A DNA stretch of 64,000 bases, taken from positions 38,867 through 102,866 of the forward strand of contig CADAAA010000006.1 of the NCBI GenBank assembly GCA_902785785.1. The letters are read 5' to 3'. This document shows, piece by piece, positions 1 to 64,000 of the stretch (the first letter of the stretch is position 1; each line of letters starts with the position of its first letter). A model generated the notes under the pieces. The model did not search any database. It saw nothing but the letters and a program-made list of their open reading frames with translations, and was not told where the DNA came from. A program made the translations under genes and the position numbers. This DNA comes from an uncultured Bacteroidia bacterium. GTDB lineage: Bacteria; Bacteroidota; Bacteroidia; Bacteroidales; UBA932.

Positions 1-432
1 GTGGCAGATCCTGCCGCGGGCGCCGTCATCCTTGAGTTCGTCCGCCGCGGCGAGAGCATGCTCGAATGAGACGACGGCCCGGTACAGGGCATTGTTGGCC
101 AACTGGACCTTACCCAGCAGATACCAGGCATCAAGTCTATCTTCCCTGGGGCCCTTTTTCTCGAAATACTCTGCCGCCGCAGCCAGTCTGCCGGCATCTT
201 CCGACGGCACGAAGCCATATATCGCATCCTGCGCCCGCGCACTGAGGAGAGCATATTCCGCTTTCAGGCGCCGGGATCGCAATCCTGCCGCCTGAACGTC
301 ATCCAGCATGACAAGCGTGCTGTCCGGTGCACTCGACAGCAGGGCTTCGGCCTCTTGGAACGTCTTGCTGTACGGACAACAGCATGACATAATGCCTCCG
401 GTAAGTATCAGGATCAGAAACTCTTTTCTCAT
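1..432 (-). CDS. TPR-type lipoprotein/regulator N-terminal part (runs off window start)
   Basis: Manual translation from ATG at 432: MRKEFLILILTGGIMSCCCPYSKTFQEAEALLSSAPDSTLVML...EYALLSARAQD...AWYLLGKVQ, open to position 1. Resembles Bacteroidales TPR lipoproteins. Not in the ORF track because it is truncated. Confidence 0.7.
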   Translation of the reverse strand, partial: MRKEFLILILTGGIMSCCCPYSKTFQEAEALLSSAPDSTLVMLDDVQAAGLRSRRLKAEYALLSARAQDAIYGFVPSEDAGRLAAAAEYFEKKGPREDRLDAWYLLGKVQLANNALYRAVVSFEHALAAADELKDDGARGRICH

Positions 433-527
433 ATTGCAAATATATGAAAATCTTCTCTTCCCTTCTGCTCCTCCTCTTTGGCCGTGCGGGAGAAAAACAA
501 TATCTTTGTACTCAATTCACATGAAAT

Positions 528-1418
528 TTGAACATGGCTATTTGGATTGTACTGCCGATCCTGACCCTTCTGATGTTCGACCTGGGGTTGACCCTCAAGT
601 TCGAAGACTTCGGAAAAGTGTTCCGTTCCCCCTGGCCTATCGCGATCGCCCTGGTGGGACAATTGATCCTTCTCCCGCTGATTGCGCTCGGCCTCGCATG
701 GGCGTTCAAGCTTCCGCCGGTATTCTTCATCGGCCTCGTGCTCATCGCATGCTGCCCGGGAGGCAGCTCCTCCAACGTCTTTTCCAAACTGGCCGGAGGC
801 GACGTGGCGCTCTCCGTGACCCTCACGGCACTGAGCAGCGTAATCACGCTGTTCACCATTCCCGTCATCATGAGCCTGGCCACGACCATGGTCGGCCAGA
901 GCGTCGGGATCACGCTGCCCGTCGGCAACCTCATCAAGCAGAATCTGCTCCTGATGCTGGTCCCCGTCCTGCTGGGCATCGGCATGCATTACGCTTGGCC
1001 GAACGCAGCGGAGAAAACCGACAAGGTGCTCGGCAAGCTGGCGTTCCCGCTGCTGCTGGTCCTGATCACCGTTTTCTATATCCAGCATCACAAGACCATC
1101 ATCGACAATATCGGCATCCTGGGCGTATGCGTCACGGCTTTGATCCTTGTCGCCATCGGATGCTCCTCCCTCCTTTCCCGCCTGGTGAAGACCGGAGACA
1201 AGCAGCGCAGGACCGTGGTCATCGAGGTGGGTATGCAGAATGCCGCGCAGGCCATCGCCATCGCATCAAGTCCTTTCATCTTTGCCAATGAGGAAATGGC
1301 GATACCGGCCATCCTGTATTCCCTCATGATGAATATCGTCCTTCTCATCTACGTCGGAGTCCTTCGGAAACTGGACAAGAGACAGCTCGCTGAAGCGACG
1401 GAACCTATCTCACAATAA
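528..1418 (+). CDS. Bile acid:sodium symporter (BASS/SBF) family transporter
   Basis: Hydrophobic 296 aa; motifs CCPGGSSSNV, GDVALSVTLT, EVGMQNAAQA. Confidence 0.9.
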   Translation: MNMAIWIVLPILTLLMFDLGLTLKFEDFGKVFRSPWPIAIALVGQLILLPLIALGLAWAFKLPPVFFIGLVLIACCPGGSSSNVFSKLAGGDVALSVTLTALSSVITLFTIPVIMSLATTMVGQSVGITLPVGNLIKQNLLLMLVPVLLGIGMHYAWPNAAEKTDKVLGKLAFPLLLVLITVFYIQHHKTIIDNIGILGVCVTALILVAIGCSSLLSRLVKTGDKQRRTVVIEVGMQNAAQAIAIASSPFIFANEEMAIPAILYSLMMNIVLLIYVGVLRKLDKRQLAEATEPISQ

Positions 1419-1430
1419 ACCTTACTCCAA

Positions 1431-2534
1431 ATGGACCGCAGTGCTCAAATCATCCGGACAAGCGTCATCGGCATCGTAGCCAATGTGCTGCTGGCAGCGT
1501 TCAAGGCGGTTGTAGGCATCATCGCCAGCAGCGTAGCCATCGTAATGGACGCCGTGAACAATCTCAGTGACGCCCTCTCAAGCGTCATCACCATCATAGG
1601 AACGAAACTTTCCCAGCGTCCTGCGGACAGGGAGCACCCTTTCGGCTTCGGACGTATCGAGTATTTCAGCGCCATCATCATCGCGGTCATCGTCCTGTCC
1701 GCCGGTATCACGTCGCTCATCGAGTCCGTCAAGAAGATCTTCAACCCAACGGAACCTTCGTATGCGACGGCGACTCTGGTCGTCATCATCGTGGCGATCA
1801 TCGTCAAGCTGGTGCTCGGATATTATGTCAAGAAGAAAGGGCAGCAGCTCAAGAGCGACGCCCTGGTGGCTTCCGGTTCGGACGCGCTGTTCGATGCCAT
1901 CATCACAACGGCCACCCTTGTGTCAGCCGGCATCATGCTGATCTGGGGCTTCTCCCTGGACGGGATACTCGGAGCACTGATTTCGATCATTATCATCAAG
2001 GCCGGTATCGAGATGCTGGCCAACCCGGTCAACGAACTGCTCGGAGCCAGAGTATCGCCGGACCTCATCAAGGATATCAAGCACGAGATCATGGAGGTCG
2101 AAGGTGTGCGAGGCGTCTACGACATCATCCTGCACAACTACGGTCCGGACGTGATGATCGGCTCCCTGCACATCAGCGTCCTTGACTCGATGTCGGCTCA
2201 CGAGATCCACGGCCTTACCCGCAAGATCACGAACATGATGTTCGAACGGCACGGTATCATCATGACCGTCGGCATCTATGCCGTGGCCACTGGCGAGAAC
2301 CAGCGCGCCGAGCTTCAGAGCAAGGTGATGAAAGCCCTCGCCGCCCACAAGGAGCTCGTCCAGGTCCATGGGTTCTACTGTTCCGAAAAGGACGGGATGC
2401 TCTCCGTCGATGTCGTTCCGGACATCTCATGCCATGACGACGCCGCCTTGTGCCGCCTATTGACGGAAGAAGTCCAGGCGTTGGCGCCCGGACTTCATGT
2501 AAGTATCGTTATCGATCACAATTACAGCGAGTAA
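1431..2534 (+). CDS. Cation diffusion facilitator (CDF) family transporter
   Basis: DAVNNLSD, HPFGFGRIEY, DALFD motifs; C-terminal dimerisation domain (LHNYGP). Confidence 0.9.
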   Translation: MDRSAQIIRTSVIGIVANVLLAAFKAVVGIIASSVAIVMDAVNNLSDALSSVITIIGTKLSQRPADREHPFGFGRIEYFSAIIIAVIVLSAGITSLIESVKKIFNPTEPSYATATLVVIIVAIIVKLVLGYYVKKKGQQLKSDALVASGSDALFDAIITTATLVSAGIMLIWGFSLDGILGALISIIIIKAGIEMLANPVNELLGARVSPDLIKDIKHEIMEVEGVRGVYDIILHNYGPDVMIGSLHISVLDSMSAHEIHGLTRKITNMMFERHGIIMTVGIYAVATGENQRAELQSKVMKALAAHKELVQVHGFYCSEKDGMLSVDVVPDISCHDDAALCRLLTEEVQALAPGLHVSIVIDHNYSE

Positions 2535-2539
2535 ACCCG

Positions 2540-4486
2540 CTACTCTTCCTCATTCAGGTTGTACGCCTTGATCAGGTAGGATATCTCCGGATCGAGGTTG
2601 CCTCTGTGGACGAACGAAGGATCCTGGCCGCAGGCGCGCAGGTAGCGCGCGACGGCCTCTTCCTCGTTGCCCATCCTGGCGTTGAGGATGGCGATCAGAT
2701 AGTTCACCGGTGCTGAAGGGTACATCTTGGAGAGAATGTCCATTGCACTCCAGTCGCGGTCCAGTCCCATGTAGGCAATGGCGGTGTTGAAATCCTCATA
2801 CGGCCTGAGCAGGGCAAGGGCGGCGTCGTAATCCATGTTCAGCAGGGCGTTGACTCCGCGCATATAAGTGGAATCGAGGACTGTCGTGTGGATGGTATCC
2901 TTGACCATGTCCTTGCGGTGCATGTGGAAGTCGAACGCGACCGATCTCAGCCTAGGATAAAGCTTGTCACGCAGGTAGGGATAGAAGCGTTCCCGACCCA
3001 GCAGGGCCTCCCTGCCGTCAAGGTCGGGCACGCGGCGCAGCAGGTCATACCGCGACTTGTCGCCCTCGGTCAGGTAGTCGTCTCCGTCCACGAGGATGTC
3101 GAGGCGGTCCCAGTTCTCACCGCGGTAGCGGCTGAGGAACGGGATGCGGACGCGGTCCGCGCGGACCCTGCGGCCGGATTCGTCATAGTGGACCGCGCGG
3201 TCCAGCGAATCCTGCAGCACCTTGATCTGGTCGTCGAGATAGCGCGAGATGGCCTCGCTGCGGGCTCTGGAGAGCCTCCAGTTGAGGCTCTCGCGCCCCT
3301 CGGGCGAGGCGTATGCCGTGACTATGATGGAGTCCAGCAGATAGGTATCGTTCTGCAGCAATGCGGACAGCGTTTTGCGGATACGGCCAAGCTCCCTGCG
3401 GTTGTTGCCGAGTTCGAGGTCGATATTGCTCTTGCCCACCTTGAAGTCGATGTTGCTCGTGGTATTGGCGTCGGCGTGACGCTCGATGACCTTGGTCATG
3501 TAACGCTCGGTCTGGTCCGTAAGGCCGGATACTGAGCTGATGTAGAAGGTCAGGGGATCGCTCTCCGGGATGGCGTAGAGCTTCTTGTCCTGCTCGTAGA
3601 TATCGCCCGAGAGGACGATGTCTACCTTGCGCAGGCGCGGGCGCGTCGCGATGGTCTGGACATAGTTGTAGATGAAATCACCCTTCTTGTCCACCATCAC
3701 GGTGTCGAGGCGGATACCCTCGGTAACGATGGGCACCTTGACGTACTTGGCATACATCTCGTCCATCTTCTCCTTGCGGCGCTCGTTGATGCTGCGGGCG
3801 ATCTGGTTGGTGTAATGCTCGACGGCCTCACGCTCGGACACGCCGTACATCGTGTAGAACTGCTCGTCGGAGACGAAGGTGCTGTCCGTCTTGAAGGCGT
3901 ACAACTGGGGGATGTTGCGGCGCAGGAATATCTCAAGCGCCCTCATGTTCACAAAACGCGTCGTGTCCTCGACGATGCGGGACAGGAAGCGCTCGTACTG
4001 CTGGTAGCCCCTGAGCTGGGCCTTGCGGTAGGAGTTGCCGGTGATGACCACTGGCTCCAGACGCTCCACGTCGCCCAGCATGTACATGTCGGGGTAGAAG
4101 CGGAGCTGCCATTTGCTGTCCTGCATCGCAGCTGGGACAATGATCTGGAACGCAAGGTCGACCTTGCCGTGACGCTCCGCGATATTGCGGAAACGGGCGG
4201 TGACAATGGCAGCGTCCAAAGTCTCGGTCGCCACCATGTCTCCGGTCTCCTCGTCGCGGAAAGCCTTCATGATCATCAGCTCGCGTCCGTCGTCATCCTT
4301 GATCCTCAGGGTGTCGCGCATGGTCTGCACCTGCTTAACCTCCGGGACATAGACGTCCTTCCCGAGGACGAGGGAAGCCGCGGGATTGCCGCTCTTGATG
4401 GCAGAGAGCTTCCTCTGTGAGCCACACGAATAGGTCAGCGCAAAGACCGCGATGGCTCCTATGATAACTGCTGTCTTGACTTTCAT
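2540..4486 (-). CDS. Lipoprotein with OmpA-like (YASPEG) domain and C-terminal TPR-like helices; usual partner of DUF3575
   Basis: Lipobox LTYSC; F.VGKS.ID...N..EL and TAYASPEG..LN.RLS..R OmpA-like pattern; abuts the DUF3575 gene. Confidence 0.7.
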   Translation of the reverse strand: MKVKTAVIIGAIAVFALTYSCGSQRKLSAIKSGNPAASLVLGKDVYVPEVKQVQTMRDTLRIKDDDGRELMIMKAFRDEETGDMVATETLDAAIVTARFRNIAERHGKVDLAFQIIVPAAMQDSKWQLRFYPDMYMLGDVERLEPVVITGNSYRKAQLRGYQQYERFLSRIVEDTTRFVNMRALEIFLRRNIPQLYAFKTDSTFVSDEQFYTMYGVSEREAVEHYTNQIARSINERRKEKMDEMYAKYVKVPIVTEGIRLDTVMVDKKGDFIYNYVQTIATRPRLRKVDIVLSGDIYEQDKKLYAIPESDPLTFYISSVSGLTDQTERYMTKVIERHADANTTSNIDFKVGKSNIDLELGNNRRELGRIRKTLSALLQNDTYLLDSIIVTAYASPEGRESLNWRLSRARSEAISRYLDDQIKVLQDSLDRAVHYDESGRRVRADRVRIPFLSRYRGENWDRLDILVDGDDYLTEGDKSRYDLLRRVPDLDGREALLGRERFYPYLRDKLYPRLRSVAFDFHMHRKDMVKDTIHTTVLDSTYMRGVNALLNMDYDAALALLRPYEDFNTAIAYMGLDRDWSAMDILSKMYPSAPVNYLIAILNARMGNEEEAVARYLRACGQDPSFVHRGNLDPEISYLIKAYNLNEEE

Positions 4487-5053
4487 CTAGAAAACGTATG
4501 CAAAGCTGAGTGATACCTGGTCGGGATAGATGAACTTCTTGCGGCCCTCCTCCCTGACGAAATTCTTTTCCGGGCTGGCGTAGAACCCGTATTCCTTGAA
4601 CACTCCGGCCCATCCGCCAACTCCGACCTCGAGGTTGAAGTGCTTGGAGAGCATGAAGGTATAGCCGGCGGAAAGCGCGCCGCCCCAGCCGTTCCGGCCT
4701 TCCTTGAGCGCGGCCCGCCAGATGCCGGTGTTGGAGAAGGAATGCATGTACTGCGCCTTGGCGGAGATCCAGAAACCGGAATTGACATACCATGGCCAGT
4801 AGCGGAATCCGAGGTATGCGGTCTTCTGCTGGTTGCGGACGATGGCCTCGGGATCATGCGTGGTGAACTCCCAGGGATTGTAGCGGCCGCCCGCGACCAG
4901 GGAGAAATGCTGCGAGACGGACAGGCCCACCTCGGCATTGACGGTGCCGAGTGCGGCCCAGTCCAGGACATTGGTATGTATCGTCCAGATCTGGGCGGAG
5001 GAGGTCAGGGGCAGGATCAGCCCCAGGACCCCTATTAGCAATAGCCTTTTCAT
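4487..5053 (-). CDS. DUF3575 outer-membrane beta-barrel protein
   Basis: Start reassigned to MKRLLLIG (5053); TNVLDWAALGTVNAEVG, YNPW, GYTFML...NLEVGVG, C-terminal AYVF. Confidence 0.85.
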   Translation of the reverse strand: MKRLLLIGVLGLILPLTSSAQIWTIHTNVLDWAALGTVNAEVGLSVSQHFSLVAGGRYNPWEFTTHDPEAIVRNQQKTAYLGFRYWPWYVNSGFWISAKAQYMHSFSNTGIWRAALKEGRNGWGGALSAGYTFMLSKHFNLEVGVGGWAGVFKEYGFYASPEKNFVREEGRKKFIYPDQVSLSFAYVF

Positions 5054-5066
5054 CTTGCGCCCTCCA

Positions 5067-6056
5067 TTATTCGCCGGAACCTTCCTCGCTTTCGCGTTTC
5101 GCGAAATTGATGACGCGCACTGTCGAACGGCCGTTGCCGTCATTGACGGTGATGTAGATGTAGCCTCCCTCAGGGAATACCGCCGGGCAGATGACATCGA
5201 CGAAGCCCTGGGTTGCCGAGGTGCGGCGGAGGGCTGTCTTGAAGCGGCCGTCGGTACCGGCGACCACCATGGCGCGGTCAGCGCCCGTACCGGTCACGGT
5301 GTATGCGATGGACACAGTGTCGCCGGGAGCGATGGCGACAGTGTCCCCGATGGCGCTCCCGCCGACGGTCAAGGCAAGCTCGACGGGCAGGAAACGCTGG
5401 AGGGAAATGACAGTGCTGTCAGCAGCCAGCGTGAGCTCGATATGGTCATCGAAGACTTTCGCGTCGGAGAATATCTCCTTGGCATTGTCTCCCTTGGCTT
5501 TCCACTCGGTTTCTTCCCAAGTCTCGCCTCCGTCCCAGGAAATGATCCAATAGCCGTCCTTGATGTCCAGCTGGGGGGTCTTACCTTCTTCGCCGTCCTT
5601 GCCGTCCACGAGGAAACGGCTGCCGTCCAGGGCGTACATCCAGTCGTCCGCCTGGACGTCATACCAGTACCAGCGGCCGTCGGTCTCGTCCCTCATCGCG
5701 CTCAGGAGGAAAGGCTCGGCATCTTTGCCGTCCTTGCCGTCAACACCGCTGAGAAGGGTAATGGAATAGCTGTCATCCACCGTTCCGTCAGGGCTGACGG
5801 TACGGAAAGAAAGCGTATATCCGCCGTGGACTTCGTCCTGATACTCATTGACATCGACGATGTAACCATTGGATGCCATCTGCTGGACTAATGCCTGAAG
5901 GTCAACGAGTTTCTCGTTCATGTCCTTGACCTGGCGGTAAAGGATGTCTATCTCATTCTGCATGGTTATCAGCTCGTCCCTGACGAACTTTCCGCAGCCG
6001 CTCGTCATAAGGGCGGCTACCATGATGCCTGCTACGATATATTTTTTCATTTTCAT
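5067..6056 (-). CDS. DUF4988/PL29-N-terminal-domain lipoprotein
   Basis: Lipobox TSGC, N-terminal coiled coil, GYTLSF, GKDGKD collagen-like triplets, WYW, DGYWIISWDGG. Confidence 0.75.
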   Translation of the reverse strand: MKMKKYIVAGIMVAALMTSGCGKFVRDELITMQNEIDILYRQVKDMNEKLVDLQALVQQMASNGYIVDVNEYQDEVHGGYTLSFRTVSPDGTVDDSYSITLLSGVDGKDGKDAEPFLLSAMRDETDGRWYWYDVQADDWMYALDGSRFLVDGKDGEEGKTPQLDIKDGYWIISWDGGETWEETEWKAKGDNAKEIFSDAKVFDDHIELTLAADSTVISLQRFLPVELALTVGGSAIGDTVAIAPGDTVSIAYTVTGTGADRAMVVAGTDGRFKTALRRTSATQGFVDVICPAVFPEGGYIYITVNDGNGRSTVRVINFAKRESEEGSGE

Positions 6057-6076
6057 TGTATTTTCCTGGTTGATGA

Positions 6077-7642
6077 TTATTCTTCTGCGGCTTTTCCTGC
6101 CTGGATTATGGTGATAGCGGCCACGATAGTACCGATGGATACTTTAATTCTCTCATCCTTAACTATCTTACCGCTATCATCCGTTTCTATGACAGTGGCT
6201 CGTCTTGATTCTGAATCATTAGCTTCCACATGGATTTTCAGCTCGTTATAGAAACTGCCGGGGACAAGCTCAGACTTGAACCATTCAAGGTCGGGGCTTT
6301 CCTTTACGACCTCCCTTCCGGTGTTTATCCAGATCACAGCATCTCCACCTTCGGCCGGAGCGTAAAGAGTCAGTCTATCAACATCCGTCTGAACCAACGA
6401 GAAACCATCTGCCAGATCATCGTCGTCAAAAGATACGGACTTATCGGCCTCGGAGGCTTGCATGACCACGAAGGTCGTGCAGACAAAGTCGGGGTTGTCC
6501 GTCGGGGAGACCTTGACCGTACAGGTCCTGACAGTATCGGTGGTGTTGGGCTTGGACATGAAGATCAGCGAATCCTTGGAAGTGTTCTGCGCCATATCCA
6601 GCCAGTCGCCTTCCCAGGAAACCTTGAACGCGAAATTGGGCAAGTAGGCGACGGACAGGGTATCGCTCCCGCTGGCCATGCGGACCTTGATGGTATCGGC
6701 CGCGGGAGAGATTTTCCTTTCCTTGAACGAAATCATCTTGACCGCAGAATAGCCGTCGCAGACTGCCGAGAGCAGGATGTAGCCTTCGGAGAATACTGCC
6801 GGGGCCTGGACCAATGCAGTGCCTTTTCCGGGCTCCGAGCCAGCCACAAGCCTGGAGGAATAGATTCCGTCCGTGCCCGCAGTGACTACAACGGACCCGG
6901 CGTCAGCGCCTTCCACCGTCACTTCGTAAGGGACCGGCAGAAGCTCTCCGGCAGCGATCAGGAGAGTGTCCATGGGCTGGCCGGCGAAGGAGACCTTAAG
7001 GGATGTCATTCGGGGAATCTCCAGGGCGGTCCCGTCCAGGAGTTTAAGGACAATCTTGGCGGGATCCGACGTGTCAATTCCGGAAAATACGCCCACGCCG
7101 TCCAGTTCCTCGCAGCTCGCAAGCTTGTCGAAGGTCTTGCCGCCGTCATGGGATATCCACCAGAAACCGTCTTCGACCTTCACCTGCGGGGCGATGCCGT
7201 CAACGCCGTCGACTCCGTCGGTGGCTCCGGCGCGCATCTTGTTCCCCTCATCGTCCAGCCACCACTCTCCGTCGACAGTCCAGTAGTACAGGCTGTCCGT
7301 GTCCTGCAATACTCCTATCGGGATGAGTGTACGGCCGTCTTTGCCGTCCTTGCCGTAGGCGATGAATACTTTCTTGCCGTCCTTGAAAGAGACTTCGTAA
7401 CCGTCCTCCGTCTCTTTCAACGTACCGGGCTCGATGGTGTGGGTGGTGTCCAACTTGGAGACGATCAGGTCCAGTGTCTGCAAGTTCGTGTTGACAGAAT
7501 CGACCAGCGCCTGTAGCTCAGCCAGCTTGGCGTGGGTTTCAGCCAGTTCGTCCTGAACCATGCCCGTACAGCCGCACAGCATGGCAAGGAGAACCAGCAG
7601 GGCACCCGTGACCCCTGCTTTGAATCTTCTTCGCATAATCAA
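6077..7642 (-). CDS. DUF4988/PL29-N-terminal-domain lipoprotein with BACON-like C-terminal modules
   Basis: Lipobox LCGC, coiled coil, GKDGKDG, YYWTVDGEW, DGFWWISHDGG; paralog of the adjacent gene. Confidence 0.75.
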   Translation of the reverse strand: MIMRRRFKAGVTGALLVLLAMLCGCTGMVQDELAETHAKLAELQALVDSVNTNLQTLDLIVSKLDTTHTIEPGTLKETEDGYEVSFKDGKKVFIAYGKDGKDGRTLIPIGVLQDTDSLYYWTVDGEWWLDDEGNKMRAGATDGVDGVDGIAPQVKVEDGFWWISHDGGKTFDKLASCEELDGVGVFSGIDTSDPAKIVLKLLDGTALEIPRMTSLKVSFAGQPMDTLLIAAGELLPVPYEVTVEGADAGSVVVTAGTDGIYSSRLVAGSEPGKGTALVQAPAVFSEGYILLSAVCDGYSAVKMISFKERKISPAADTIKVRMASGSDTLSVAYLPNFAFKVSWEGDWLDMAQNTSKDSLIFMSKPNTTDTVRTCTVKVSPTDNPDFVCTTFVVMQASEADKSVSFDDDDLADGFSLVQTDVDRLTLYAPAEGGDAVIWINTGREVVKESPDLEWFKSELVPGSFYNELKIHVEANDSESRRATVIETDDSGKIVKDERIKVSIGTIVAAITIIQAGKAAEE

Positions 7643-7693
7643 AAGAAAAAGGAATATTAAACAAATATAGTCCTTTTTTCCTGCCCATGCAAC

Positions 7694-7731
7694 AAAAAAA
7701 CGTGGTGCAACCCGTTTCCTGGATGCACCAC
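7694..7731 (-). terminator. Intrinsic terminator
   Basis: GTGGTGCA/TGCACCAC stem followed by a T7 run on the minus strand, downstream of 7770-8393. Confidence 0.7.
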
Positions 7732-7769
7732 ATTGTAAAAACCATTAACCCTATAACCTTTGCAACAGT

Positions 7770-8393
7770 CTAGAAGCCGAAGCCGCCGCCACCGGGGAAT
7801 CCTCCGCCGAAGCCACCGCCGCCGGGCATTCCACCACCGAAACCACCACCGGGCATTCCGCCGCCGAAGCCGCCCATGCCGCTGAACTGGCGCTCCATCT
7901 GGAGCTCCTGCTCCCTCTGGTAGTGTTTCTTGGCCTTCTTCCACTTCTTCATCTGCTTTTTGTCAAGTATGCTTGCGAGATCATCCTCGTATGCGGTCTG
8001 ATTGTCCTCGATCTGGGCCATCATGTCCTGCATCTGGTTCATCATGGACATCATCTGGTCGCGGTCTTCCTGGGTCATGTTGCCCATGTTGAAGCCACCT
8101 GCACCGCCGGCAGGACGGTTGGCGGCAGCGTTCTTCATGGCCTCCTCAGCCTCCGGAGGGAGGATGACGGGATAAGACACCTTGCCGAGATACTTCTTGT
8201 TGAGGTCGAGGAGCTTTGCAGCCTGATCCTCATTGAGAGCGTACTGAGCGACCATGCTCTGGGTCTCCGCTACTATGGTCTCCTCGGGGAGATCCTGCAT
8301 GCCGGGCATCTGCATGCCGCCGGGCATTCCGGGCATCTGCGCAAAAGCGACGAAAGGAAGCGCAGCCAAAACGATAACCAATAACTTTTTCAT
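7770..8393 (-). CDS. Secreted Gly/Met-rich helical protein (possibly Spy/CpxP-like)
   Basis: Signal peptide MKKLLVIVLAALPFVAFA; L..DQ and L...Q helical motifs; GGGFGGGMP repeats at the C-terminus. Confidence 0.6.
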   Translation of the reverse strand: MKKLLVIVLAALPFVAFAQMPGMPGGMQMPGMQDLPEETIVAETQSMVAQYALNEDQAAKLLDLNKKYLGKVSYPVILPPEAEEAMKNAAANRPAGGAGGFNMGNMTQEDRDQMMSMMNQMQDMMAQIEDNQTAYEDDLASILDKKQMKKWKKAKKHYQREQELQMERQFSGMGGFGGGMPGGGFGGGMPGGGGFGGGFPGGGGFGF

Positions 8394-8505
8394 GATAACG
8401 TGAGTTTTAATTTGATTTCCAAAACAATGTCCGGCGTTCATCGCACCGGACATTATTAAGACAGTATGTACTCACGCAGGTTTAAAACCTTGCAGGAAAG
8501 TTTTT

Positions 8506-9786
8506 TTATCGCTTGTATCCTTCGAGGTTGGCCTTGACCCTCTCCCACTTGTAATACGGGCCGTAGTCGGTCTCGAGGCCGCGGAGGAGCTTCTCCTGCT
8601 CCTGATAGAGGAACTTCACGAGAACGTCGCCGGACTTGTTGCGGTAGAAGATGATCTGGAGATTGCTGGCCATGGGGATATTCCAGAAACCGAGCCATCT
8701 GTCGCAGATCTGGTCGGCGGGGATGCGCTCGCCCACTCCCTCGATGCCGAGGTAGCTCACCAGGGCCATCAGAGGATAGTCATGGCCGAAACGGAGGTCC
8801 GCGCAGTAAGCTCCGGTGGCGATGCACTCGTCGGCCTTGGCCACGATGTCTTCGACACAGGACTTGGCCATGGGTACACGGGCGTCACCGGCCTCGACGG
8901 AGTTGCAGTGGCCGGTGTAGAGCATGATGTTGCTCTGGGCCCAGCGCTTGTAGAGCGCGTCGAAAGGCAGGAAACGGAAGAGATTGTCCTCGATGTCGAA
9001 GTCTTCGGAAATGATGGCTGTATTCCAGAGGTTCTCGGTCAGACTGCGGGCGCTCTTGACGAAAGTACGCGCCTTGGGCACGTCGGTGAAGACGCGGGTG
9101 AGCACGCCGAGGGTATCGTCCGGCAGGCTGCGGAGCGCCTCCATGGCGGGACGCATCGCCGGGCCGGCCTTCTGCTGCCAGCCGTGCTCGTTGTCGAGAT
9201 AATCCATGAACTTCTCGCCGGTGTCGAGGTAGAAGTACAGCTTGGGATTCTGGCGAGTGAGCGATGTAGTGAAGGCGTTCATGCTGATGAGGCAGCGCTG
9301 GACGGTGCTGCCGAAGGCGCGCACTTTCTTATCGCCCTTGAAGACTTCGGGATAACGCTTGAACATGCGCTCCGCGATGGCGGTGTGCTCGCGGACGCCC
9401 TTCTGCGAGAGGCGTCCGTCCATGCCGTCGTAAGACGCGAGGACGCGGCGCGCGGCGACCAGCAGCGAGTCTCCGCCGGGGGTGAGAATGCCCATCCTCT
9501 GGCCCTGCTCAAGGGTTGAGATCAGGTCCTCATAGGCCTTGCCGCCCCAGTTGGAGCGTGAGCCGTGACGGCCGTAATGGCTGATATAGAAGGGTTTGTA
9601 CCCCTTCGGGGGCTTGGTGTCACGGATCTCGTGGAATTCGTAGGAATTGGTGTTGTTTCCTGCGCGGGAAGGATCCTCCATGAGGGCGCGCACGGCGGCC
9701 TCGGAGCGGTGCGGCTGCGCAAATGCAGCTGCCGTTCCAAGCAGCAGCGCCGCAATGATGATAGTTCGTTTGTTCATGGTATTCAT
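8506..9786 (-). CDS. Histidine acid phosphatase family protein (phytase/Minpp-like)
   Basis: Signal peptide; catalytic SHYGRHGSR and RFGHD motifs. Confidence 0.85.
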   Translation of the reverse strand: MNTMNKRTIIIAALLLGTAAAFAQPHRSEAAVRALMEDPSRAGNNTNSYEFHEIRDTKPPKGYKPFYISHYGRHGSRSNWGGKAYEDLISTLEQGQRMGILTPGGDSLLVAARRVLASYDGMDGRLSQKGVREHTAIAERMFKRYPEVFKGDKKVRAFGSTVQRCLISMNAFTTSLTRQNPKLYFYLDTGEKFMDYLDNEHGWQQKAGPAMRPAMEALRSLPDDTLGVLTRVFTDVPKARTFVKSARSLTENLWNTAIISEDFDIEDNLFRFLPFDALYKRWAQSNIMLYTGHCNSVEAGDARVPMAKSCVEDIVAKADECIATGAYCADLRFGHDYPLMALVSYLGIEGVGERIPADQICDRWLGFWNIPMASNLQIIFYRNKSGDVLVKFLYQEQEKLLRGLETDYGPYYKWERVKANLEGYKR

Positions 9787-9792
9787 AAAGTG

Positions 9793-11094
9793 TTATCGTC
9801 TTGAAATGAAAGCCTCCGGAGTGACTGTGAGCATGACCCATACCCAGCGGAGCTGACCTTTATCCGAGCTGCGTTTGAGTACCTTCATGGTGTCCGTACC
9901 GCGCATGTAGGAGCCTCCTATGCTGATTTTGGCTTCCTTGCTGATATTGTATGCGGCAGAGCACTCCAGCTCGTGGCCGAGAGGCCTGTCGGCATTCTGC
10001 AGCTTTGTCGCAGTGGCCAGGTAATGGTAGGACGCGTCAAGCGAGAATGCTTCCGAGGGAGTCCAGGTCGCCCCGAAGTACAACTTCTGGAGGCCCGGGG
10101 TGAAGCCCCTGTAGTATGTGGAGACATAGAAGAAGTCCATGGCGCCGTAGAACTTGTGGTGCGAACCATAGATGGAATTGAAGCCCCTGATCTTGTCATG
10201 CTTGATTACGCCGATCATGCCTTCGGGAGGGGTGGCGAAGTGCTCGTCTCCGCTCAGGTAGTCGTAGCCGCCGAACAGGACAGTATTGGTCCCTATGTTC
10301 GCCGTGAACTTGGAACTCGCCATCCAGGCCTCGATCGGTATGCCGTATTCACTCTTGCCCATCTGGTAATAGAACGCGCCCTCGAATGACCAGCCCTTCG
10401 GCTTGAAGGACAGATAAGTACCAGCCAACTGCTGCTGCCAGGTCCTGGCGTTGTCTTCGCCCTTTTCCCCGCCCTGCATGCCCAGGTTGAGGAAAAGCAG
10501 GGAGGCGCCCATGGGGATGCGCTTGAAATCATAATGGTACCATGCGGACTCCATGGCCTTGTAGGGCTGGTATCCTCCGGAGAAAAAAGTGCCGCCGCCG
10601 CTGGTGTTCTCGCCGTTCTGGTTGAAGGCTGCGAATACGTGGAACTTGTGACCGTTCCCCTCGAAACCTGCCTTCAGGACGTCATGGGACATGCCGGTCA
10701 TGGAGAAGTCGTCGGAGCCGAAGATACGCTGGTCGTCATAAGAGAGGTTCTGGCGGCCGACCCTGACGAAAAGGCCTTGCCTGGACTGCAGCTGCACCCA
10801 GGCCTCATAGATGCCGAGGGTGCCGCCGCCCTGACTGCCCCACGTGCCGCTGTGCTGGGCGGTCAGGCGGGACGAGATGCCCTGTCCTTCATACTTGAGA
10901 CCGAGCCGGGTCCTACCGAGAAGGAACGCTGCGAAATCATCCGCGGATTCATCGCCTTTCACGAGTCCGCCGTTGCGGATCTCGCCGCGCGTCATGTAGC
11001 TCAAGTCGAACGAGAGGCCTTTCCCGGAATCCTGGGCAGGAACAGCCAGGGGGATCAGGATCAGGACGGATACTAGTACTTGTCGTAGCTTCAT
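9793..11094 (-). CDS. Alginate export family outer-membrane porin
   Basis: Signal peptide; R..R.E.R.G, YEAW, GRQ.LSYDDQRIFG, YG..HKFYGAMD motifs. Confidence 0.8.
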   Translation of the reverse strand: MKLRQVLVSVLILIPLAVPAQDSGKGLSFDLSYMTRGEIRNGGLVKGDESADDFAAFLLGRTRLGLKYEGQGISSRLTAQHSGTWGSQGGGTLGIYEAWVQLQSRQGLFVRVGRQNLSYDDQRIFGSDDFSMTGMSHDVLKAGFEGNGHKFHVFAAFNQNGENTSGGGTFFSGGYQPYKAMESAWYHYDFKRIPMGASLLFLNLGMQGGEKGEDNARTWQQQLAGTYLSFKPKGWSFEGAFYYQMGKSEYGIPIEAWMASSKFTANIGTNTVLFGGYDYLSGDEHFATPPEGMIGVIKHDKIRGFNSIYGSHHKFYGAMDFFYVSTYYRGFTPGLQKLYFGATWTPSEAFSLDASYHYLATATKLQNADRPLGHELECSAAYNISKEAKISIGGSYMRGTDTMKVLKRSSDKGQLRWVWVMLTVTPEAFISRR

Positions 11095-11101
11095 TTCTTT
11101 A

Positions 11102-11128
11102 CAAATATAGCATTATTTATTATATTTG
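11102..11128. promoter_or_regulatory. Back-to-back Bacteroidota sigma-A -7 elements (TATATTTG on both strands)
   Basis: CAAATATA at 11102-11109 and TATATTTG at 11121-11128, between the divergent porin and SAS operon. Confidence 0.65.
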
Positions 11129-11152
11129 TGAGTTGGAAGACTGGCCACATAT

Positions 11153-12205
11153 ATGTTACTGGACCCCCATTCACAGGCAATCCTCGAGGAGTACCGCACC
11201 GACCTTCCCTTCTTCAAGGAGAAGTCGGAGGAACTTACACGCAAGGTCCGCGACTTCCTGGCCTCGGCCGGCATCATCGTCGCGGCCATCGAGTCGCGAG
11301 TGAAGACCGAGGCCTCACTCTCCGGGAAGCTTGACCTCAAAGGGAACAAGTATTCGTCCCTTGCAGACATCACGGACATCATCGGAATGCGCGTGATCAC
11401 GTTCTACATCGACGATGTGGACAAGGTCGCGTCGGCATTGGAGAGATTGTTCGATGTCGACTGGGAGAACTCCGTGGACAAGCGCAAGGTCCACGAGATA
11501 GACAGCTTCGGCTACCTTTCGCTGCATTATATCTGCCGCATCCCGGACAGCCGTTACCGCTTCGAGGTACAGATGCGCACCGTCCTGCAGCACGCCTGGG
11601 CCAACATGAACCACGATACCGGATACAAGTCCGGAGTCGAGGTGCCCAGGGAGTACCTGCGCAACCTCAACCGGCTCGCCGGCATGCTGGAGCTGGTTGA
11701 CGAGCAGTTCAGCCAGATACGCATGGACCTGACCGACTATCGCCGCCGCGTGCGGGCGCTCGTCGCGTCAGGCAACCTCGATGAAGTCCCGCTGGACGGT
11801 GACACATTCAAGAGTTTCCTGGCCCTTCATCCCTTTGACCAGCTCAACCGGCGCATAGCCTCGGTCAACCAGGCCGAGATCCACGAGCAGTCCTTCATGC
11901 CTTTCCTCAAGGTGTTCAAGGACTTGGGATGCAAGACGCTCGGAGACATCTCCAGCATTATACGGGACTGCTCCGAAGGGGCTTACCAGATCGCCTGTTA
12001 CCAGATAGGGCTTACCGACCTCGATATCATCTCCTCCACCATAGGCCCTCAGGACCTTTGCATAGCATATATCCTCATCCAAGGCGGAGGCAAGGCCGGG
12101 ATCAAGTATCTGTTCGACCTGCTCAACGGCCCCGCGCCAAGCAATGAATCCATGGCGGAAATGCTTGTGGAACAGGCCGGAAACCTTCCATTCATGAACC
12201 AGTAA
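11153..12205 (+). CDS. Small alarmone synthetase (RelA_SpoT domain protein)
   Basis: SRVK, DIIGMR, GYLSLH, EVQMRT..QHAWA motifs intact; additional ~150 aa C-terminal domain. Confidence 0.9.
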   Translation: MLLDPHSQAILEEYRTDLPFFKEKSEELTRKVRDFLASAGIIVAAIESRVKTEASLSGKLDLKGNKYSSLADITDIIGMRVITFYIDDVDKVASALERLFDVDWENSVDKRKVHEIDSFGYLSLHYICRIPDSRYRFEVQMRTVLQHAWANMNHDTGYKSGVEVPREYLRNLNRLAGMLELVDEQFSQIRMDLTDYRRRVRALVASGNLDEVPLDGDTFKSFLALHPFDQLNRRIASVNQAEIHEQSFMPFLKVFKDLGCKTLGDISSIIRDCSEGAYQIACYQIGLTDLDIISSTIGPQDLCIAYILIQGGGKAGIKYLFDLLNGPAPSNESMAEMLVEQAGNLPFMNQ

Positions 12206-12208
12206 GAC

Positions 12209-12787
12209 ATGGCGAACAATCCCCTGGATACAGAGCTTCTCGACCGCGCCATCATATTTGCGGTCAAGGCCCACGCCGGTACGGAACGGCGCGGCAAGGG
12301 ATTCCCGTACATCGTGCATCCGATGGAGGCGATGGAGATCGTCTCCACGATGACCGCCGACCAGGAACTCCTCGCTGCTGCAGCATTGCACGACACCGTC
12401 GAGGATACCGATGTGACCGTGGAGCAGCTCCGGTCGGAGTTCGGCGACCGCATCGCGGACCTGGTGGATGCCGAGAGCGATGTCATGGACGAAGGCGTGA
12501 GCGAGGAGGACAGCTGGCGCGCGCGCAAGGAGGCAGGCATACGGCGCCTCGCGCGGGCCGGGCGCGACGCCAAGATCATCGCCCTCGGCGACAAACTCTC
12601 CAACATGCGCGCCATCGCCCGCGACTATGCCGCTCAGGGCGATGCGTTCTGGAGCATCTTCCACGCCAAGGACCCGAAGCAGCATGCGTGGCGCTACCGG
12701 GCGCTTGCCGACGCCATGCGGGAGCTGGAAGGCACTGCGGCATTCAGCGAATTCGAAAGTCTCATCGATAAGGTGTTCGGAAAATGA
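12209..12787 (+). CDS. Small alarmone hydrolase (Mesh1-like HD domain)
   Basis: H...R.G...PYIVHP, AAALHDTVEDT, DKLSNMR motifs. Confidence 0.9.
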   Translation: MANNPLDTELLDRAIIFAVKAHAGTERRGKGFPYIVHPMEAMEIVSTMTADQELLAAAALHDTVEDTDVTVEQLRSEFGDRIADLVDAESDVMDEGVSEEDSWRARKEAGIRRLARAGRDAKIIALGDKLSNMRAIARDYAAQGDAFWSIFHAKDPKQHAWRYRALADAMRELEGTAAFSEFESLIDKVFGK

Positions 12788-13623
12788 TGGAACTGGAAGC
12801 CAAGAAGATATCCCTCGAGGATTATGTACTCTCCGGCGGAGGCGCCAACGGAGAGAGCTTCGACCACAAGACCGACAAGTCGGTGATGCTGAAGCTCTAT
12901 TTCCCCGGCAAGGCGCGCCAGCCGCTGGACGAGATGCTGCTTGCGCGCAAGGTCTATGCCCTCGGCATACCCACCCCAGAGCCCGGCGAGTATGTGGTCA
13001 CGGATGACGGCCGCTACGGCATCCTCTTCCGTCGCATCACGGGCAAAAAATCCTTTTCCCGAGCCACTGCGGACCATCCCGAGAATGTAAAGGAGTATGC
13101 AGAGACCTTTGCCGGGATGTGTCTTGACCTTCATGCCAAGCATGTCGATACCACGCAGTTTGAGAGCGTGAAGGCACGTTATTTCCACCTTCTGGAGGAA
13201 AGTCCATTCTTCACGCCTGCAGAAAAAGACCGTATCGGAAGGTTCATTTCAGATGCACCCGACACCGACATGGCCATCCACGGAGACCTGCAGTTCAGCA
13301 ATGCCATCTTCGTCGGGGACCACAGGTATTTCATTGACCTGGGAGACTTCTGTTACGGCTACAACCGCTTCGATGTCGGGATGGTCTATCTGTGCTGCAA
13401 CCTCAGCCCCGAACCCTTCGTAAAGGAGACCTTCCACATGCCGAAGGCCCTTGCTGGCAAGTTCTGGGAGCATTTCGCTCCCGCATATTTCGGCAGCGAC
13501 CGGCCGTTGAAAGACATTGAGGAGGAGATCCTGCCTTACGCGGGACTCAAGACGCTTATCATCGAACGTGACATGAAAGAGCCGATGCCTGTATTCAGGG
13601 AGGCCCTCAAGAGTGTATTATGA
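12784..13623 (+). CDS. Aminoglycoside-phosphotransferase-like kinase (TIGR02172-like)
   Basis: GGGANG loop, LKLY, HGDLQFSN (Brenner motif), FIDLG. Confidence 0.8.
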   Translation: MMELEAKKISLEDYVLSGGGANGESFDHKTDKSVMLKLYFPGKARQPLDEMLLARKVYALGIPTPEPGEYVVTDDGRYGILFRRITGKKSFSRATADHPENVKEYAETFAGMCLDLHAKHVDTTQFESVKARYFHLLEESPFFTPAEKDRIGRFISDAPDTDMAIHGDLQFSNAIFVGDHRYFIDLGDFCYGYNRFDVGMVYLCCNLSPEPFVKETFHMPKALAGKFWEHFAPAYFGSDRPLKDIEEEILPYAGLKTLIIERDMKEPMPVFREALKSVL

Positions 13624-15719
13624 GAATAAAGAATACTTTTGACAGTTTAGAGAAAAGCATCAAGAAACGTTCAGCCTGGTCGGGAGTGATGCTGATACTC
13701 GTCGCGGCCATCACCCTTGAGGCCACGGGGTTGATCCAGTATTTCTTTGCCACTAAAGGCCTCCAGGAGGAAGCTGAAAGAAGGACGAACAGCGAGATGC
13801 AGCAGGTCAGCGGGGAAATCGAGAATATCACGTACTCCGTAGAAAAAAGCGTCCAGTCCATGTCCTGGATCATAGGACGCGAGCTTTCCCATCCGGACTC
13901 CATGTTCATATACATAAAACGCCTGATGGAGTTTACCCCGGCAGTGGCTAACAGTGCTGTGGCCTTTGTAGAGGATTTCTATCCTTCAAAGGGGCATTGG
14001 TACGAGCCCCTGATCGCACGGAGGGAAAACGGCACCTTGGAATCCATCGTCCTCGGATCCGAATCGCACGATTATTTCAAATCAAGCTGGTATACCGAAC
14101 CCGTCAGAACGGGGAAAGGCTGCTGGAGTGAACCGTATTACGATGAAAGCGGCGCAAAGACCTACGTCGTAACCTATGCCTATCCCGTATGGGACCAGTA
14201 CGACAATATCGTAGGAGTCTGTGCTGCAGACCTGTCCTTGGGATGGATGGATGATCTGTTGAGCAGTATCAATCTCTATCCCAATTCGTTCAGCAAACTT
14301 GTCAGCGGTGAGGGCAAACTGCTGGCATGCCCCGTGGACACCAGTAGCGTCAGTAATCCCCTCCGCTTTTCCACTCCGGTCCGAAACATAGGATGGAGTT
14401 TGTCTGTCGGCATCCCTGAGGAGTCCGTTTACAAGGATATAAAGCGCACCAGTTTCCTGGTGATGCTTCTCCAGTTGCTCGGACTTCTGCTTATTATATT
14501 CATCCTGCGTAGCATTGTGAACGCGCAGATGAAATACAAGAAACTGAGCGACAAGAAGGAGAAGATGGAGAGTGAACTCCGTGTGGCGCACGGCATCCAG
14601 ATGGCCATGCTGCCCAATATCTTCCCTCCTTTCCCGGAGCGCGACGACATAGACATGTTCGCCTTCCTCGACCCCGCCAAGGAAGTGGGAGGCGACCTTT
14701 ACGATTTCTACATCAGGGACAACAAACTGTTCTTCTGTATCGGAGACGTCTCCGGAAAGGGCGTCCCGGCCGCCCTCGTGATGGCCGTGACGCGCAGCCA
14801 GTTCCGCACCGTCTCCGCCCACGAAAGGAGCCCGCTGCATATAGTCACCGCAATGAACAACAGCATGTCGGACATCAATCGGGACATGATGTTCGTAACG
14901 TTCTTCTGCGGTATCCTTGACTTGCTTACCGGCCACCTGCGCTACTGCAACGCCGGGCACAACGGTCCCCTGCTTATCGGGAAAGACGGAGGAATAAGAC
15001 AGTTGCCGGTAATCCCCAACCTCCCGCTCGGCATCATGCCCGGTATGGCGTATCAGGAGCAGGAGACCGACCTTGTATACGGAGAGGCCATCTTCCTTTA
15101 CACTGACGGTATTACCGAGGCCGAGGACAATGATCACAGGCTGTTCGGCGAAGAGCGGCTGAAAGAGACGCTCACAAAAGCGAAAGGCTCCGCCATGGAC
15201 AAGCTTTCCAAGCTGAAAGCCGCCATCTCGTCCTTCGTCGGGAAAGCTCACCAGAGCGATGATATGACTACCATGCTTATAACTTATATGAACGACAAGA
15301 ACCCCGACTCATTCGAGCGGCACCTGATCCTCCACAATGACATCCGGCAGATCCCCCAGCTTGCCGGATTCATCGAGACGGTCGCTCAGGACGCTAGGCT
15401 TGACAAGAGCCTTGCGATGTCACTCAACCTTGCCCTTGAGGAGGCCGTGACAAACGTGATCATGTATGCCTATCCCCAGGGATCGGACGGGCTGGTGGAC
15501 ATCGAAGCGGTCATCCGCAAGGACTCGATAGACTTCATGGTCATCGATAGCGGCAAGCCGTTCGACCCTACGGCCGTGCCCGACGCCAATATAGAAAGCG
15601 CCCTCGAGGACCGTCCCATCGGCGGATTGGGCATTTTCCTTGTAAGGAACATCATGGACACCGTTAAATACGAACGTAAAGAAGGCAAGAACCTGTTATC
15701 AATGACAAAAAGAATTTAA
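13620..15719 (+). CDS. Cache sensor + SpoIIE/PP2C phosphatase + HATPase_c (RsbW-like) fusion
   Basis: Two TM helices flanking a Cache domain (WY..P, WSEPYYD); EVGGDLYD, GDVSGKG, YTDGITEA, DDMT; EEAVTNVIMYAY, DSGKPFDP, GGLGIFLV. Confidence 0.9.
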   Translation: MRIKNTFDSLEKSIKKRSAWSGVMLILVAAITLEATGLIQYFFATKGLQEEAERRTNSEMQQVSGEIENITYSVEKSVQSMSWIIGRELSHPDSMFIYIKRLMEFTPAVANSAVAFVEDFYPSKGHWYEPLIARRENGTLESIVLGSESHDYFKSSWYTEPVRTGKGCWSEPYYDESGAKTYVVTYAYPVWDQYDNIVGVCAADLSLGWMDDLLSSINLYPNSFSKLVSGEGKLLACPVDTSSVSNPLRFSTPVRNIGWSLSVGIPEESVYKDIKRTSFLVMLLQLLGLLLIIFILRSIVNAQMKYKKLSDKKEKMESELRVAHGIQMAMLPNIFPPFPERDDIDMFAFLDPAKEVGGDLYDFYIRDNKLFFCIGDVSGKGVPAALVMAVTRSQFRTVSAHERSPLHIVTAMNNSMSDINRDMMFVTFFCGILDLLTGHLRYCNAGHNGPLLIGKDGGIRQLPVIPNLPLGIMPGMAYQEQETDLVYGEAIFLYTDGITEAEDNDHRLFGEERLKETLTKAKGSAMDKLSKLKAAISSFVGKAHQSDDMTTMLITYMNDKNPDSFERHLILHNDIRQIPQLAGFIETVAQDARLDKSLAMSLNLALEEAVTNVIMYAYPQGSDGLVDIEAVIRKDSIDFMVIDSGKPFDPTAVPDANIESALEDRPIGGLGIFLVRNIMDTVKYERKEGKNLLSMTKRI

Positions 15720-15724
15720 TCGAT

Positions 15725-16030
15725 ATGGAAATCACTATCAACAAATCAGACAACGTGACGACCGTTCGGATGATCGGCCGTCTGGACACCACTGCAGCCC
15801 AGGAGATCGCCAAGGACATGGCGGCAGTGGAGGCTGAGACCGCAGGGACCGTCGTACTCGACTGTTCGGAGATGACCTACATCTCCAGTTCCGGACTCCG
15901 CATTTTCCTGACTCTCCGCAAGGAAGCTGCCGTCAGGGGAGGAAAAGTCATAGTCAAGAGCATATCCAATGACATCAGGCAGGTCTTCATGATGACCGGT
16001 TTCCTGAACCTGTTCCAGATTGAAGACTGA
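15725..16030 (+). CDS. STAS domain anti-sigma-factor antagonist
   Basis: GRLDT, LDCSEMTYISSSGLR with the conserved phosphoacceptor Ser. Confidence 0.9.
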   Translation: MEITINKSDNVTTVRMIGRLDTTAAQEIAKDMAAVEAETAGTVVLDCSEMTYISSSGLRIFLTLRKEAAVRGGKVIVKSISNDIRQVFMMTGFLNLFQIED

Positions 16031-17517
16031 TGCTGCCGCTTTCAATCTTTTCCGTAAACCTTCTGTCTGACAATCTGCTTCTGCTGGCATCGGTACTGGT
16101 GTTCTTCGCCATACTGATCACCAAGATCGGAGCACGCTTCGGGGCCCCTTCCCTGTTGCTGTTCCTTCTGCTGGGTATGATTGCCGGAGCCGACGGGGTG
16201 GGACTGAAGTTCGAGGATTACCACATAGCTGAGTCCATCGGCCATTTCGCCATGACCATCATCCTGTTCACTGGCGGTCTGGAGACATCGATGGTCGAGA
16301 CCAAGCCGGTGATGAAACAAGGCGCACTGCTTTCGACGCTGGGCGTCTTCATGACCTCGATACTGACAGCACTTTTCATCTATTTCGTCGCCGGGAAGTG
16401 GATCGGCCCGCTCGGAGCTTCGTTCCTGGGCTGCTTCCTGCTTTCCGCCGTCATGTCCTCGACTGACTCGGCATCGGTGTTCTCGGTGCTGCGCGGCAAG
16501 AGGATGCACCTCCGTGAGAACCTCAGCCCGATGCTGGAGTTGGAGTCGGGAAGCAACGACCCCATGGCATACGTGCTTACGATTATCCTCGTGCAGGTGC
16601 TGACTTCTTCCAAGCACACCGACTCCATGGCCATGCTCGGCACGGGAGCATGGGTGTTGCTCGTGCAGATCGTGGTAGGTTTCCTGATCGGACTGGGAGT
16701 CGGATTCGGGGCGAAGTGGATCCTGGAGCGCGTCAAGCTTCCCAGCAACGCACTATACTCCGTGATGATCCTGAGCATCGGTTTCTTCGCCAACGGTATC
16801 GCCTCACTCCTGTTCGGTAACGGCCTGCTTGCATTGTACATCGCCGCTATAGTCATAGGCAACAGGGCCGACATCCCCATGAAAAGGGACGTCCTGAAGT
16901 TCTTCGACGGCATGACCTGGCTGATGCAACTGCTCATGTTTTTGATGCTGGGGCTTCTGGCCAGACCGTCGCAGTTCTCCTCCATTGCGTGGCCTGCGCT
17001 GATGATAGGCATGTTCATGATGTTCGTAGCCAGACCGCTGAGCGTATTCCTGTGCCTAGCACCCTTCAAGGGCCTGTCATTCAAGGCCAAGGCCTTCGCC
17101 TCATGGGTAGGCCTCAAGGGCGCGGGTCCTATCTTGTTCGCATTGTGCCCGGTCGTAGCCGGACTCGACGGGGCGACGGAGATATTCAACATCGTGTTCT
17201 TCATCTCGCTGCTGTCGCTGATACTCCAGGGAATGACCCTCTCGTCATCCTCAAGATGGCTCGGGCTCAGCTATGAAGCGGATCCGGAAGTAGAAACGTT
17301 CGGCATGGAGATCCCGGAAGAGATGGGCATGCTCCGCGACCATACCGTGACGGAAGATGACCTCCAGAACGGCGAGACGCTCCGCGACCTGCATCTGCCG
17401 CACGGCATCCGGGTGATGATGGTCAAACGTGACGGGAAATTCCTCGTCCCCCATGGCAGCATGCAACTGCAGGAGGGCGACCATCTCGTTATCATAATGG
17501 GAGATACCGACGACTAG
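16030..17517 (+). CDS. Potassium/proton antiporter (NhaP2/CvrA family) with TrkA-C domain
   Basis: SSTDSASVF, LELESGSNDPMA, WVGLKGAGPI motifs; C-terminal RCK_C-like domain. Confidence 0.9.
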   Translation: MLPLSIFSVNLLSDNLLLLASVLVFFAILITKIGARFGAPSLLLFLLLGMIAGADGVGLKFEDYHIAESIGHFAMTIILFTGGLETSMVETKPVMKQGALLSTLGVFMTSILTALFIYFVAGKWIGPLGASFLGCFLLSAVMSSTDSASVFSVLRGKRMHLRENLSPMLELESGSNDPMAYVLTIILVQVLTSSKHTDSMAMLGTGAWVLLVQIVVGFLIGLGVGFGAKWILERVKLPSNALYSVMILSIGFFANGIASLLFGNGLLALYIAAIVIGNRADIPMKRDVLKFFDGMTWLMQLLMFLMLGLLARPSQFSSIAWPALMIGMFMMFVARPLSVFLCLAPFKGLSFKAKAFASWVGLKGAGPILFALCPVVAGLDGATEIFNIVFFISLLSLILQGMTLSSSSRWLGLSYEADPEVETFGMEIPEEMGMLRDHTVTEDDLQNGETLRDLHLPHGIRVMMVKRDGKFLVPHGSMQLQEGDHLVIIMGDTDD

Positions 17518-17536
17518 ACTATTCTTTGAGCGGTGC

Positions 17537-17647
17537 CCGTGATTTACAATTTATTAACAATCAGCGTTTTAAGCAATTATTGAGTGTCAATTTTGATGAG
17601 GGAGCATTCTGTTAATATACTGGTTTCAAGTCTTTTACAAATCACGG
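17537..17647. repeat. AT-rich ~110 bp imperfect inverted-repeat element
   Basis: CCGTGATTT (17537) / AAATCACGG (ends 17647); arms stay similar inward for ~36 bp. Confidence 0.45.
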
Positions 17648-18462
17648 TGGTGTTAATGGCCGCCGGGTGCAAGGGCGGGCCGGCGCCGGACTTCTCCGGC
17701 CAATGGGCGGAGAAGAGCGCCGAGCGCGTGGTGGCCGTGTTCACGCCGGCCGCTTCCGGCGGCTACGGCGTGCAGATCGGCTGGCGCGAGACCGGCCTCG
17801 CCCAGTACGAGGCCTGGGACATGAGCGCCGTCGCGGGCAAGCGCGGAACGCTTGCCTACAGCGACGGGCGCTTCGTGCGCCTCAGTTTCGAGCGCGACGG
17901 TGACACTGAATATGTCGAAGATACCGTCTATACCGACGGTGAGGGATCATTTCTCATCAACCGCCACGGAGAGCTTGTCTGGACAGACGCCACGGACGGC
18001 TCCAAGACCGTTTTCATCCGCACCGACCTCAACGGCGATAATGCCTCGATCATCGCCCCTGAGCTTACCGGACGCGTCTTGGAGCTATGCCGCTATATCC
18101 CTGACCATGAGCTGCTTCCGGAAGCCTCCTCGTACATGACCGCCGATTTCTTCAAGGCCCTTTCCGACGCTTTTGAAAAAACTGCACCGGATGACGGGAC
18201 GATCGATGATACCGAGTGGCTATACACATTCGTGACCGGAAACGGCGGAGCTCTCCCCTCCTATTCCGTCGAGTCCGTCCACCGGGCAGACCGGACGCAC
18301 GCCACTGCCGTGGTCGGCGTCCGCGACCTTTGGGAGCCCGGCGGAGAGCCCTCCGGCGAACTCCGCCTCCACCAGATGGACCTCGTCCGCGAGAACGGCC
18401 ACTGGCTCATCTCCGACTTCGACGGCCGCAAGCAAGCCTGCCTGGATTACATCTCGCAATAG
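17584..18462 (+). CDS. Hypothetical lipoprotein with C-terminal NTF2/DUF3828-like domain (start uncertain)
   Basis: Lipobox MAAGC; C-terminal ...LVRENGHWLISDF pattern; GC-rich coding bias begins near 17656. Confidence 0.6.
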   Translation: MSILMREHSVNILVSSLLQITVVLMAAGCKGGPAPDFSGQWAEKSAERVVAVFTPAASGGYGVQIGWRETGLAQYEAWDMSAVAGKRGTLAYSDGRFVRLSFERDGDTEYVEDTVYTDGEGSFLINRHGELVWTDATDGSKTVFIRTDLNGDNASIIAPELTGRVLELCRYIPDHELLPEASSYMTADFFKALSDAFEKTAPDDGTIDDTEWLYTFVTGNGGALPSYSVESVHRADRTHATAVVGVRDLWEPGGEPSGELRLHQMDLVRENGHWLISDFDGRKQACLDYISQ

Positions 18463-18466
18463 TGTC

Positions 18467-18550
18467 GTAGACGGTCCAAACCATGGACCGTCAAGAGCAT
18501 TTTAGCCCGTTTTTGCTTCCGACGGTCCAAAGTTTGGACCGTCGGAAGCA
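18467..18550 (-). repeat. REP-like doublet family A, orphan copy 1 (reverse orientation)
   Basis: GACGGTCCA-aacca-TGGACCGTC (18470-18492) and TGCTTCCGACGGTCCA-aagtt-TGGACCGTCGGAAGCA (18514-18550); centres 51 bp apart. Confidence 0.9.
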
Positions 18551-18623
18551 CTTTATGGGGGAAGAATACAAAAAAGGCTACCCGAAGAATATCGAAAGAA
18601 CAGGAAGGAACGTAAAATGGAAT

Positions 18624-19328
18624 CTACGGCAGGAGGACAGGGACGGCGTGGAGAAGGGGGGAAGAGGAAAGGTCCTGAGGATTGGTTCCCGGGACACCCT
18701 GAGGGACATCCGTCCCAAGACGGGTGAAGAGATCCACCCAATACTCCGGGTATTCGCCGTTCTCATTCTTGAAATTCATTGGGTTGCCGTCGAAGAGGCA
18801 GTGCCCGTCCTTGTCCAGGAAGCTCTCCTGAACGAGTTCGGAGCAATACATGGCTCCGTTGTCCGGAAGAAAATACTCATCGTAGGGCTGGCCGCAGAAG
18901 GACTTGGCAGTCTCGATCCATTGGCTTGCGAGACCGGTATCGTTCATTCGCTTGACAGTATAAACGGGGTTTGTGCCATCGTCGTAAACGAAGTCGCTGT
19001 AGAAGGTATCCAGCGGACGCCGGGAGACTCCGCGACGGGTAGTGGCGTCGATGACCCATACGTCGGCGCCGTCTACTTCGACCAGGGCGACGTGGATCAC
19101 GTCGCCCGTCGCGGCGGCGATGGCGCCATCCATCGACGACTCTTTTGCGTCGTGGCCCTCAGCCTGACTGACGAAGATCAGGTCACCGGTCTGCAGCCGC
19201 TCCTGCCGGCCGGCACCGCTGCGGGCTCCGCAGCCCGCCAAGGCCGCCAGCGGGAGCAGAACTGCCAATGCCGTTACCAAGGCAGAAGCCGGACCGGCCG
19301 TGGCTCGATGGACAATCTTTCTCTTCAT
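18624..19328 (-). CDS. YiiX/YebB-like permuted NlpC/P60 cysteine hydrolase lipoprotein
   Basis: GDLIFV, HVALV, IDAT..GV, G.PYD..F, YCSELV motifs; lipobox LAGC. Confidence 0.85.
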   Translation of the reverse strand: MKRKIVHRATAGPASALVTALAVLLPLAALAGCGARSGAGRQERLQTGDLIFVSQAEGHDAKESSMDGAIAAATGDVIHVALVEVDGADVWVIDATTRRGVSRRPLDTFYSDFVYDDGTNPVYTVKRMNDTGLASQWIETAKSFCGQPYDEYFLPDNGAMYCSELVQESFLDKDGHCLFDGNPMNFKNENGEYPEYWVDLFTRLGTDVPQGVPGTNPQDLSSSPLLHAVPVLLP

Positions 19329-19412
19329 TGTTTCAAAGATACTATCTTCTTGGCAAGTTTTGTGTATTGAAGGAAGAGTTTTATATTTGCGACCACTTAA
19401 AAACGGACTTTA

Positions 19413-22295
19413 ATGAAAAGAATTCTTGCCATCATTGCTGGGGCATTGTTTGCCCTCGTGCTCAACGCACAGAACAATCCTCTGGAAGTCAAACAGTTCG
19501 AACTCTCGAACGGCATGCAGGTCTGGCTCAACCAGGACAAATCCCAACCGATAGTCTACGGAGCGGTCGTAGTCCGCGCAGGCGCAAAGGACTGTCCGGA
19601 CACGGGCCTCGCCCATTATCTCGAGCATCTGCTCTTCAAGGGCACGGAAGAGCTCGGCACCGTGGATTACGAGGCCGAGAAGGTCTGGCTGGACTCCATC
19701 GCACTCTGCTATGACCGTCTTTCCACCCTCACCAACGACGACGACCGCAAGGCCATCCAGAAAGAGATCAACCGCCTGAGCAAGAAAGCCGCCGACTTCG
19801 CCATCCCCAACGAGTTCACGCGCCTGATCGCCCGCTTCGGCGGCACCGGCCTCAACGCAGGTACATCTTACGATTATACTTACTACTACAATACTTTCTC
19901 CCCCCAGTACATTGAGCAGTGGGCCGAACTGAACAGCCACCGCATGATCAATCCGGTATTCCGCCTGTTCCAAGGCGAGCTGGAAACCGTTTACGAGGAG
20001 AAGAACCGCGGAGCCGACAACACGATACAGGCCCCGCTCTTCGAGATGATCAAGGAGTTCAGCGGCAGCAATCCCTATTCCTACCAGGTCATCGGCAGCA
20101 CGGGGAACCTCAAGAATCCCCGTCTGGGAGAGATGATGGACTTCTTCAACAAATACTATGTCGGCTGCAACATGGGCCTGATACTGTCTGGAGACATTGA
20201 CTTCGACGGGCTGCAGCCGCTGCTGGAGCGCACCTTCGGGCGCATCCGCCGCGGCGACAAGCCGGAGAAGGCTCCGGTCGAAGTCGAGCCTTTCACCGGT
20301 ATCCGCGAAGTGAAGATCAAGGCTGAGATCCCGCTCATCAAGATAGCGGTCTACGCCTTCAACGGCCCTACCGACAGCGAGAAAGACGCTCCTGCGCTCG
20401 ACCTTGCCACAGGTCTGTTGACCAACAGCTTCTCTTCCGGCCTGATGGACTCCCTGGTCACTGGCCACAAGATGCTCCTGGCAGGAGCCATGCGTGTCCC
20501 TATGTTCAACGAGATGGGCATAACAGGATTCGCCGTAGTGCCGAACCTGCCTTTCGGTTCCCTGCCTAAGGCGGAGAAGCTCTGCTGGGAGCAGGTCCGG
20601 AAGATCCAGAACGGTCAGTTCTCCGACAGCGAGGTGGAAGCCTTGAAACTTGAGACAGCAAGGAATGCCCAGCAGGCTCTCGAGACGATTGCCGGCCGCT
20701 CCGACCAGATGGTCTCGGTGATGACCCAGGGGCGCAGCTGGGACGAGTACCTCGCCCAGGTCGACGCCATCCGTTCCATCACCAGGGACGATATCATCCG
20801 CGTAGCAAATAAGTATTTCACGGACAAATACATACGTTTCGAGAAGGTGATGGGCTCCTACCCCAAGGACAATGTTGCCAAACCCGACATCGATCCCGTG
20901 GTGCCGCAGCACGCCGGCGAGAGCTCCGAGTACGCGAAGCGTCTCGAAGCGATGCCGGTGCGCGATGTCGCACCGCGCCTCGTCGACATGCAGCGTGACG
21001 TCCAGCGTCTCAACGTGACTCCCCACGTGAAGATGTATTACAAGGAGAATCCGGTCAATGACCTGTTCAGGCTCACGCTGCGCGTTACCCGCGGCAGCCA
21101 GGACGATCCTGTCGTTCCCCATGTCGCATCCTTCATGAACACTCTTGGCACTGATTCCCTGTCCGTCCAGCAGCTCAGCAAGGCCTGGCAGGCCCTGGGA
21201 ACCACCCTCACTATCGACTCAGGAAACCACAGCTTCGACATCACCATCAGCGGATACGAAGACAGGCTGGAAGAGTCGCTTAAGCTCCTGCGCCATTTCA
21301 TCGACCACGCTGTTCCGGACAAGGATAGTTTCAAGGAACTGCTTCAAGGCATAGATCTGGAGAAGCAGACCTTCTTCTCCGGCGGCACATCCAATATCAT
21401 GTCCGCCATGCAGTACAGAGTCATGTATGGAGCCAATTCAATGTACCTGAACAAGCTTGACAAGAAGGAGCTCAAGGCTGTAGGCATGAAGGGCCTGATG
21501 CAGAAGTTCTCAGACCTGATGGACCACGAGTATTCGGTGCTGTACTCGGGAAGGAAGCCGGCCGGCGAGGTCGCCGCCGCGCTTGCGCGCAGGCTCGACC
21601 TCGGCCGGGCCGTCAAGTCCGAGGACTGGGTCCGCGTCGATTATTCCGGATATGACACTCCTACAGTGTTCTTCTATGACCTGCCCGGATCCCGCCAGAT
21701 GCAGATGGTCACGTACCAGGCTTTCGACCGTCCGCAGAACGGACAGGAAAAGGCCGCCCTGGAAGTACTCGGGGAGTACTTCGGCGGCGGCATGTTCTCC
21801 CTGATGTTCCAGGAGGTGCGCGAATTCCGCGCCATGGCATACAGTGCCCACGGTTACACCAGCTACCCTGATCCGGCCTACCCCAACGACAAGGCTATAT
21901 TCGTCACCAACCTCGGTACCCAGGCAGACAAGTCCCTCTCCGCTATCCAGCTTGTCGACTCGCTCATCCGCACGCTGCCCATCAAGGAGAATGCCCTGGA
22001 GTCTGCCCGCTACGCCATTGTGGCCGATGCCAACAACGATTATCCCACTTTCCGCAGCCTGCCGTCCATCGTACAGGGTTACGACAGGCTCGGTTATACC
22101 GCCGATCCCGACAAGGATGTCCTGGACAACATTTCTTCCATAGACTCGGCGGCACTGAGGGTATATTACGAGAAGTCTGTCGCTCCAACCCCCATTGCCT
22201 GGATCATCGTCGGTGACCGCAAGACCCTCCCCATGGACGAGATCACCCGATACGGCAGGCTCGTCGAGTTCAAGAAGGAGGATATCTACAAATAG
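19413..22295 (+). CDS. M16 family zinc peptidase (insulinase-like)
   Basis: Signal peptide; HYLEHLLFKG, NAGTSYD, REFRAMAYS. Confidence 0.9.
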   Translation: MKRILAIIAGALFALVLNAQNNPLEVKQFELSNGMQVWLNQDKSQPIVYGAVVVRAGAKDCPDTGLAHYLEHLLFKGTEELGTVDYEAEKVWLDSIALCYDRLSTLTNDDDRKAIQKEINRLSKKAADFAIPNEFTRLIARFGGTGLNAGTSYDYTYYYNTFSPQYIEQWAELNSHRMINPVFRLFQGELETVYEEKNRGADNTIQAPLFEMIKEFSGSNPYSYQVIGSTGNLKNPRLGEMMDFFNKYYVGCNMGLILSGDIDFDGLQPLLERTFGRIRRGDKPEKAPVEVEPFTGIREVKIKAEIPLIKIAVYAFNGPTDSEKDAPALDLATGLLTNSFSSGLMDSLVTGHKMLLAGAMRVPMFNEMGITGFAVVPNLPFGSLPKAEKLCWEQVRKIQNGQFSDSEVEALKLETARNAQQALETIAGRSDQMVSVMTQGRSWDEYLAQVDAIRSITRDDIIRVANKYFTDKYIRFEKVMGSYPKDNVAKPDIDPVVPQHAGESSEYAKRLEAMPVRDVAPRLVDMQRDVQRLNVTPHVKMYYKENPVNDLFRLTLRVTRGSQDDPVVPHVASFMNTLGTDSLSVQQLSKAWQALGTTLTIDSGNHSFDITISGYEDRLEESLKLLRHFIDHAVPDKDSFKELLQGIDLEKQTFFSGGTSNIMSAMQYRVMYGANSMYLNKLDKKELKAVGMKGLMQKFSDLMDHEYSVLYSGRKPAGEVAAALARRLDLGRAVKSEDWVRVDYSGYDTPTVFFYDLPGSRQMQMVTYQAFDRPQNGQEKAALEVLGEYFGGGMFSLMFQEVREFRAMAYSAHGYTSYPDPAYPNDKAIFVTNLGTQADKSLSAIQLVDSLIRTLPIKENALESARYAIVADANNDYPTFRSLPSIVQGYDRLGYTADPDKDVLDNISSIDSAALRVYYEKSVAPTPIAWIIVGDRKTLPMDEITRYGRLVEFKKEDIYK

Positions 22296-22352
22296 GCGTC
22301 AGGACCAGCGCTTTTTATATTCCTTTTTTTTGCATATCTTTGCAGTCCCAAA

Positions 22353-22441
22353 GGAAGGATGGCCGAGTGGCTGAAGGCGCTGGTCTCGAAAACCGGTATA
22401 CCCTTCACGGGGTATCGGGGGTTCGAATCCCCCTTCTTCCG
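22353..22441 (+). tRNA. tRNA-Ser(CGA)
   Basis: Acceptor GGAAGGA/TTCTTCC, D-arm GGCCGAGTGG, anticodon loop CTCGAAA, long variable arm, GGTTCGAATCC; TATCTTTG promoter at 22335; CCA not encoded. Confidence 0.95.
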
Positions 22442-22449
22442 CAAATGGG

Positions 22450-22483
22450 AAAGGCACCGCAGTGAAAACTGTGGTGCCTTTTT
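22450..22483 (+). terminator. Intrinsic terminator after tRNA-Ser
   Basis: AAAGGCACCGCAG-tgaaaa-CTGTGGTGCCTTTTT. Confidence 0.85.
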
Positions 22484-22585
22484 GTCCTCACGGAGATGAC
22501 AGGCGGTGGCGTCGACAGAGCATTTTCCGCGGAGTCGATGCCACCGCCTGACATCGTAGTGAGCGTTTCCCGAATGATGCGGGGG

Positions 22586-23818
22586 CTACGGTTCTTCCAT
22601 GAAGCGTTCGGCGCGGACGAAGCGGAGGGCCTCCTCAATCTGCCGATAGCCGCGGGTGCCGGGACGGGCGAGCTTCAGATAACGTTCGTAATACTCGACA
22701 GCACGCCTGTAGTCCTTCTTCTGCTCGTAGCAGTAGCCGATGGTGGAAATCGCTGAAATGTATTTCTGATTGTACTCGAAAGCCTTCTGGTACAGATCGA
22801 TCGCCTTGTCCCAGTCCTGTCTGGTATATTCCGCCAGAGCATAGTTCTGGTAGATGCTTGACATCAGAGTCGAGTCCGGTTCCATCATCCTGAGTGCTTT
22901 TTCGAACCATGGCTTCACTCCAGCCTGATACCCTACGAAACTGCGGGTCCTGTTCACAGCTATCTCCAGTGCCAGCGAGGCCCTCGTGGAGTCCAGTTGC
23001 CATGCGCGCAGGAAATGCCCGTCGGCATCCTTGTACATCATGAGGTTGGAATAATCCTTGGCCAGATAGTAATGCGGGGCAAACGTGTCGTCTCCGAGGT
23101 CCACAGCCAGTTCGAATGCGTCAGCGGACAACATCCAGTTTTCTTTCAGATAGTACGCCAGCCCCTTTATACGCAGGATATCGATATTGAGCGAGTCCAG
23201 CGCCAGATAGTTCTCCGCCAGGGAAAGCGCCCCATCGTAGTCCTTGCGGTCCAAAAGTATGTTCGACATCTTGCTGACTACAGAGGCGTTGCGAGGCCGC
23301 CGTCGGAGCGCCGTAGCGTAATAGCGCATGGCCGAATCGGGCTGCTCCATCTTGTTGAAGGCGTCTCCGACCAGCGTAAGGACCGGCAAAAGGGTGTCGC
23401 GCCGCAGGACTTCACGTCCTTGCGCGACGACATCCGGCAAAGCTCCTGCCCTGTTCAGCAACGACATGAAACGTACTTGATTGCCGAGATCCTCGGGACG
23501 CAGCTGGGTGAGCTGCATGTACAGCAACATAGCTTCGGCCGAACGGCCCGCCTGATAGTGGCAGTCCGCCAGCTCGCCCAGCACCTCGGTATCCACCGCG
23601 CCCGGCCTGAGCAGGGAGGCAAGTGCCTCGGCTGCCTCGTCGAAGCAGTACATGCGCTTGAGGAGCGCGGCCTTGCGCAGGACGAGGCCGCGCGCGGCGG
23701 CGCTGTCCGAGACGGCCGCCAGGCTGTCGAGCGCCGCGATCTCGCGGCTGCTCTGTGCGCGCACCCCCAGACACGACAAAGCAAGAAGGGTAATGATTAA
23801 ATATCGGAAGGTCTTCAT
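22586..23818 (-). CDS. Secreted tetratricopeptide-repeat protein
   Basis: Signal peptide MKTFRYLIITLLALSCLGVRA; multiple TPR helices; TATATTTG promoter upstream on the minus strand. Confidence 0.85.
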   Translation of the reverse strand: MKTFRYLIITLLALSCLGVRAQSSREIAALDSLAAVSDSAAARGLVLRKAALLKRMYCFDEAAEALASLLRPGAVDTEVLGELADCHYQAGRSAEAMLLYMQLTQLRPEDLGNQVRFMSLLNRAGALPDVVAQGREVLRRDTLLPVLTLVGDAFNKMEQPDSAMRYYATALRRRPRNASVVSKMSNILLDRKDYDGALSLAENYLALDSLNIDILRIKGLAYYLKENWMLSADAFELAVDLGDDTFAPHYYLAKDYSNLMMYKDADGHFLRAWQLDSTRASLALEIAVNRTRSFVGYQAGVKPWFEKALRMMEPDSTLMSSIYQNYALAEYTRQDWDKAIDLYQKAFEYNQKYISAISTIGYCYEQKKDYRRAVEYYERYLKLARPGTRGYRQIEEALRFVRAERFMEEP

Positions 23819-23876
23819 ATACAATATCATTTCCACAAATATATGCATTATTCTCGAAACTCCTAAAAAAAATAGT

Positions 23877-24037
23877 AGTTCGACAAGTCGTCTGGAACAC
23901 AGGTAAGCATCTCAACGCATTCCGGACCTCATCGCTGTTCCTGACCTCGTGGATTTCGTCAGGTTGCGAACAGGAACCTGCCCTACAACGTATCAGAAGG
24001 CCATCCCCTGTTCCAGACGATTTGCCGGCCGCGAACT
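23877..24037. ncRNA. Candidate structured RNA (closing stem, central bubble, apical stem)
   Basis: TCGTCTGGAACA (23888-99)/TGTTCCAGACGA (24009-20); inner CTGTT-CCTGAC/GTCAGG-AACAG; intergenic. Identity not established. Confidence 0.3.
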
Positions 24038-24108
24038 GAGAGAGGAATCTCATCGCTTAATCGGACCGCATTGTGATTATGTGAAGTCCATCCGCTAGAG
24101 CAGGTGAA

Positions 24109-24192
24109 GTAGACGGTCCATAGTTTGGACCGTCTATAGCAAAAACGCCCCAAAATGACGTAGACGGTCCAAGTCTTGGACCGTCTACAGCA
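24109..24192 (+). repeat. REP-like doublet family A, orphan copy 2
   Basis: GTAGACGGTCCA-tagtt-TGGACCGTCTA, linker TAGCAAAAACGCCCCAAAATGAC, GTAGACGGTCCA-agtct-TGGACCGTCTACAGCA; 51 bp spacing. Confidence 0.92.
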
Positions 24193-24287
24193 GCGATAAT
24201 GACTGAATCCCCTTCTCAATATCCGACCGTTTGGATAACTCCGACCAAACCCTTATCTTTAGGTTGACAAAACGTACTTTCCAGACT

Positions 24288-24959
24288 ATGGATAAAGAAC
24301 TGTTCTTACAATCGTTCCTGAAGTTTATCCTGGGCTTCGCCATTGTCGGCCTGCTGCTGTTTTTGCCTGCTGGTTCATTTTCTTATTGGCAGGGGTGGCT
24401 GCTGATGGGGATCCTGTTCGTGCCGATGTTCTGTGCCGGACTGGTGATGATGGCCCGGAATCCTGATCTCCTTCGCAAGCGGCTGAACGCAAGGGAAGAG
24501 GAAAAGGAACAGAAAACCGTTGTGAAACTTAGCGGCCTGCTGTTCATAGCCGCATTTGTCATAGCCGGGCTCAACTGGCGCTTCGGATGGTGTGTCCTTC
24601 CAAACTGGGCAGTGTGGGTTTCGGCCGGGCTTTTCCTGATCTGCTACCTCCTGTATGCCGAGGTCCTTAGGGAGAACACCTTTCTGTCCAGGACCATTGA
24701 AGTGCAGGAGAATCAAAAGGTTATAGATACCGGACTGTACGGTATAGTACGGCATCCGATGTATATGGCCACAACCGTCCTGTTCCTTGCGATGCCGCTG
24801 GTACTTGCATCGCCCATCTCCTTCGCCGTCATGCTTCTGTATATACCTCTGATCGCTAAACGCATCAAGAATGAGGAGGCTGTCCTTGAAGAAGGCCTGG
24901 AAGGCTACAAGGAGTATAAGCTGCGGGTAAAGTATAAGGTGTTACCGTTTATCTGGTAA
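24288..24959 (+). CDS. Isoprenylcysteine carboxyl methyltransferase family membrane protein
   Basis: RENTFLSRTIEVQ..QKVIDTGLYGIVRHPMY, RI..EE..L..GL.GY..Y...V. Confidence 0.88.
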   Translation: MDKELFLQSFLKFILGFAIVGLLLFLPAGSFSYWQGWLLMGILFVPMFCAGLVMMARNPDLLRKRLNAREEEKEQKTVVKLSGLLFIAAFVIAGLNWRFGWCVLPNWAVWVSAGLFLICYLLYAEVLRENTFLSRTIEVQENQKVIDTGLYGIVRHPMYMATTVLFLAMPLVLASPISFAVMLLYIPLIAKRIKNEEAVLEEGLEGYKEYKLRVKYKVLPFIW

Positions 24960-25053
24960 ATCCCATAACGGGGTTTTTGTAAAAAAACTTCCGGCTCCAT
25001 GCAAGAATCTCGGAAAACCAGCGTTTATTGTGCAGTCATTTAAAAAGATTATT

Positions 25054-25758
25054 ATGATGAAAAGCTTTTTCAGATGGTTCGCCATCGCAGCGGCTGTCCT
25101 CAGCATTGCCGCCTGCAAGTTGGACGACGACAGTTTCGATCCCAGCATAATGTATCCGTCAGCCGTCGTGACCGTAAAGCCCGACGCGGACAATTCGTCT
25201 TTCTACATGCAGCTGGACGAAGAGACTGTGCTGCACGCAGTTAACATGAAGAAATCCCCCTTCGGGACCAAGGAAGTCAGGGCACTGGTAAACTACCGCA
25301 AGCCTACCGCGGAGGAGATGCAGAAAGGCGGTCTCTATGACGATGCGGGTAACGTCTATATCAACTGGATTGACTCCATCCTCACCAAGAAGCCGGTACC
25401 GGACCTCGGTGAAGATGCCAATGCCGTCAAGTACGGAAATGACCCTATCGAAATCGTAGGGGACTGGACCACGGTTGTCGAAGACGGTTACATCACCCTC
25501 CGTTTCCGCACTATTTGGACCGATGGAGTCATGCACAGGATCAACCTCGTAGCCAGTTCAGACCCGGCTGACCCTTATAAGGTCACGCTCTACCACGACG
25601 CTGCAGGCGACCATTCCGGTCGCGAGGGAGACGCGCTCGTAGCTTTCAGCCTCGCCGACCTGCCTGACACGCAAGGAGCTACCGTCGACCTGACGCTGGA
25701 GTGGAAATCCTTCTCCGGGGTCAAGACCGCCAAGTTCAAATACCGCACACGCGATTAA
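25054..25758 (+). CDS. NigD-like lipoprotein
   Basis: Lipobox IAAC; A.VTVK, YGNDPIEI, H.INLV, L.HDA.GD, VAFSL..LP. Confidence 0.8.
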   Translation: MMKSFFRWFAIAAAVLSIAACKLDDDSFDPSIMYPSAVVTVKPDADNSSFYMQLDEETVLHAVNMKKSPFGTKEVRALVNYRKPTAEEMQKGGLYDDAGNVYINWIDSILTKKPVPDLGEDANAVKYGNDPIEIVGDWTTVVEDGYITLRFRTIWTDGVMHRINLVASSDPADPYKVTLYHDAAGDHSGREGDALVAFSLADLPDTQGATVDLTLEWKSFSGVKTAKFKYRTRD

Positions 25759-25788
25759 ACTACTGAACCGCGTCCGTAAGAAGCAGGA

Positions 25789-27363
25789 TTAAAAGGCTTT
25801 GGCATTGGCCAGCGACATACCGACGCTGAACTGAAGGTTGACGTTGGCAAGCGTGCCTTCCAGGTCCCAGTCCTCGCGATACTCGTCCGAGGGCTTGTGG
25901 TACCAAGATGCCATGGGATAACGGTTGGGGCGTGCCGGGTCCGCGGGATGGAGACCATTCTCCATCACCACGGCCGGCACGCCCTTCTTGACGAAGTTGT
26001 AATGGTCCGAGCGGAAGAACCATCCGTCGGAATTGTCGTCATCGAAGAAGATATAACGCCCCTGGGCGGCGGCCGCAGCCACATAGTATTTGTCAAGCAT
26101 GCTTTCGCCGCCGCCCAGGATGACTACGTCCTCGGTGAGTTCCGCCGGACCGATGCTCTCGAAATTCAGGCACGCGACCGTCTTGTCCATCGGGACGGCG
26201 GGATGCGCGCAATAGTATTCCGAACCGAAAAGACCGCTTTCCTCGGAAGAGGGGAAAAGGAAGATGATCGAGCGGTCCGGCCTTTCCGGCAGCCGGGTGA
26301 ACTTGGTGGCGGCAAGCAGCAGTCCGGCCATGCCGGACGCGTTGTCGGCCGCCCCATTGTAGATGGCATCCCCGCTCTCGTCAGGCGTACCGATGCCGAG
26401 GTGGTCCCAATGGGCGCTCATCACCACGGCCTCGTCAGCTTTCGAGGCCCCGCGTAGGATAGCTCCGACGTTGCGGGTCTCCTGGATGTCGTAGCTCACG
26501 GACATCCTGACGTCACCTTTCACATTGAGTGAAAAGCTCTTGAAGCCCGGACGCTTTGCTGCGGCAAGCGCGGCGTCCATGTCCATTCCCGCCGCTTCGA
26601 ACAGTTTCCTTGCCCCATCCTCATGCAGCCATCCCTTGATGCCAAGCTCGCCGGCGTTACGGGTATCAGGATCATAAAGGGCAAGGTTGTCCTCCATGTG
26701 GCCGTTCACGCAGACATGCCAGCCGTAGCTGGCTGCCTCGGTATTGTGCAAAACGAGGCAGCCGGCCGCTCCCTGACGGATTGCCTCCTCGAACTTATAA
26801 AGCCATCTGCCGTAATAGGTCATGTTCCGGCCACGGAAAAGCCCTTCGTCATAATAGCCAGGGTCATTGACCATGGCTATCACTATCTTGCCCTTCACGT
26901 CGATGCCCTCATAGTCGTTCCATCCGTACTCGGGGGCATTGATGCCGAATCCGCAGAAGACGTATTCGGCTTTCTTGATCTCTACCATATCGGTCGCGCG
27001 CGCGGTCCATACGACCACATCCTCGGGATAGCGCAGGGTGGCTTTCTTCTTCCCTTTCGCCGTCAACGCTCCCCCGACAGGCTTGGCCGTGACGGCTATC
27101 ATGCGGAAAGGCTGGAACCAGCTTCCGCCGAAAGCCGGCTCGAGGCCAAGCCCTTTCAACTGGTCCGCAAGGTAATCCACCGTGATGTCCTCGTACTGCG
27201 TCATGGGCTTTCGACCGCCGAACCCGTCCGAGGCTAGTGTTTTGATCCACTCACGCATCTGCATTTCGTCCGCCTGCTGCGCTGCAGACTGCGCGCCTGC
27301 AATCGTTATACTCATAAATAGTACGCACGCGAGTGCCGATATCCTGATCAGTAACTTCAACAT
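25789..27363 (-). CDS. M28 family peptidase with PA domain
   Basis: SAHWDHLG, NGAADNASG, EESGL.GS, RSDHYNF, YHKPSDE. Confidence 0.9.
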   Translation of the reverse strand: MLKLLIRISALACVLFMSITIAGAQSAAQQADEMQMREWIKTLASDGFGGRKPMTQYEDITVDYLADQLKGLGLEPAFGGSWFQPFRMIAVTAKPVGGALTAKGKKKATLRYPEDVVVWTARATDMVEIKKAEYVFCGFGINAPEYGWNDYEGIDVKGKIVIAMVNDPGYYDEGLFRGRNMTYYGRWLYKFEEAIRQGAAGCLVLHNTEAASYGWHVCVNGHMEDNLALYDPDTRNAGELGIKGWLHEDGARKLFEAAGMDMDAALAAAKRPGFKSFSLNVKGDVRMSVSYDIQETRNVGAILRGASKADEAVVMSAHWDHLGIGTPDESGDAIYNGAADNASGMAGLLLAATKFTRLPERPDRSIIFLFPSSEESGLFGSEYYCAHPAVPMDKTVACLNFESIGPAELTEDVVILGGGESMLDKYYVAAAAAQGRYIFFDDDNSDGWFFRSDHYNFVKKGVPAVVMENGLHPADPARPNRYPMASWYHKPSDEYREDWDLEGTLANVNLQFSVGMSLANAKAF

Positions 27364-27479
27364 GGCTGTCAATTATTCCGTTTCCACGAATATACATTAT
27401 TTTCTTTGAAATTTTAGTACCTTGTATTGCAAAGTATTCAAAAGTTTTTATATCTTTGCATCGAAAAATACTTTTGGAA

Positions 27480-28049
27480 ATGAAAAAGACAGTCAATGCC
27501 GGTATCGGCGGAAGGAACTTTACCCTCGACGAGGACGCCTACAGCCGTCTGGAAGGGTATCTCAAGCTGTTCAGGACACATCTCAAGGACGTGCCCGTAG
27601 AGGAAGTCATGGATGACCTTGAGTCACGCATAGCTGAGCTGTTCACCGAGAAGGTCGGCTCGGGATCACGGGTTGTGGACATCAATCTCGTGGAAGAAGT
27701 CATCAACCAGCTGGGCATGCCGGACGGCAGCGAAGTGCCGGGCGGCGCCGCGGCGGGCGCGCCGAAGGGCGCTGCGGCCGCGCCGCCGCGCAAGCTCTTC
27801 CGCGACCCCGAGAACGCCCGCATCGCCGGCGTCTGCGCCGGACTCGCCCAGTATTTCGACGTCGACATCACGCTGGTGCGCGTACTGATGCTGGTCGCCC
27901 TGTTCGCCGGCTCAGCAGGATTCTGGATCTACGTCATCCTCTGGATCGTCGTTCCCAAGGCCTTGACCCCGGCGCAACAGTGCGAAATGCGCGGCATCTC
28001 CCCCACCGCGGAGAACCTCGCCAAATTCACCCTTAAAAACAAGAAGTGA
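27480..28049 (+). CDS. PspC domain-containing protein (short)
   Basis: MKKTVNAGIGG..F.LDEDAY N-domain; KLFRDPENARIAGVCAGLAQYF PspC motif. Confidence 0.88.
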   Translation: MKKTVNAGIGGRNFTLDEDAYSRLEGYLKLFRTHLKDVPVEEVMDDLESRIAELFTEKVGSGSRVVDINLVEEVINQLGMPDGSEVPGGAAAGAPKGAAAAPPRKLFRDPENARIAGVCAGLAQYFDVDITLVRVLMLVALFAGSAGFWIYVILWIVVPKALTPAQQCEMRGISPTAENLAKFTLKNKK

Positions 28050-28378
28050 TGGAAACCAATGCAGACAACGTACGCGCCCAAATGCGCAAAGGAATGCTGG
28101 AATACTGCATCCTGTGCATCCTGGCCAAGCGAGAAGCCTATGCCTCGTCCATCATCGAGGAGCTTAAGGCCGCGAACCTGATCGTGGTCGAAGGAACGCT
28201 CTATCCCCTGCTGATACGGCAGAAGAATCAGGGCCTCCTCACCTACCGCTGGGAGGAATCCACGCAAGGCCCTCCCCGCAAATACTATTGCATCACCGAC
28301 AAAGGTCGCGAACAACTCAAGGACATGGACAGCGCCTGGCAGGATATGGTCAGGGCCATTGAAACACTCAGAGGATGA
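28049..28378 (+). CDS. PadR family transcriptional regulator
   Basis: QMRKGMLEYCIL, EGTLYPLL.R, GPPRKYY.IT.KG. Confidence 0.92.
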   Translation: METNADNVRAQMRKGMLEYCILCILAKREAYASSIIEELKAANLIVVEGTLYPLLIRQKNQGLLTYRWEESTQGPPRKYYCITDKGREQLKDMDSAWQDMVRAIETLRG

Positions 28379-29427
28379 AACAGATAGAAAGAGTCAGCAT
28401 AGGGGGATACGCTTTCTCCCTTGAAAAAGAGGCCGCGCAGGCAGTAGCCGCTTATCTGAAGGATATGACGGCATACTATCCCAATCCCGAGATCGTCGAA
28501 GGTATCGAAGAGAGGATGGCCGAACTCCTGCTCGAAAGGACGCCTTCGGACGGAGTCGTCACACTGTCCTCCGTCCAGGAGATAATGGACATACTAGGCC
28601 GCCCGGAAAAGATAGAGGAGGAAGAACCCGAGCGCTCCACTCCGGAAGAGAAGCCGAAGAAAAAACTTTACCGCGACATGGAGAACGCCCGCGTAGCCGG
28701 CGTCTGCAGCGGCCTGGCGAGCTATTTCGATGTAGATCCTGCGGTGTTCAGGATCATTTTCCTGGTACTCTCCCTCGTCGGATTCTTCGGCGGGATCGAC
28801 CACTGGGGACCCGTATTCTCCGTATCGATATCCTTCCCTATCCTCTACCTGATCCTCTGGATGTGCATGCCAGCGGCCCGCACCGCGCGCCAGCGCTGGG
28901 AGCAGAAAGGCGAGGACGGCACGGCCGAGAGCATCCGCCGCTCCATCGAGAGCGGCGCGGCCGAGCTAGGCGCGGCGGCCGAGAGGATCGGCAAGTCCCC
29001 CGCCTGGGGAGGCCTCGGCCGCGCCGTCGAGCTGATAATCGGCCTGATCCTCCTCATCGTGTCCGTGTCCGGACTCTTCACCTGCGGACTGGGGCTGTTC
29101 GGATGGGAATGGCTTGGATTCAAGACCACCGTAGACCGCCTGATCGCGGAGATATCCTACGAACTGCCTCAGTTCACGAACATCATCGAGACTCCCTGGG
29201 TCATGTATCTCGCAATCGTCGTCTGCATACTCCCCTTCCTCGGAATGCTCTACGGCAGCATCATGATGATCTTCCATTTCAAGTCACCCTCATGGCATCC
29301 GGGACTGGTGATCTTCATCCTCTGGCTGATTGCCGTAGTTGCCCTGGCGATACTGGTCATCGCCTGCGGCTTCTCCGCCGACCAGCAGCATATCGTCGTG
29401 ACGGGAGACAGATACCTTTCACTATAA
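28375..29427 (+). CDS. PspC domain-containing membrane protein (long)
   Basis: KKLYRDMENARVAGVCSGLASYF; additional TM helices. Confidence 0.88.
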   Translation: MKQIERVSIGGYAFSLEKEAAQAVAAYLKDMTAYYPNPEIVEGIEERMAELLLERTPSDGVVTLSSVQEIMDILGRPEKIEEEEPERSTPEEKPKKKLYRDMENARVAGVCSGLASYFDVDPAVFRIIFLVLSLVGFFGGIDHWGPVFSVSISFPILYLILWMCMPAARTARQRWEQKGEDGTAESIRRSIESGAAELGAAAERIGKSPAWGGLGRAVELIIGLILLIVSVSGLFTCGLGLFGWEWLGFKTTVDRLIAEISYELPQFTNIIETPWVMYLAIVVCILPFLGMLYGSIMMIFHFKSPSWHPGLVIFILWLIAVVALAILVIACGFSADQQHIVVTGDRYLSL

Positions 29428-29514
29428 ACATGGGCTTGAGCTTGAGCCTGGGCTTGGCCCTGGCCGTTTGGAGAACAGCTGCACCAAATCATCAGGCTCC
29501 ACCCCCTATCATGT

Positions 29515-29643
29515 AAGCACAAAACCTCTCGTTTTGTGCTTTTTTTACGCTAAACAGGTCGGAATAAGCACATTTCCTCAGTATTTGTTCTTATTTCAAT
29601 GGACTTTGGCTCATTTAAGCACAAAAGAGGCAGAGCTGTGCTT
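29515..29643. repeat. Dyad array family B, upstream (3 units, 51 bp period)
   Basis: AAGCACA-N13-TGT(G/T)CTT starting at 29515, 29566 and 29617. Confidence 0.85.
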
Positions 29644-29715
29644 TGAAATTCAAAAAAGGGGGGGGGTAGCAGGCAGAAAAGTATGAATTGATAAGCCTCC
29701 TTGCCAGAAGCATGA

Positions 29716-29723
29716 TATCTTTG
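29716..29723 (+). promoter_or_regulatory. Bacteroidota -7 promoter element for the HUH gene
   Basis: TATCTTTG about 25 bp upstream of the ATG at 29748. Confidence 0.6.
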
Positions 29724-29747
29724 CCTTGGACATAACTTCAAGGAAAC

Positions 29748-30701
29748 ATGAAAAACTTTAGTTTTGAGCAAAAGGAAAAGGAACGGATCTCCTTTCATGA
29801 AGCAGAGACGGTTTGTGAATACCGTTTCTCGCAATCAGGCAAATGCTGGCATCTGTATACGCCTGAAGATTTTGAGATTATCTTTTCTGATGATGACGAC
29901 TTCCGGGCTGGCATGACCATTCTCGCACTTTGCGCACTGTCGTTTCCCGGAATCAGGATATTCACTTTCGAATGGATGAACAACCATCTCCATGTTACGC
30001 TTGCTGGTGATAGGGCGGAGATTGATTCCTTTTTCAAAATTCTGAAAGACATACTGGGAAGGTATCTTAAGAACAAGGGAAGGACGGTTTCTCTCAATTC
30101 CTGGAGCTATGGGTTACGCGCTGTCAATGACCTGAGGGATATGAGAAGCGTAATCGCCTACAACAACCGGAACGGCTTCCTCATCAACGAATCAGAAACG
30201 CCCTTTACCTATCCCTGGGGTGCTAACCGATTCTTTTTCAACAGATACGCTTTCGCGGAACATGAGCGCAGCACGGAAAGATTGAGAATCCGTGATGTCT
30301 GGAAAGAGTTCCATACGCGTGCCTTCGACAAGTTCTCCGGTCTTGTGATGCTGGACGGATATGTTTCTCCTCTGGAGTGTTGTCATGTCAGTGAAGCGGA
30401 AGGCCTGTTCCGCAACGCACATCAGTATTTCCATTCCGTCTCCAGGGATATGGATGCACAAAGACGGATATCCAAAGAGATCGGGGACAGGATCACTTAT
30501 ACGGATAATGAGATGTACAGCGCCGTAGCAGAACTATGTCGAACGACTTATAGTGTCACCGCACCGGCACTCCTGCCCAAAGAGGCTAAGGTCGAGGTCG
30601 CCAGAAAGATGCACTTCGACTATAATGCAAGTGAAAAGCAAATCGCACGGATCCTCAGGGTTGACCCCGGACTCGTTCCCTCGCTGCTGGCGCGGAAATA
30701 A
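29748..30701 (+). mobile_element. HUH/Y1 tyrosine transposase-like gene (RAYT/TnpA-REP-like) with C-terminal helical/HTH extension; cognate of family B arrays
   Basis: IFSDDDDF, MNNHLH (HUH), AYNNRN (catalytic Tyr), TYPWG; paralog of 52730-53590; visibly lower GC than neighbours. Confidence 0.85.
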
Positions 30702-30710
30702 GCCTCGGCC

Positions 30711-30892
30711 AAGCACAAAAAACGGGCTTTTGTGCTCCCACGGCTGTTTATATACTCGGAAAAAGCACATAATGTGCGGTTTCGTGCTTATTTCTCTTAA
30801 TCTGAGTCAAAATAAGAACAAAATAGGGCAATCTGTTCCTATTTTGAGGAGAAACTGCCAAAAAAAAGAACAAATCAGGCAGTTCTGTGCTT
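30711..30892. repeat. Dyad array family B, downstream (4 units, 51-52 bp period)
   Basis: AAG(C/A)ACA-N13-(T/C)GT(G/T)C(T/C)(T/C) starting at 30711, 30763, 30814 and 30866. Confidence 0.85.
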
Positions 30893-30977
30893 AAGGGATG
30901 CGGTGAGACGGCCCGGGACAAGATGTCGGGCTTCCGAGGGCCAGCGGAAGGAAGCTGGTCCAGGCAGGGAAGAGAGG

Positions 30978-31997
30978 CTAGTCCTCGTCGGGCCAGCCGG
31001 GGGAACGGAGGGGGAGCTCGACGCCGTCGGGGGTGACGAGGACCGTACCGGCTTCAGGCTGCGCCAGGTGGCCGATGATGTCGAAGGTCTGGAACTCGCG
31101 GCGGAACTTCTCCAGAGACAGGATGGGCACGGCGAAGAGCAGCCTGAAGTCGTCCCCGCCGTTCATGGCGGCGGAGAACGTGTCGATGCCTATCTCCTTG
31201 CCGAGCTGGAAGGAATTGCCTTCGAAGGGAATCTTGTCGGCGTAGACCTTGGCGCCGAGGCCGGTGTCGCGGGAGAGCCGCTTGACGGCGTCCGCGAGGC
31301 CGCGGGTAACGAAGTACCCGGCCGAGGGGACGATCTCCGCGGCCTCGAGCTGCGCGACCGTGGCGGCGCCTAGCTCGGGCTTGAGGTACGCCGCGACGAG
31401 CATGCGATACTGCGAGAGCGCTTTCTCGCGCTCGGCGTGGTCGGCCTCGCCGGCGTCGAAGCGCCGGCGTTCGCGCTCCAGCGCCTGCATTCCGAGGAAT
31501 GCTGCGCCGAGCGACCCGCTCACGCAGAGCAGGTCCTTGGACTTGGGCGCGGGGCGCCGCCTGGCTGTGAGCAGCGCGGTCTCGCCAACGGCGGACACGC
31601 TGATGCACAGCCCGTTGCGCGACGGCGCCAGGTCGAGGTCGACCTGTTTGTAGCCGTGCTCCTTGGCCGCCGCGACGATGCCTTCCCAGAGCTCGCGCAC
31701 CTGCGCGAAATCCAGCTTGGCGGAAACGCCCAGCCGGACGCTGAGCGCCGCAGGGTGCGCCATCTGCGCATACAGTTCACCCGTCACGCCGACGACGCTC
31801 TTGTATCCGAGATGCTTCAAAGGGAAATACACGAGGTCGAAGTCAATGCCTTCAAGCATCACTTTCGACGCATACGCGATGTATTCGCGCCCGGTAGCCT
31901 CGAAGCTGTTGTGTCCGAATGCCTCGAACGGGGTTCCTTCGTAAAGCGCCTTGACGGCCTCTACCCGGCCAAGGTCCGAAAAGTCCTTTCCTGCCAT
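30978..31997 (-). CDS. ThiL-like (thiamine-monophosphate kinase fold) protein, probably catalytically degenerate
   Basis: LEGIDFDLVYFPLKHLGYKS, DLLCVSGSLGAA, NGGDDFRLLF match ThiL, but the GDD, TD and DxSD motifs are substituted. Confidence 0.75.
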   Translation of the reverse strand: MAGKDFSDLGRVEAVKALYEGTPFEAFGHNSFEATGREYIAYASKVMLEGIDFDLVYFPLKHLGYKSVVGVTGELYAQMAHPAALSVRLGVSAKLDFAQVRELWEGIVAAAKEHGYKQVDLDLAPSRNGLCISVSAVGETALLTARRRPAPKSKDLLCVSGSLGAAFLGMQALERERRRFDAGEADHAEREKALSQYRMLVAAYLKPELGAATVAQLEAAEIVPSAGYFVTRGLADAVKRLSRDTGLGAKVYADKIPFEGNSFQLGKEIGIDTFSAAMNGGDDFRLLFAVPILSLEKFRREFQTFDIIGHLAQPEAGTVLVTPDGVELPLRSPGWPDED

Positions 31998-32062
31998 AAC
32001 TATCGATCGTTTGCTTCCTGCAAAATTAGGTTTTTTCTGTATATTTGTCAAAACCACCCTTT

Positions 32063-34033
32063 ATGAAAAACCTGTTGACCCTCACTCTGGCCCTCTTCAT
32101 GGGCCTCGCCGCCGGACATGCCGAAGAGTATCATGTCGCCAAGGGCGGCTCGGACCTCAATCCCGGCACCAAGGACGCCCCCTTCCTCACTATCTCCAAG
32201 GCAGCGGCCGTTGCGCGCGCCGGAGACATCGTCACCGTACACGCCGGCACATACCGCGAGTGGGTCAACCCCCGCAATTCCGGATCGGACAAATACGCCC
32301 GTATCACTTACCAGGCCGCCGAAGGGGAAGAGGTCTGGATCAAGGGATCCGATCAGATAACCAACTGGACTCGCGAAAAAAAATCCGATGTCTGGAAAGT
32401 CGTCCTCCCCAACAGCTATTTCGGCGATTTCAATCCCTACAAGGAGATCCTTGCCGGAGACTGGGTATACTACACCCAGCCTTACGTCTGCCTCGGCGAG
32501 GTCTACCTCAACGGAAAAGCACTGTGGCAGATCGGCACCCGGGAAGGAGTTAATGATACTTCCGAACACCTCTGCTGGTATGTGGAAGTGGATGACAACC
32601 AGACCGTCATCTACGCCAATTTCGGCGGAGCCGACCCCAACAAGGAGCTGGCCGAGATCAACGTGCGTCCTGCGGTCTTCTACCCCAAGCTCTCCGGAGT
32701 CAACTTCATCACCGTCAGGGGATTCCACCTGTCCCAGGCCGCCACTCAGTGGGCTCCTCCCACAGCCTATCAGGAAGGCTTGATAGGCCCCCACTGGAGC
32801 AAGGGTTGGGTCATCGAGGACAATGAGATCAGCCACTCCAAGTGCGTCGGCGTCAGCCTCGGCAAGGACCGCGCCTCCGGCCATAACCGCTGGACTACCG
32901 AGCGCGAGCTCATCGGCTTCAACCGCGAGCTCGAGTCCATCTTCAAAGCTTACAACATGGGCTGGAACAAGGAGAATATCGGCTCGCACGTCATCCGCCG
33001 CAACGAGATCCGCGACTGCGGCCAGGCCGGAGTCGTCGGACACCTCGGCGGCGTCTTCTCCACCATTGAGGACAACTATATCCACGACATCAACTACAAC
33101 GTCCAGTTCGGCGGCGCCGAAGTGGGCTGCATCAAGCTCCACGCCGCCATCGACGTCCTTGTCAAGGACAACGTCCTCGACAACGGCGTCCGCGGCATGT
33201 GGCTCGACTGGCAGGCCATAGGCACACGCGTGACCGGCAACACCTTTGCGCACAACACCACCTGCGACCTGATGATAGAAGTCAGCCACGGCCCCTGCCT
33301 GGTGGACAACAACATCATGCTCTCCCCTGTCGCCTTCCTCGACATGGCCCAGGGAACGGCCTTCGTCCACAACATCATCTGCGGCGAAGTGACCTTCAGG
33401 CCGGTGCCGAACCGCTATACCCCCTATCATGCCCCGCACTCCACGGATGTCGTGGGCGTGATGAATTTCCCCGGAGGGGACGACCGCTTCTACAACAACG
33501 TGTTCTACGGCGCAAAAGCGGGCCTGAGCGTCTACGACGAGCGCCCGCCCTACTACCCCGGCATCTTCCGTGACATGAACACCGTCACCGTCCGTGACGA
33601 GATGCCCGAGCCCTTCGCAGAGAGGCTGCGCAAAGGCTCGGTCCCGGCCGGCAGCAACCAGGGCGACAACTTCTGGCTGCCGATGCACGTGGCCGGCAAT
33701 GTCTATTACAACGGTGTACCGGGCTACAAGTTCGAGAAAGGCGCAGCCACGGGAGGCAATGTTCCCATGCCGGAAATGGAATACCGCGAGAACGGTATCT
33801 TCCTGAAATTCACCCTCGATGGAGCATGGAACAGCGCTTCCACCAGACCGGTGGATACTGAGATGCTTGAGAAGGCTTACTATACTGACAGTTATTACGA
33901 GAACCGCGACGAGACTCCGCTGCGCATCGACCACGACTTCGCCGGCGCGCTCCGCAATTTCGCGGCCCCGAAGCCCGGCCCGTTCGAGAACGCTTCCGTC
34001 GGGCAGAATGAAATAATGATTTGGAAATTCTAA
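32063..34033 (+). CDS. Glycoside hydrolase family 120 beta-xylosidase-like protein (secreted, beta-helix)
   Basis: EYHVAK.GSD, YREWV.P, AATQWAPPTA.Q.GLIGP.WSKGW, GHLGGVFS, IKLHAAIDV, WLDW, EVSHGP, GGDDRFYNN match XylC-type GH120. Confidence 0.88.
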   Translation: MKNLLTLTLALFMGLAAGHAEEYHVAKGGSDLNPGTKDAPFLTISKAAAVARAGDIVTVHAGTYREWVNPRNSGSDKYARITYQAAEGEEVWIKGSDQITNWTREKKSDVWKVVLPNSYFGDFNPYKEILAGDWVYYTQPYVCLGEVYLNGKALWQIGTREGVNDTSEHLCWYVEVDDNQTVIYANFGGADPNKELAEINVRPAVFYPKLSGVNFITVRGFHLSQAATQWAPPTAYQEGLIGPHWSKGWVIEDNEISHSKCVGVSLGKDRASGHNRWTTERELIGFNRELESIFKAYNMGWNKENIGSHVIRRNEIRDCGQAGVVGHLGGVFSTIEDNYIHDINYNVQFGGAEVGCIKLHAAIDVLVKDNVLDNGVRGMWLDWQAIGTRVTGNTFAHNTTCDLMIEVSHGPCLVDNNIMLSPVAFLDMAQGTAFVHNIICGEVTFRPVPNRYTPYHAPHSTDVVGVMNFPGGDDRFYNNVFYGAKAGLSVYDERPPYYPGIFRDMNTVTVRDEMPEPFAERLRKGSVPAGSNQGDNFWLPMHVAGNVYYNGVPGYKFEKGAATGGNVPMPEMEYRENGIFLKFTLDGAWNSASTRPVDTEMLEKAYYTDSYYENRDETPLRIDHDFAGALRNFAAPKPGPFENASVGQNEIMIWKF

Positions 34034-35097
34034 TGAAGAAAAAGAGATTCCGGGCAGGAAAGATACTCCTGCTCTTAGGACTGGTAATACTCGCATGCGC
34101 ATGGAGCGCCTTCGGACCGATGGTAAAAGGCGCGCTTTCCGTAAAGGAACTGGACAAGGGGCTCTACTACATGGAGTTCAAGGGTGACGACGGCTTCGAC
34201 GGATTCGTCGAATCCGGAGGGGCATGCAGCCCGCAGGAGATGGGCAGCTACATCTTCCGCTTCCTGTCCAGGGGCTTCGCCAAGGGCCCGGAGACCGGGG
34301 AGGCAGCCGGCGCCTACGGCTGCGCCGCCTTCACCGTCCGGGACGCGGAAGACCACTTCATGATGGGCAGGAACTTCGACTTCTCCGAATCGACGGCGAT
34401 GATCCTCCACAGCCGGCCGAAGAACGGGTACGAATCCATAGCCACATTCAACCTCCGTTTCCTCGGCTTCGGAGAGGACTGGAAGCCGGATTCTTTCGCC
34501 AACAAATACATGGCTCTCAGCTGCTTGTTCGTCTCGCTGGACGGCATGAACGAGAAGGGACTGGCCATCGCAGACCTGATGGCGGGAGACGATACCGAGA
34601 CACATCAGGACCGTGGCCTTCCTGACATGACCACCACCTCTGCACTCCGTTACGTCCTCAACCGCGCAGCCACGGTCGATGAAGCGATACGTATCCTGAA
34701 CAGTATCGACATGCACTCGGATATCGGTACCGCCCACCATTATGCCATCTCCGACGCCTCGGGGCGCTCGGTCGTGGCGGAGTACATCGACGGCGAACTG
34801 GTCGTAACCGACACTCCGATAGTCACGAACCATTACCTCGCACCAGTATGGTTCGGCAAGGGACAGATACCCGGGGACAACCGCTACGATATCCTGGAGG
34901 ACGAATATGTGGAGTATCTCGGAATCTTCGACAACGACAGCCTAAAAGAATCCATGGCGTCTGTCAGCCAGACGCCTTCCGGCAGTTTCGGCGGCACACA
35001 GTGGACCGTCCTATGGGACCTGGACCGCCTCACGGCCACCTACTACCTGCGCCGCAACTTCGACAAGGCGTACGAATTCAAGCTTGGGAAAAAGTAA
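34033..35097 (+). CDS. Linear amide C-N hydrolase (Ntn hydrolase; C45/choloylglycine-hydrolase-like) with propeptide
   Basis: GCAAFTV (Cys nucleophile), GRNFDF, LDGMNEKGLAI, HYAISDASGRSVV.E, TNHY. Confidence 0.85.
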   Translation: MKKKRFRAGKILLLLGLVILACAWSAFGPMVKGALSVKELDKGLYYMEFKGDDGFDGFVESGGACSPQEMGSYIFRFLSRGFAKGPETGEAAGAYGCAAFTVRDAEDHFMMGRNFDFSESTAMILHSRPKNGYESIATFNLRFLGFGEDWKPDSFANKYMALSCLFVSLDGMNEKGLAIADLMAGDDTETHQDRGLPDMTTTSALRYVLNRAATVDEAIRILNSIDMHSDIGTAHHYAISDASGRSVVAEYIDGELVVTDTPIVTNHYLAPVWFGKGQIPGDNRYDILEDEYVEYLGIFDNDSLKESMASVSQTPSGSFGGTQWTVLWDLDRLTATYYLRRNFDKAYEFKLGKK

Positions 35098-35103
35098 CGG
35101 AAA

Positions 35104-35126
35104 AACCTGCGGAACCCCCGCAGGTT
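35104..35126. terminator. Bidirectional terminator between convergent genes
   Basis: AACCTGCGG/CCGCAGGTT stem flanked by A and T runs. Confidence 0.7.
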
Positions 35127-35129
35127 ATT

Positions 35130-38100
35130 CTATTTCCGGTTGACGGTGTAGGAGATGCCGAGGTCGCGCAGACCGTATATGAGGTCGTTGGTGACGGCGA
35201 CCTGGAATTTGCGGGACTTGAACTCGACGTTGTACCTGGTCTTGGGATCGTACAGGTACATGCCCAGATCGGTCTTGCCCTTGTTGGCCTTCAGGAGCTT
35301 CACGAGGTCCCTGCGAAGGGATTCGTTGAGCTGGTCGGTCGTAAGGTTGATGGCGAAGGTCTTGAGCATGGACTCCGTGACATTGCCCAACATGCTGACT
35401 TTCTTGACCTTGAAGCCGTAAGGGGCGGTCTTGCCCTGGGCTTTCTCCTCTGGCTTGAGATAATACTTTTCCTTGATGTCGCCCTCGACGAAGACCTCAG
35501 AATGGAGGCCAAGCAGGGGCAGCCAGGCTTCGCAGTCCTTGCCGAAGACGGCCAGCTCGTACGAGCCGCCGAAGTCTTCGATGGTGGCGCGGAGCGACGG
35601 CGAGCCGTTGCGCGTGACGCTCCTCTTGACGTCCGTGACGATGCCCGCGAAACTGACGGTGGCGTTCTTGTGTCCCTGCTCACACTCCTCTACCTTGGCC
35701 TGGACGTCGCCTACGCTGCAGGTCGTGAAATTCTCGATCTCGAAGGCGTAGCGGTCCAGCGGATGCGCTGAGATGTACATGGTCACAAGCTCCTTCTCCT
35801 GCTGGAGCAGGGCAAGGACGTCCTCCTCCGCGGGAGGGGCGGGCATGGCCGGACGCTTGGGCTTCATCTCCTCGGCGTCTCCGAAGAGCGAGAATGCGCT
35901 GTCGACCGAGTCGTTGCGGTAGTTGTCGGCATAGCGTGCGAGCTCGTCGATGAAGAGGTCGCCGCTCGCTCCCGGCAGGAAGAACTGCGTGCGCTTGCAT
36001 CCGAAGGAGTCGAAGGCGCCCGCATACACGAGCGACTCGAGCGAGCGGCGGTTCACCACGCCGCCCATGCGCTCCATGAAGTCGTACACATCCTCGAAGA
36101 GGCCGTTCTCCTCACGCTCCTTGATGATCATGTCCACGATATTGGAGCCGAAGCCCTTGATGCCGCCCAGGCCGAAACGGATGGCTCCGGCCTTGTTGAC
36201 GGTGAAGTGCGCGGAACTCTCGTTGACATCGGGATTCAGCACCTGAAGTTTGTGGGCCTTGCAGTCCGCCATGATCTTCTTGATCTCATCGCCCTTGGAT
36301 AGGTTACAGGAAAGGTTGGCGGCCTGGAACTCGGCGGGATAGTGGCACTTGAGCCAGCCGGTCTGGTAGCTCACCCAGGCGTAACAGGTAGCGTGGGACT
36401 TGTTGAAGGCGTACTGGGCGAACTTCTCCCAGTCCTTCCATATCTTGTCGAGGGTCTTCTCGGGATGGCCGTTGGCGACACCCTGCTTCATGAACTTGTC
36501 CTTGAGCTCCATCATCACGGCTATCTGCTTCTTGCCCATGGCCTTGCGAAGCTTGTCAGCCTCACCCTTGGTGAAGGAAGCGAGCTTGCGGGAGAGAAGC
36601 ATCACCTGCTCCTGGTACACCGTCACGCCGTATGTCTCGGCGAGGTACTCCTCCATCTCCGGGAGATCGTACTCGATGGGCTTGAGACCGAGCTTGCGGT
36701 CGACGAAGTTGGGGATATAGTCCATAGGCCCCGGACGATAGAGGGCGTTCATAGCGATGAGGTCCTCGAAACGCTCGGGATGGAGGCGCTGGAGCCAGGT
36801 CTTCATGCCCTCCGATTCGAACTGGAACACGCTCATGGTGTCACCGCGGCCGTAGAGCTCATAAGTGGGCTTGTCGTCTATGGGGATGGCCTCGATGTCT
36901 ATGTCGATGCCGTGGCGCTGCTTGATGTTGTCCAGGCAGGTATGGATGATGGAAAGGGTATTCAGCCCGAGGAAATCCATCTTGAGCATGCCGACATCCT
37001 CGATGTAATGCCCGTCATACTGCGAGGTCCAGACGTCCAGACCCGTCTCCTTGTCCTTGGAAAGGCAGATGGGGATGTAGTCGGTGAGATTGGCGGGACC
37101 GATGATAGTGGCGCAGGCGTGCTGGCCGGTCTGGCGGATGCAACCCTCCATCTGACGGGCGAACCTGAGCACCTCGCGGTTGATCTCGGGACCGTTCTCT
37201 AGCTCGTTGCGGAACTCCGGAACAAGGCGGAAGCAATTGTCGAGGTTGATCTTGACATCGACCTCCTCCATACCCTTCTGGAAGGTGCGCATTTCCTTTT
37301 TCTTCTCGCCCGGATGATCGGGGTCATCCACCTCGACCTCCTTCTCGAACCTCTTGAAGCCCGGCTTCAGCTCGTCGAACTTGGGGTTGAAAGGATACTC
37401 TTTCTCCACCCTCTCGCTCAGACGGTCGGGGACCATCTTGGCGAGACGGTTGGACTCGTCGATGGAGACGTTGCTGATGCGGGCGATGTCCTTGATGGCG
37501 CTCTTGGCGGCCATCGTACCGAAAGTGATCACGCGCGACACGTGGTCGGCTCCGTAGGTCTTCTCGACGTACTCGTGGGCCTTGGTAAGGTCCTCGAAAT
37601 CCACGTCGATATCAGGCATGGAGATACGGTCGGGATTGAGGAAACGCTCGAACAGGAGGTTGTACTTGATCGGGTCGAGATTGGTGATCTTCAGGCAATA
37701 GGCGACGACGGAACCCGCCGCGGAGCCGCGCCCGGGTCCCACGAGGGACCCCATCGCGCGCGACGCGGCGATATAGTCCTGCACTATCAGGAAGTAGTCC
37801 GGGAAGCCCATGCGGCAGATGGTCTTGAGCTCGAAGTCGAGACGCTCGGACTGCTCGTCCGTGAGCGTCTCGCCGTAGCGCTCGTGCGCACCCTTGTAGC
37901 AAAGGTGGCATAGGTAAGCCACGGACGCACAGAAATCAGCGCCGCGGTCCCGGCCCTTCTTGTCACAGCGACCGGCGTCGATGACGTCCTTGTATTTCTC
38001 TAGATAATGGTCCAGGTCGGCCAGGAAGGAAGGCTCGATCTTGAACTTCGGCAACACGTGGTCGCGGTCTATGGAGTACACCTCGACCTTGCCTGCGACC

Positions 38101-38945
38101 TCCAGCGTGTTGGCCAGCACTTCGGGATGGTCCGGGAATAGCGCGGCCATCTCCTCCTCGCTCTTGAGATACTCCTGCTGCGTGTAGTGCAGGCGGTTGG
38201 GATCGTCGACCAGAGCATTGGTGGTCAGGCAGATGAGCCTGTCGTGCGCAGGGCCGTCCTCCTTGTTGACAAAGTGGGCATCGTTCGTGGCTACGACCTT
38301 GATGCCGTACTTCTCCGAAAGGCGGAAGATGCCTTCGTTGGCGACCAGCTGGTGCTCGTAGACGTCAAGGGCCAGACCCGGCACCTCGGTCTTGTGCAAC
38401 TGGACCTCCAGGTAATAGTCGTCCCCGAAAACGGACTTGTGCCACTCCACGGCCTTGCACGCCCCGTCCCAGTCGCCGGCGACCAGCGCGCGGGGAATCT
38501 CTCCCGCCAGGCAGGCCGAGCAGCAGATGAGCCCGTCGTGATACTTCTCGATGATCTCGTGGGTCACGCGGGGCTTGTCATAGTACTTGCCCTCGATATG
38601 GCCGATGGAGACGATCTTCATGAGATTGCGGTAGCCGGTGGGATTCTTGGCCAGAAGGATCAGGTGATAGTAAGCCCTGTGGGCGGAATCCTTGAGCTTG
38701 TGGTCGTAATGCCTCGTGACATAAACCTCGCAGCCCACGATGGGCTTGACCTTGTAATTGCCGTCCGCATCCTTATGCTTTCCGGCCATCTTGAAGAACT
38801 CCTTGACCCCGTACATGTTGCCGTGGTCCGTGATGGCGAGAGCGGGCATTCCGAGCTCGGCCGCACGCTTGAAAAGCTTCCCCATATCGGAGAATCCGTC
38901 AAGGATGGAGTACTGTGTGTGGACGTGAAGATGGACGAAAGGCAT
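35130..38945 (-). CDS. dnaE: DNA polymerase III alpha subunit
   Basis: FVHLHVHTQYS PHP domain, GRGSAAGS, MPDIDVDF, KMDFLGL, YAFNKSH. Confidence 0.97.
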   Translation of the reverse strand: MPFVHLHVHTQYSILDGFSDMGKLFKRAAELGMPALAITDHGNMYGVKEFFKMAGKHKDADGNYKVKPIVGCEVYVTRHYDHKLKDSAHRAYYHLILLAKNPTGYRNLMKIVSIGHIEGKYYDKPRVTHEIIEKYHDGLICCSACLAGEIPRALVAGDWDGACKAVEWHKSVFGDDYYLEVQLHKTEVPGLALDVYEHQLVANEGIFRLSEKYGIKVVATNDAHFVNKEDGPAHDRLICLTTNALVDDPNRLHYTQQEYLKSEEEMAALFPDHPEVLANTLEVAGKVEVYSIDRDHVLPKFKIEPSFLADLDHYLEKYKDVIDAGRCDKKGRDRGADFCASVAYLCHLCYKGAHERYGETLTDEQSERLDFELKTICRMGFPDYFLIVQDYIAASRAMGSLVGPGRGSAAGSVVAYCLKITNLDPIKYNLLFERFLNPDRISMPDIDVDFEDLTKAHEYVEKTYGADHVSRVITFGTMAAKSAIKDIARISNVSIDESNRLAKMVPDRLSERVEKEYPFNPKFDELKPGFKRFEKEVEVDDPDHPGEKKKEMRTFQKGMEEVDVKINLDNCFRLVPEFRNELENGPEINREVLRFARQMEGCIRQTGQHACATIIGPANLTDYIPICLSKDKETGLDVWTSQYDGHYIEDVGMLKMDFLGLNTLSIIHTCLDNIKQRHGIDIDIEAIPIDDKPTYELYGRGDTMSVFQFESEGMKTWLQRLHPERFEDLIAMNALYRPGPMDYIPNFVDRKLGLKPIEYDLPEMEEYLAETYGVTVYQEQVMLLSRKLASFTKGEADKLRKAMGKKQIAVMMELKDKFMKQGVANGHPEKTLDKIWKDWEKFAQYAFNKSHATCYAWVSYQTGWLKCHYPAEFQAANLSCNLSKGDEIKKIMADCKAHKLQVLNPDVNESSAHFTVNKAGAIRFGLGGIKGFGSNIVDMIIKEREENGLFEDVYDFMERMGGVVNRRSLESLVYAGAFDSFGCKRTQFFLPGASGDLFIDELARYADNYRNDSVDSAFSLFGDAEEMKPKRPAMPAPPAEEDVLALLQQEKELVTMYISAHPLDRYAFEIENFTTCSVGDVQAKVEECEQGHKNATVSFAGIVTDVKRSVTRNGSPSLRATIEDFGGSYELAVFGKDCEAWLPLLGLHSEVFVEGDIKEKYYLKPEEKAQGKTAPYGFKVKKVSMLGNVTESMLKTFAINLTTDQLNESLRRDLVKLLKANKGKTDLGMYLYDPKTRYNVEFKSRKFQVAVTNDLIYGLRDLGISYTVNRK

Positions 38946-38970
38946 AGGTGGAAGTTTGAGAAACAAAGAT

Positions 38971-39004
38971 AAAAAAACAGCCGGCCTTTTGAAAGGGCCG
39001 GCTG
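38971..39004 (-). terminator. Intrinsic terminator of secDF
   Basis: CAGCCGGCC/GGCCGGCTG stem followed by T7 on the minus strand. Confidence 0.8.
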
Positions 39005-39030
39005 CATTTTGTTGATATCTTTTCCGAAGA

Positions 39031-42000
39031 TTACTTCTTGGAGGATTTCTTGGTGGCTTCCACCTTCTTGGCCTTGCTGAGGGTAGCGTCGTACATGATA
39101 GGAGTACCGATCATGATGGAAGCGTAGGTACCGATAAGGACACCGAGGCAGAGGGCGACGGAGAGACCCCTGATGGACTCGCCTCCGAAGAACGCGATGG
39201 CAAGCATAGGGAGGAGGGTCGAGACGGAGGTGTTGACCGTACGGGTGAGGGTGGCGTTCAGCGAAGAGTTGACGGTCTCCTTGAAGTCGGCGTTGGGATG
39301 CAGGCCGAGATTCTCGCGGATACGGTCGAAGATAACCACGTTGTCGTTGATGGCGTATCCGATGATGGTCAGGATAGCCGCGATGAACGTCTGGTCCACG
39401 TCAAGGTTGAACGGCAGGATACCCGTGAACAGGGAGAAGAAGCCGATGATGATGATGGCGGTGTGGGCAAGCGACACGACGCCGCCGAGACCCCAGGTCC
39501 AGCCCTTGAACCTCCACGCGATGTAGGCGAAGATGATGAGGAGGGCGAGGATCACGGAGATGACTGCGGAGCGCTTGATGTCGCTGGCGATGGAAGCGCC
39601 GACCTTGTCGGAGGAGATGATACCGTTGGGGTTGTTGGCGGTATCGACGAAGTCCTCGAAGGTGATGTTCTGGGAATAGAGGCCCTTGAGACCGTCGAAG
39701 ATCATGCGCTCGATCTCGGCATCCACGGTGGATGACTCATCGTCGACCTTGTAGGAAGTCGTGATCTTCATCTGGGACTCGCCGCCGAACTGCTTGACCT
39801 CGACGGAGGACTCGGGATCGGCTGCGTTGAACACGCTCTCGGCAGCGGAACGGACGTCCTCAGCGGTGACAGGCTGGTCGAAGCGTACGACATAGGTACG
39901 GCCTCCGGTGAAGTCTACACCATAGGTGAAGCCCTTGATGAAGATGCTCAGGAGGGCGATCAGGATGAGGGCACCGGAGATGATATAGGAATACTTGCGC
40001 TTTCCGAGGAAATCGACGTGGGTATTCTTGAGGAAGTTCTTGGACCACTCCCACTCGAAAGTGATGTTCTTGCCCTTCTTCAGCCTGTCGTCGATGACCA
40101 GACGAGTGATGAAGATAGAGGTAAGGACGGAGGTGATGATACCGATGATGAGCGTGGTGGCGAAGCCCTTGATAGGACCGGAACCGAAGAAGAACAGCAC
40201 GAGACCGGTGAGGAGGGTGGTCACCTGACCGTCGATGATGGCGGAGTAAGCGTTGCGGTAACCGTCCTGGACGGCCTTGCCGATGCCCTTGCCGGCCTTG
40301 AGCTCTTCCTTGATGCGCTCATAGATAATAACGTTGGCATCCACAGCCATACCCAACGTCAAGACCAAACCGGCGATACCGGGCAGGGTAAGGACCGCTC
40401 CGAACGATGCGAGGGTACCGAAGAGGAGAAGGACGTTGGTGAGCAATGCGAAGTCAGCCACGAGACCGGCTCCCTTGTAGAAGAGAACCATGTACACGAG
40501 CACCAGGAGGAATGCTATCAGGAATGAGATGAGACCCTTGCGGATCGACTCGGCACCGAGGGAAGGACCGACGACCTGCTCCTGGACGATGGTGGCGGGA
40601 GCCGGGAGCTTACCGGACTTGAGGACGTTGGTAAGGTCGGTGGCCTCCTCGACGGAGAAGTTGCCGGTGATGGAGGAGGAACCTCCGGTGATCTCAGTCT
40701 GGACGGTAGGATAGGAATACACGGTACCGTCGAGGACGATGGCGACCTGGCGGCCGATGTTGTCCTTGGTGATGCGGGCCCAGGTGTTGGCGCCCTCGGC
40801 GTTCATGGTCATGGAGACGCCAGGGGTACCGGCACCACGGCGGCTGTCGTAGTCGACGCGGGCGTCGGTGACGACGGAACCGTCGAGAGGAGCCTTGCCG
40901 TCACGGGAAGAAGCCTTGATGGCGACGAGCTCGTAGACGTTGTCACCGGCTACGTACTCGGTAGGCTTGACAGACCACATGCCCTTGAACTCCGGAGGGA
41001 AGATCTCGGCGACCTGCGGCATGGCAAGGTAGCGGTTGACGGTAGCGGTGTCGATGGCGTTGGCGAAGCCGATGCAGGCGTTGCCGCGCATCTGGGAAGG
41101 ATTGAGGATGGAGAAGAGAGGATTGGCCTTCTTGAAGGCATCCAGCTCTGCATCGCTGCCTTCCTGCTGGGCAAGCTCCTGGGCTACGATGTCCTCGGCC
41201 TGTCCTTCCTCAGCCTCACCCTCGGCGGCCTCGGCAGCCGGGGTCTCGTCGGAAAGGATCTGGGCAAGGAGGTTGTTGGCCTCGACCATGTAAGGATAGA
41301 TCTCGGAATACTCGAAAGTGGTCCAGAACTCGAGGGAAGCGGTGCCCTGGAGGAGTTTGCGGACGCGCTCGGGCTCCTTGACACCAGGGAGTTCGACGAG
41401 GATGCGGCCGGTGTTGCCGATCTTCTGGATCGAAGGCTGGGTGACACCGAAACGGTCGATACGGTTGCGGAGAACGTTGAAGGAGTTGGCGACTGCGCTC
41501 TCGGCCTCGGTCTGGATGACGTTGAGGACCTCGGCGTCGGTGGACTCGGGCTTGATCTGGTCACGCATCTCGTAGGTACCGAAGATCTGTGCGAGCCTCT
41601 GGCCGCCGGAAACCTCGTTCCAAGCCTCTCCGAAGAGGGTGATGAAGTCGGAAGTGGAATTCACGCTGCGCTCCTTGGCGAGGGCGAGGGCCCTGTTGAA
41701 CTCAGGGGTCTGGTTCTCGCCGGCGAGAGCCTTAACGAGGTCCTCGAGCTGAACCTGCAGCATGACGTTCATACCGCCCTTGAGGTCAAGGCCAAGGTTG
41801 ATCTCCTTGGACTTTACATCCTTGAACTTATAACCGAAATAAACCTTCTCGGAAGAGATGGAATCAGTGTACCACCTGTTCTGGTTTTTCCTGATGGAAT
41901 CGAGATAGTAAGCTCTCTCCGCCTCGGGAACCTTGTCGAATGCAGCTGAATTCATGACTGCGACGGCAGCTTTCTCGGCATACTTGTCGGCCTTCTTTTC

Positions 42001-42093
42001 CTGGAGACGGGTCACCAGGGTAAAGGAAAGCTGCCAACAGCATGCTATGGCAAGAAGAATAGCTACAAGCCTGATAGCGCCTTTACTTTGCAT
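39031..42093 (-). CDS. secDF: Protein translocase subunit SecDF
   Basis: NLGLDLKGG, RIDRFGVTQP, VGPSLG, GMAVDANVII.ERIKEE, GVDFTGGR, GYAINDNVVIFDRIRE. Confidence 0.97.
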   Translation of the reverse strand: MQSKGAIRLVAILLAIACCWQLSFTLVTRLQEKKADKYAEKAAVAVMNSAAFDKVPEAERAYYLDSIRKNQNRWYTDSISSEKVYFGYKFKDVKSKEINLGLDLKGGMNVMLQVQLEDLVKALAGENQTPEFNRALALAKERSVNSTSDFITLFGEAWNEVSGGQRLAQIFGTYEMRDQIKPESTDAEVLNVIQTEAESAVANSFNVLRNRIDRFGVTQPSIQKIGNTGRILVELPGVKEPERVRKLLQGTASLEFWTTFEYSEIYPYMVEANNLLAQILSDETPAAEAAEGEAEEGQAEDIVAQELAQQEGSDAELDAFKKANPLFSILNPSQMRGNACIGFANAIDTATVNRYLAMPQVAEIFPPEFKGMWSVKPTEYVAGDNVYELVAIKASSRDGKAPLDGSVVTDARVDYDSRRGAGTPGVSMTMNAEGANTWARITKDNIGRQVAIVLDGTVYSYPTVQTEITGGSSSITGNFSVEEATDLTNVLKSGKLPAPATIVQEQVVGPSLGAESIRKGLISFLIAFLLVLVYMVLFYKGAGLVADFALLTNVLLLFGTLASFGAVLTLPGIAGLVLTLGMAVDANVIIYERIKEELKAGKGIGKAVQDGYRNAYSAIIDGQVTTLLTGLVLFFFGSGPIKGFATTLIIGIITSVLTSIFITRLVIDDRLKKGKNITFEWEWSKNFLKNTHVDFLGKRKYSYIISGALILIALLSIFIKGFTYGVDFTGGRTYVVRFDQPVTAEDVRSAAESVFNAADPESSVEVKQFGGESQMKITTSYKVDDESSTVDAEIERMIFDGLKGLYSQNITFEDFVDTANNPNGIISSDKVGASIASDIKRSAVISVILALLIIFAYIAWRFKGWTWGLGGVVSLAHTAIIIIGFFSLFTGILPFNLDVDQTFIAAILTIIGYAINDNVVIFDRIRENLGLHPNADFKETVNSSLNATLTRTVNTSVSTLLPMLAIAFFGGESIRGLSVALCLGVLIGTYASIMIGTPIMYDATLSKAKKVEATKKSSKK

Positions 42094-42245
42094 AATCTTT
42101 ACTATTAATATTTAATTGTTTGCACGATTAAAAAGGTGGCGTTTTGCGCCACTTACTCAAAATAGGCCACAAATTTACTATTTTTTTCTTAGAAAGAAAC
42201 TTTCTTCCAAGGAATTCTTATTTTTGTAGGACGTTTTGACCATTA

Positions 42246-43718
42246 ATGCGAGTGATCGACCTGCGTATTTTCAGAGTATCCGCGCTGGCATGCATAGTAT
42301 TGCTGGCCTGGTCGGGCATCGCCCGCGCCCAGACGGACACGTTGTCCGTCCCGGCGGGCCCGACCGCCCAGGAGATCCTGATGGGCAAGGTGGATTCGCT
42401 CCGCAAGGCGATGTCGCAGGCCCCGGACCGCCGCCGCAGGGACATCGCCCGCAGGATCGCGGCGGCGGACTCCCTCTGCCTCCAGTATGATTTCCCCGCA
42501 GCGGCCGACCTGCTCGGCAATGCCGCGGCGGAAGCCGACTCGTCGACATCCCGCGACATCGAAACTGCCCTTCTGCGCGCGCAGGCAGGTATAAGGATGA
42601 TGGCGCGCGTGTCGCAGGTGCGCGTGAAAGCGCAGAAACGCATATCGCTGGACGACCTCTTCCGGATGTTCCCCGAGACGGTAAGGACCGAAGAGACGCG
42701 TTTCCATGTAGCCGGGGCGGACTCCCACACCCTCTATTTCTCAGCCAAAGACCGCACAGGAGCCGGCGGATACGACCTGTATGTCTCACGGCGCAATCCA
42801 GTGACGGGGCGTTGGAGCGAGTCGGTCAACATGGGATTCCCCTACTCCTCGCCATACAACGACTACCTGTATGCCGATGCCGGCGACGGGAAGCATTCAG
42901 TGCTGGTATCCGACAGGGGCTGCCCGGAAGACAGCGTGAACGTATATGTCTTTGTCTACGACCCCGTTCCGCCCAAACATTCGGTCGCGGACGCGCGCCA
43001 GATGCGCGCCATCGCGGAGCTGGAGCCTGCCACAGGCAGGCGCGCCCCGCGCCGCACGCGCGCGAATGTGGACATGAGCACCTATACTGCCGCTTCGGCC
43101 ACTGTGCGTGCGCTCAGGGATTCCGTTTCAGCGTCCAACCGCGAGCTGAACGCCCTCAGGGCCGGCCTCGAAGAGATTGCGGAAGGGGACCGTGAAGCCT
43201 ATGCCGCCAGGATAACTGCCAAGGAAAAGGATATGGAAGGACTGCGCGGAAGGCTTGACGCTGCGTCCAGGGACCTTCAGGAGATAGAGCAGCTGTTCCT
43301 TTCCGGGAACATGACTCCGGGCGTAGCCCTGCTCCAGCTGCCGCAGGCTTCGGCAGCGGACAGCACGGCAGCGAAACTATTCCTGGCGGAAGTGGATGAC
43401 AAGGCAGTGATGATGGTCTCCGAAGGCGGCGCCGGCATGCCGGATATCGTACTCCCGAGAGGCGTTTTCGCCGACTATGTGGAATTCCCGAAAACACCTT
43501 CAATCCGGATACAGGCTGTCATCGACGAGGAAGAAACCCTCCCTCCCCTGGCCATGACCGTCATACGGCTCCATACCGGTTCGGCTCCGGAAATAGTTGA
43601 AAACGAAGACTCCACAGTCTTTACTTCAGCCCCGGTCAACAGCCGCGTCAAGGCCGAATCCCTGATGATGGCCCTACGTGCAACCGGAGTGTCCGATATT
43701 TCCCTTTTGGAAGACTAA
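42246..43718 (+). CDS. Hypothetical secreted protein with PD40/TolB-like repeats and coiled coil
   Basis: Signal peptide; LYFS..R..GAGGYDLYVSR...W....NMGFPY.SPYND pattern. Confidence 0.65.
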   Translation: MRVIDLRIFRVSALACIVLLAWSGIARAQTDTLSVPAGPTAQEILMGKVDSLRKAMSQAPDRRRRDIARRIAAADSLCLQYDFPAAADLLGNAAAEADSSTSRDIETALLRAQAGIRMMARVSQVRVKAQKRISLDDLFRMFPETVRTEETRFHVAGADSHTLYFSAKDRTGAGGYDLYVSRRNPVTGRWSESVNMGFPYSSPYNDYLYADAGDGKHSVLVSDRGCPEDSVNVYVFVYDPVPPKHSVADARQMRAIAELEPATGRRAPRRTRANVDMSTYTAASATVRALRDSVSASNRELNALRAGLEEIAEGDREAYAARITAKEKDMEGLRGRLDAASRDLQEIEQLFLSGNMTPGVALLQLPQASAADSTAAKLFLAEVDDKAVMMVSEGGAGMPDIVLPRGVFADYVEFPKTPSIRIQAVIDEEETLPPLAMTVIRLHTGSAPEIVENEDSTVFTSAPVNSRVKAESLMMALRATGVSDISLLED

Positions 43719-45022
43719 CCTCTCTTGATACTGGCGCCAAGTGCGTTCAGGCGGACATCGATATCCTCGTATCCGCGGTCTATCTGTTCGATATTGTCGA
43801 TCACGGACGTGCCCTTGGCCGACATGGCCGCGAGCAGCATGGCGATACCAGCACGGATGTCGGGCGATGTCATATTGTTCGCGCGCAGCCTGAAACGGTG
43901 GTCGTGACCTATCACGACAGCCCTGTGCGGATCGCACAGGATGATCTGCGCGCCCATGTCGATAAGCTTGTCGACGAAGAACAGACGGCTCTCGAACATC
44001 TTCTGGTGGATGAGGACGCTGCCCTTGCACTGCGTCGCCACGACGAGCATGACGCTGAGAAGGTCAGGTGTAAGACCCGGCCAGGGAGCATCGGCGAGGG
44101 TCATGATGGACCCGTCTATGAATGACTCGATCTCGTAAGACTCCTGCTCGGGGACGAAGATGTCGTCCCCCCTCTGTTCGAGCTTGACTCCGAGCCTGCG
44201 GAAGCACTCCGGGATGATGCCCAAGTCCTTGTACGAGACATCCTTGATGGTCAACGGCGACTGGCAGATGGCGGCCATCCCGATGAAGCTGCCGACTTCG
44301 ATCATGTCCGGTAGGATGCGGTGCTCCGCCCCGTGGAGCTCTTTCACACCAGTGATGGTGAGGAGGTTGGAGCCGATGCCGTCAATCTTGGCGCCCATGG
44401 CGGTGAGCAGGCGGCAGAGCTGCTGCACGTAAGGCTCGCAGGCGGCGTTGTATATGGTGGTGACACCCTCGGCGAGCACGGCAGCCATTACGATATTGGC
44501 CGTTCCCGTGACGGAGGCCTCGTCCAGCAGCATGTAACATCCCTTCAGGCCCTGCGGGGCGGAAAGATCGTATGCCCTGACTATGGAATTGTATTCCAGG
44601 GAGGCGCCGAGACGGACCATGCCGTCCAGGTGGGTGTCCACCCTGCGGCGACCGATCTTGTCTCCTCCCGGCTTGGGGAAGAATGCGCGGCCGAAACGAC
44701 TCAGGAGCGGGCCCGCCAGCATGACGGAGCCGCGCAGGGCCGCGCTCTTGCGCACGAACTCTATGCTTCCCACATATTGGGTGTCCACCTCGTCAGCCTG
44801 GAAGGAGTATTCGCCCTTGGCGAGACGGCGTACCTTGACACCCATGCCTTCAAGCATGGCGATCAGGTTCTTGATGTCCAGGATCTCGGGGATGTTGGAA
44901 ATCCTCACCTCCCCCGGGGTCAGGAGAACGGCGCTGATGACCTGCAGGGCCTCATTCTTGGCCCCCTGGGGGACTATCTCCCCGCTCAGTTTGCGGCCTC
45001 CTTCGATTGTGAACGTTGACAT
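43715..45022 (-). CDS. murA: UDP-N-acetylglucosamine 1-carboxyvinyltransferase
   Basis: GAKNEAL, PGGDKIGRR, ASVTGTANI, SPDIRAG, IDRGYE. Confidence 0.96.
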   Translation of the reverse strand: MSTFTIEGGRKLSGEIVPQGAKNEALQVISAVLLTPGEVRISNIPEILDIKNLIAMLEGMGVKVRRLAKGEYSFQADEVDTQYVGSIEFVRKSAALRGSVMLAGPLLSRFGRAFFPKPGGDKIGRRRVDTHLDGMVRLGASLEYNSIVRAYDLSAPQGLKGCYMLLDEASVTGTANIVMAAVLAEGVTTIYNAACEPYVQQLCRLLTAMGAKIDGIGSNLLTITGVKELHGAEHRILPDMIEVGSFIGMAAICQSPLTIKDVSYKDLGIIPECFRRLGVKLEQRGDDIFVPEQESYEIESFIDGSIMTLADAPWPGLTPDLLSVMLVVATQCKGSVLIHQKMFESRLFFVDKLIDMGAQIILCDPHRAVVIGHDHRFRLRANNMTSPDIRAGIAMLLAAMSAKGTSVIDNIEQIDRGYEDIDVRLNALGASIKRG

Positions 45023-45033
45023 GGGCGACAGTA

Positions 45034-46050
45034 TTAGAGATGTTCCACTTCCGGATGGAGTTCCACCCCGAACTTTTCCTTGACGGCTGCAATCACCTGA
45101 TTCTCAAGGGAGACTATCTCCTCCGGAGAGGCGTTTCCACTGAGGTTGACGATGACGAGCGGCTGCTTGTCATAGACGGCGGCGCCGCCGAGCGTCCGGC
45201 CTTTCAGGCCGCAGCGCTCGATCATCCAGGCCGCCGGCACCTTCACCCCTTCAGAGGTATCGTAGTGCGGCACTTTGACGTCAGGACCGGCTTCGGCCTC
45301 GATCCTGGCGAAATGCTCACGGGAGATCACGGGATTCTTGAAGAAGCTGCCGGCGCTGCCGGTCACGGCCGGATCCGGAAGCTTCGCGTTGCGGATCCCG
45401 ATGACGGCACGGCGCACGTCGTCCGGCAGCGCCGGCAGGACGCCGTCGAGCGCCGCGCGTATATTGCCGTAGTCGAGCTTCGGGCTGTATTTGCGTGAAA
45501 GGCGGAAAAGTACGCTCGTGACTATGTAACGTCCTTTACCCTCTTCCTTGAAGAACGATGTGCGGTAACCGTAGCGGCAGTCGGCATTCTCGAAGGTGAC
45601 CATGTCACGGAGCTCGAGGTCGAAGCAGTTCACACGGACGATGACATCCTTTGCTTCCACGCCGTATGCTCCGATGTTCTGGACGGCCGACGCGCCGACT
45701 TCACCGGGGATGAGGGAGAGATTCTCCACGCCCCAGAGGCCCCTGGAGCATGCCCACTCCACGAAGGAGTCGAACACGGCCCCGGCGCCGACCTCGACAA
45801 GCGCTTCATCCTCCTCGAGGCCCATCGGGCGCAGGAACTTGATACCAGAGTGAAGCACAGTCCCCGTCCAGTCGCCGGTAAAGAGGAGGTTGGACCCTGC
45901 GCCCATATGGAAGAGCGGCTTCGGCAGTTCGTCGAAGTCCAGGTTGAAGAGGTCCTCCAGCGAATCGTACTCCACGAAACGCTCACAGGACACCTTCATA
46001 CCGAAAGTGTTCCTGCGGGTCAGGTCCTTATGGTTCTCCGTCCTTATCAC
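45034..46050 (-). CDS. murB: UDP-N-acetylmuramate dehydrogenase
   Basis: NTFGM, GSNLLF, IPGEVGASAVQNIGAYG, GSAGSFFKNP, L.PEV; GTG start inferred. Confidence 0.95.
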   Translation of the reverse strand: MIRTENHKDLTRRNTFGMKVSCERFVEYDSLEDLFNLDFDELPKPLFHMGAGSNLLFTGDWTGTVLHSGIKFLRPMGLEEDEALVEVGAGAVFDSFVEWACSRGLWGVENLSLIPGEVGASAVQNIGAYGVEAKDVIVRVNCFDLELRDMVTFENADCRYGYRTSFFKEEGKGRYIVTSVLFRLSRKYSPKLDYGNIRAALDGVLPALPDDVRRAVIGIRNAKLPDPAVTGSAGSFFKNPVISREHFARIEAEAGPDVKVPHYDTSEGVKVPAAWMIERCGLKGRTLGGAAVYDKQPLVIVNLSGNASPEEIVSLENQVIAAVKEKFGVELHPEVEHL

Positions 46051-46085
46051 GGATACAAATATAATCAAAAATACAAGGAAACCGC

Positions 46086-47291
46086 TCAGTCAAAGATACC
46101 GAGTACCTGAAGACACATGCGGACATCGTGGTAGGGGCACTTCCATTCTCCGGCCTTGTCGGCCAGGAAGCTGGGTTCACCCTCCGCGTCGCAGTACCAC
46201 CACCACTCCCCGCCGTCCCGGTCTACTATACGGTCGGATATGTATCCCCACGCTTTCTGTGCCCGTTCGAATCCCTCTGGTACGGAAAGATACTTCCATG
46301 CCCAGAGGTTGCCGACGACGGACTCCGCCTGTACCCACCAGTGGCGGTCGTTTACGACGGTGCCGTCGGGCTTCACCTCGCAGATCAGGCTGCCGTCGCG
46401 CCGGATGCCTTCGAGTCCGGCGGCATACAGCCGCCGGGCCAGGGCGCGCGCGCGCTCGACCGTCCGGAAATCCCGGACGGCCATGGCGCACTCCTGCGCC
46501 AGCCACGATGTCTCGATGTCATGTCCGAAAGAGACGCCACCCGGTATGACAGTCCAGTCTCGGTCGAAGTACAGCTCCAGATGGCCTGTGGCATGATCAG
46601 TCATCTTGGTTTCGAGTATATCCAGCAGGTTGACCACCCTGTCCCTCAGGACGGGATCCGGCCAGATCCTGTAAAGGTTCGCATACCCCTCCAGCAGATG
46701 GAGATGGGAGTTCATGGTCTTGGCGCAGTTCACGTCACGCGGACTCAGGCGCATGTCCTCAAGCGGTTTGAAATCCCTGCCAAGAGCCTCGATATAGCCC
46801 CCGTGAACGGTGTCGGCAAAGTGCCTTTCGACTATGTAGTAGATATTTATGGCAGCCTTGAGAGCCTCGTCATCCCCCGTCGCCGCAAAGAACTCGGACA
46901 GGGCATAGATGCCGAAAGCCTGTGCATACAGCTGTGCCTTGTCGACCAGTCTCTTCCCTCTTGCATCCAGAGACCAGTATACGCCTCCGTACTTGTGGTC
47001 CATGAAGTGGGAGACAAAGTAATCCTTGGCGTGGACCGCCATGATCAGATGCTCCTTGCGATTGAACCGGCGGTACAGGGCGGAATATGTCCAAAGGATG
47101 CGCGCGTTGAGGACGGCTCCTCGGGGAGCGTCCTCCTGCAGCGTGCCGTCCCCGGTGATACGCCCGAAGAACCCGCCCTGCGGATCCTTCAGCCTCTCCC
47201 AGAAAGGCAGAATGTTGTGTTCCAGGACATCGTGTACGTCCTTCATCATCTTGTCAGCGCCAACAAACAGACCGTTCTCCGCCATACTCAA
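46086..47291 (-). CDS. AGE-family epimerase (cellobiose/mannobiose 2-epimerase-like)
   Basis: LNARILWTYS, YAQAFGIYALSE, KTMNSHLHLLE.Y, GHDIE.SWL, WWVQAE, WKCPYH. Confidence 0.88.
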   Translation of the reverse strand: MSMAENGLFVGADKMMKDVHDVLEHNILPFWERLKDPQGGFFGRITGDGTLQEDAPRGAVLNARILWTYSALYRRFNRKEHLIMAVHAKDYFVSHFMDHKYGGVYWSLDARGKRLVDKAQLYAQAFGIYALSEFFAATGDDEALKAAINIYYIVERHFADTVHGGYIEALGRDFKPLEDMRLSPRDVNCAKTMNSHLHLLEGYANLYRIWPDPVLRDRVVNLLDILETKMTDHATGHLELYFDRDWTVIPGGVSFGHDIETSWLAQECAMAVRDFRTVERARALARRLYAAGLEGIRRDGSLICEVKPDGTVVNDRHWWVQAESVVGNLWAWKYLSVPEGFERAQKAWGYISDRIVDRDGGEWWWYCDAEGEPSFLADKAGEWKCPYHDVRMCLQVLGIFD

Positions 47292-47383
47292 ATAAGGTTT
47301 CAGTTACATCGTAAAGATAATCATTTTTCCCGATTCCCCGAAGCTTTTAGCCATATCTTCCCTATACACTGTCACACTTTCTC

Positions 47384-47494
47384 CGTGGTAACTAAATGTC
47401 TGACGTACAAAGAGTTCCCACAAATGACTACCATTTCCAGAGAGGGGTAGTCAAATATATCAACTTATTAAATATAAAGCAGATACGGACCACG
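47384..47494. repeat. AT-rich ~110 bp imperfect inverted-repeat element with central hairpin
   Basis: CGTGGT/ACCACG ends; central TGACTACC/GGTAGTCA. Confidence 0.45.
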
Positions 47495-47515
47495 TTATGA
47501 CACAATAGTAATGCG

Positions 47516-48535
47516 TCATGAGTCGAGGGAGAGAATAATGCTGATGACTTCGTTGTAGTTGGCGGTGCCGGAGGAGATGCGGTTGCCTTTGAGATAGAGA
47601 TTGTATATCCAGTGCTGGATGCGGCCGACGACAGGACTGTAGAGGTCGTCCCAATGGGCTTGTTCCTCCCGGTATGCCTCGACGACCTCCGGGCGGAGGC
47701 CGGCAGCCCACGCGGCGTACGCCTCCTCCGGGAGCACGCGGGCTGCATTGCTCAGCACATAGGGCAGCAACGCCTGGTAGCCGGCGTAGCGGAATGCCGG
47801 CGAGGCGGAAGCGGTACAGGCTTTCCAAGCCCAGTAGTTGGCCTCCGCCTCACTGCTGACACCCAGCAGATGAGACAGTTCGTGGGCATAGACGAAAGGA
47901 TACTGGAGCGGCAAGACATCGCTGCCAATCTGGATTTCGTTGAAGAAAGGTCCTACGAAACCCATTACACTCACTGCGGAATAGAGGCGGTCGAAGAGGA
48001 GGTGCTTGGGGCGTTGCCAGGCCTTCGGCCGGGCCAGCCCCCAGCGCTCAGGCAAAGCGTCGTAGAACGCTTTGACCTCCCGTTCGAGCGCCGCCGTATC
48101 TATGGATTCAACGGGAACATAACTGCCATTTAAGCCGTCCACATATTCCTTGAGAAATGCTTCGAAACGTTCTGTCTCGAAAGTTGCGGGCCGGACCCCG
48201 GCACGGTCGAAGATGCTGCTGCGGAAATAGTTAAGCCCCCAACATGCATAGAACCAGACTACCACCCACAGGATGATGTTCAGCAGCGGCAGCCAGCGCC
48301 GTCTCAGGCGTGCAAGGCACGCGATGACGGCTACCGCTGCCGCCACGGCCAATATCTCCTCCAGGGAAAACGGCACTAAAGCACTCAGCCGGGACACTGC
48401 TCCGGACAGACGCGGATAGACCGCGGTAGCGTACAGGTCGGCCAGAGCCGTCTGCCTCCGGCAAACGGCAACGCCGGCCAGAGCCGCTCCCGCGACTCCC
48501 GCCGCCACCAGTTGCTTCCTGATCCTCCTTTCCAT
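47516..48535 (-). CDS. DUF3810 domain-containing protein
   Basis: WGLNYFR, GF..PFFNE, PFVYAHELSH.LG..SEAEANY. Confidence 0.85.
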   Translation of the reverse strand: MERRIRKQLVAAGVAGAALAGVAVCRRQTALADLYATAVYPRLSGAVSRLSALVPFSLEEILAVAAAVAVIACLARLRRRWLPLLNIILWVVVWFYACWGLNYFRSSIFDRAGVRPATFETERFEAFLKEYVDGLNGSYVPVESIDTAALEREVKAFYDALPERWGLARPKAWQRPKHLLFDRLYSAVSVMGFVGPFFNEIQIGSDVLPLQYPFVYAHELSHLLGVSSEAEANYWAWKACTASASPAFRYAGYQALLPYVLSNAARVLPEEAYAAWAAGLRPEVVEAYREEQAHWDDLYSPVVGRIQHWIYNLYLKGNRISSGTANYNEVISIILSLDS

Positions 48536-48568
48536 AAAAACAAAATCCCTCCCGGGCGGGGAGGGATT
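48536..48568 (-). terminator. Intrinsic terminator of aspS
   Basis: AATCCCTCC/GGAGGGATT stem followed by a T-rich tail on the minus strand. Confidence 0.7.
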
Positions 48569-48574
48569 GAAAAG

Positions 48575-50341
48575 CTATTCCTTGACGCAGGTCTTGATCT
48601 GCAGTTCCTCGAGCTGGGTGTCGTCGATGAGGGACGGGGAGTCGATCATGACGTCACGGCCCTGGTTGTTCTTCGGGAAGGCGATGTAGTCGCGGATGGT
48701 CTCCTGGCCGCCGAAGAGGGCGCAGACGCGGTCGAAGCCGAAGGCCAGACCGCCGTGGGGCGGGGCGCCGAACTTGAAGGCGTTGATGATGAAGCCGAAC
48801 TTGTACTCGGCCTCCTCCTTGCCGATGCCGAGCACCTCGAACATGCGGCTCTGCATATCGGCGTTGTGGATACGGATGGATCCGCCGCCGAGCTCGGTGC
48901 CGTTCAGGACGAAGTCATAAGCATTGGCGCAGACGCGCTCAAGGTCTTCTTTCTTGTCCGAATAGAACCATTTCTCATGCTCCGGCTTGGGAGCGGTGAA
49001 GGGATGGTGCATCGCGTAGAAGCGGCCATCCTCCTCGCTCCATTCGAGGAGCGGGAAGTCGACGATCCATAGAGGTGCGAAGACCTTCGGGTCGCGGAAT
49101 CCGAGGCGGCTGCCCATCTCGATGCGCAGCACGCCGAGCATGGTCTGCGTCTTGCGCTTGGGACCGCAGAGCACCAGCACGAGGTCGCCGGCCTTGGCCT
49201 CGACGGCCCCGGCGATGCCGGCGAGCTCCTCCGGCGAATAGAACTTGTCCACGCTGGACTTGAAGCTTCCGTCCTCGTTGCACTTGATATAGACCAGGCC
49301 CTTGGCACCCACCTGCGGGCGCTTGACCCACTCGGTGAGGGCGTCCAGCTCCTTGCGGGTGTACCCGGCACATCCGGGAGCGGCGATGGCGCCCACATAT
49401 TCGACGCTGTCGAACACGGAGAATCCGTGACCCTGGACCTTGTCCGTAATCTCATGGATCTTCATGTCAAAACGTACGTCGGGCTTGTCGGATCCGTAGT
49501 AGTCCATGGCGTCATACCAGCTCATGCGCGGAAGCGGATCGGGGATGTCGACGCCGAGGGCGTTCTTGAACATCGAACGCATCATGCCCTCGAACATGTT
49601 CAGGACATCCTCCTGCTCCACGAAACTCATCTCACAGTCGATTTGCGTGAACTCCGGCTGGCGGTCGGCGCGCAGGTCCTCATCGCGGAAGCAGCGCACG
49701 ATCTGAAAATAGCGGTCATAACCCGCGACCATCAACAGCTGCTTGAAGGTCTGAGGCGACTGCGGGAGGGCGTAGAACTGGCCGGGGTTCATACGGGACG
49801 GCACGACGAAGTCGCGCGCTCCCTCCGGGGTGGACTTGATTAGGTAAGGGGTCTCGATTTCCATGAAACCCTGTCCGTCAAGATAGGTGCGGACCTCCTG
49901 GGCGAGGCGGTGGCGAAGGGCCAGGGCGCGCTGGAGCGGAGGCCTGCGAAGGTCGAGATAGCGGTACTTGGCGCGGATGTCCTCGCCACCGTCGCTCTCC
50001 TCCTCGATGGTGAAGGGGGGAGTCACGGATTTGTTCAGGATGTTGATGCTCTCAATAGAGACTTCGACATCGCCTGTGGGCATCTTGGGGTTCTTGCTCT
50101 GGCGCTCGACTACGGTGCCGGTCACCTGGATGACGAACTCGCGACCCAGCGAGGTCGCGGCCTCGACCAGCTCTGCAGGAGCGGCCGCGTCGACGACGAG
50201 CTGGGTGATGCCGTAACGGTCGCGGAGGTCGACGAAGGTCATGCCTCCGAGCTTGCGGGATTTCTGCACCCATCCCGCGAGGGTGACTTTCTTGCCTTGG
50301 TCGGCGAGCCTCAGCTCACCGCAAGTGTGGGTTCTGTACAT
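48575..50341 (-). CDS. aspS: Aspartate--tRNA ligase
   Basis: [60 protein letters not shown]. Confidence 0.97.
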
Positions 50342-50388
50342 ATCTCGAGATACTTTTGTTCTATCCGGCAAATGTAGCAAAATTAAAC

Positions 50389-52431
50389 CTATTTAAGGCA
50401 GACGAAGGCGAAGAATTCGTCAATCCGGCGCTTCTCCTTGAAGCGTGCGATGTATGCCATGTCGCACAGGTCGTCCGCGAGGGCGGCCGGAACACGCTCC
50501 GCCATGCAGATATCAGCTCCATAGCGGGACATTATCTCCTCGTGGCTGTGCTTGTAGCGATAGCAGTCGCGGCGCCCGGCATAGGCGCAGAAATACTGCT
50601 CGCCCTGCTGCTTGCGGGCCTCGTCGAAGACCACCATGTCCGCCCAGATCTTGAACACGTCCGTGGAATGGGCGAAGTTCATCATGTCCGGAGTATAGCC
50701 TCCCGGCGGGCGCATGTTGACCTCCAGGCCGACATAGTCGCCCTTCTTTCCGAGGCCTTCGCGGTCGCGGTCCAGCTGGAAGTATTCCAGGTGGACAAAG
50801 CGGCTCTTGATGCCGAAGGCTTTCACCGTGCGGCGGCCGATGGCGGCAAGCTTGGCCGGGACGGTCTTGTTGGTCCAGTAGCAGGTCTCGCTGTTGTCGT
50901 GGACGATCTCCATGATGGGGGTCGGGAAAACGGAGTTATTCTCGAATATGGGCTCACCTTCCGCGTTGTAAATGGCGTCATAGCTTACAAGCAGGCCGGT
51001 GATGAACTCCTCGATGACGTATGCTCCGTAGTTGTCCTTATGGGCCAGGAACCAGTCGGCGAGCTCGGCGCCGTCATGGATCTTGAAGGTACCGGAAGCG
51101 CCCATGCCGCTGTCCGGCTTGGCGATGACCGGATAGCCGGTCTGCTTGACGAAAGCCTTGACTTTAGCCTCACCTTCCGAGCCCTTGATCTGGCGCGCCG
51201 TCGGGATGCCGCCCTGGGCGTAGTATTTCTTCATCTCGGACTTGTTGCGGATGGAGGCTACACGGTCGCTCTTGATGCCTGTCGTGACATTGAAGTCGGT
51301 GCGCAGGCGGGCGTCCTGCTCGAGCCAGTATTCGTTGTTGGATTCGATCCAGTCGATCTTGCCGTATTTGTGTGCGAACCAGGCCACGGCCCGGTAGACC
51401 TCGCCGTAATCCTCGAGGTTGTCGACCTTGTAATAGTCGTTCAGTGCGCCGCGGAGTTCATCGTTGAGCTCGTGCCAAGGCGCATCCGCGATGCCCAGCA
51501 CATTGGCTCCGTTCGCCCTCAAGCCGGAGCAAAAGTGACTGTATGTCTGTGGGAAATGCGGGGAAATAAAAATGACGTTCATGAAAGCGTATGTTTGGTT
51601 TTCGGCAGAAACCTGCCGCATCTGTCCGTTGGAAATTTCCCAGGCGAGGCCGCGGAGTTCCTCCCGGCCGTCCTTGGAGATGATATATCCCCCGTCGGGG
51701 AAAGTGTAGAATGCCTGGCGCCAGCTTTCAGGGAAGATGATGTCCTCGAAGAGCCTTTTGCCATCGACCTCCGCATAGCGGACCTGGTCATAGTGAGGTA
51801 CTATCTGGCGGGTGGTCAGCCCCAGGCCTTCCAGCCAGCGCGGAGCGGTACTCTCGCCCGGAAGTTCCGGGTGCGAGTACACGCGCTCCGCGCAGTTCAT
51901 CGACCCGGCGCTGCAGCCCATGACAAGCCCGTCGAAACCCTTCAGGAGCTCTTTGAGGCGTATCTCATGCAGGAAACGGTTCTGGGTCGGGACGTGGCCA
52001 CCGCAGAGGACTATCCAGTCCGCGGAGCGGACGAGGCCGGCGGCACGCTCCGCGTTGCGCCGGTCCAGCATCGTCACCGCGGCGGGCTCTATCCCGGACT
52101 TCCGGATGCATTCCGTCATAGACTCCAGGACGTAGTCCGTGAAGCCCCTGTCGTCCGGCGCCGCGCTGACCAGCAGCACCCGCGGCCCTGCGGGCACGCC
52201 GCACTCAGCGCGCGGCCCGGCCTCGAGCCAGTCTGCATCAACAGCCGCCGGATTCGTAGCCTGCTTTTCAGCGTGCCGCCCCACCGGCAGAGTATTCTGC
52301 GTCTCCGTCAGCCTGGTCGCCAGCTTCGCCGCCAGCGCCGCCTTCACCTCAGCCAGCAGGCCGTTGTCTTCTGTAAAATGGTCCTCTCCGAAGCGTGTAG
52401 GACTCCCTGTCAGTATTACCGTCTTACCCAT
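50389..52431 (-). CDS. Fusion: peptidase S51/type-1 GATase-like domain + ATP-grasp domain
   Basis: N-domain [26 protein letters not shown]-domain begins [11 protein letters not shown] (51582) with [25 protein letters not shown]. Continuous reading frame. Confidence 0.8.
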
Positions 52432-52516
52432 CTGTCTGCGCAACTCCTAATGACATCTCTGTCATAGCGCCTGCAAAGATAATAGAAATGCTTCAAATGC
52501 CGTATATCCCCTGTCG

Positions 52517-52585
52517 TCTCCCTCCCCCTTCTTCTCCCCCTTCCTCTCCTCATCTCGCCTTCTCATTTCGCCCTCCTTTCCTCTC
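52517..52585. other. Polypyrimidine tract (plus strand)
   Basis: About 69 nt of almost only C/T, immediately left of the family A doublet. Confidence 0.8.
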
Positions 52586-52589
52586 AAAG

Positions 52590-52677
52590 TGCTGTAGACG
52601 GTCCAAAGATTGGACCGTCTACAGCAAAAACGCCCCAGAATGACGTAGACGGTCCAGCCCTTGGACCGTCTACGTCA
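52590..52677 (+). repeat. REP-like doublet family A, copy 3 (3-prime flank of the HUH gene)
   Basis: TGCTGTAGACGGTCCA-aagat-TGGACCGTCTACAGCA and TGACGTAGACGGTCCA-gccct-TGGACCGTCTACGTCA; two perfect 16 bp stems with centres 51 bp apart. Confidence 0.95.
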
Positions 52678-52729
52678 CTTCAGCGGCATCGACGGCATCC
52701 ATGTCAGATGGCGCAGTTACCGAAACTCC

Positions 52730-53590
52730 TTACCAACCGTCAAGCATCCGGGCGGCCTCTTCATAAGGGATACCGGTCACACGGCAGATTTGGTTGAGGT
52801 CCGCACTGAAACGGCGTCCGAGCTGCCGAAGCAACTCTGTTTTCTGCTCCACGCCCAAGTCTGAGATCCTGTTCGACCTAAATAAAGAGTGACACAGATC
52901 CTCGCTTGCCGAAAGGATATTCTGATCCCTGAAAGACGGAGCCGCTCCTCCTTCAAGCCTTTGACGGGCTTTGGAAGATGTCCTGAGGAAGTATCCCAAC
53001 CGCTTCGGGGTCCGGAACAGGGCTTCTACGCCCTTCACCTGTACGTAGGATTCCGGCAGGATATACCCTCCCGATCCTATCTTATAGTCTCCAGGAAGCA
53101 TGACATTGCTTTTCAGCATCCGCATCTGAGCCCTTCCAGAAAACTCCCCCAAACACCTCCCCGGGAAAGGGTTGTCATTAAAAAACACGTTCCCTGTCCC
53201 CCAAGGATAGCCGGAAGGCTCGAAACAGATGTTCGCTGCCACGCTGTTCATCAATACGTAGGCAATGGCCCTCTCAAGGGACTCGTCGCTGTCATTTACC
53301 TCCCTGATATCCACTCCGTTACGGCGCAGGAGCTCGTTTACTCCATATTTCCTGTAGAAATAAGAGGCATACAGGCGCTTGAACGTGTTAATGAACAGTT
53401 CCGCATCCTCACGGCTGCATGCAAGCACGAAATGGACATGGTTGGACATAAGGATGAATGCCAGAACCATTACTCCGGACAAAAAGGCTGCGACAGCCAC
53501 ATAGTTCATCGCCACGCGGAAGTCTTCCCCGTCCCGGAACCACAGGCGGTCTTCCAGATGCTCCGTCGTAATCAAGTAATAGTGTTTCAT
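52730..53590 (-). mobile_element. HUH/Y1 tyrosine transposase-like gene (RAYT/TnpA-REP-like) with C-terminal HTH-like extension; cognate of family A doublets
   Basis: WFRDGEDF, MSNHVH (HUH), AYVLMN (catalytic Tyr), GYPWG; no TnpB partner; no terminal IRs/TSD recognised. Confidence 0.88.
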
Positions 53591-53700
53591 AGTCAAGTCT
53601 GTTTAACGCCTGCAAGATAGATTTTGTGTCGGATACTCCAAGGAACCATAAAGATTCATATCGGGGTATTTCCACGTTTTTTATCTTTTTGTATTCTCGA

Positions 53701-53793
53701 AATGACATAGACGGTCCAGCAATTGGACCGTCTACAGCAAAAACGCCCCGAAATGACGTAGACGGTCCAGTCTGTGGACCGTCTACGTCATTT
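53701..53793 (+). repeat. REP-like doublet family A, copy 4 (5-prime flank of the HUH gene)
   Basis: TAGACGGTCCA-gcaat-TGGACCGTCTA and AAATGACGTAGACGGTCCA-gtctg-TGGACCGTCTACGTCATTT; 51 bp spacing. Confidence 0.95.
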
Positions 53794-53811
53794 GCCGACG
53801 GGGAAACAGCC

Positions 53812-53926
53812 GAGAGAGGGAGCGCGGGGAGAAGGATGGAGGAAAAGAGGACGGAGAGAGGGCAGAGAGAGAGGGCAGAGAGAGAATGGAAAAAGGGTGG
53901 AGAGAGGGACAGAAGGAAAAGAAAAA
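53812..53926. other. Polypurine (GA) tract (plus strand)
   Basis: About 115 nt of mostly G/A, including a tandem GAGAGAGGGCA repeat, immediately right of the family A doublet. Confidence 0.8.
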
Positions 53927-53956
53927 GTGCCGGGGGATGAACCCGCGGCACTTTTT
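53922..53956. terminator. Intrinsic terminator downstream of fusA2
   Basis: AAAAAGTGCCG/CGGCACTTTTT. Confidence 0.8.
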
Positions 53957-54009
53957 GAAATCTGATGACAGAACCTCCTCCTATCGGATAACGGAGGTGC
54001 AGAAAAGGA

Positions 54010-56118
54010 CTAGTCCTCTTCCTCCTGGGCGGCGTAGTCGGCCAGAAGCTTGGTCTGGACGTCTCCCGGAACGGGCTGGTAGTCGGCGAACTCCATCGTG
54101 AAGGTGGCGGAACCGGAGGTGATGGAGCTCAGGGTAGTCGAATAACGATAGAGCTCTGCGAGCGGAACGCGGGCCTTGAGGATGGCGAAGCCCTTGTCGG
54201 AACCCATGTCGCCGAGGATACCGCGGCGGTTCTGGAGATCGGACATACAGGCGCCCTGGTACTCGGCGGGGGTCATGACCTCGACGTTGTAGATAGGCTC
54301 GAGGATCTTGGGACCGGCGTTGCGGAAAGCCTCACGGAAGGCGTTGCGGCCAGCGATGATGAAGGCGATTTCCTTGGAGTCAACCGGGTGCATCTTACCG
54401 TCGTAGACGAAGACGCGGATGTCGCGGGCGTAGGAACCGGTGAGAGGTCCCTCGACCATACGCTCCTTGATACCCTTGAGGATAGCGGGCATGAAGCTGA
54501 GGTCGATGGCACCACCGACGACGCAGTTGTAGAATTCGAGCTTGCCGCCCCACTCCAGGTCGGTGATATCCTGGGACTTGATGTTCAGCATGGTCTCCTT
54601 GCCGTTGATCATGAACTTGGTGTTCAACTCACCCTCTGCAGGGCAGACGAGGAGGTGGACCTCACCGAACTGACCGGCACCGCCGGACTGCTTCTTGTGA
54701 CGGTACTGGGCGCATGCGACCTTGGTAATGGTCTCACGGTAAGGGACCTTCGGGGCGAAGAGCTCGACGTCGAGGCCGAACTCGTTGTTGAGTCTCCACT
54801 TGACGACGTTGATATGCTGCTCGCCGTTGCCGCTGAGGATGGTCTGGCGGAGCTCCTTGGAGTACTCCACGATGACGGTAGGATCCTGCGAAGCGATCTT
54901 CTTGAGGGCGTCGCCGAGCTTCTGCTCGTCCTGCTGGACCTTGGCCTTGATGGCGCAGCGGTACTTCGGAGCGGGATATGCGATCTTGCCGTAGTCGAGG
55001 CCGGCGCCGATGGCGCACAGCGTAGTGCCGGCCTTGCCGTTCTTGAGCTTCACGACGCAGCCGAAGTCACCGGCGTGCAGGCTGGTGACGGACTCCTTCT
55101 TGAGACCGGCAACGGCGTAAAGGGCGGAGAAACGCTCCTTGGAACCGGAATTGGGCTCCTCGAAGTCGACACCGGTGGTGACGATACCGCTCATGACCTT
55201 GAAGAAGGAAACCTCTCCGAGGTGCTGCTCGACATCGGTCTTGTAGATATAGAGGGATGCGGGAGCGCTCTCATCGCCTGCGGGCACGATGCCGAGGTGG
55301 GTGATGAACTCGAGAAGGCGGCGGACACCGACGTCCTTCTTGGCGGAAAGGCAGAACACGGGATAAGCGTCGCCGTTGGCATAACCGGTGGAGAGACCCT
55401 TGATGATCTCCTCCTCGGAGAGGTCACCCTCGTCGAAGAACTTCATCATGAGCTCCTCGTCGTACTCGGCGGCCTTCTCGACGAGCTCGGCGTGCATGGT
55501 CTCGGCCTGATCGGCGAACTCTGCCGGGATGTCGGAGACGGTGCACTTGCCGTTCTGGTCCGTGAACTTGTAGTATTTCATCGTGAGGACATCCACGAAG
55601 GCGTCGAAAGCAGTGCCGGGGTTGACCGGGAACTGGACGTAGACGGGCTTGCCGCCGAACGCCTCCTTGAGGGAGTTCTGAAGGTTGTCCCAGTCGGCCT
55701 TCTCGCTGTCAAGCTGGTTGATGGCGAGGACGAGGGGAAGCTTGGCGTTGCCGGCGTGGCGGGCGAAAATCTCGGTGCCGACCTCGACGCCCTGCTGGGC
55801 GTTGACGAGGAGGATGCCGTTCTCGCAGACCTTGAAGGCAGCGAAAGCGCCGCCGCAGAAATCGTCGGCGCCGGGAGCGTCGATGACGTTGATCTTCTTG
55901 CCTTCGAACTCGGCATAGAGCGGAGCGCCGTAAATGGAACGCTGGTTCAGCTTCTCGATCTCGGTGTAGTCGGAGACGGTGTTCTTGTCCTCAACGGTGC
56001 CCCTCCTGTCGATGACCTTGCCTTCGAAAAGGATGGCCTCGGACAAAGAGGTCTTGCCGGACTTGGTGGCGCCCAGAAGGACAACGTTGCGGATGTCTTT
56101 GGTGGAATACTCTTTCAT
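54010..56118 (-). CDS. fusA2: Elongation factor G paralog (EF-G2 type)
   Basis: EF-G architecture (KKQSGGAGQFGEV, DGKMHPVDS, LEPIY) with divergent G motifs (GATKSGKT, DAPGADDF, NQLD) and a domain IV insertion. Confidence 0.9.
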   Translation of the reverse strand: MKEYSTKDIRNVVLLGATKSGKTSLSEAILFEGKVIDRRGTVEDKNTVSDYTEIEKLNQRSIYGAPLYAEFEGKKINVIDAPGADDFCGGAFAAFKVCENGILLVNAQQGVEVGTEIFARHAGNAKLPLVLAINQLDSEKADWDNLQNSLKEAFGGKPVYVQFPVNPGTAFDAFVDVLTMKYYKFTDQNGKCTVSDIPAEFADQAETMHAELVEKAAEYDEELMMKFFDEGDLSEEEIIKGLSTGYANGDAYPVFCLSAKKDVGVRRLLEFITHLGIVPAGDESAPASLYIYKTDVEQHLGEVSFFKVMSGIVTTGVDFEEPNSGSKERFSALYAVAGLKKESVTSLHAGDFGCVVKLKNGKAGTTLCAIGAGLDYGKIAYPAPKYRCAIKAKVQQDEQKLGDALKKIASQDPTVIVEYSKELRQTILSGNGEQHINVVKWRLNNEFGLDVELFAPKVPYRETITKVACAQYRHKKQSGGAGQFGEVHLLVCPAEGELNTKFMINGKETMLNIKSQDITDLEWGGKLEFYNCVVGGAIDLSFMPAILKGIKERMVEGPLTGSYARDIRVFVYDGKMHPVDSKEIAFIIAGRNAFREAFRNAGPKILEPIYNVEVMTPAEYQGACMSDLQNRRGILGDMGSDKGFAILKARVPLAELYRYSTTLSSITSGSATFTMEFADYQPVPGDVQTKLLADYAAQEEED

Positions 56119-56215
56119 TTTTCTGTTGTTATATTGTTATTTCTTCAAAATTGCGGATTATCGGCGCAGTCCGCAAAGATAATCAATTTAAAAAGCATAA
56201 CCAACAAGAAAAACG

Positions 56216-56464
56216 TCAAAGCTCTTGAAAAAAGCATTTTAGGCCGTATTTCCTCTCCAGCCGCTCCGGAAGGGCGGCGCGCAGGCTTTTGAAAAGCGCG
56301 TCGCCGTCAACCCCGAGCTCGCGCCTCAGGAGAGCGTCCATGTCACGGCGCTTCACGCCGAGAAGGCGGCACACCCGGTCGAAGGGGAAGGAGGGATCGA
56401 GATAGATGTTTTCGTCATTGACGAGCCGTTCCAGCAAAGCGTAGTGTTCTTCAAGCGTTCTCAT
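56216..56464 (-). CDS. Small protein resembling the first half of an AraC-type HTH domain
   Basis: L.RLV.DE.IYLDP...F..VCR.LG..R..M..LL..ELG pattern; start uncertain (56464, 56497 or 56518). Confidence 0.5.
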   Translation of the reverse strand: MRTLEEHYALLERLVNDENIYLDPSFPFDRVCRLLGVKRRDMDALLRRELGVDGDALFKSLRAALPERLERKYGLKCFFQEL

Positions 56465-56590
56465 ATACGTAGGGTTTCGCAGTGCAATATGAAACATTTC
56501 TCCGATATCGGCAATCATTGGACGGCTTCCGGCGGGGGGTAAAAGGAAAATAAATATGTTTTTATCAAAAATAGCCTCTTTTTTGATGCA

Positions 56591-56668
56591 ATTGACACCC
56601 TTTTAGTGTCAATGACCACAGAACAGTGTCAGCTTTCTGTCGCACAACCTGATAACTTTGTCTTGTAA
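56591..56668. promoter_or_regulatory. Tandem TGAC-N11-GTCA operator-like dyads and -7 element upstream of the XRE gene
   Basis: ATTGACAC-N7-GTGTCAAT (56591-56613); second dyad 56613-56631; degenerate third 56650-56668 overlapping TAACTTTG (56653-56660). Confidence 0.55.
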
Positions 56669-56683
56669 ACGCCAGCCAGAGTA

Positions 56684-57106
56684 ATGGACAACAACTCGAT
56701 CAAGCAGAATATCCTGAAGATCCGTCTGGAACACAACATGTCCCAGACGAAAATGGCGGATGCCCTCGGAATCGCGAGGAACACTTATAGGAAACTTGAA
56801 AAGGGCAAGACCAGGGTAATCAGTGACTACATCCAGGTCATTGCCGACTGGGCGGGTATAACGCCCGAGGAGGTCGTCCTCGGCGACCCTTCCGCCAGCG
56901 GCGTCGCGATGCTCAGGGAAGAGCGTGAAAGATTCAACGACAGGATACGTGAGCTGACCGAGAGCTACGAATCGCAGAAGGCAAGCCTGCGGGCGGAAAT
57001 CGACAATCTCAACAGGCTTGTCAGCGAAAAGGAAGACAACAACCGCAATCTCAAGTCGATCATCGCTTTGCTTGAAAAAAGGAAGGAAGACGATAAAAAT
57101 GATTAA
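56684..57106 (+). CDS. XRE family HTH transcriptional regulator with C-terminal coiled coil
   Basis: IRLEHNMSQTKMADALGIARNTYRKLEKG; heptad-rich C-terminus. Confidence 0.88.
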   Translation: MDNNSIKQNILKIRLEHNMSQTKMADALGIARNTYRKLEKGKTRVISDYIQVIADWAGITPEEVVLGDPSASGVAMLREERERFNDRIRELTESYESQKASLRAEIDNLNRLVSEKEDNNRNLKSIIALLEKRKEDDKND

Positions 57107-57129
57107 ATTTGCGGTATGATGCTTCTGAC

Positions 57130-57750
57130 ATGCCGCGTAGTTTTCAACTGAAAGCATACATGCACGAGGGCCTCGTGGAGGCCGGGTGCGACGAGGCGGG
57201 CAGGGGCCCGCTCGCCGGTCCCGTGTTCGCCGCGGCCGTCATCCTGCCCGAGGGTTTCTTCCATCCGCTCCTGGACGACTCCAAGCGCATGACGGAACGC
57301 TCCCGCGACATCCTGCGCCCCATCATCGAGCAGAACGCCGTGGCATGGGCAGTCGAGTCTGTCCAACCTGGGGAGATCGACCGGATCAATATCCTCAACG
57401 CCTCCATCACCGGCATGCAGAGGGCTGTCCTGCGCCTTGCCGTCAAGCCGGACCTCCTGCTGGTCGACGGCAACCGCTTCAAGCCTCTCGACGGCTACGC
57501 CCACGTAACCGTGGTGCACGGCGATGCGACTTACGCCAGCATCGCCGCCGCTTCCGTCCTGGCCAAGACATGGCGGGACGAGTACATGAGGAAGATCGCG
57601 CAGGAGTATCCGCAGTACGGATGGGACCGCAACATGGGCTACCCGACCAAGGAGCACATCGAAGCCATACGCGAGTATGGGTACACGCCGTATCACCGGA
57701 AAAGCTTCCACCCCAAAGAATTGGAACCAACACTATTCGACAATATATGA
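57130..57750 (+). CDS. rnhB: Ribonuclease HII
   Basis: GCDEAGRGPLAGPV, DDSK, VDGN, GDA.Y.SIAAASVLAK. Confidence 0.96.
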   Translation: MPRSFQLKAYMHEGLVEAGCDEAGRGPLAGPVFAAAVILPEGFFHPLLDDSKRMTERSRDILRPIIEQNAVAWAVESVQPGEIDRINILNASITGMQRAVLRLAVKPDLLLVDGNRFKPLDGYAHVTVVHGDATYASIAAASVLAKTWRDEYMRKIAQEYPQYGWDRNMGYPTKEHIEAIREYGYTPYHRKSFHPKELEPTLFDNI

Positions 57751-59906
57751 AGACCAACATGAAGAAAGTCCTTCTCACTCTCGCGGCGGCCATGACGCTC
57801 ACCGCCGGCGCCCGCGCGGATGAAGGCATGTGGCTGCTCCCGCTTCTCCAGAAGATGAACGCGGGCGCAATGGCGGAGCTCGGCTGCCGCCTCACACCCG
57901 AACAGATCTACAGCATCAACAACACCTCCCTTAAGGACGCCATCGTCCATTTCGGAGGCGGATGCACCGGAGAGATGATCTCCAACCAGGGACTCGTCAT
58001 CACCAACCACCACTGCGGATACAGCAACATCCAGGCGCTCTCCACCCCCGAGCACAACTATCTCGAGGACGGATACTGGGCGATGAGTCTCAAGGAAGAG
58101 CTGCCCGCCAGAGGCCTCAGTGTCACCTTCCTGCAGAGCATGACCGACGTCACCCCCGTGCTGGAGAAGGCCTATGAGTCCGCACTCAAGGCCAACAAGA
58201 AGGCCGAGGACAAGGAAGAGATAGCCGAAGCCGCCATGGAGGCCACAGCCCAGGCCCTCGCTGAAAAGGCCGAGGCTGACAACCCTCACTGCACGGCCAG
58301 GGTCCAGAGTTTCTACAACGACAACGTCTTCTACCTCATTGTCTACAAGACTTACACCGACGTCCGTTTCGTCGGCGCTCCGCCGGCATCCTCCGGAAAG
58401 TTCGGCGGCGAAACCGACAACTGGATGTGGCCCCGCCACACTTGCGACTTCTCGATGTTCCGCGTATATGCCGGCCGCGACAACGAGCCTGCCGCATACA
58501 GCCCGGACAACGTCCCCTACCAGCCCAAGCGCACCCTCGGCATCTCCCTCAAGGGATACCAGGACGGTGACTTCGCCATGATCATGGGCTATCCCGGGCG
58601 CACCCAGAGGTTCCAGACCGCAGCCCAGCTCAAGCAGATGATCGCCGAGCAGCGTGTCGCCATCGACGCCCGTACCGTCCGTCAGGACGTCATGTGGGAG
58701 GCCATGATGGCCGACCCGGCCGTCACCCTGCAGTATGCCAGCAAGTATGCCAGCTCGGCCAACGGCTGGAAGAAGTGGCAGGGCGAGGAACTCGCCTTCG
58801 AGAAGCTCAACATCATCGGACGCGAAGAGCAGAAAGAGGCGGATTTCAACGCCTGGGTTTCTGCTAAGAAAAAACGCAGGGAGGCCTATGGCAACGCCAT
58901 CCAGACCATAGCCGACGCCGTTGCCTCCTCCGCCGAGGCCGAAAAGGCATATACGCTCCTGACCGAGACCATCTACAGGATCGAAGCCGTGAATTACGCC
59001 GCCTCGTTCGGCAATGCCTTCCGCAGGGCCCAGGCCTCCGGCAGCGATGAAGCGGCTGCCCTCGAGGAGGCCATTTCCACCATCGCCCGCCAGTACAAGG
59101 ACTACAACGAACCGCTCGACCGCAAGGAAGGCGTAGCGCTGTTCAACCACTATCTCTCCCGGGTCAAGCCCGAGGACATGGTAGCCATCGAAGGACTTGA
59201 CCCTTCACAGGTCGAGCCTTTCGTCAAATACGTTTTCGACAATACCGCCTTCACCTCGGAAGAGAAGCTCCGCGAGAAGATCAAGAGCTACGCCGACTAC
59301 GAGAATGATCCCGCCACTATGATCTACAACGCCATAGTCGGAGCGGCCCAGAAGTTCACCCCGGCCATGATTGAAAGCACCGGTCCCATTGCCGAAGGCA
59401 GCAAGGCCTTTACCAAGGGCCTCATGGAATGGAAGGAAGGTGAGCCCTCCTATCCGGACGCCAACAGCACCATGCGTCTGACCTACGGCACCGTCAAGTC
59501 CTACTCCCCCAAGGACGGCGTGCTCTACAAGCATTACACCACCGTCAAGGGCGTTATTGAGAAGGAAGACCCGGACAACTACGAGTTCCGTGTCCCCGCC
59601 AAGCTCAAGGAGATCATCCTTAACAAGGACTTCGGCCAGTACACCAATGAATACGGCGAAGTGCCCGCCTGCTTCCTGATCAACTGCGATATCACCGGAG
59701 GCAACTCCGGCTCACCCGTGATGGATGCTGACGGCAATCTCATCGGTCTCGCCTTCGACGGCAACTGGGAGTCCATGTCCAGCGACGTGATGTTCGAGCC
59801 CGACCTCCAGCGTTGCATCTGCGTGGACATCCGTTACGTGCTCCTGCTCCTCGACAAGTTCGGCGGAGCCGGATACCTCCTCAACGAAATGAACATCATC
59901 AGATAA
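57747..59906 (+). CDS. S46 family dipeptidyl peptidase (DPP7-like)
   Basis: Signal peptide then DEGMWL; TNHHC, DNWMWPRH, DITGGNSGSP, FDGNWE; start reassigned from the 57186 ORF. Confidence 0.93.
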   Translation: MKTNMKKVLLTLAAAMTLTAGARADEGMWLLPLLQKMNAGAMAELGCRLTPEQIYSINNTSLKDAIVHFGGGCTGEMISNQGLVITNHHCGYSNIQALSTPEHNYLEDGYWAMSLKEELPARGLSVTFLQSMTDVTPVLEKAYESALKANKKAEDKEEIAEAAMEATAQALAEKAEADNPHCTARVQSFYNDNVFYLIVYKTYTDVRFVGAPPASSGKFGGETDNWMWPRHTCDFSMFRVYAGRDNEPAAYSPDNVPYQPKRTLGISLKGYQDGDFAMIMGYPGRTQRFQTAAQLKQMIAEQRVAIDARTVRQDVMWEAMMADPAVTLQYASKYASSANGWKKWQGEELAFEKLNIIGREEQKEADFNAWVSAKKKRREAYGNAIQTIADAVASSAEAEKAYTLLTETIYRIEAVNYAASFGNAFRRAQASGSDEAAALEEAISTIARQYKDYNEPLDRKEGVALFNHYLSRVKPEDMVAIEGLDPSQVEPFVKYVFDNTAFTSEEKLREKIKSYADYENDPATMIYNAIVGAAQKFTPAMIESTGPIAEGSKAFTKGLMEWKEGEPSYPDANSTMRLTYGTVKSYSPKDGVLYKHYTTVKGVIEKEDPDNYEFRVPAKLKEIILNKDFGQYTNEYGEVPACFLINCDITGGNSGSPVMDADGNLIGLAFDGNWESMSSDVMFEPDLQRCICVDIRYVLLLLDKFGGAGYLLNEMNIIR

Positions 59907-60982
59907 TGACAGAACAGGATATAAAGCAGGCCCTGGCGGGCGTACGCCATCCCGCAAGGGACGACCGCGACATCGTATCCCTTGGAATGGTGAATGACGT
60001 CGAGGTTTCCGAAGGGAAGATCACTGTGACGCTGGGATTCCCCAAGCGTCGTGATCCCCTGACAGAGTACCTCGTGGGCAGCACCCGCGCCACCCTCATC
60101 CGGGAGTTTCCGGACATGGAGAACGAAGTCAGGACCGTCATCGTGGACGAGGCTCCCGCCAAAAAGAAAAGCAATGTGCTCGACCTCGATTTCGAGCAGG
60201 TCAAGAATATCAAACACATCATAGGCGTAGCCTCCGGCAAAGGCGGCGTCGGCAAGTCCACCGTAGCGGTGAACCTTGCCGTAGCTCTGGCCCGGATGGG
60301 CTACCGCGTCGGCCTCGCCGACGCCGACGTGTACGGGCCGTCCGTGCCGGTGATGACCGGCACCGAGGGCCACGTCCCCGAGGCTGTCGAGGAGGAGGAC
60401 GGCAGGCAGTGGATCCTCCCCGCCGAGAAGTTCGGCGTGAAGTGGATGAGCATCGGCTACTTCGCCGATCGGGGCCAGGCCCTGATCTGGCGCGGGCCGA
60501 TGGCCTGCAACGCCTTGAAACAGATGATCTTGCAGGTTCAGTGGGGCGAGCTCGACTTCCTTCTGATCGACATGCCCCCGGGCACCGGCGACATCCATAT
60601 CTCGCTCGTCCACGACATCCCGATGGAGGGTGCAGTAATCGTCACCACGCCGCAGAACGTGGCTCTGGCCGATGTAGAGAAGGGTGTCAACATGTTCGGC
60701 AACAAGGGCGTGGAGAAGCCTGTATTCGGTATCATCGAGAACATGTCATGGTTCACCCCTGCCGAGCATCCTGACGAGAAGTACTACCTGTTCGGACAAG
60801 GCGGCGGCGTAGCCATGGCGCGGGCTCTGGGCCTGGACCTGCTGGGGCAGGTCCCTATAGTCCAGAGCATACGCGAAGGCGGAGACGCCGGCGAGCCCGT
60901 GGCCCTCGGATCCCGCCCCGACGGTCTGGCATTTCTGGATATCGCCTCGAAGCTTGTCGGGAAACTCGAGAAAAAGGACTGA
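59906..60982 (+). CDS. Mrp/NBP35 (ApbC) Fe-S carrier ATPase
   Basis: ASGKGGVGKSTV, DADVYGPS, WRGPM, DMPPGTGD, ENMSWF. Confidence 0.92.
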   Translation: MTEQDIKQALAGVRHPARDDRDIVSLGMVNDVEVSEGKITVTLGFPKRRDPLTEYLVGSTRATLIREFPDMENEVRTVIVDEAPAKKKSNVLDLDFEQVKNIKHIIGVASGKGGVGKSTVAVNLAVALARMGYRVGLADADVYGPSVPVMTGTEGHVPEAVEEEDGRQWILPAEKFGVKWMSIGYFADRGQALIWRGPMACNALKQMILQVQWGELDFLLIDMPPGTGDIHISLVHDIPMEGAVIVTTPQNVALADVEKGVNMFGNKGVEKPVFGIIENMSWFTPAEHPDEKYYLFGQGGGVAMARALGLDLLGQVPIVQSIREGGDAGEPVALGSRPDGLAFLDIASKLVGKLEKKD

Positions 60983-60984
60983 AA

Positions 60985-61584
60985 ATGAAGAGATTGATCG
61001 TTCTGGTTGCAGCCCTGCTGCTGGCTCTCAGCGCTTACGCCCTTGAACCCGTAAAAAAGGACAAGAGCAAGATGGCCGTCGAAGGATACGGCCATATAAG
61101 CAAGTCCGAAGGGGTCAACTATTCCGCAGGAGGTGCCTTCATCTGGGGGAAACAGCGGACCAAGGGGTTCTTCCTCGGCGCCGGAACCGGCCTGCGCTAT
61201 ATACACTCCGTACATGAGATCGAGGAACTTGGGGAAGGAAGCCGTATCCTCTACTACGGCGACGAGGCCGTCGTCCCGGTGTTCATCCGCGCACGTTTCG
61301 GACGCGTGAGGCCGGGCAAGATCAAGCCTTTCGTCACTGCAGACATAGGCACCGCGCTGAACTTCGGCAAGGAGGCCAACACCAAGGGATTCTTCTTCGA
61401 ACCCCAGATCGGGCTTGACCTTGCGGAGAATGTCTATGTGACGCTGGGAGTGGACACGCATCATTTCCTCAGCCGCAGGCTGATCCGGGTAGGCGACGTC
61501 ATCGGCACCATACGCGACCCCGAAAAGAAGGTCAAAGGCATCATGTCCACCGGCCTCTCACTACATGTTGGCTACTCCTTCTGA
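60985..61584 (+). CDS. Outer-membrane beta-barrel protein, unknown function
   Basis: Signal peptide, alternating beta-strands, C-terminal GYSF. Confidence 0.7.
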   Translation: MKRLIVLVAALLLALSAYALEPVKKDKSKMAVEGYGHISKSEGVNYSAGGAFIWGKQRTKGFFLGAGTGLRYIHSVHEIEELGEGSRILYYGDEAVVPVFIRARFGRVRPGKIKPFVTADIGTALNFGKEANTKGFFFEPQIGLDLAENVYVTLGVDTHHFLSRRLIRVGDVIGTIRDPEKKVKGIMSTGLSLHVGYSF

Positions 61585-62384
61585 GTCCCCTTCCCTACAG
61601 TTTTCTCGAAGCATCGCGTGAGCGCGACGAAGTCTTCGACGCCGAGGCGCTCGGCGCGGAGGTCGAAGACCTCGTCGGCGAAGAAGGCCGAGGCGTCTGC
61701 GCCGGCGGGCAGGAGCGGCTTGAGGGCGTTGCGCAAGGTCTTGCGGCGCTGGTTGAACGCCGTCTTGACGACCGCTTTGAAAAGCTTTTCGTCGCAGCCG
61801 AGCTCCGTGCGGGAGTTGCGGGTGAGACGGATGACGGCCGAGCGGACTTTCGGCGGCGGGCTGAAAGCCCCGGGGCCGACGGAAAGGACGTATTCTATGT
61901 CGTACCAGGCCTGCAGGAGTACCGACAGGATGCCGTAAGTCTTCGAGCCGGGCTTCTCGGCGATGCGGTCCGCCACTTCCTTCTGTATCATGCAGACGAC
62001 TTCGGGGACGAGGTCCTTGTCATCGAGGATCTTGAAAAAAATCTGCGATGAGATGTTGTACGGAAAGTTGCCGATGATGCGGTACGGACCCTTGAAGAAG
62101 CGCGAAACGTTGAGTTTCAGGTAATCCCCCTCCATCAGGTGTCCCTGCATGCCGTTGAAATGCGTCAGCAGGTACTCGACAGACTCCGTATCTATCTCTA
62201 TCATCTTGAGGTCGATGTCCTCCCGCTTCAGCAGATACTGGGTAAGGACTCCCATGCCGGGGCCTATCTCGAGGACGTCGCGCGGAGCGGACGGGTCCTC
62301 GCGCAAGGCCGCGACTATGGACTGCGCTATCCCCTGGTCCGTCAGGAAATGCTGCCCGAGGGCTTTCTTGGCTCTGACTTCCAT
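61572..62384 (-). CDS. rsmA: 16S rRNA (A1518/A1519) dimethyltransferase
   Basis: KKALGQHFL, EIGPGMG, GNFPYNISS, QKEVA.R, F.PPPKV.SAV. Confidence 0.96.
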   Translation of the reverse strand: MEVRAKKALGQHFLTDQGIAQSIVAALREDPSAPRDVLEIGPGMGVLTQYLLKREDIDLKMIEIDTESVEYLLTHFNGMQGHLMEGDYLKLNVSRFFKGPYRIIGNFPYNISSQIFFKILDDKDLVPEVVCMIQKEVADRIAEKPGSKTYGILSVLLQAWYDIEYVLSVGPGAFSPPPKVRSAVIRLTRNSRTELGCDEKLFKAVVKTAFNQRRKTLRNALKPLLPAGADASAFFADEVFDLRAERLGVEDFVALTRCFEKTVGKGTQKE

Positions 62385-62385
62385 G

Positions 62386-64000
62386 CTATTCTTCCTCCTT
62401 GCGTCCGGACAGGACAATGGATCCGGCAGCGGCCAGGAGCAGCAGGACGATGATACTTATCGAAGAAGCACGGGAAATCGCCGCGCTGGCAGAGACCGAA
62501 CGAGGGTCAAAGCGCATCACAAGCTCGTGCCCGCCTGCCGGCAGGACGGCGGCACGGAGTATCCAGTCGGCGCGCAGCACCGGGACATCCTCACCGGTAT
62601 CAGCAAGCCAGGCGTGCCAGCCATCCGGGTAGTATACCTCACTGAATACCGTCAGTCGGTCTGCCGAAGTGTTATACCTGAAGTGGAGTTCGTTGGGAGC
62701 ATAGGAGGTCATGACTATCGTGTCCCCGGGAGCGGCAGTTCCGAAGGTCCCGCCGCTGACTGCCTCGGCATCCGCTGGCTCCAGGACGGCTGCGGAACGC
62801 AGGTCCGTGGAACCGACAAGATCAAGTGCCATGTCCGGCGACGATGCGGGTACGATGCCGTTCACGAACCAGGCATTGCCATAGGCATTGCCATTCACGA
62901 CCGGAGCATTATCATCTCCCAAGATTATATACTTCATGTTAAGCGCTGAAAGCACCGGCAACTCCGGGAGTTTCTCCTCGAGTTCCGAGACAGTCGATAC
63001 ATCCTTGGCCGATGCGTAAATGGAGTTGATCTCAGGGACAAGATACTTCTCAATGAGCTCCTGGTAACGCTGAAGTTTAGCCGGGCTGTATCCTCCTATG
63101 TTCTTGTGCCAGTATGAACGGATGTAGCTGTTGAACGGGTCTGTCGTGAGGTCAAGTATGCGGTAGGAAACAGCCTTGTCCTGGAGGATGACCTCGTCCA
63201 CGGCCGTCTTGTTGAACTGGTTGTTGAACGTCCTTGGCGAAACGAAATCGTCCGCCGAAAGATAACGTTTGCCCGCAGCAAAAAGATCGACAAGAACCAG
63301 AGCGCAGACAAGAAGGACGGCTGTGCGGCGGCGGGCATAGGCGGCATTGCGCCCCGCCTCCGTCCGCTGGTCGAAACTCGCACGCGCATCCTTGGGTACG
63401 GAATACCCCCACAGGATCAGGGTGAATGCCGCTGAAATCAGCAGCAGCGACCGCAGGGCGTCCATCCTGAGCAGATGACGCCGGTCGGCCTGCAGCGCAT
63501 CCACGAGGACGTCCGGTTGGGCGGCATCAGATTCTCCGGAGAAAGTACCGGCCAGCGAAGGGATAAGCAGCATCAACAGGCAGAAGCCTCCGGCGATAGC
63601 GTAAGCTATCAGCCCCTTCTTCTTGAACAGTTCCGCAGGAGTCTCCCCCTTGAGGATACTGTCAAGGACCAGGAATCCCAGCACCGGCAATGTCGTCTGC
63701 AGGACAATCAGGGCCATTGACACCGTCCTGAACTTGTTGTAGAACGGAACATGGTCATAGAACAACTTCGTGAACCACATAAAATGGTTTCCGAGAGCGA
63801 GCAATATAGCCAGCAGGGTGCAGATGATCACCCACCACTTGTCCTTCGGCCTGCACAGGAAAAGTCCCAGGATGAAAAGGAACACCGTTATGGCTCCCAT
63901 GTACATCGGGCCGGCCGTAAAAGGCTGAGGGCCCCAATAAAGGGGAAGCGACTTGATGGCCTGCTTGTAGTTGGGATATCCGCTCTCTTTGAGCAGCCTC
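62386..64000 (-). CDS. YfhO family membrane protein (N-terminus beyond window end)
   Basis: YWGPQPFTAGPMY.GA, YNKFR, GGYSPAKLQRYQ, FSEVYYP.GW, RADWILRA. Confidence 0.88.
   Translation of the reverse strand, partial: RLLKESGYPNYKQAIKSLPLYWGPQPFTAGPMYMGAITVFLFILGLFLCRPKDKWWVIICTLLAILLALGNHFMWFTKLFYDHVPFYNKFRTVSMALIVLQTTLPVLGFLVLDSILKGETPAELFKKKGLIAYAIAGGFCLLMLLIPSLAGTFSGESDAAQPDVLVDALQADRRHLLRMDALRSLLLISAAFTLILWGYSVPKDARASFDQRTEAGRNAAYARRRTAVLLVCALVLVDLFAAGKRYLSADDFVSPRTFNNQFNKTAVDEVILQDKAVSYRILDLTTDPFNSYIRSYWHKNIGGYSPAKLQRYQELIEKYLVPEINSIYASAKDVSTVSELEEKLPELPVLSALNMKYIILGDDNAPVVNGNAYGNAWFVNGIVPASSPDMALDLVGSTDLRSAAVLEPADAEAVSGGTFGTAAPGDTIVMTSYAPNELHFRYNTSADRLTVFSEVYYPDGWHAWLADTGEDVPVLRADWILRAAVLPAGGHELVMRFDPRSVSASAAISRASSISIIVLLLLAAAGSIVLSGRKEEE

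Follow-up and report, generated by a model that had tools for sequence, protein, structure and literature searches.

A hairpin doublet with a TCC/GGA stem between convergent genes of a rumen Bacteroidales genome, a probable old copy of a REP-type repeat family

The doublet and the genes around it

The window, the whole stretch of 64,000 nt that was analysed, carries between two convergent genes a doublet of palindromic hairpins (Table 1). The TAG stop codon of the upstream gene (18460-18462) directly abuts the first hairpin. The 70 nt on the right of the doublet were not repeated elsewhere in the genome, which ruled out that they are part of a larger repeat, and together with the doublet they form a 161-nt intergenic stretch separating the two genes. 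The doublet lies 34.2 kb from a gene of the HUH/Y1 type (52730-53596). The initial annotation had described the copy as an orphan after a stop codon, between convergent genes and 34 kb from its cognate gene, in agreement with these positions. A consensus scan for terminators and promoters at the orphan-doublet locus found none, and no run of T abutted either stem.

Table 1. Features of the orphan-doublet locus and of the related sites in the window
Feature	Position	Strand	Description
Upstream convergent gene	17596..18462	+	hypothetical protein, 288 aa, no Pfam family
Hairpin 1	18463..18499	.	arms TGTCGTAGACGGTCCA (18463-18478) and TGGACCGTCAAGAGCA (18484-18499), loop AACCA
Spacer	18500..18513	.	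14 nt, TTTTAGCCCGTTTT, A/T-edged
Hairpin 2	18514..18550	.	arms TGCTTCCGACGGTCCA (18514-18529) and TGGACCGTCGGAAGCA (18535-18550), loop AAGTT
Unique stretch	18554..18623	.	70 nt between doublet and C92 stop codon
Downstream convergent gene	18624..19328	-	Peptidase_C92 (YaeF/YiiX), 234 aa, stop at 18624
Second orphan doublet	24105..24192	.	same family, divergent intergenic region
Doublet 3' of HUH/Y1 gene	52590..52677	.	consensus type, both stems perfect
Putative RAYT-like HUH/Y1 gene	52730..53596	-	288 aa, flanked by the doublets at 52590-52677 and 53703-53790
Doublet 5' of HUH/Y1 gene	53703..53790	.	spacer orientation same as at 52590

Read directly from the sequence, positions 18463-18550 consist of two 37-nt palindromic hairpins that repeat with a period of 51 nt and are separated by a spacer of 14 nt. 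Their 9-bp cores start at 18470 and 18521, leaving 28 nt from core to core; period and gap were both as given in the initial annotation. In hairpin 1 the core GACGGTCCA/TGGACCGTC is intact. Its outer 7-nt arms, TGTCGTA and AAGAGCA, are mismatched at four of the seven positions, a point absent from the initial annotation, and GTAG is present on the plus strand only (18467-18470).

Hairpin 2 is a perfect palindrome, TGCTTCCGACGGTCCAAA-G-TTTGGACCGTCGGAAGCA. It has TCC at 18518-18520 and GGA at 18544-18546, where the family consensus is GTA/TAC. Compared with the copy at 52590-52626 (TGCTGTAGACGG..CCGTCTACAGCA; stem arms TGCTGTAG..CTACAGCA), GTA was replaced by TCC and TAC by GGA, and all three changed pairs were complementary. 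GTAG is gone from both strands. The reported outer arms, TGCTTCC/GGAAGCA versus TGCTGTA/TACAGCA with the perfect stem kept and GTAG destroyed, were thus confirmed. The spacer TTTTAGCCCGTTTT differs at three positions from the main type TTTTGGGGCGTTTT, and the nearest spacer found was TTTTGAGCCCTTTT, from a metagenomic sub-family (L067).

DNA folding of the orphan-doublet region gave -34.1 kcal/mol with a z-score of -8.1, and none of 200 shuffled sequences folded as well. Hairpin 2 formed a 17-bp stem, while hairpin 1 folded in its 9-bp core only because of the four mismatches in its outer arms.

The repeat family and the HUH/Y1 gene

The genome (G000) is a 2.36-Mb assembly of 12 contigs with 55.8% G+C. 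Regular-expression scanning and exhaustive nhmmer search found exactly 12 doublets (24 hairpins), all of period 51 and all intergenic. No singletons or decayed relics were found in the genome with nhmmer --max: the doublets scored at least 66 bits, and then nothing scored above 13 bits. The orphan doublet is the most divergent copy, with 75.7 bits against 88-99 bits for the others and 64% identity in one comparison. Among the ten copies not flanking the HUH/Y1 gene, six follow a gene end at a distance of no more than 60 nt, four of them between convergent genes. Upstream of the second orphan doublet, at a distance of about 1.7 kb, is a tRNA gene (window 22353-22441; Rfam tRNA model, 54.8 bits).

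The 14-nt spacer AAAACGCCCCRAAA was found in either orientation, for example at 52590-52677 versus C1:463829, with the order of the hairpin types (GCTG then GACG) unchanged. The outer flanks AAGTG..CACTT are constant among the 12 doublets despite the spacer flips. In this respect, the spacer behaves as a loop would in a larger inverted repeat. The orphan copy had been called reverse-oriented in the initial annotation, which holds for its 14-nt spacer; as a marker of the orientation of the element the term fails, since the spacer is found both ways across copies. Spacer orientation had no consistent relation to the direction of the neighbouring genes. In another lineage (L081), the two doublets beside the RAYT gene had opposite spacer orientations.

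At E <= 1, the doublets in 17000-25500 had no match in Rfam. With exact cores as the query, the family was confined to rumen Bacteroidales MAGs and rumen-type metagenomes; matches in Bradyrhizobium and other taxa were isolated single palindromes, and the core pattern was found in 0 of 40 relatives. The doublet at C1:190298-190391, which is near a tRNA gene, recurs, defects included (CTATGACG, GAAGG), in the rumen MAGs RGIG8086 and RGIG6041, which represent two other GTDB species (L040:320-420 and L037:3797-3897); the flanks are 92-95% identical. In L037, the left flank ceases to be homologous some 12 nt away from the doublet. Another hairpin family of the genome, (A/T/C)G(A/C)ACAAAA-N5-7-TTTTGT(T/G)C, is unrelated and forms doublets and arrays of up to 4-5 units with a period of about 51 nt (window 29517-29539 and 30713-30735; C1:441180-441355, C5:180658-180884 and C1:80387-80511). 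It flanks several other RAYT-like paralogues, such as that at window 29844-30659.

The protein encoded between the doublets at 52590-52677 and 53703-53790 has an NHVH motif (H53, H55) and a tyrosine, Tyr113, in YVLMN; when 20 homologues were aligned, H53, H55 and Y113 did not vary. The C-terminus is extended by a conserved, helical part of roughly 150 aa. The protein matched NCBIfam REP_Tyr_transpos (NF047646) with E = 9e-9 over profile positions 9-145 of 146, at a score under the curated cut-off (35.3 vs 80 bits), as was that for Pfam Y1_Tnp (PF01797; 15.2 vs 23). Among the 20 homologues, 19 matched PF01797 at E <= 1, the best E-value being 1.6e-5. Pfam search at default thresholds gave no match for the HUH protein or for the upstream gene of the orphan doublet, and searches of PDB by sequence, with the single protein and with a profile, gave marginal matches only.

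An AlphaFold model of the protein had a pLDDT of 84.8. Foldseek ranked 4er8_A first, E. coli TnpA_REP in complex with a REP hairpin, and then TnpA of ISDra2 and of IS608; each match had a probability of 1.00. The structural model therefore indicates that the gene is a divergent RAYT-like gene with an HUH/Y1 fold. By analogy, the protein would bind and cut these hairpins. Homologues numbered 1948 at E <= 1e-5, in Bacteroidales, and every source name seen was 'hypothetical protein'. The arrangement of the gene flanked by doublets was also found in L077 and L081, and in L081, a more distant lineage, the RAYT gene was syntenic. An IS200/IS605 insertion sequence was ruled out as the identity of the element: the transposase gene is single-copy, and its 10 paralogues in the genome are only 24-33% identical and lie beside other repeats.

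Stem pairing, strain variation and the history of the locus

Covariation analysis of family copies had been suggested in the initial annotation. Pooling the genome, GTDB representatives and metagenomes yielded 41 distinct doublets, which gave 41 distinct hairpin arm pairs. In these hairpins, 90.2% of the cells of the 16-bp stem were paired, compared with 83.2% after shuffling, and the covariation score was 0.204 against 0.084; none of 500 shuffles reached the observed score. Slid controls were 22-45% paired. Variation was confined to outer pairs 3-7, each with 2-4 Watson-Crick pair types. The 9-bp core showed no variation in the 41 hairpins and was nearly invariant in the wider family, and the scans of both collections (one genome per GTDB species; JGI metagenomes) required exact cores. 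Covariation is thus present, supporting that stem complementarity is actively kept in the family.

The compensated triplets next to the core were GTA/TAC, TTA/TAA, CTA/TAG, GTT/AAC, ACT/AGT, AGT/ACT and TCC/GGA. When pairing partners were compared, the outer stems had 85 mismatches within hairpins versus 156 between hairpins, and pairing within hairpins was better in 24 doublets and worse in 1. This result indicated that the conserved structure is two separate hairpins and not a long stem of the REPIN style. The view of the doublet as a REPIN-like, non-autonomous unit was therefore upheld in part: 12 of 12 copies are doublets, while pairing between hairpins does not hold and mobility is presumed.

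Orthologous loci with flanks 85-100% identical were then compared between G000 and other strains (comparison loci L065, L077, L082, L084 and L092). The loop was switched to its exact reverse complement between strains in four cases at three orthologous loci: GAAAA/TTTTC and ATCTG/CAGAT at C1:463829, TTTTG/CAAAA at C5:47955, and GTCTG/CAGAC at C6:92575 (window 53703-53790). Template switching in inverted repeats is known to cause homogenisation of the arms, inversion of the loop or spacer, and multi-base compensatory changes in one step (PMC8794818, PMC8604942). The loop inversions observed here are a footprint of this process.

Segregating sites at 11 loci were counted in each part of the doublets. 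They made up 5.0% of the flanks (327/6563), 2.0% of the stems and spacer (19/968; odds ratio 0.38 vs flanks, p = 5e-6) and 28% of the loops (31/110; p = 5e-15 vs flanks). Polymorphism relative to the flanks was thus about 6 times higher in the loops and 2.5 times lower in the stems and spacer. Loop inversions and low stem polymorphism make both a mutational mechanism and a purifying constraint visible. At the family level, the covariation, the odds ratio and the exact loop inversions bear out the earlier proposal that selection or template-switch repair keeps the hairpin. Palindromic loops were also considered as a signature of template switching and were dropped, because 3 of 57 were seen and about 3.6 were expected; the loop of hairpin 2 therefore does not single out this process.

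The C92 protein was found on many contigs. The orphan doublet was identical in seven same-species sequences: G000, four distinct loci (L009-L012), and two metagenome contigs (L089 and L090). Hairpins and spacer were unchanged, and the flanks differed by 0-3%. Eleven loci could be compared within the species, nine of them with matches to both flanks, and none showed an insertion polymorphism; for C4:253902 there was no sequence to compare. Same-species metagenome doublets all mapped to loci of G000, of which 11 of 12 were recovered, giving no sign of ongoing transposition. Given the lack of insertion polymorphism and the identity of the seven sequences, mobility is presumed rather than observed.

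The upstream protein's homologues gave access to syntenic loci of sister lineages. No doublet is present in L100 (80% identity) or L102 (74%), whose convergent genes overlap by 9 nt and 4 nt, respectively, with C-termini as long as in this genome. C92 is missing from L095-L097 and L099, where a stretch of 111-133 nt contains no doublet; in L099, a canonical terminator of a GC hairpin and a T-run stands at the equivalent place. L093/L094 and L101 also have no doublet, and in them the upstream gene directly adjoins its neighbour. A search for empty sites in up to 120 genus-level species reached genomes that were too distant, with the C92 protein at most 55% identical and no shared neighbours.

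The initial annotation had proposed a search for empty sites in close relatives. The copy is not fixed in all relatives, as syntenic sister lineages lack it, and the 161-nt stretch is specific to this species-level lineage. Insertion in this lineage would be the most parsimonious reading of sites that are not clean and that include several independent deletions. Identity within the species and absence from syntenic sisters suggest that the doublet was acquired once and has been held since.

Other changes were noticed at the same place. In L090, a metagenome contig of the same species, a 777-bp indel (window 18568-19344 vs L090:8653-8687) removes the whole C92 gene and keeps the doublet; it begins about 25 nt right of the doublet. 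The junction beside the doublet has at least three other deletion states in sister lineages, so the region is structurally unstable. In L102 (957-990), the 3' end of C92 reads GGACGGTCC exactly where the doublet sits here, matching 8 of 9 core bases; this may be fortuitous or may hint at a target preference.

Origin of the TCC/GGA stem and relation to known systems

We consider it likely that the orphan doublet is an old, fixed copy of a REP-type element served by the RAYT-like HUH/Y1 single-strand DNA transposase, and that its stem was re-paired by template switching and kept by purifying selection. The unit would be a doublet of separately folding 37-nt palindromes, in which the invariant 9-bp core (GACGGTCCA) is the part recognised by the protein. 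In the 7-bp outer stem, five variable pairs would need only to pair; the 5-nt loop would be free, and the 14-nt spacer would set the 51-nt period. An invariant core with a covarying outer stem would fit recognition of a folded single strand by an HUH/Y1 protein, as in 4er8. The doublet with about 70 nt of unique DNA would have arrived between the convergent genes in the ancestor of the species and remained unchanged since. With TCC/GGA, the family has at least seven compensated variants of the outer stem. Template switching during replication, inside the palindrome, would restore complementarity by the same process that inverts loops between strains, and purifying selection would keep the result. 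Template switching, and not stepwise substitution, would also be the source of the stem of hairpin 2. With GTAG missing from three of its four strand-arms, the orphan copy is probably immobile and no longer a substrate.

The stem may instead have been inherited, with nothing compensated at this locus, from a lost sub-family master that already had TCC/GGA or TCT/AGA. Triplets next to the core do define sub-families elsewhere: ACT/AGT (L035, L049), AGT/ACT (L085, L088), GTT/AAC (L067, L081), CTA/TAG and TTA/TAA, and related sub-families carry TCT and others at the same three positions. In L067, L069 and L072, the left arm is TGCTTCT and the spacer is TTTTGAGCCCTTTT, each of them near that of the orphan doublet, and L067, with AACAGC, TTTTGAGCCCTTTT and TGCTTCT, resembles its inner arms and spacer more than the main type of the genome does. 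The left arm of hairpin 1, TGTCGTAG, is of the type found in the arms beside the RAYT orthologue of L081, and the orphan doublet is the outlier among the genome copies by score. From these resemblances, the comparison with copy 3 of the initial annotation, which has the GTA/TAC arms, is not one of ancestor and descendant. The orphan copy may descend from another sub-family state, and a TCT/AGA-like precursor would need one compensated pair, versus three from GTA/TAC. Of the 'triple compensatory change' originally claimed, the three complementary pair differences stand; the polarity from GTA to TCC does not, given the other triplets in the sub-families. However, no second TCC/GGA hairpin was found with exact cores in the genome, the one-genome-per-GTDB-species set or the JGI metagenomes, except in orthologues of the locus. 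Hairpin 1 is also a chimera of arm types with four mismatches, which indicates that the copy changed after insertion. We regard inheritance of the stem as possible, though doubtful on this evidence.

A host role of the orphan copy at the 3' ends of both genes is possible. The hairpins could act, independently of the transposase, as a terminator, 3' end stabiliser or insulator for the convergent genes. Such a role would agree with a copy that directly follows a stop codon, parts genes overlapping in sister lineages and is unchanged in seven strains, with the canonical terminator at the equivalent place in L099, and with the six of ten copies close to gene ends, four between convergent genes. 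REPs are usually located near gene ends (PMC3733652). The consensus scan, however, gave no terminator-like site and no abutting T-run, another copy lies in a divergent promoter region, and a bare need for pairing leaves the (near-)invariant 9-bp core unexplained. We consider exaptation by the host as the whole explanation unlikely. Less likely again would be that the core-adjacent pairs are a fast-evolving specificity code between RAYT and hairpin, and that the copy escaped its transposase and was kept by the host as a structural spacer or terminator uncoupling formerly overlapping genes.

The palindromes might also be double-stranded dyad operators, sites for a dimeric protein such as the helical C-terminal part of the HUH protein, with the 51-nt period placing two dimers in phase on the same face of the helix. 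The invariance of the 9-bp half-sites, the constant gap of 5 nt and the strict period, whose 51 nt make about five turns of the helix, would suit such sites, as would the conserved helical extension of the protein and the similar period of the unrelated hairpin family in the same genome. The outer stem, however, varies freely and yet remains complementary, which a protein reading half-sites would not require. Loop inversions imply fold-back or cruciform intermediates, and the modelled fold of the protein is that of transposases binding single-strand hairpins. This reading is quite improbable. A neutral relic, whose stem is perfect by chance in a decaying copy, agrees with the decayed outer stem of hairpin 1 and with the lack of mobility seen within the species, but is hardly credible given three one-arm changes matched by their complements (probability about 1/27 at best), 36 unchanged core bases where outer arms and spacer differ from the consensus at roughly 1/3 of positions, the fold z-score of -8.1, and the family-wide covariation and reduced polymorphism.

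REP/RAYT systems have been documented mainly in Proteobacteria. We conclude that the doublet system is a Bacteroidales variant of this kind. It shares with REP/RAYT (E. coli TnpA_REP, 4er8) the dispersed short extragenic palindromes, mostly near gene 3' ends, the single-copy HUH/Y1 gene flanked by the same palindromes, the best structural match of the modelled protein (4er8), and a RAYT gene syntenic in L081 as expected for vertical inheritance. It differs in its 288-aa protein, which has a roughly 150-aa extension, scores far under curated cut-offs and has 1948 unnamed homologues. Its hairpins are strand-symmetric and its copy number is low (24 hairpins). The GTAG at the 5' foot of REP hairpins has a counterpart adjoining the hairpin in the consensus of this genome, on both strands and within the extended stem; hairpin 2 of the orphan copy lacks it, and sister sub-families have ACTG, AGTG or GTTG instead.

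As in REPINs (Bertels and Rainey 2011, PMC3116915), the doublet is the conserved dispersed unit, non-autonomous beside a single RAYT. Compensatory changes in REPIN hairpins were reported to be common (PMC3116915). Unlike in REPINs, the palindromes fold separately and singletons are absent. Excision or insertion polymorphism was not encountered at the 11 loci compared within the species, and syntenic sites of sister lineages lack the doublet. CGTC-tagged REPs have stems of 8-9 bp and loops of 4-5 nt, are mostly dimers and were reported from Bacteroidetes (Di Nocera et al. 2013, PMC3733652). Compared by description only, the family resembles that class in that the 3' arm of its core ends in CGTC (GGACCGTC), which survives in the TCC/GGA copy; the class, however, was reported without a transposase gene (PMC3733652), whereas this family has one. 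Quasipalindrome template-switch mutation is matched by the loop and spacer inversions between strains and copies, but is a mutational process and not an element family. HUH/Y1 subclasses with 'atypical secondary structures' were already listed in Bacteroidetes (PMC6006769).

Distinctive in the present system are the strand-symmetric hairpin, the separately folding doublet, the strict 51-nt period, the long unannotated protein and the directly observed loop inversions. It offers a clean low-copy example of REP/RAYT in an uncultured rumen Bacteroidales genome, whose strains show the evolution of palindromes directly, with frozen cores, re-pairing outer stems and flipping loops. The family is thereby a convenient natural test bed for template switching versus selection in the maintenance of hairpins. 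The gain for annotation is modest: 288-aa 'hypothetical proteins' become nameable, and assembly breaks are to be expected at the repeats. Many of the HUH/Y1 homologues (P0001-P0120) were found on contigs of only 1-3 kb, a length to be expected if the flanking repeats interrupt assembly.

Follow-up and report, generated by a model that had tools for sequence, protein, structure and literature searches.

RAYT-like HUH/Y1 proteins of a rumen Bacteroidales genome and their hairpin arrays with a constant 50–52 bp period

The 2.36 Mb genome of a rumen Bacteroidales bacterium encodes ~11 intact HUH/Y1 paralogues, most of which are paired with their own small hairpin repeat, and the repeat unit is 50–52 bases long regardless of the hairpin sequence. 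Genome-wide, 54 hairpin arrays (180 units) have been located, mostly outside genes. Two of the paralogues, p1 and p2, lie in the window, the 64,000-nucleotide stretch of DNA that was analysed. These two proteins are very probably domesticated REP-associated tyrosine transposase (RAYT)-type nucleases or transferases of single-stranded DNA that act on cognate hairpins, including in trans. Their arrays are read as a REPtron/BIME-like system, a RAYT with its REPs, in a long protein subfamily, and the pairing of enzyme and repeat is apparently an undescribed variant of the known RAYT/REP partnership. The features of the window are as follows.

18467–18550, minus strand: orphan family A doublet in the opposite orientation, stems altered, pairing retained
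24105–24192, plus strand: orphan family A doublet unaccompanied by a gene; family A has 12 loci genome-wide
29515–29643, no strand: family B array of three 27-bp dyads (AAGCACA-N13-TGTKCTT), upstream of p1
29748–30701, plus strand: p1, RAYT-like HUH/Y1 protein, 317 aa, with NHLH, Y..xN, YPWG and a helical C-terminal extension of ~130 aa
30711–30892, no strand: family B array downstream of p1, four dyads, period 51–52 bp
52590–52677, plus strand: family A doublet on the 3′ side of p2, two hairpins with centres 51 nt apart
52730–53596, minus strand: p2, RAYT-like HUH/Y1 protein, 288 aa, with NHVH, Y113..N117 and YPWG
53703–53790, plus strand: family A doublet on the 5′ side of p2, architecture and orientation as in the 3′ doublet

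The first-pass annotation placed p1 correctly at 29748–30701 (+), while its end for p2, 53590, is 6 bases short of 53596. It gave the p1 coordinates first and yet labelled the p2 repeat as locus A. The arrays that it described are real, but the TAGACGGTCCA repeat belongs to the gene at 52–53 kb and AAGCACA to the gene at 29–30 kb.

As had been annotated, p1 and p2 are homologous (BLASTP, 28% identity over 284 columns, E 1e-24), and both show all of the listed motifs, F.D..DF, NHxH, Y...N, YPWG and GY..P...E.LFR, with the catalytic residues intact. In the alignment, H53, H55, Y113, Y130, D25 and the YPW motif are invariant in all 11 intact paralogues. The retention of the HUH and Tyr residues among paralogues with 16–29% identity to p2 indicates that the nuclease is under selection. 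The AF2 model of p2 (mean pLDDT 90) combines a Y1 transposase fold at the N-terminus with a C-terminal part made up entirely of helices. Against the PDB, Foldseek ranks 4ER8 first (E 9e-5), the E. coli TnpA_REP bound to its REP hairpin, and the TnpA structures of ISDra2 and IS608 next. The NCBIfam model REP_Tyr_transpos (NF047646) matches p2 with 35.3 bits (E 9e-9), below its curated cut-off of 80 bits. The search with Pfam Y1_Tnp (PF01797) proposed in the first-pass annotation gives p2 a score below the curated cut-off, 15.2 against 23 bits, and leaves p1 unmatched. Profile searches with p1 gave no Pfam match and no NCBIfam match of its own, but in the protein tree its clade includes four other paralogues of the same genome with a support of 100/99. 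The RAYT and Y1_Tnp models each match four of the 11 paralogues, all below cut-off, and the NCBIfam IS200 model matches one (E 0.002). The members of the subfamily are 288–332 aa long and are annotated solely as “hypothetical protein”.

The C-terminal extension is present in all 11 paralogues. It had been proposed to contain an HTH, which the searches do not bear out: the profile of this part finds nothing significant in the PDB and no Pfam match, and Bac_DnaA_C, HTH_23 and HTH_28 give no Pfam hit at E ≤ 0.1 in any paralogue. The last four helices show a weak fold likeness to the ParB/Spo0J and DnaA DNA-binding domains, with all matches at E > 1.

At p1, the upstream dyads start at 29515, 29566 and 29617, with a period of 51 bp and 24-nt linkers of unrelated sequence. 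The downstream dyads start at 30711, 30763, 30814 and 30866, and the start-to-start distances at this locus are 51, 51, 52, 51 and 52 bp. The pattern search found seven matches to AAG(C/A)ACA-N13-TGT(G/T)CTT in the window, with 0.39 expected. The p1-flanking units are partly decayed and form weak hairpins; their arms are 7 bp long, their 13-nt spacers do not pair, the differences between arms are uncompensated, and strong folding as single-stranded DNA is confined to the first unit. The GTAG foot is absent from family B and its relatives. Some units have the look of a terminator, with a stem followed by a T run (e.g., 29515–29548). The only Rfam family found in the 64-kb window is one tRNA.

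The p2 repeat, TAGACGGTCCA-N5-TGGACCGTCTA, also has seven matches in the window, with 0.00 expected, starting at 52595, 52646, 53708, 53759, 24110, 24161 and 18468 (start-to-start distances 51, 51 and 51 bp). Each ORF is bracketed by its own palindromes at 51–52 bp, as the first-pass annotation held. In the 3′ doublet, hairpin 1 is TGCT-GTAGACGGTCCA-N5-TGGACCGTCTAC-AGCA, hairpin 2 is TGAC...GTCA, and the linker between them is 14 nt long, AAAACGCCCCAGAA. Folded as DNA, the family A doublet forms two stems of 16–17 bp (−40.6 kcal/mol, z −15). Since each hairpin is a perfect palindrome, a doublet has two possible folds, a pair of hairpins or a single long one. The stems have GTAG at the start and CTAC at the end, paired within the stem, and the two doublets flanking p2 are direct, not inverted, in this genome. 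The contrast with classical GTAG-plus-hairpin REPs and REPINs that had been drawn earlier does not hold for family A, which has GTAG/CTAC feet, strong hairpins and a REPIN-like doublet.

Genome-wide, family A is an element of ~90 nt with two hairpins, and the doublet is found at all 12 of its loci (24 hairpins), with one hairpin degenerate at one locus; GTAGACGGTCCA is the commonest 12-mer of the genome (31 copies). Family B-type repeats form at least 12 arrays with ~100 units. The dispersal is mostly outside genes: 40 of the 54 arrays lie outside ORFs of at least 200 aa, although such ORFs span 89% of the genome. Counting a weaker match at C2:32867-33637 along with the 11 paralogues, the genome contains 12 matches to the protein family, and recurrent 12-mers flank seven of the 12, with at least 14 copies genome-wide for six and 7 copies for p1. 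Besides p1 and p2, five paralogues each have copies of a single palindromic repeat on both sides. The flank 12-mer search found no recognisable repeat at the paralogues C7, C6c and C2 and at the weaker twelfth match. At C6d, the paralogue most closely related to C2, the element is of another kind, ~110 bp long and bounded by TIRs.

The stems covary. In family A, a 16-bp stem shows several Watson–Crick pair types at five positions while the 5-nt loops are free, in the family B superfamily the stem is 9 bp long and three of its positions show three to four pair types, and individual copies differ from the family consensus by compensated changes in the stem. Compensated stems and free loops fit single-strand hairpins at least as well as duplex operators. 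Arrays have 2–7 units, and the loops within the repeats vary. The centre spacing is constant at 50–52 bp, with values per repeat family of 51 bp in 26 cases and 52 bp in 3; 51 bp in 29 and 50 bp in 1; 51 bp in 9; and 50 bp in 14. Also, among short direct-repeat distances in the genome, 51 bp and multiples of it predominate, with 863 9-mer self-matches at distance 51, 848 at 102 and 502 at 153, compared with ~100 at other multiples of 3. A super-period of 102 bp with two alternating unit types is common in the regular tandem arrays. The orientation of a unit cannot be read from its stem because each unit is self-complementary. In the p2 clade, 39% of the linkers contain the symmetric motif W4-N-GGCC-N-W4, versus 1% of shuffles.

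Other species of the genus also carry homologues, as do dozens of MAGs of rumen Bacteroidales, some of which are named Candidatus Cryptobacteroides; many of the homologues lie on very short contigs. With these relatives, the 4ER8 match and the REP_Tyr_transpos score, which is below cut-off, the earlier assignment to a RAYT/TnpA-REP-type Y1 HUH enzyme in Bacteroidales is upheld. At the homologous loci the gene is likewise bracketed by a repeat, and the stems differ while the 51–52 bp spacing is the same. The predicted ~51 bp periodicity is found in other genomes, with 20 spacings of 51 bp and 4 of 52 bp in one set and 15 and 18, respectively, in a second. Overall, at least 15 distinct stem sequences from many species share a spacing of 50–52 bp. 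Stem sequences track the protein phylogeny, and the repeats are cognate and dispersed, which bears out the earlier proposals that recognition sequence diverged with the protein, that protein and repeat share a co-phylogeny and that the spacing is conserved. Orthologues of p2 at 98, 90 and 84% identity occupy the same position between the EF-G-like and S51/ATP-grasp genes, showing that p2 is inherited vertically. Homologues at 59–62% identity are found in different gene neighbourhoods. The flanking arrays are mutually inverted at some loci (C5b in this genome, L014 and L040).

The closest known system is the E. coli REPtron. Both systems (for E. coli: Ton-Hoang 2012, PMC3333891; Nunvar 2010, PMC2817692) have a single-copy Y1 HUH gene between its own palindromes, extragenic dispersed palindromes and regularly spaced tandem clusters. 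Regularly spaced tandem REPs are already known there as BIME-2 (PMC3333891; PMC2817692), and TnpA_REP cleaves at CC|T in linkers and has built tandem BIMEs in vitro (PMC3333891). The GGCC-W of the linkers recalls these CC|T sites. However, the protein is nearly twice as long as TnpA_REP, with a C-terminal helical part of ~150 aa, ~11 paralogues occupy one small genome in place of one, and copy numbers are in the tens rather than the hundreds of E. coli REPs. BIME-2 alternates REPs and inverted REPs with linkers of varying length, whereas the arrays described here consist of self-complementary hairpins at a fixed 50–52 bp. The Pseudomonas REPIN-RAYT system (Bertels and Rainey 2011, PMC3116915; Bertels 2017, PMC5581495) also has a doublet as its dispersed unit, one RAYT per repeat family, several pairs per genome and vertical inheritance. 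It belongs to another phylum and another protein subfamily, and unlike REPINs, the hairpins here are perfect palindromes and the repeats of the p1 clade occur in arrays of as many as 7 units, not in doublets.

In their motifs, the proteins resemble class 2 (TnpA_REP) of Quentin 2018, which has NHxH and Y...N, in contrast to the DH[VI]H and Y...Q of IS200 transposases (PMC6006769 table). “Double-foot” REPs are described in the same work for subclass 2.4 of TnpA_Y1, found in Cyanobacteria and Bacteroidetes, and the family A stems with GTAG and CTAC resemble them; subclass 2.6, from Bacteroidetes, has atypical structures (PMC6006769). Subclass 2.1/TIRYT has a C-terminal HTH or DnaA_C domain, and REPs were not found for it (PMC6006769). 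A long C-terminal extension is shared with subclass 2.1, but the genes described here own cognate repeats and lack the Bac_DnaA_C, HTH_23 and HTH_28 hits. They also differ from the Quentin 2018 subclasses in length (288–332 aa against means of 179–238 aa), in having no W[EQ] between HUH and Y, and in having YPWG in place of the SS motif. With the IS200/IS605 transposases of IS608 and ISDra2, which recognise subterminal hairpins in single-stranded DNA, they share the fold and catalytic layout; the present system differs from that family in lacking tnpB and a multicopy gene, in its class 2 motifs and in repeats that are dispersed without the gene.

In the mechanism proposed here, each paralogue would recognise its own REP-like hairpin, with its gene sitting between copies in REPtron fashion, and would work in trans on other chromosomal copies, where it would cut single strands and join them again, probably at the replication fork. 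Such catalysis on hairpins could spread repeat units and amplify them into short tandem arrays like those of E. coli BIME-2. The CC|T sites at which E. coli TnpA_REP cleaves its linkers suggest, as an analogy, that the cut may fall at the linker centre, at W4-N-GGCC-N-W4 in the p2 clade; if successive linkers were cut at the equivalent point, an array would gain or lose exactly one period. An IS200/IS605 transposase is an obligate dimer holding two hairpins. On this model, the constant period can tentatively be attributed to a dimer or oligomer of the enzyme that grips two neighbouring hairpins, only arrays of such spacing being amplifiable. Several points weigh against a RAYT-type explanation: the scores are below cut-off, p1 is unmatched and copy numbers are low for REPs; family B lacks the GTAG foot, the p1-flanking hairpins are weak and some paralogues have no repeat; no unit was observed to be polymorphic for presence or absence; and such an explanation leaves the conserved C-terminal domain unaccounted for.

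The arrays could alternatively, in line with the first-pass annotation, be phased duplex binding sites, about five helical turns apart, whose arms are bound by the C-terminal domain in a cooperative assembly. The protein would then be mainly a nucleoprotein organiser or regulator, with hairpin cutting secondary or lost. This is unlikely, even though it accounts for a spacing that is kept while stem, loop and linker sequences change, for the extension in all paralogues and its ParB/Spo0J and DnaA likeness, for the short, uncompensated arms and non-pairing spacers at p1, and for the symmetry of the p2-clade linker motif. The HUH and Tyr residues are nevertheless invariant in 11 paralogues that are only 16–29% identical to p2, the best structural match is a hairpin-bound single-strand enzyme, and compensated stem changes off the consensus are not favoured by a duplex-binding dimer. 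The C-terminal fold matches, all at E > 1 and with no Pfam HTH hit, also speak against it, and 51 bp corresponds to 4.86 turns, an inexact phase.

That each gene with its arrays is an active IS200/IS605-type IS, with the arrays as ends and the orphan arrays as derived MITEs, is very improbable. The Y1 transposase fold, the IS-like inverted arrays at C5b, L014 and L040, the differing neighbourhoods of the 59–62% identical homologues and the many short contigs would suit such an element. Against it, the genome has no near-identical gene copies, and protein identity between paralogues is never above 50%, which means that none was copied recently; p2 orthologues keep their position down to 84% identity, and the p2 doublets are direct. 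Also, the motifs are NHxH and Y...N (class 2) rather than DH[VI]H and Y...Q (PMC6006769 table), and the IS200 model matches a single paralogue. It is more improbable still that the arrays have nothing to do with the protein and are host features lying next to it by chance, such as terminators, small-RNA genes or CRISPR-like arrays. The terminator look of some units (29515–29548) and the superficially CRISPR-like layout of 27 + 24 bp for repeat plus spacer recall such elements, but the gene family is bracketed by differing, equally spaced hairpins in many genomes, with stems that track the protein tree, and Rfam families are absent from the window apart from the tRNA. A CRISPR array has identical repeats and unique spacers and occurs as a few long arrays beside cas genes; here the inner part of the repeat, the loop, varies and 54 loci have 2–7 units each, and on this repeat and array layout a CRISPR array was rejected.

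The constant distance of 50–52 bp outlasts the replacement of stems, of loops and, for the p1 clade, of linkers. It is conceivable, if rather doubtful, that this distance is a ruler set by the protein, with an oligomer, perhaps through the C-terminal domain, holding two hairpins and cutting between them at a fixed point. To our knowledge, an HUH enzyme that measures arrays has no described counterpart among RAYTs. If the ruler exists, arrays would grow by whole units, each new hairpin would land at a measured distance from one already in place, and an HUH enzyme would possess a measuring mechanism for repeat arrays.

The two RAYT-like HUH/Y1 genes of the window, p1 and p2, encode homologous proteins (28% identity over 284 aligned columns, BLASTP E 1e-24), and each lies amid its own dyad repeats, confirming the claim of the first-pass annotation. 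The repeat around p2 (family A) is a GTAG...CTAC hairpin found as doublets. Its pattern, TAGACGGTCCA-N5-TGGACCGTCTA, matches at 7 places in the window, where chance predicts 0.00. The dyad repeat around p1 (family B) follows the pattern AAG(C/A)ACA-N13-TGT(G/T)CTT and has 7 matches against 0.39 expected, three before p1 and four after it. Beside p1 and p2 the start-to-start distance is 51 or 52 bp throughout in both families. The feature is genuine, and its statistics leave no ambiguity. The original observation was correct apart from its locus labels, as the p1 coordinates come first, yet the p2 repeat was called locus A.

Genes and family A repeats in the window (repeat starts from the pattern search)
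29748-30701, plus strand: p1, 317 aa
52730-53596, minus strand: p2, 288 aa
52595 and 52646: family A starts on one side of p2
53708 and 53759: family A starts on the other side of p2
24110, 24161 and 18468: family A starts away from p2

No RNA family was found by Rfam at the p1 or p2 locus, and its sole match in the window is one tRNA gene (22353-22441). Beyond its doublets the p2 cassette is bordered by low-complexity tracts (52510-52585 and 53800-53925), one CT-rich (polypyrimidine) and the other GA-rich (polypurine), which form inverted repeats of each other. These tracts are present, with differing lengths, at the orthologous loci of the relatives with 98% and 84% protein identity; at the p2 locus of the 90% relative the 3'-side tract is absent. 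Nine consecutive G residues (29658-29666) stand between the left array and p1, ~80 bp ahead of the p1 start. No other homopolymer of at least eight G or C occurs in the window, and the tract could be prone to slippage.

Family models for the Y1_Tnp and RAYT relationship put forward at first pass give matches below the curated cut-off for p2 and none for p1. The p2 protein matches the NCBIfam REP-associated tyrosine transposase model (E 9e-9; 35 bits, below the cut-off of 80 bits) and Pfam Y1_Tnp (E 0.025), while p1 matches neither. About 11 paralogues have been identified in the window's genome (2.36 Mb, 12 contigs), every one an intact ORF of 288-332 aa, and pairwise identity never goes above 50%. 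The 11-paralogue alignment shows full or near invariance of both HUH histidines, the Y...N tyrosine, Y and W of YPW(G/S), and an N-terminal aspartate. The AlphaFold model of p2, built from 28 sequences, has a mean pLDDT of 90, and its top Foldseek match among solved structures is E. coli TnpA_REP with a REP hairpin (4ER8), followed by the ISDra2, IS608, and IS200 transposases. A full-length profile searched against 1.84 billion representative proteins retrieves at least 670 clusters (50% identity) at E <= 1e-30 and 8,400 at E <= 1e-10. Among the 120 closest p2 relatives listed, most are nameless and the few named ones are called "hypothetical protein". The system is best described as REPtron/BIME-like, in what appears to be an undescribed RAYT-related subfamily.

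The C-terminal 100-150 residues are helical, and an AF2 model of this part alone has a pLDDT of 80. In Foldseek, the last four helices resemble ParB/Spo0J and, lower in the list, DnaA DNA-binding domains, with all matches at E > 1; the domain has no match in Pfam and none in a profile search of PDB sequences. Therefore, we will use only the term "helical, possibly HTH-like" for this domain, whose modelled fold may be weakly HTH-like. The proposal that a duplex complex driven by the C-terminal HTH is to be preferred over hairpin recognition is not supported by the evidence so far, and such a complex is a less likely possibility.

Family A occurs at 12 loci in the genome as a two-hairpin element of ~90 nt, with one hairpin degenerate at one locus. 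The element consists of hairpin 1 (TGCT...AGCA foot), the linker AAAACGCCCCAAAA, and hairpin 2 (TGAC...GTCA foot), and is found in both orientations; GTAGACGGTCCA is the commonest 12-mer of the genome (31 copies). As single-stranded DNA, the doublet is predicted to fold into two stems of 16-17 bp (-40.6 kcal/mol, z -15). Across the 24 hairpins, five of the 16 paired stem positions show two or three kinds of Watson-Crick pair, and the five loop positions are free. Family B belongs to a set of related dyads that includes AAGCACAAA, GAGCACAAA, GCGCACAAA, GCGCACGTTT, AAGAACAAA, AGGAACA, and CTGAACAAA. The dyads CCGTGCTC and CCGTGCGG likewise flank p1-clade paralogues, and all of these form arrays of 2-7 units. 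In 103 array units of the family B set, the stem is 9 bp long, each position is paired in 63-100% of units, and three positions show 3-4 pair types. Altogether, the genome has 54 arrays with 180 units (7.3 kb). Of the arrays, 40 are outside ORFs of at least 200 aa, although ORFs of that size make up 89% of the genome. A CRISPR reading was rejected on the variable loops within the repeats and on the size (2-7 units) and number (54) of the arrays.

Periodic dyads form an own repeat on both flanks of p1, p2, and the paralogues C5a, C5b, C12, and C4. Paralogue C1 is instead flanked on each side by a single 36-bp palindrome with GCGGCAGATGCG arms (G000:C1:216269-216304 and 217450-217485, locus L008, outside the window). 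Ten perfect palindromes of this type and further single arms bring the arm copies in the genome to 20. A GGCCGAAA motif follows or precedes each C1 palindrome and recurs in the linkers of 51-bp arrays. The repeat of paralogue C6d is a ~110-bp element with inverted CGTGATTTGTAA ends and a central TCTCCCTTGC palindrome (G000:C6:117638-117746 and 118744 onwards, locus L002), an architecture which is that of a TIR-MITE and not of a 51-bp array. There are 16 occurrences of its end motif in the genome, with inverted pairs formed four times and a solo end at 17635-17646 in the window. No recognisable repeat was found in the flanks of C7, C6c, and C2, the last being the closest paralogue of C6d.

Among the short tandem repeats of the genome the 51-bp unit is the dominant one, as indicated by the recurrence of 9-mers within 200 bp: 863 at a distance of 51, 848 at 102, and 502 at 153, against a background of ~100 at other multiples of three and 10-40 at other distances. 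The same period is found in each repeat type, or nearly so.

Start-to-start distances of repeat units in the window's own genome
AAGCACA type: 51 bp, 26 times; 52 bp, 3 times
GCGCAC type: 51 bp, 29 times; 50 bp, once
CGTGCTC: 51 bp, 9 times; 102 bp, 6 times, where one unit is degenerate
CTGAACA: 50 bp, 14 times; 49 bp, once
Family A: 51 bp at 12 of 12 loci

Linkers of the same family are unrelated between arrays (mean identity 0.36-0.45) and alike within one array (0.59-0.78), which indicates that arrays grow locally by duplicating one or two units. A single mobile 51-bp unit that includes the linker was rejected for the p1 clade on the same values. Arrays that have arisen independently still have equal unit length. 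Since perfect stems reach varying lengths into the linker, the invariant is the centre-to-centre distance of the hairpins, and a linker of constant length counted from the foot of the hairpin is not supported. An origin of the period as 17 codons, with arrays kept in frame, was rejected, since most arrays are extragenic, one family has a period of 50 bp, and many p2-clade doublets have 52 bp. Many arrays alternate between two types of unit or linker and have a 102-bp super-period (G000:C5:135857-136089 and 180656-180886 among others), and the 9-mer matches at 102 nearly equal those at 51. Outside the window, a 1118-aa open frame with FAD_binding_4, FAD-oxidase_C, and 4Fe-4S domains (G000:C9:24214-27570, locus L137) crosses a five-unit 51-bp array as predicted 17-residue repeats (residues 783-861) and continues for ~250 residues. 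The frame is either one gene with an in-frame array inside it or a pair of genes linked through an array that is open by chance; C10:38951-40483 and C11:40135-41310 resemble it.

The neighbours of p2, an EF-G-like gene and a peptidase S51/ATP-grasp gene, are constant in the orthologues with 98, 90, and 84% protein identity. Point changes distinguish the loops of these loci and the linker is kept, while the stems drift, being imperfect at 90% identity and reading TCGACGGTCCA and TTGAAGGTCCA at 84%. An insertion sequence does not fit this pattern of kept position and slow stem drift. In the 84% relative, the 3' doublet (L040:4890-4975) is opposite in orientation to window 52590-52677, so that the flanking doublets are inverted there and direct in the window, pointing to local inversion or replacement of a doublet. 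Homologues with 59-62% identity occupy other chromosomal positions. For the p1 locus, its two neighbour genes were not found adjacent, nor was a close p1 orthologue found, in 80 other species of the genus. The inheritance pattern at the p2 locus is that of a domesticated, vertically inherited gene with repeats turning over slowly.

With the 11-paralogue profile, members of the family turn up in 20 of the 24 other species examined within the genus, at up to 13 copies in one genome; 16 other families of the order (one genome each) give weak partial matches only. The dyads flanking homologues in the fetched loci are very different (CGAACAAAA, TTGCAGCA, CGGGATCA, TTTCGTTCA, CCCGTAGGTCC, GTTAACGTGCAC, TGCTCCCTGCG). 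The ~51-bp periodicity proposed for homologues is recovered there: adjacent similar dyads are 51 bp apart 20 times and 52 bp apart four times, every other distance occurring at most three times. A p2 scan of species-representative genomes gave 80 loci from rumen Bacteroidales MAGs, two of which are named Candidatus Cryptobacteroides. Only 51 (15) and 52 (18) recur as distances here, along with 11 at ~26, which arise where neighbouring arms pair with each other across the linker instead; under strict criteria, 24 of the 80 loci have such a spaced dyad pair. A maximum-likelihood tree separates the p1 and p2 clades (support 100/99 each), which are mutually only ~25% identical and have the 50-52 bp design in common. 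Within each clade the stems are alike among close relatives, as in five ..GGTCCA stems around p2, in agreement with the earlier suggestion that the recognition sequence diverges with the protein. In the p2 clade the linker is the conserved part and the stems are replaced, with W4-N-GGCC-N-W4 in 39% of linkers against 1% in shuffles.

The established activity of Y1 HUH transposases is to bind single-stranded DNA hairpins, cleave close by with formation of a 5'-phosphotyrosine link, and join the strands again. E. coli TnpA_REP requires the REP hairpin, cuts CC|T beside inverted REPs and inside linkers, with GGCC|TACA as a strong site, and makes extra BIME units in vitro (PMC3333891). By analogy, each paralogue would bind its own hairpin and cut at the linker centre, in the p2 clade at the GGCC-W motif, and equivalent cuts in successive linkers would allow whole units to be added, removed, or moved. 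Such cutting would give amplification in one-period steps but leaves the equal period of unrelated stems and linkers unaccounted for. The explanation that we prefer, tentatively and with somewhat less than even confidence, is that a dimer or higher oligomer holds two adjacent hairpins, and only units at that centre distance would be good substrates. The model for this is the IS608 dimer, which holds both its ends, and the conserved C-terminal domain may contribute to the holding. Alternatively, the constant period may reflect common descent of a 51-bp unit together with selection against length change, which is compatible with the oligomer explanation.

To our knowledge, work on RAYT/REP systems has been almost confined to Proteobacteria, usually with one to few enzymes per genome. 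By comparison, this 2.4-Mb rumen genome has ~11 intact, deeply diverged predicted enzymes, most of them paired with a hairpin of their own. Genomes with several RAYTs and a separate REP class for each, and RAYT-REP co-evolution, are known (PMC6006769; PMC3686654). REP doublets (REPINs) are already known, as are regularly spaced tandem REPs, or BIMEs (PMC3333891), and "double-foot" GTAG...CTAC REPs form subclass 2.4, which includes Bacteroidetes (PMC6006769). Head-to-tail REP dimers are reported to be rare, and spacers to be 20-100 bp (PMC3733652). In the literature searched, no description was found of the long protein subfamily, of such an expansion (about a dozen paralogues) in small rumen genomes, or of a 50-52 bp unit kept across many unrelated hairpin sequences.

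Many homologues lie on contigs of 1-3 kb, and metagenome assemblies probably break at these repeats. Orthogonal enzyme-hairpin pairs of this kind could serve as HUH tags. As a natural series in one cell, the matched pairs are good material on how Y1 HUH enzymes read hairpin sequence, and the unexplained invariant, a unit of 51 +/- 1 bp, makes the growth of REP arrays a question open to direct experiment.

Follow-up and report, generated by a model that had tools for sequence, protein, structure and literature searches.

What are the two short arrays of interrupted palindromes that bracket the gene at 29748-30701: private control elements of that gene, or local members of a wider repeat family? 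They lie in the window, a stretch of 64,000 nucleotides from an uncultured Bacteroidia bacterium, where three upstream and four downstream units of the form AAGMACA-N13-TGTKCTT (family B) flank a gene for 317 amino acids. The sequence-only reading had taken them for phased double-stranded operators rather than hairpins, used in autoregulation or synapsis and confined to this locus, in contrast to a second, spreading family (A). Allowing up to two mismatches, a pattern scan of the window recovered all seven units, with starts at 29515, 29566, 29617, 30711, 30763, 30814 and 30866, and no further copy; 0.39 matches were expected from shuffled sequence and none of 100 shuffles reached seven. Start-to-start distances were 51 and 51 nt in the upstream array and 52, 51 and 52 nt in the downstream array. 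The linkers, previously described as unique sequences of 24-25 nt, are indeed of this length and only 21-46% identical to each other, and the arm mismatches described for two units, C opposite T at 29566 and A opposite G at 30866, are real. Tandem Repeats Finder missed both arrays, and an Rfam scan of 29000-31400 matched no family. The features of the locus are:

29515..29541, no strand: family B unit 1, AAGCACA-N13-TGTGCTT, which forms a stem of 11 bp with a T-run after it (-10.6 kcal/mol, z -7.1)
29566..29592, no strand: family B unit 2, whose arms AAGCACA / TGTTCTT are mixed and do not make a competent hairpin (-1.0 kcal/mol)
29617..29643, no strand: family B unit 3, perfect 7-nt arms around an unpaired 13-nt spacer (-4.8 kcal/mol, z -0.9)
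29716..29723, plus strand: TATCTTTG, a match to the Bacteroidota -7 motif TAnnTTTG, between the upstream array and the gene
29748..30701, plus strand: RAYT-like HUH/Tyr (Y1) gene, 317 aa, with a predicted nuclease domain at the N-terminus, then a helical C-terminal domain that ends in an HTH-like part
30711..30737, no strand: family B unit 4, 10 nt past the stop codon, a 9-bp stem (-7.5 kcal/mol, z -3.4)
30763..30789, no strand: family B unit 5, right arm CGTGCTT (pattern scan and ssDNA folding)
30814..30840, no strand: family B unit 6, AAGAACA...TGTTCCT (pattern scan and ssDNA folding)
30866..30892, no strand: family B unit 7, mixed arms AAGAACA / TGTGCTT (pattern scan and ssDNA folding)

Searches with the encoded protein yielded nothing at E<=1 in Pfam, so that Y1_Tnp (PF01797) was not reached, no relevant match in NCBIfam, RayT models included, and nothing under E 0.4 among PDB sequences. 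Y1_Tnp was touched weakly by 9 of 53 relatives, with a best E-value of 0.004. With the AlphaFold model (pLDDT 90.3) as query, Foldseek matched 4er8_A, a RAYT bound to a REP hairpin (probability 1.00, target-normalised TM-score 0.61, 145 columns), and many IS608/ISDra2/IS200 TnpA chains, 2xm3, 2vjv and 2f4f at probability 1.00. Judging from the model, the protein is a divergent HUH/Tyr (Y1) enzyme with the fold of E. coli RAYT and the IS608/ISDra2 transposases. Its predicted HUH residues (H80/H82, in NHLHVTL) and Tyr138 are invariant across a 53-sequence alignment, which argues for chemistry on single-stranded DNA. The tyrosine lies in the motif AYNNRNG (consensus VIAYNNRNGF around Y138), where it is followed by N-R-N and no NP.

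The C-terminal half is modelled with pLDDT 84. Foldseek matches to its end were to HTH-like proteins, DnaA (first, E 0.21), sigma region 4 and DeoR, none of them significant at E-values of 0.2-1, and hhalign of this stretch against domain IV of the genome's own DnaA aligned the expected segment with E 0.15 and a probability of 0.4%. None of the 53 relatives reached the Pfam family Bac_DnaA_C, and we regard the likeness of the modelled domain to DnaA domain IV as suggestive only. The protein family comprises 897 clusters at 50% identity (E<=1e-10), mostly from gut and rumen Bacteroidales. Some of its members are named RayT by JGI.

To see how far family B extends, we scanned the 2.36 Mb genome for patterns of the AAGMACA-N13-TGTKCTT type and ran a control pattern alongside. 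With at most one mismatch, 39 units were found, against 0 for the control. In total the family has 14 arrays with 48 units, and 41 of these units, in 12 further arrays, lie apart from the gene at other sites, the family as a whole being mostly intergenic. The consensus, aAGCACAaaa...tttTGTGCTt, carries neither a GTAG nor a CGTC tag. These counts contradict the proposed division into a confined family B and a spreading family A, as family A has just 12 doublets. Since B is dispersed over the genome, its units are not private operators restricted to the gene at 29748-30701.

Its distribution follows the protein. RUG470, whose protein is 97% identical, has 32 units with the B pattern, next to 39 in this genome and 0-6 in each of 24 congeners; B units are thus abundant only where a close B-type protein occurs, in this genome and RUG470. 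An orthologous intergenic site in RUG470 has no B array. Growth of the arrays proceeds through tandem duplication of units 51 or 102 nt long: identical 51-nt units stand side by side at C1:441229 and C1:441280, and the median linker identity is 58% within arrays versus 29% between them. The junctions have a period of 51 nt at 30 sites and of 52 nt at 4, the linker measuring 24-25 nt at all 34, with random sequence between arrays. A ruler mechanism laying down new units was considered and rejected in view of the direct signs that whole 51- or 102-nt units were duplicated.

The same arrangement recurs around paralogous genes, one of which, with family A, lies in the window:

52590..52677, no strand: family A doublet next to the paralogous gene, a pair of perfect hairpins with 51-nt spacing
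52730..53590, minus strand: paralogous HUH/Y1 gene, cognate to family A, sharing 28% identity with the B gene (E 1e-24)
53708..53793, no strand: second family A doublet, units 51 nt apart, flanking the paralogue

Family A hairpins are perfect over 16-19 bp and carry GTAG inside the stem, and the units of all 12 doublets are exactly 51 nt apart, so that the architectural contrast drawn between the families does not extend to their spacing. The family A paralogue scores 15.2 bits against Y1_Tnp, where the cut-off is 23. Altogether the genome has nine paralogues, and at least six of them, the B gene included, lie between arrays of their own palindrome, which is also present elsewhere in the genome. 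A histogram of periods from 20 to 120 nt over the whole genome gave 138 counts at 51 nt, 39 at 50 nt, 7 at 52 nt and 81 at 102 nt, with at most 8 at any other value. In other Bacteroidales, the gene is flanked by palindromes at 43 homologous loci, where the arms are paired 8-14 nt from the dyad and differ in sequence every time; the period is 50-52 nt in 41 other families and exactly 51 nt at 33 of 41 loci. Arrays reach 14 units, many being small (2-7 units). The families thus share one geometry: each arm measures about 7 nt and lies 8-14 nt from the dyad, and units follow one another every 50-52 nt. Variable spacer length at homologous loci had been named in advance as evidence against the half-site idea; instead, the N13 spacer and the 50-52-nt period are kept in paralogous and homologous loci with wholly different arms.

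From these observations we consider it likely that the seven units belong to a dispersed repeat family, B, of which they are the members nearest the gene, and that this family is cognate to the enclosed RAYT-like HUH/Tyr gene. A nuclease gene between copies of its own palindrome, with B as its cognate family, would make the locus a REPtron. The protein would read the arms by their sequence, with an identical 7-bp duplex offered both by each half-site of double-stranded DNA and by the stem that a folded strand forms. It would also nick and rejoin the single strand in its folded state, in the manner of RAYT and IS200/IS605 enzymes. A constraint placed on neighbouring units by a multi-protein complex may underlie the strict register. 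The local units may be older, partly decayed copies, with no separate confined mode. These binding and catalytic roles are predicted, and the classical REP model leaves the combination of fixed linker length and random linker sequence unexplained.

The REPtron reading has to be weighed against the view that the units are phased duplex sites for a dimer of the protein, bound through its C-terminal domain in autoregulation or synapsis, with no role for a single-stranded hairpin. The promoter motif noted after the upstream array is present: TATCTTTG is located 72 nt past the last upstream unit, which ends at 29643, and 24 nt ahead of the ATG at 29748, and a -7 motif occurs upstream of the gene at 25 of 56 homologous loci compared with 12 of 336 control windows. 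Yet no B site overlaps or abuts this promoter, the nearest ending 72 nt before the -7 box, and four of the units sit 3' of the stop codon. Elsewhere, too, the arrays are found mainly where the adjacent genes converge or run in tandem (20 and 17 of 49 array contexts over all families, with 6 between divergent gene pairs), and the 41 of 48 B units away from the gene lie mostly near gene 3' ends. The claim that the B arrays act as autoregulatory operators is thus unsupported.

Several properties of the units themselves are those expected of duplex sites. Arm sequence is conserved and spacer sequence is not, the arm centres are about 20 bp apart (about 2 helical turns) and the units 51 bp (about 5 turns), and the linkers are fixed in length and random in sequence. 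Changes in the B arms affect a single arm in 64 cases and are compensatory in 13, and position 4, C or A on the left and G or T on the right, varies almost independently in the two arms. Over 43 B units, arm pairing was 78.0%, compared with 74.6% in shuffles or from column composition (2 of 500 shuffles reached the observed value), an excess within the range that related sequences give without any structure; as evidence for selection on base pairing, this comparison of sequences is weak. B units have no intrinsic orientation, and their single-arm changes showed no wobble asymmetry that would give a strand signal (G-T 18, A-C 17).

Folding the units as single-stranded DNA gave a divided picture. 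The spacers were said to be mostly non-pairing, and this is borne out locally: 29515 and 30711 alone folded better than shuffles, the remaining five of the seven reaching -1.0 to -4.8 kcal/mol, and conserved spacer tracts are non-complementary in several palindrome families. Among the 41 orphan B units, 22 fold at -6 kcal/mol or below, and in 33 no fold is better than the dyad hairpin, so that, local and orphan units taken together, roughly every second B unit makes a poor hairpin. Family A hairpins, at -19 to -20 kcal/mol, combine the same register with perfect stems of 16-19 bp. We rejected as a general rule that orphan copies are better hairpins than gene-flanking ones, as the difference was clear in family C (p 2e-5), not in B (p 0.11), and not significant in D.

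The half-site reading therefore holds in part. Two conserved 7-nt arms at a fixed distance and in strict register are what the sequences have; the operator role lacks support, and the phrase 'rather than hairpins' is not established, since more than half of the orphan units fold and the modelled enzyme fold is that of ssDNA-hairpin enzymes. The protein may read duplex DNA, hairpins or both. A purely duplex role also finds the HTH-like matches (DnaA, sigma region 4, DeoR) on its side, although these are not significant, and has the invariant catalytic residues against it; we think it unlikely.

A variant that keeps the nuclease appears possible to us, if doubtful. Here the 50-52-nt lattice would be a functional register measured by the protein, which would bind the arms as duplex half-sites and then polymerise along the array. 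Half-sites separated by about two helical turns inside each unit and by about five from one unit to the next, around a centre bent by A/T tracts, could support a higher-order complex, for example in synapsis of the flanking arrays, chromosome structuring or a barrier to forks or transcription, and HUH chemistry would take place solely once the DNA is single-stranded. Purely by analogy, the arrays resemble the sopC centromere of the F plasmid, which has 12 tandem 43-bp repeats, each with a 7-bp inverted repeat bound by SopB. Both are phased tandem arrays of short inverted repeats, of a kind that could suit cooperative binding to duplex DNA; the protein families are unrelated, however, and the sopC unit is wholly conserved and occurs at a single locus. 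E. coli BIME-2 clusters are tandem REP arrays in which the units alternate in orientation and the linker motifs are conserved. They share the tandem reiteration of REP-type units and the fixed linker length with the arrays described here, which differ in having single palindromes in one register and linkers of free sequence.

Two further explanations were weighed. Host elements, such as terminators, mRNA-stabilising hairpins or nucleoid-protein sites, would account for the 11-bp stem and T-run of unit 29515, which for this reason also resembles an intrinsic terminator of the upstream gene, for the A-runs and T-runs flanking several orphan units, and for the enrichment of arrays between convergent genes. 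They would not account for the position of each palindrome family to either side of its own paralogous gene, for arm sequences that shift with the protein across 43 loci, or for B units being abundant only in genomes with a B-type protein, and arrays of up to 14 units exceed the needs of termination. We consider an origin of this kind, with the HUH gene associated incidentally or secondarily, very improbable. A CRISPR-like or other RNA-producing array, which the regular period, palindromic arms and unique linkers of the window arrays might suggest, is scarcely credible: the centre of the supposed repeat itself varies, linkers in many arrays are related through duplication, the arrays are many and small (2-7 units), Rfam had no match, and the conserved neighbour is an HUH nuclease instead of a cas gene. 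On these grounds we rejected it.

The closest known systems are REPtrons, RAYT or TnpA-REP genes flanked by REP or BIME repeats, such as E. coli YafM/RayT (PDB 4er8; Ton-Hoang 2012, PMC3333891; Quentin 2018, PMC6006769; Corneloup 2021, PMC8266576). Like these, the system described here has the Y1 HUH fold, its HUH and Tyr residues intact, a low-copy gene between its own palindromes with several gene/repeat pairs per genome, the same palindromes spread intergenically, mainly near gene 3' ends, and a repeat sequence that co-varies with the protein. In contrast to REPtron proteins, the protein here is about twice as long (~310 aa), with a conserved helical C-terminal half, and falls under the Pfam and NCBIfam thresholds; class 2 RAYTs have YxxxNP where it has AYNNRNG (Quentin 2018, PMC6006769, Table 1). 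The repeats differ as well. B lacks the GTAG (or CGTC) tag conserved 5' at the hairpin foot in RAYT systems, its units consist of two short arms and a 13-nt centre that is often unpaired, and units here always stand head-to-tail with a 50-52-nt period, whereas REPs are singletons or inverted REPIN pairs.

Two TnpA-REP subclasses come closer in single traits. Subclass 2.1 (TIRYT) combines the Y1 domain with an extension at the C-terminus, Bac_DnaA_C or HTH (Di Nocera 2013, PMC3733652; Quentin 2018, PMC6006769), and shares with the protein here the order of Y1 and helical extension, possibly HTH, and an HUH of the NH[VLY]H type. Its genes, however, are reported with terminal inverted repeats or without REP-like sequences, in place of the phased arrays seen here, where, moreover, the DnaA-like signal is not significant. 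Subclass 2.6 (RAYT group 5) is mostly from Bacteroidetes and has 'atypical secondary structures' (Quentin 2018, PMC6006769); phylum, atypical flanking structures and copies elsewhere in the genome agree with our case. Its proteins are nevertheless only ~179 aa long, carry a YIH[QN]NP motif and are recognisable as Y1_Tnp, and no 51-nt register is apparent in its description (Quentin 2018, PMC6006769). In the literature searched we found no description of the phased-array design. The best reading is that of a REPtron-like system in a little-known Bacteroidales version with this unusual design.

To our knowledge, what is known of REP and RAYT is almost wholly Proteobacterial and concerns hairpins, single or in inverted pairs, that are recognised in the folded single-stranded form. 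The present family is large, almost unannotated and of a different design, with short arms, a free centre and a 50-52-nt register that persists through complete turnover of the arm, spacer and linker sequences. This conserved register raises the testable question of whether a Y1 HUH enzyme is also a phased binder of duplex DNA. If the lattice reading were true, repeats and nuclease would together have a mode of duplex binding that has not been described in REP/RAYT systems. As at least six protein/palindrome pairs coexist in one genome, they form a natural test set for the co-evolution of specificity and for cross-reaction. On the practical side, the arrays disrupt metagenome assemblies, so that annotating them would help, and they give rise to false open reading frames because 51 nt correspond to 17 codons.

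Allowing up to two mismatches, the family B palindrome, AAGMACA-N13-TGTKCTT, matches the 64-kb window exactly seven times, against a shuffle expectation of 0.39, and none of 100 shuffles reach seven. The units form two arrays around a gene, listed here with the promoter motif and the doublets of family A, a family of perfect hairpins whose gene is a paralogue.

Features of the window
18467-18550, 24109-24192, 52590-52677, 53708-53793: family A doublets
29515, 29566, 29617 (starts): family B units, upstream array
29716-29723: TATCTTTG, -7 motif
29748-30701, plus strand: ORF of 317 aa
30711, 30763, 30814, 30866 (starts): family B units, downstream array

The sequence-only reading had described seven units at these starts, with linkers of 24-25 nt and mixed arms, an observation borne out in full. 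Start-to-start distances are 51 and 51 nt upstream and 52, 51 and 52 nt downstream, the linkers have pairwise identities of 21-46%, and two units carry mixed arms, with C opposite T (29566) and A opposite G (30866). The arrays were not detected by Tandem Repeats Finder and have no match in Rfam. A run of A6 then G9 (AAAAAAGGGGGGGGG, 29652-29666) occupies part of the stretch from the upstream array to the promoter motif and may represent either a slippage-prone tract or an artefact of assembly; the orthologue in RUG470, the nearest named relative (protein 97% identical), has unrelated sequence at this position.

The 317-aa protein has no Pfam match and no relevant NCBIfam match. It contains NHLHVTL, and H80, H82 and Y138 are invariant in a 53-sequence alignment, from which an AlphaFold model was built (pLDDT 90.3). 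A Foldseek search of this model against PDB matched 4er8_A (probability 1.00, target-normalised TM-score 0.61), the E. coli REP-associated tyrosine transposase with a bound REP hairpin, followed by dozens of ISDra2, IS608 and IS200 TnpA chains. From the motif, the invariant residues and these fold matches, the N-terminal half is predicted to be a Y1 HUH nuclease. A separate model of the C-terminal half (pLDDT 84) has only weak matches of helix-turn-helix type (DnaA, sigma region 4, DeoR; E 0.2-1), and a profile comparison with domain IV of the genome's own DnaA aligned the expected stretch at a non-significant E of 0.15. A word-indexed search yielded at least 260 homologues, a few of which bear the JGI name "REP element-mobilizing transposase RayT", and an exhaustive search (E≤1e-10) yielded 897 clusters at 50% identity, almost all of 300-320 aa. 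Relatives with names come from rumen and gut Bacteroidales MAGs, Candidatus Cryptobacteroides among them.

The host assembly (2.36 Mb, 12 contigs) codes for nine paralogues of this protein. Six lie between arrays of their own palindrome, copies of which are also found elsewhere in the genome. The arrangement of the locus is that of a REPtron, in which a RAYT nuclease gene lies between copies of its own palindrome (Ton-Hoang 2012, PMC3333891).

Palindrome families of the genome
Family A: GTAGACGGTCCA-N5, perfect hairpins
Family B: AAGCACA-N13, the family of the seven window units
Family C: CTGAACA-N13, period 50
Family D: GCGCACG-N13
Family E: GTGCTC-N15-GAGCAC
Family F: GTGCGG-type

Genome-wide, 138 pairs of palindromes with identical 6-nt arms lie 51 nt apart, 39 lie 50, 7 lie 52 and 81 lie 102 nt apart, and at any other spacing from 20 to 120 nt there are at most 8 pairs. 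By crude in-house gene calls, the array contexts are 20 convergent, 17 tandem and 6 divergent gene pairs; six further arrays appear to lie inside an ORF, which in each case is probably a false one through in-frame repeats. Long GC-rich arrays of 51-nt units outside the window (G000:C10:39607-40196, G000:C9:24990-25222, G000:C11:40371-40703; contigs of this genome) stay open in one reading frame, because 51 nt are 17 codons, and gave false long ORFs in this gene calling; such arrays are likely to give rise to spurious "repeat proteins" in annotations. Also outside the window are composite arrays (G000:C5:178615-178750, G000:C5:180656-180886, G000:C3:149576-151040), each 51-nt unit of which holds a B-type GAGCACA-N13-TGTKCTT and an E-type GTGCTC-N15-GAGCAC palindrome with one arm in common, the two types tiling one lattice with zero free linker.

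With at most one mismatch, the genome contains 39 matches to the B pattern and none to its reversed control. Phase-based unit calling gave 48 units in 14 arrays: 7 units (2 arrays) flank the gene and 41 (12 arrays) lie at other sites, on contigs C1, C3, C5, C7, C9 and C11. No convincing lone B unit was found genome-wide, every real unit being in an array of 2-7. Family A comprises 12 doublets, of which two adjoin its gene; the spacing is exactly 51 nt in every one, and families A and B have one register in common. Stems and linker are conserved in all 12 doublets, and their 3-5-nt loops are all different. The counts for B refute the proposed opposition of a spreading family A and a confined family B, and a confined operator is wrong for this genome. 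Unit placement also does not appear to fit an autoregulatory operator in the usual sense: a gap of 72 nt separates the upstream array from the -7 motif, the whole downstream array, with four of the seven window units, lies beyond the stop codon, and the 41 units at other loci are mostly at gene 3' ends.

We fetched 80 homologous loci and could define a flanking palindrome family in 43. Arm sequences differ in all of these, and the positions that are both conserved and complementary fall without exception 8-14 nt from the dyad (at distances of 14, 13, 12, 11, 10, 9 and 8 nt in 21, 33, 42, 40, 43, 42 and 35 of the 43 families, respectively); at 4 nt or less, a conserved pair is found in 7 families or fewer. 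Thirty-three families have a period of 51 nt, and periods of 50 and 52 nt are found in 4 families each. Orthologues that are 97% identical have identical arms, and at 78% protein identity the arms are already different. Of 56 loci, 25 carry the motif TAnnTTTG between the gene and its upstream array, compared to 12 of 336 control windows. Spacer length, whose variation among homologous loci would have refuted the spacing claim, is conserved in them, so this claim survives. Overall, the earlier interpretation is supported in part: the phased half-sites with conserved spacing stand and the confinement of B to the gene does not.

These half-sites had been read as sites on duplex DNA rather than hairpins. 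Junctions between B units measure 51 or 52 nt in 34 of 34 cases, despite linkers that are randomised between arrays; diverged neutral DNA would be expected to have gained indels. Where arms depart from the consensus, the change is mostly confined to a single arm rather than compensatory (64 vs 13 in family B, 115 vs 14 in C, 35 vs 7 in D), and arm position 4 in B is C-G in 34 units, A-T in 7 and mixed in 15. Pairing in B is 78.0%, compared to 74.6% in shuffles, an excess small enough to come from relatedness alone, and conserved spacer tracts are non-complementary in several families. All this argues for register-constrained, sequence-read half-sites, the interesting part of the finding. Yet the protein shares its fold with enzymes whose substrates are folded single strands, which they bind and cut (PMC8266576), its catalytic residues are invariant, and family A, on the same lattice, has perfect stems of 16-19 bp (-19 to -20 kcal/mol as ssDNA). 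Most orphan B units lengthen the stem to 10-11 bp; as ssDNA, 33 of 41 have the dyad hairpin as their most stable structure, and 22 of 41 fold at -6 kcal/mol or better. In the window, units 29515 (-10.6 kcal/mol, z -7.1) and 30711 (-7.5 kcal/mol, z -3.4) fold better than shuffles, whereas the other five (-1.0 to -4.8 kcal/mol) do not. We consider it improbable that the units serve exclusively as duplex operators. The hairpin and half-site views are compatible: each half-site is the same 7-bp duplex that forms the stem when the strand folds, and a sequence-reading domain could therefore bind both. A functional, phased duplex-binding mode alongside ssDNA catalysis is a tentative possibility.

B units number 39 here, 32 in RUG470 and 0-6 in 24 other congeneric species (control pattern 0-2). 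At the intergenic site of a three-unit B array (G000:C1:273700-274000), the flanks are 87-96% identical in RUG470 (L095:1890-2330) and the RUG470 spacer is unrelated, carrying GCGGCAGATGCG...CGCATCTGCCG, the palindrome family around another paralogue here (G000:C1:216759). The array 3' of the gene is orthologous in RUG470 (95.6% identity), with single-arm point changes. Arrays are acquired and lost within the time that separates closely related species. Between this genome and RUG470, the gene body and downstream flank share 95.6% identity, and the first ~12 codons, promoter region and upstream array (positions 29300-29790 against L013:1027-1512) are replaced or far more diverged (82% in the far flank), which points to a recombination boundary within the cassette. 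Two adjacent B units (C1:441229 and C1:441280) are identical across the full 51 nt, and linker identity in B has a median of 58% within arrays and 29%, equal to random, between them; arrays therefore grow by tandem duplication. In the non-B families, arrays reach 14 near-identical units, often of two alternating subtypes with a 102-nt period.

Y1 subclass 2.1 has C-terminal DnaA-like or HTH extensions (Quentin 2018, PMC6006769) and corresponds to the TIRYT genes of Di Nocera 2013 (PMC3733652), which have terminal inverted repeats or lack REPs; subclass 2.6 comprises Bacteroidetes proteins of ~179 aa with "atypical secondary structures" (Quentin 2018, PMC6006769). Protein length sets the present family apart from both, as do its tyrosine motif, which is AYNNRNG and not YxxxNP, and scores below the Pfam threshold. 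In the open-access literature, we found no description of head-to-tail arrays in which a register of ~51 nt is conserved. We conclude that the units are part of an as yet undescribed Bacteroidales subclass of REP/RAYT-type systems, whose hallmark is the phased palindrome lattice.

A further repeat in the window has no relation to the palindrome arrays: a 74-nt stretch present twice (27792-27865 and 28663-28736, 76% identity), inside two adjacent upstream ORFs. It translates to a motif of the ...NARIAGVCAGLAQYFDV... type and probably marks two paralogous domains.

Follow-up and report, generated by a model that had tools for sequence, protein, structure and literature searches.

A probable REPtron-type system with paired perfect palindromes and a two-domain HUH-Y1 protein in an uncultured Bacteroidales bacterium

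The window (the whole 64,000-nt stretch of DNA that was analysed) carries a gene for a HUH-Y1 nuclease that lies between two doublets of perfect-palindrome hairpins, and two further doublets of the same family (family A) occur elsewhere in it (Table 1). The arrangement is probably that of a REPtron-type system, in which a vertically inherited, single-copy HUH-Y1 gene is accompanied by cognate palindromes dispersed as doublets, with the encoded two-domain protein being distantly related to the REP-associated tyrosine transposases (RAYT).

Table 1. Coordinates of the HUH-Y1 cassette, its flanking tracts and the solo doublets in the window.
Feature	Position	Strand	Remarks
Solo family-A doublet between convergent genes	18463..18550	.	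Outer stems altered on both arms, GCTTCC/GGAAGC
Solo family-A doublet, TPR gene (-) on one side and ICMT/PEMT-like gene (+) on the other	24105..24192	.	
Pyrimidine-rich tract (>=90% C/T) downstream of HUH gene	52505..52586	+	Purine-rich on coding strand
Left doublet, hairpin 1, TGCTGTAGACGGTCCA-AAGAT-TGGACCGTCTACAGCA	52590..52626	.	Loop 52606-52610
Left linker AAAACGCCCCAGAA, unpaired in ssDNA fold	52627..52640	+	On coding strand, part of ATTCTGGGGCGTTTTTGC
Left doublet, hairpin 2, TGACGTAGACGGTCCA-GCCCT-TGGACCGTCTACGTCA	52641..52677	.	Loop 52657-52661
HUH-Y1 nuclease gene	52730..53596	-	288 aa from TTG at 53596; likely start ATG at 53590
Right doublet, hairpin 1, TGACATAGACGGTCCA-GCAAT-TGGACCGTCTACAGCA	53703..53739	.	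Loop 53719-53723; outer stem imperfect
Right linker AAAACGCCCCGAAA	53740..53753	+	Same polarity as left linker
Right doublet, hairpin 2, AAATGACGTAGACGGTCCA-GTCTG-TGGACCGTCTACGTCATTT	53751..53793	.	19-bp stem; loop 53770-53774
Purine-rich tract (>=90% A/G) upstream of HUH gene	53811..53937	+	Pyrimidine-rich on coding strand

Eight exact GACGGTCCA-N5-TGGACCGTC hairpins are present in the window, arranged as four doublets with a period of 51 nt (core starts at 18470, 18521, 24112, 24163, 52597, 52648, 53710 and 53761), and the count of this pattern never rose above zero in 100 dinucleotide-preserving shuffles of the window. As the earlier note had described, the arms are invariant and the 5-nt loops (AACCA, AAGTT, TAGTT, AGTCT, AAGAT, GCCCT, GCAAT and GTCTG) all differ. 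When the source genome (2.36 Mb, 12 contigs) was searched with loop lengths of 3–9 nt allowed, 24 hairpins were found, forming 12 doublets with the 51-nt period, two of which flank the HUH gene while ten are solo and intergenic; no singlet hairpins were detected in these 12 contigs. The cores are exact in 19 of the 24 and carry 1–3 mismatches in the other five, and the loop is 5 nt long in every case, although other lengths were permitted. The loops do not collapse to a few alleles genome-wide but are nearly all different (21 distinct sequences when reverse complements are counted as one), with GAAAA/TTTTC occurring three times and GACTT and AAGTC paired in one doublet.

Folded as single-stranded DNA, each doublet gives two separate hairpins of 16–19 bp with the linker unpaired, on either strand (z-scores -10 to -12). 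The outer part of the stem varies on both arms jointly (GCTGTA/TACAGC, GACGTA/TACGTC, GCCGTA/TACGGC, GCTCTA/TAGAGC and GCTTCC/GGAAGC), symmetric changes that template switching alone could yield without selection for pairing. All doublet sites are intergenic, several of them adjoining terminator-like hairpins or gene ends, and a T-run follows each hairpin in one polarity. The 51-nt spacing is close to five helical turns. A search of the hairpins against RNA families returned only miRNA-precursor matches, far below threshold. Next to the solo doublet between convergent genes is a 790-bp segment with a Peptidase_C92 gene that is absent from the strain contig L114.

The tetranucleotide GTAG, previously pointed out as the guide of known RAYT REPs and as being built into the palindrome, is indeed found 5' of the core in 20 of the 24 hairpins (with CTAC 3' of the core in 16 of 24), but it is not a conserved feature, its position being occupied in sister lineages by GTCG, GTTG, GCAG or ACTG. 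Its lack of conservation there and its location within the stem make a guide role doubtful. CGTC-tagged REPs reportedly have a terminal unpaired CGTC, a stem of 8–9 bp starting with A/T pairs, and a short CCA-like tail. Membership of that class (Di Nocera 2013) was rejected because CGTC is here paired within a 16-bp stem, and the A/T first pairs and CCA tail are lacking as well.

Loop variation was followed at the 12 orthologous doublet sites, each compared with 1–6 other strains. Variable columns made up 0.5–0.9% of the core arms, 1.2% of the linker, 7.5% of the loops and 9.6% of the flanks, the arms and linker varying about ten-fold less than the loops and flanks. The earlier suggestion that the loops are unconstrained in sequence is upheld by their varying about as much as the flanks, with only their length fixed. 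At most sites the loops are inherited unchanged across strains, and the remainder show drift and flips. Four hairpins have loops that are exactly reverse-complemented from one strain to another while the context is otherwise identical, and one further hairpin shows a loop flip plus two substitutions; the GTCTG loop of the right doublet, for example, reads CAGAC in strain contig L077. These flips are unlikely to be assembly artefacts, as two exact ones (C1:463881 and C5:47956) were each seen in more than one contig (two or three), that at C1:463881 also being linked to a flanking SNP. Comparison of the two loops within a doublet showed them to be exactly reverse-complementary at 2 of 30 sites and, if one mismatch is tolerated, at 4 (P 0.0006–0.03); as each REP is a perfect palindrome, its orientation is otherwise undefined. 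Loops are also shared more often than expected at random (51 distinct among 60, versus 56.1 +/- 1.8), and in L155, a 62%-identical relative, the upstream doublet equals the downstream one, loops included. Hairpin-loop inversions are also known from chloroplast non-coding hairpins. All-different loops are thus what would be expected from neutral drift with occasional flips of the kind that template switching at perfect palindromes would give, loop inversion and multi-base compensatory changes both being documented outcomes of that process (PMC8794818). Drift, such flips and constraint on the stem are enough to account for invariant arms with varied loops, and no special mechanism is needed.

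The N-terminal half of the HUH protein has a TnpA_REP/IS200-like fold with an NHVH motif (H53, H55) and Y113-x3-N117, and its C-terminal ~140 aa are helical in the AF2 model (pLDDT 87.8 for the full protein). Across 32 homologues, paralogues of 20–29% identity included, H53, H55 and Y113 are invariant and N117 nearly so. The best Foldseek match of the model in the PDB is 4er8_A (E. coli TnpA_REP in complex with a REP hairpin), and the TnpA structures of ISDra2 and IS608 come next. Residues and structure together agree with the initial identification of the gene between the doublets as a HUH nuclease. Sequence models recognize it poorly: it scores 35.3 bits with NCBIfam REP_Tyr_transpos (cut-off 80) and 15.2 bits with Pfam Y1_Tnp (cut-off 23), below the RAYT and IS200 thresholds, respectively, and its public annotation is "hypothetical". 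A PDB sequence search gave only weak IS200-type matches over the HUH motif (best E 0.08), a PHROGs search gave none, and Pfam had no match in the C-terminal domain, for which an AF2 model of residues 150-288 alone was poor (pLDDT 48.9, from a 5-sequence alignment). The sub-family has one copy in the source genome, which also encodes 11 paralogues of only 24–33% identity; other paralogues there adjoin other hairpin families. The homologue family comprises 4,252 clusters at 50% identity (E <= 1e-10).

The gene context EF-G, HUH, Peptidase_S51-ATP-grasp and AspRS recurs at 98%, 84%, 83% and 77% protein identity. Among contigs with an identical EF-G, 23 of the 23 read keep this neighbourhood, in which the HUH position is occupied by a 286-aa gene, and a distant homologue has a single context throughout its 22 contigs; homologues of 59–62% identity are found at other chromosomal loci. 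With its single copy and its fixed syntenic position, the cassette behaves as a RAYT/REPtron and not in the manner of IS200/IS605. Contigs frequently end just outside the HUH gene, and the presence of the cassette explains such assembly breaks.

Orthologues of 51–62% identity are flanked by doublets that match in their ~50-nt spacing and linker motif but differ in their stems (GGGGTGCC, CGGAGGTGCA, CCATGTGTGCCA, TCGGTCGTCC, GTTAACGTGCA and TCCAAGGTRC), and the exact core of the source genome was absent from the 40 relatives searched, 24 of them of the same genus. The hairpins thus co-vary with the HUH orthologue, and the linker (coding strand ATTTTnnGGCSnTTTTTGC) is kept next to unrelated stems. 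Both flanking doublets carry CAGCAAAAACGCCCC(A/G)(G/A)AATGAC on the plus strand, and this direct orientation, noted earlier, is real and common among orthologues (the T-rich linker is on the coding strand in both flanking doublets of six cassettes besides that of the source genome). It is not fixed, however, given that the downstream linker is flipped in relatives L152 and L090, and the whole ~1.2-kb cassette is inverted in place in relative L103. All 12 doublet sites of the source genome are occupied in the strain contigs compared, and related genomes have doublets at sites not found in the source genome. A clean pair of filled and empty sites was not recovered from these comparisons, the candidates being larger indels beside doublets.

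Purine- or pyrimidine-rich tracts like those bordering the cassette number 14 genome-wide, eight of them within 700 nt of a HUH paralogue or a family-A doublet, and L152 and L162 have the same tract arrangement. They are not a family-wide feature, since 17 further species of the genus lack them beside their homologues.

The system resembles RAYT and REPtrons in several ways. The protein shares the HUH-Y1 fold and Y-x3-N motif of E. coli TnpA_REP (PDB 4ER8), its gene is single-copy and vertical with its own palindromes on both flanks and dispersed intergenically, the hairpins co-vary with the protein, and several unrelated protein/repeat pairs coexist in one genome. It differs from RAYT in falling below the family thresholds given above, in its length (~290 aa), in having a helical, conserved C-terminal half, and in a tyrosine motif that reads YV(L)MN(S/C) rather than Y---NP; its repeats are long perfect palindromes of 16–19 bp with an unconserved, in-stem GTAG. 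RAYT classes with C-terminal HTH extensions (2.1 and 2.3) were reported without REPs, and Bacteroidetes proteins of class 2.6 are ~179 aa long, with atypical and weak structures (Quentin et al. 2018, PMC6006769). The likeness to REPINs lies in the doublet, not the single palindrome, apparently being the unit, in its inverted outer ends (AAGTG...CACTT), in a second loop that is sometimes the reverse complement of the first, and in doublets flanking a RAYT-like gene, with singlet alleles resembling decay products. In contrast to REPINs, each REP is itself a perfect palindrome, so that two separate hairpins with an unpaired spacer are formed rather than one long hairpin, and 12 doublets are far below typical REPIN populations. 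The spacer, the less conserved part of REPINs (Bertels and Rainey 2011, PMC3116915), is here conserved like the arms and across sub-families. The exact reverse-complement loops between perfectly paired arms and the simultaneous multi-base compensatory stem changes recall template-switching hairpins (Monttinen and Loytynoja 2022, PMC8794818), but here flips are frequent (four or five in 24 between close strains), and inversion extends to the linker, which is the larger 'loop' between the two hairpins, and even to the entire 1.2-kb cassette.

A different origin, which we regard as improbable, would be an autonomous IS200/IS605-like insertion sequence, with the flanking doublets as its ends and the solo doublets as miniature derivatives or excision/target joints. 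Like IS608 and ISDra2, the cassette has a Y1 HUH fold that matches their TnpA structures, and same-strand flank polarity in most cassettes (the source genome and six orthologous ones). Its subterminal hairpins fold on one strand beside an unpaired linker, as at IS608 ends, where the neighbouring single-stranded sequence would be the probable cleavage region. The in-place inversion in L103, the homologues at other loci and the contig breaks outside the gene also fit such an element. However, multiple identical copies are lacking, the paralogues being only distantly identical, and the locus is constant down to 77% identity and in all the identical-EF-G contigs read. The same repeat forms both ends and the solo doublets, linker polarity varies (L152, L090), and there is no tnpB gene.

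Somewhat less improbable, though still unlikely, is that the doublets are static host or regulatory elements and that the HUH protein no longer moves DNA; its two variants, double-stranded operators for the C-terminal helical domain and bidirectional terminator or mRNA-stability hairpins, share this low probability between them. The intergenic sites near terminators and gene ends, the T-runs, the spacing of about five helical turns, the occupancy of 12 of 12 sites in strain contigs and the extra helical domain are all in its favour. It is opposed by the lineage-specific nature of the repeat, whose exact core is missing from 40 relatives and which co-varies with the orthologue, by the conservation of the catalytic H, H, Y and N even in distant paralogues, and by the doublets that related genomes have at other sites; a dimeric operator also predicts no copy-specific yet complementary bases in the outer stem. 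Least credible of all is enzyme-driven loop diversification, in which cleavage by the HUH protein within or close to the loop would be followed by re-synthesis that randomises or inverts the loop sequence, leaving a per-copy tag. It would accommodate the eight different loops between identical arms in the window, the finding of four or five flips in as few as 24 hairpins from a small number of strains, and the two doublets that have GAAAA in common as one loop while their other loops agree at only one of five positions. Yet orthologous loops are stable apart from drift and flips, their variability equals that of the flanks once flips are undone, loop sharing exceeds the random expectation, and ordinary template switching explains the flips (PMC8794818). 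The alternative suggestion in the earlier note that loops are diversified at each duplication is unsupported because they were copied in the L155 doublets, and its idea of a loop barcode falls with the same data.

Under the preferred REPtron-type reading, a doublet that becomes single-stranded, most probably in the template of the lagging strand, would fold into two hairpins of 16–19 bp separated by an unpaired 14-nt linker. The HUH enzyme may then recognize the stem sequence and the hairpin geometry, from which invariant arms, a fixed 5-nt loop and a free loop sequence would follow. Cutting and rejoining would proceed via Y113, with the metal held by H53, H55 and N117, and we propose that doublets are thereby copied or moved as a unit. 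Because orthologues with unrelated stems keep the linker, it is the strongest candidate for a site of recognition or cleavage shared by all of them. Loops would drift at the neutral rate and be inverted occasionally by template switching at the perfect palindromes, a process that can also keep the arms perfectly complementary.

A broader proposal, offered tentatively and as a whole rather doubtful, is that the enzymes of these cassettes form a large, unclassified clade of two-domain HUH-Y1 proteins, centred on the Bacteroidales, whose common substrate is the conserved single-stranded linker between two sub-family-specific hairpins. The doublet might then be the minimal end-to-end joint of the element, enzyme activity at doublets might also drive the inversion of linkers and cassettes and the gain and loss of adjacent genes, and the flanking tracts, with their constant polarity relative to the gene, might help to expose single-stranded DNA.

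Knowledge of REP/RAYT systems comes almost entirely from work on Proteobacteria. The present finding points to a sizeable protein family, now annotated as "hypothetical", that in rumen Bacteroidales has the full REPtron signature with a different repeat design: perfect palindromes in phased doublets, with an unpaired linker conserved across sub-families. The loop result is a useful negative, in that invariant arms and all-different loops can arise without a special mechanism. The doublets provide a concrete substrate prediction for biochemistry, and better annotation of many Bacteroidales genomes would follow.

The motif GACGGTCCA-N5-TGGACCGTC has eight exact matches in the window and none in 100 shuffles of it. 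The eight hairpins (family A) form four doublets with a period of 51 nt, two of which lie on either side of the HUH gene and share the plus-strand linker CAGCAAAAACGCCCC(A/G)(G/A)AATGAC, confirming the arrangement described in an earlier note, along with its statement that the arms are exact in all eight hairpins and that the loops are all different and all 5 nt long. A search of the whole source genome (G000, an uncultured rumen Bacteroidia bacterium; 2.36 Mb, 12 contigs, 56% G+C; the window is C6:38867-102866) that tolerated mismatches and loops of 3–9 nt retrieved 24 hairpins, all with 5 nt loops and all arranged as doublets (12), with no singlets. The stems extend beyond the 9 bp core, usually to 16 bp and up to 19 bp, and the outer stems vary in a complementary manner among copies (GCTGTA/TACAGC, GACGTA/TACGTC, GCCGTA/TACGGC, GCTCTA/TAGAGC and GCTTCC/GGAAGC). 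As ssDNA, a doublet forms a pair of separate hairpins on either strand and leaves the linker unpaired (-34 to -41 kcal/mol, z-scores -10 to -12). The tetranucleotide GTAG, previously likened to the guide of known RAYT REPs, is indeed found before the core in 20 of the 24 hairpins, but it pairs within the stem, and sister lineages have other bases in its place, which makes a guide role doubtful.

Coordinates of the hairpins, inverted loops, stems and neighbouring features (C1–C6, contigs of G000; L numbers, loci of other strains or relatives)
Feature	Position	Detail
Core starts	window 18470, 18521, 24112, 24163, 52597, 52648, 53710, 53761	exact match
Flanking doublets	window 52590-52677 and 53703-53793	bracket minus-strand ORF 52730-53596
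Second HUH paralogue	window 29748-30701	
Inverted loop	C1:463830	GAAAA in G000, TTTTC in some strains
Inverted loop	C1:463881	ATCTG in G000, CAGAT in three contigs, linked to flanking SNP
Inverted loop	C5:47956	TTTTG in G000, CAAAA in two contigs
Inverted loop	window 53770-53774	GTCTG in G000, CAGAC in some strains
Orthologue stem	L024	GGGGTGCC
Orthologue stem	L025	CGGAGGTGCA
Orthologue stem	L029	CCATGTGTGCCA
Orthologue stem	L033	TCGGTCGTCC
Orthologue stem	L034	GTTAACGTGCA
Orthologue stem	L155	TCCAAGGTRC
Purine/pyrimidine tracts near HUH genes or doublets	window 52505-52586, 53811-53937; C4:219445, C5:137427, C5:147939, C6:118858, C6:158831, C6:57497	
Terminator-like hairpin run	C1:463939-464090	stem TCCTTCGG, 7 nt loop

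The 288 aa product of the HUH gene scores below the curated cut-offs of both Pfam Y1_Tnp (15 bits) and NCBIfam REP_Tyr_transpos (35 bits), and in the public records shown its relatives carry the sole name "hypothetical protein". An alignment of 32 homologues, which takes in paralogues at 20–29% identity, shows no variation at H53, H55 or Y113 and almost none at N117. Structural comparison of the AlphaFold model of the protein (pLDDT 87.8) with the PDB ranks 4er8_A first (the REP-associated tyrosine transposase of E. coli with a REP hairpin), ahead of the ISDra2, IS608 and IS200 transposases. The last ~140 residues form a conserved helical region that has no match in Pfam and gave a poor model when modelled separately. 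A family profile search retrieved 16,478 clusters (50% identity) at E <= 1e-3, 4,252 at E <= 1e-10 and 637 at E <= 1e-30. The sub-family is single copy in G000, which carries ten further HUH paralogues (24–33% identity to the 288 aa protein); five of these were scanned with Pfam, and one exceeded the Y1_Tnp cut-off.

Comparison with relatives indicates that the hairpins and the HUH protein belong together. The exact family A core was not found in any of 40 relatives, which include 24 species of the same genus. Of 60 genomes from that genus, 25 encode homologues of the protein, with a best identity of 60%. Orthologues at 51–62% identity likewise lie between doublets with ~50 nt spacing, the stems of which are unrelated (see table), while relatives at 77–84% identity keep the loop-adjacent GGTCCA and have a changed outer stem. 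The linker (coding strand, ~ATTTTnnGGC(C/G)nTTTTTGC) is conserved across sub-families. Paralogues in G000 adjoin at least two other hairpin families, GAACAAAA-N7-TTTTGTTC (~15 copies) and GCACAAAA-N7-TTTTGTGC (5 copies), and the hairpin arrays adjoining the second paralogue of the window again have ~51 nt spacing.

Each of the 12 doublets of G000 was aligned to its orthologous site on between one and six contigs, taken from rumen metagenomes and rumen Bacteroidales MAGs, where 5.7% of flank positions overall differ from G000. At four hairpins, the loop of some strains is the exact reverse complement of that in G000, with arms and flanks unchanged; a fifth combines a flip with two substitutions, and a loop flip was also seen at one site outside G000. 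With flips undone, variable columns make up 9.6% of flanks, 7.5% of loops, 3.6–4.8% of outer stems, 1.2% of the linker and 0.5–0.9% of core arms. By these values, sequence change in the loops is close to the neutral rate, and arms and linker are under roughly ten-fold constraint, in keeping with the earlier proposal that loops are unconstrained in sequence. The companion proposal, that loops are diversified at each duplication, is not supported. Loop sharing is above random, in that the 60 loops at 30 distinct sites include 51 distinct sequences (up to reverse complement) versus a random expectation of 56.1 +/- 1.8. The two loops of a doublet are exact reverse complements of each other at 2/30 sites and are so to within one mismatch at 4/30 (P 0.0006–0.03). 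In addition, the upstream and downstream doublets of the L155 cassette are identical, loops included. Together with the strain variation, this argues that loops are inherited when a doublet is copied, and then drift and flip, rather than being re-drawn. Template switching in replication is documented to invert loops and to produce simultaneous multi-base compensatory stem changes (PMC8794818), and would also account for the complementary outer-stem variants in G000.

The direct orientation of the doublets had been taken to resemble IS200/IS605 ends. The two flanking linkers of G000 do share one polarity, the coding strand being T-rich, as do those of six other cassettes (L024, L025, L029, L033, L034 and L155), and the single doublet identified at each of L103 and L156 agrees with G000. 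The downstream linker has the opposite polarity in L152 and L090, where the order of the two hairpin types is kept, and the G000 copies differ in how the GCTGTA-type and GACGTA-type hairpins are ordered about the linker. Direct orientation is therefore common, not fixed, and is weak ground for the IS200/IS605 reading. The gene order EF-G, HUH, Peptidase_S51/ATP-grasp and then AspRS (counted only where the contig extends far enough) is present in contigs with proteins 98%, 84% and 83% identical. An identical EF-G was read on 23 contigs; at the one place listed, a 286 aa gene occupies the HUH position, and the other 22 are reported with largely the same neighbours. Another homologue, 59% identical, lies in a single, different context on each of the 22 contigs where it was found. 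At L103:700-1960 (77%-identical protein), the HUH gene is at the EF-G/ATP-grasp locus, inverted relative to both neighbours, and one intact doublet is left. The behaviour of the cassette is RAYT-like, not IS-like. Many public contigs with the HUH gene are only 1.0–1.5 kb long, or end 90–170 nt past the gene; the flanking palindromes appear to interrupt assembly.

Structural breakpoints were seen at the ends of doublets. Among the strain and relative contigs compared, none offers a clean empty site for a doublet. A 790 bp segment carrying a Peptidase_C92 gene (18557-19345; C6:57423-58211) begins a few bases past the end (CACTTTATG) of a solo doublet, one without an HUH gene beside it, and ~60 nt take its place in L114. 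L124 likewise ceases to match the other strains right at another doublet, at its AAGTG end. At C2:195190, two genes abut in G000 (stop TAG, then directly ATG) and are separated in L044 (6283-6811) by ~530 nt, which start with one hairpin, the linker and a truncated second hairpin, and encode a small protein of ~120 aa on the opposite strand. At C2:56472, G000, L098 and L105 have a full doublet; the allele of L058 and L089 is a singlet, in which a GA-rich stretch follows one hairpin with mixed outer arms.

G000 has only 14 tracts of 40 nt or more with a purine or pyrimidine content of 90% or more, of which eight are no further than 700 nt from an HUH paralogue or family A doublet (~0.3 expected). 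On the coding strand, all seven HUH-adjacent tracts are pyrimidine-rich upstream and purine-rich downstream, a pattern also present in the close relative L152 and absent beside the homologues of 17 further species in the genus. Directly adjoining the doublet at C1:463830 is a tandem run of three terminator-like hairpins, the copy number of which seems to vary between strains (repeated BLAST pieces in L043, L096 and L116).

REPINs (PMC3116915) share the doublet unit with family A but fold as a single long hairpin in which the spacer is less conserved than the REPs, whereas family A has two hairpins and a conserved linker. CGTC-tagged REPs were considered and do not fit the family A hairpins. 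The closest system is the REPtron, a RAYT/TnpA_REP protein with its REPs (Quentin et al. 2018, PMC6006769). In that scheme, the classes with C-terminal HTH-type extensions (2.1 and 2.3) are reported to lack REPs, and the Bacteroidetes class 2.6 comprises ~179 aa proteins with weak, atypical structures. The system is best regarded as working like a REPtron rather than as a proven member of a described RAYT class.
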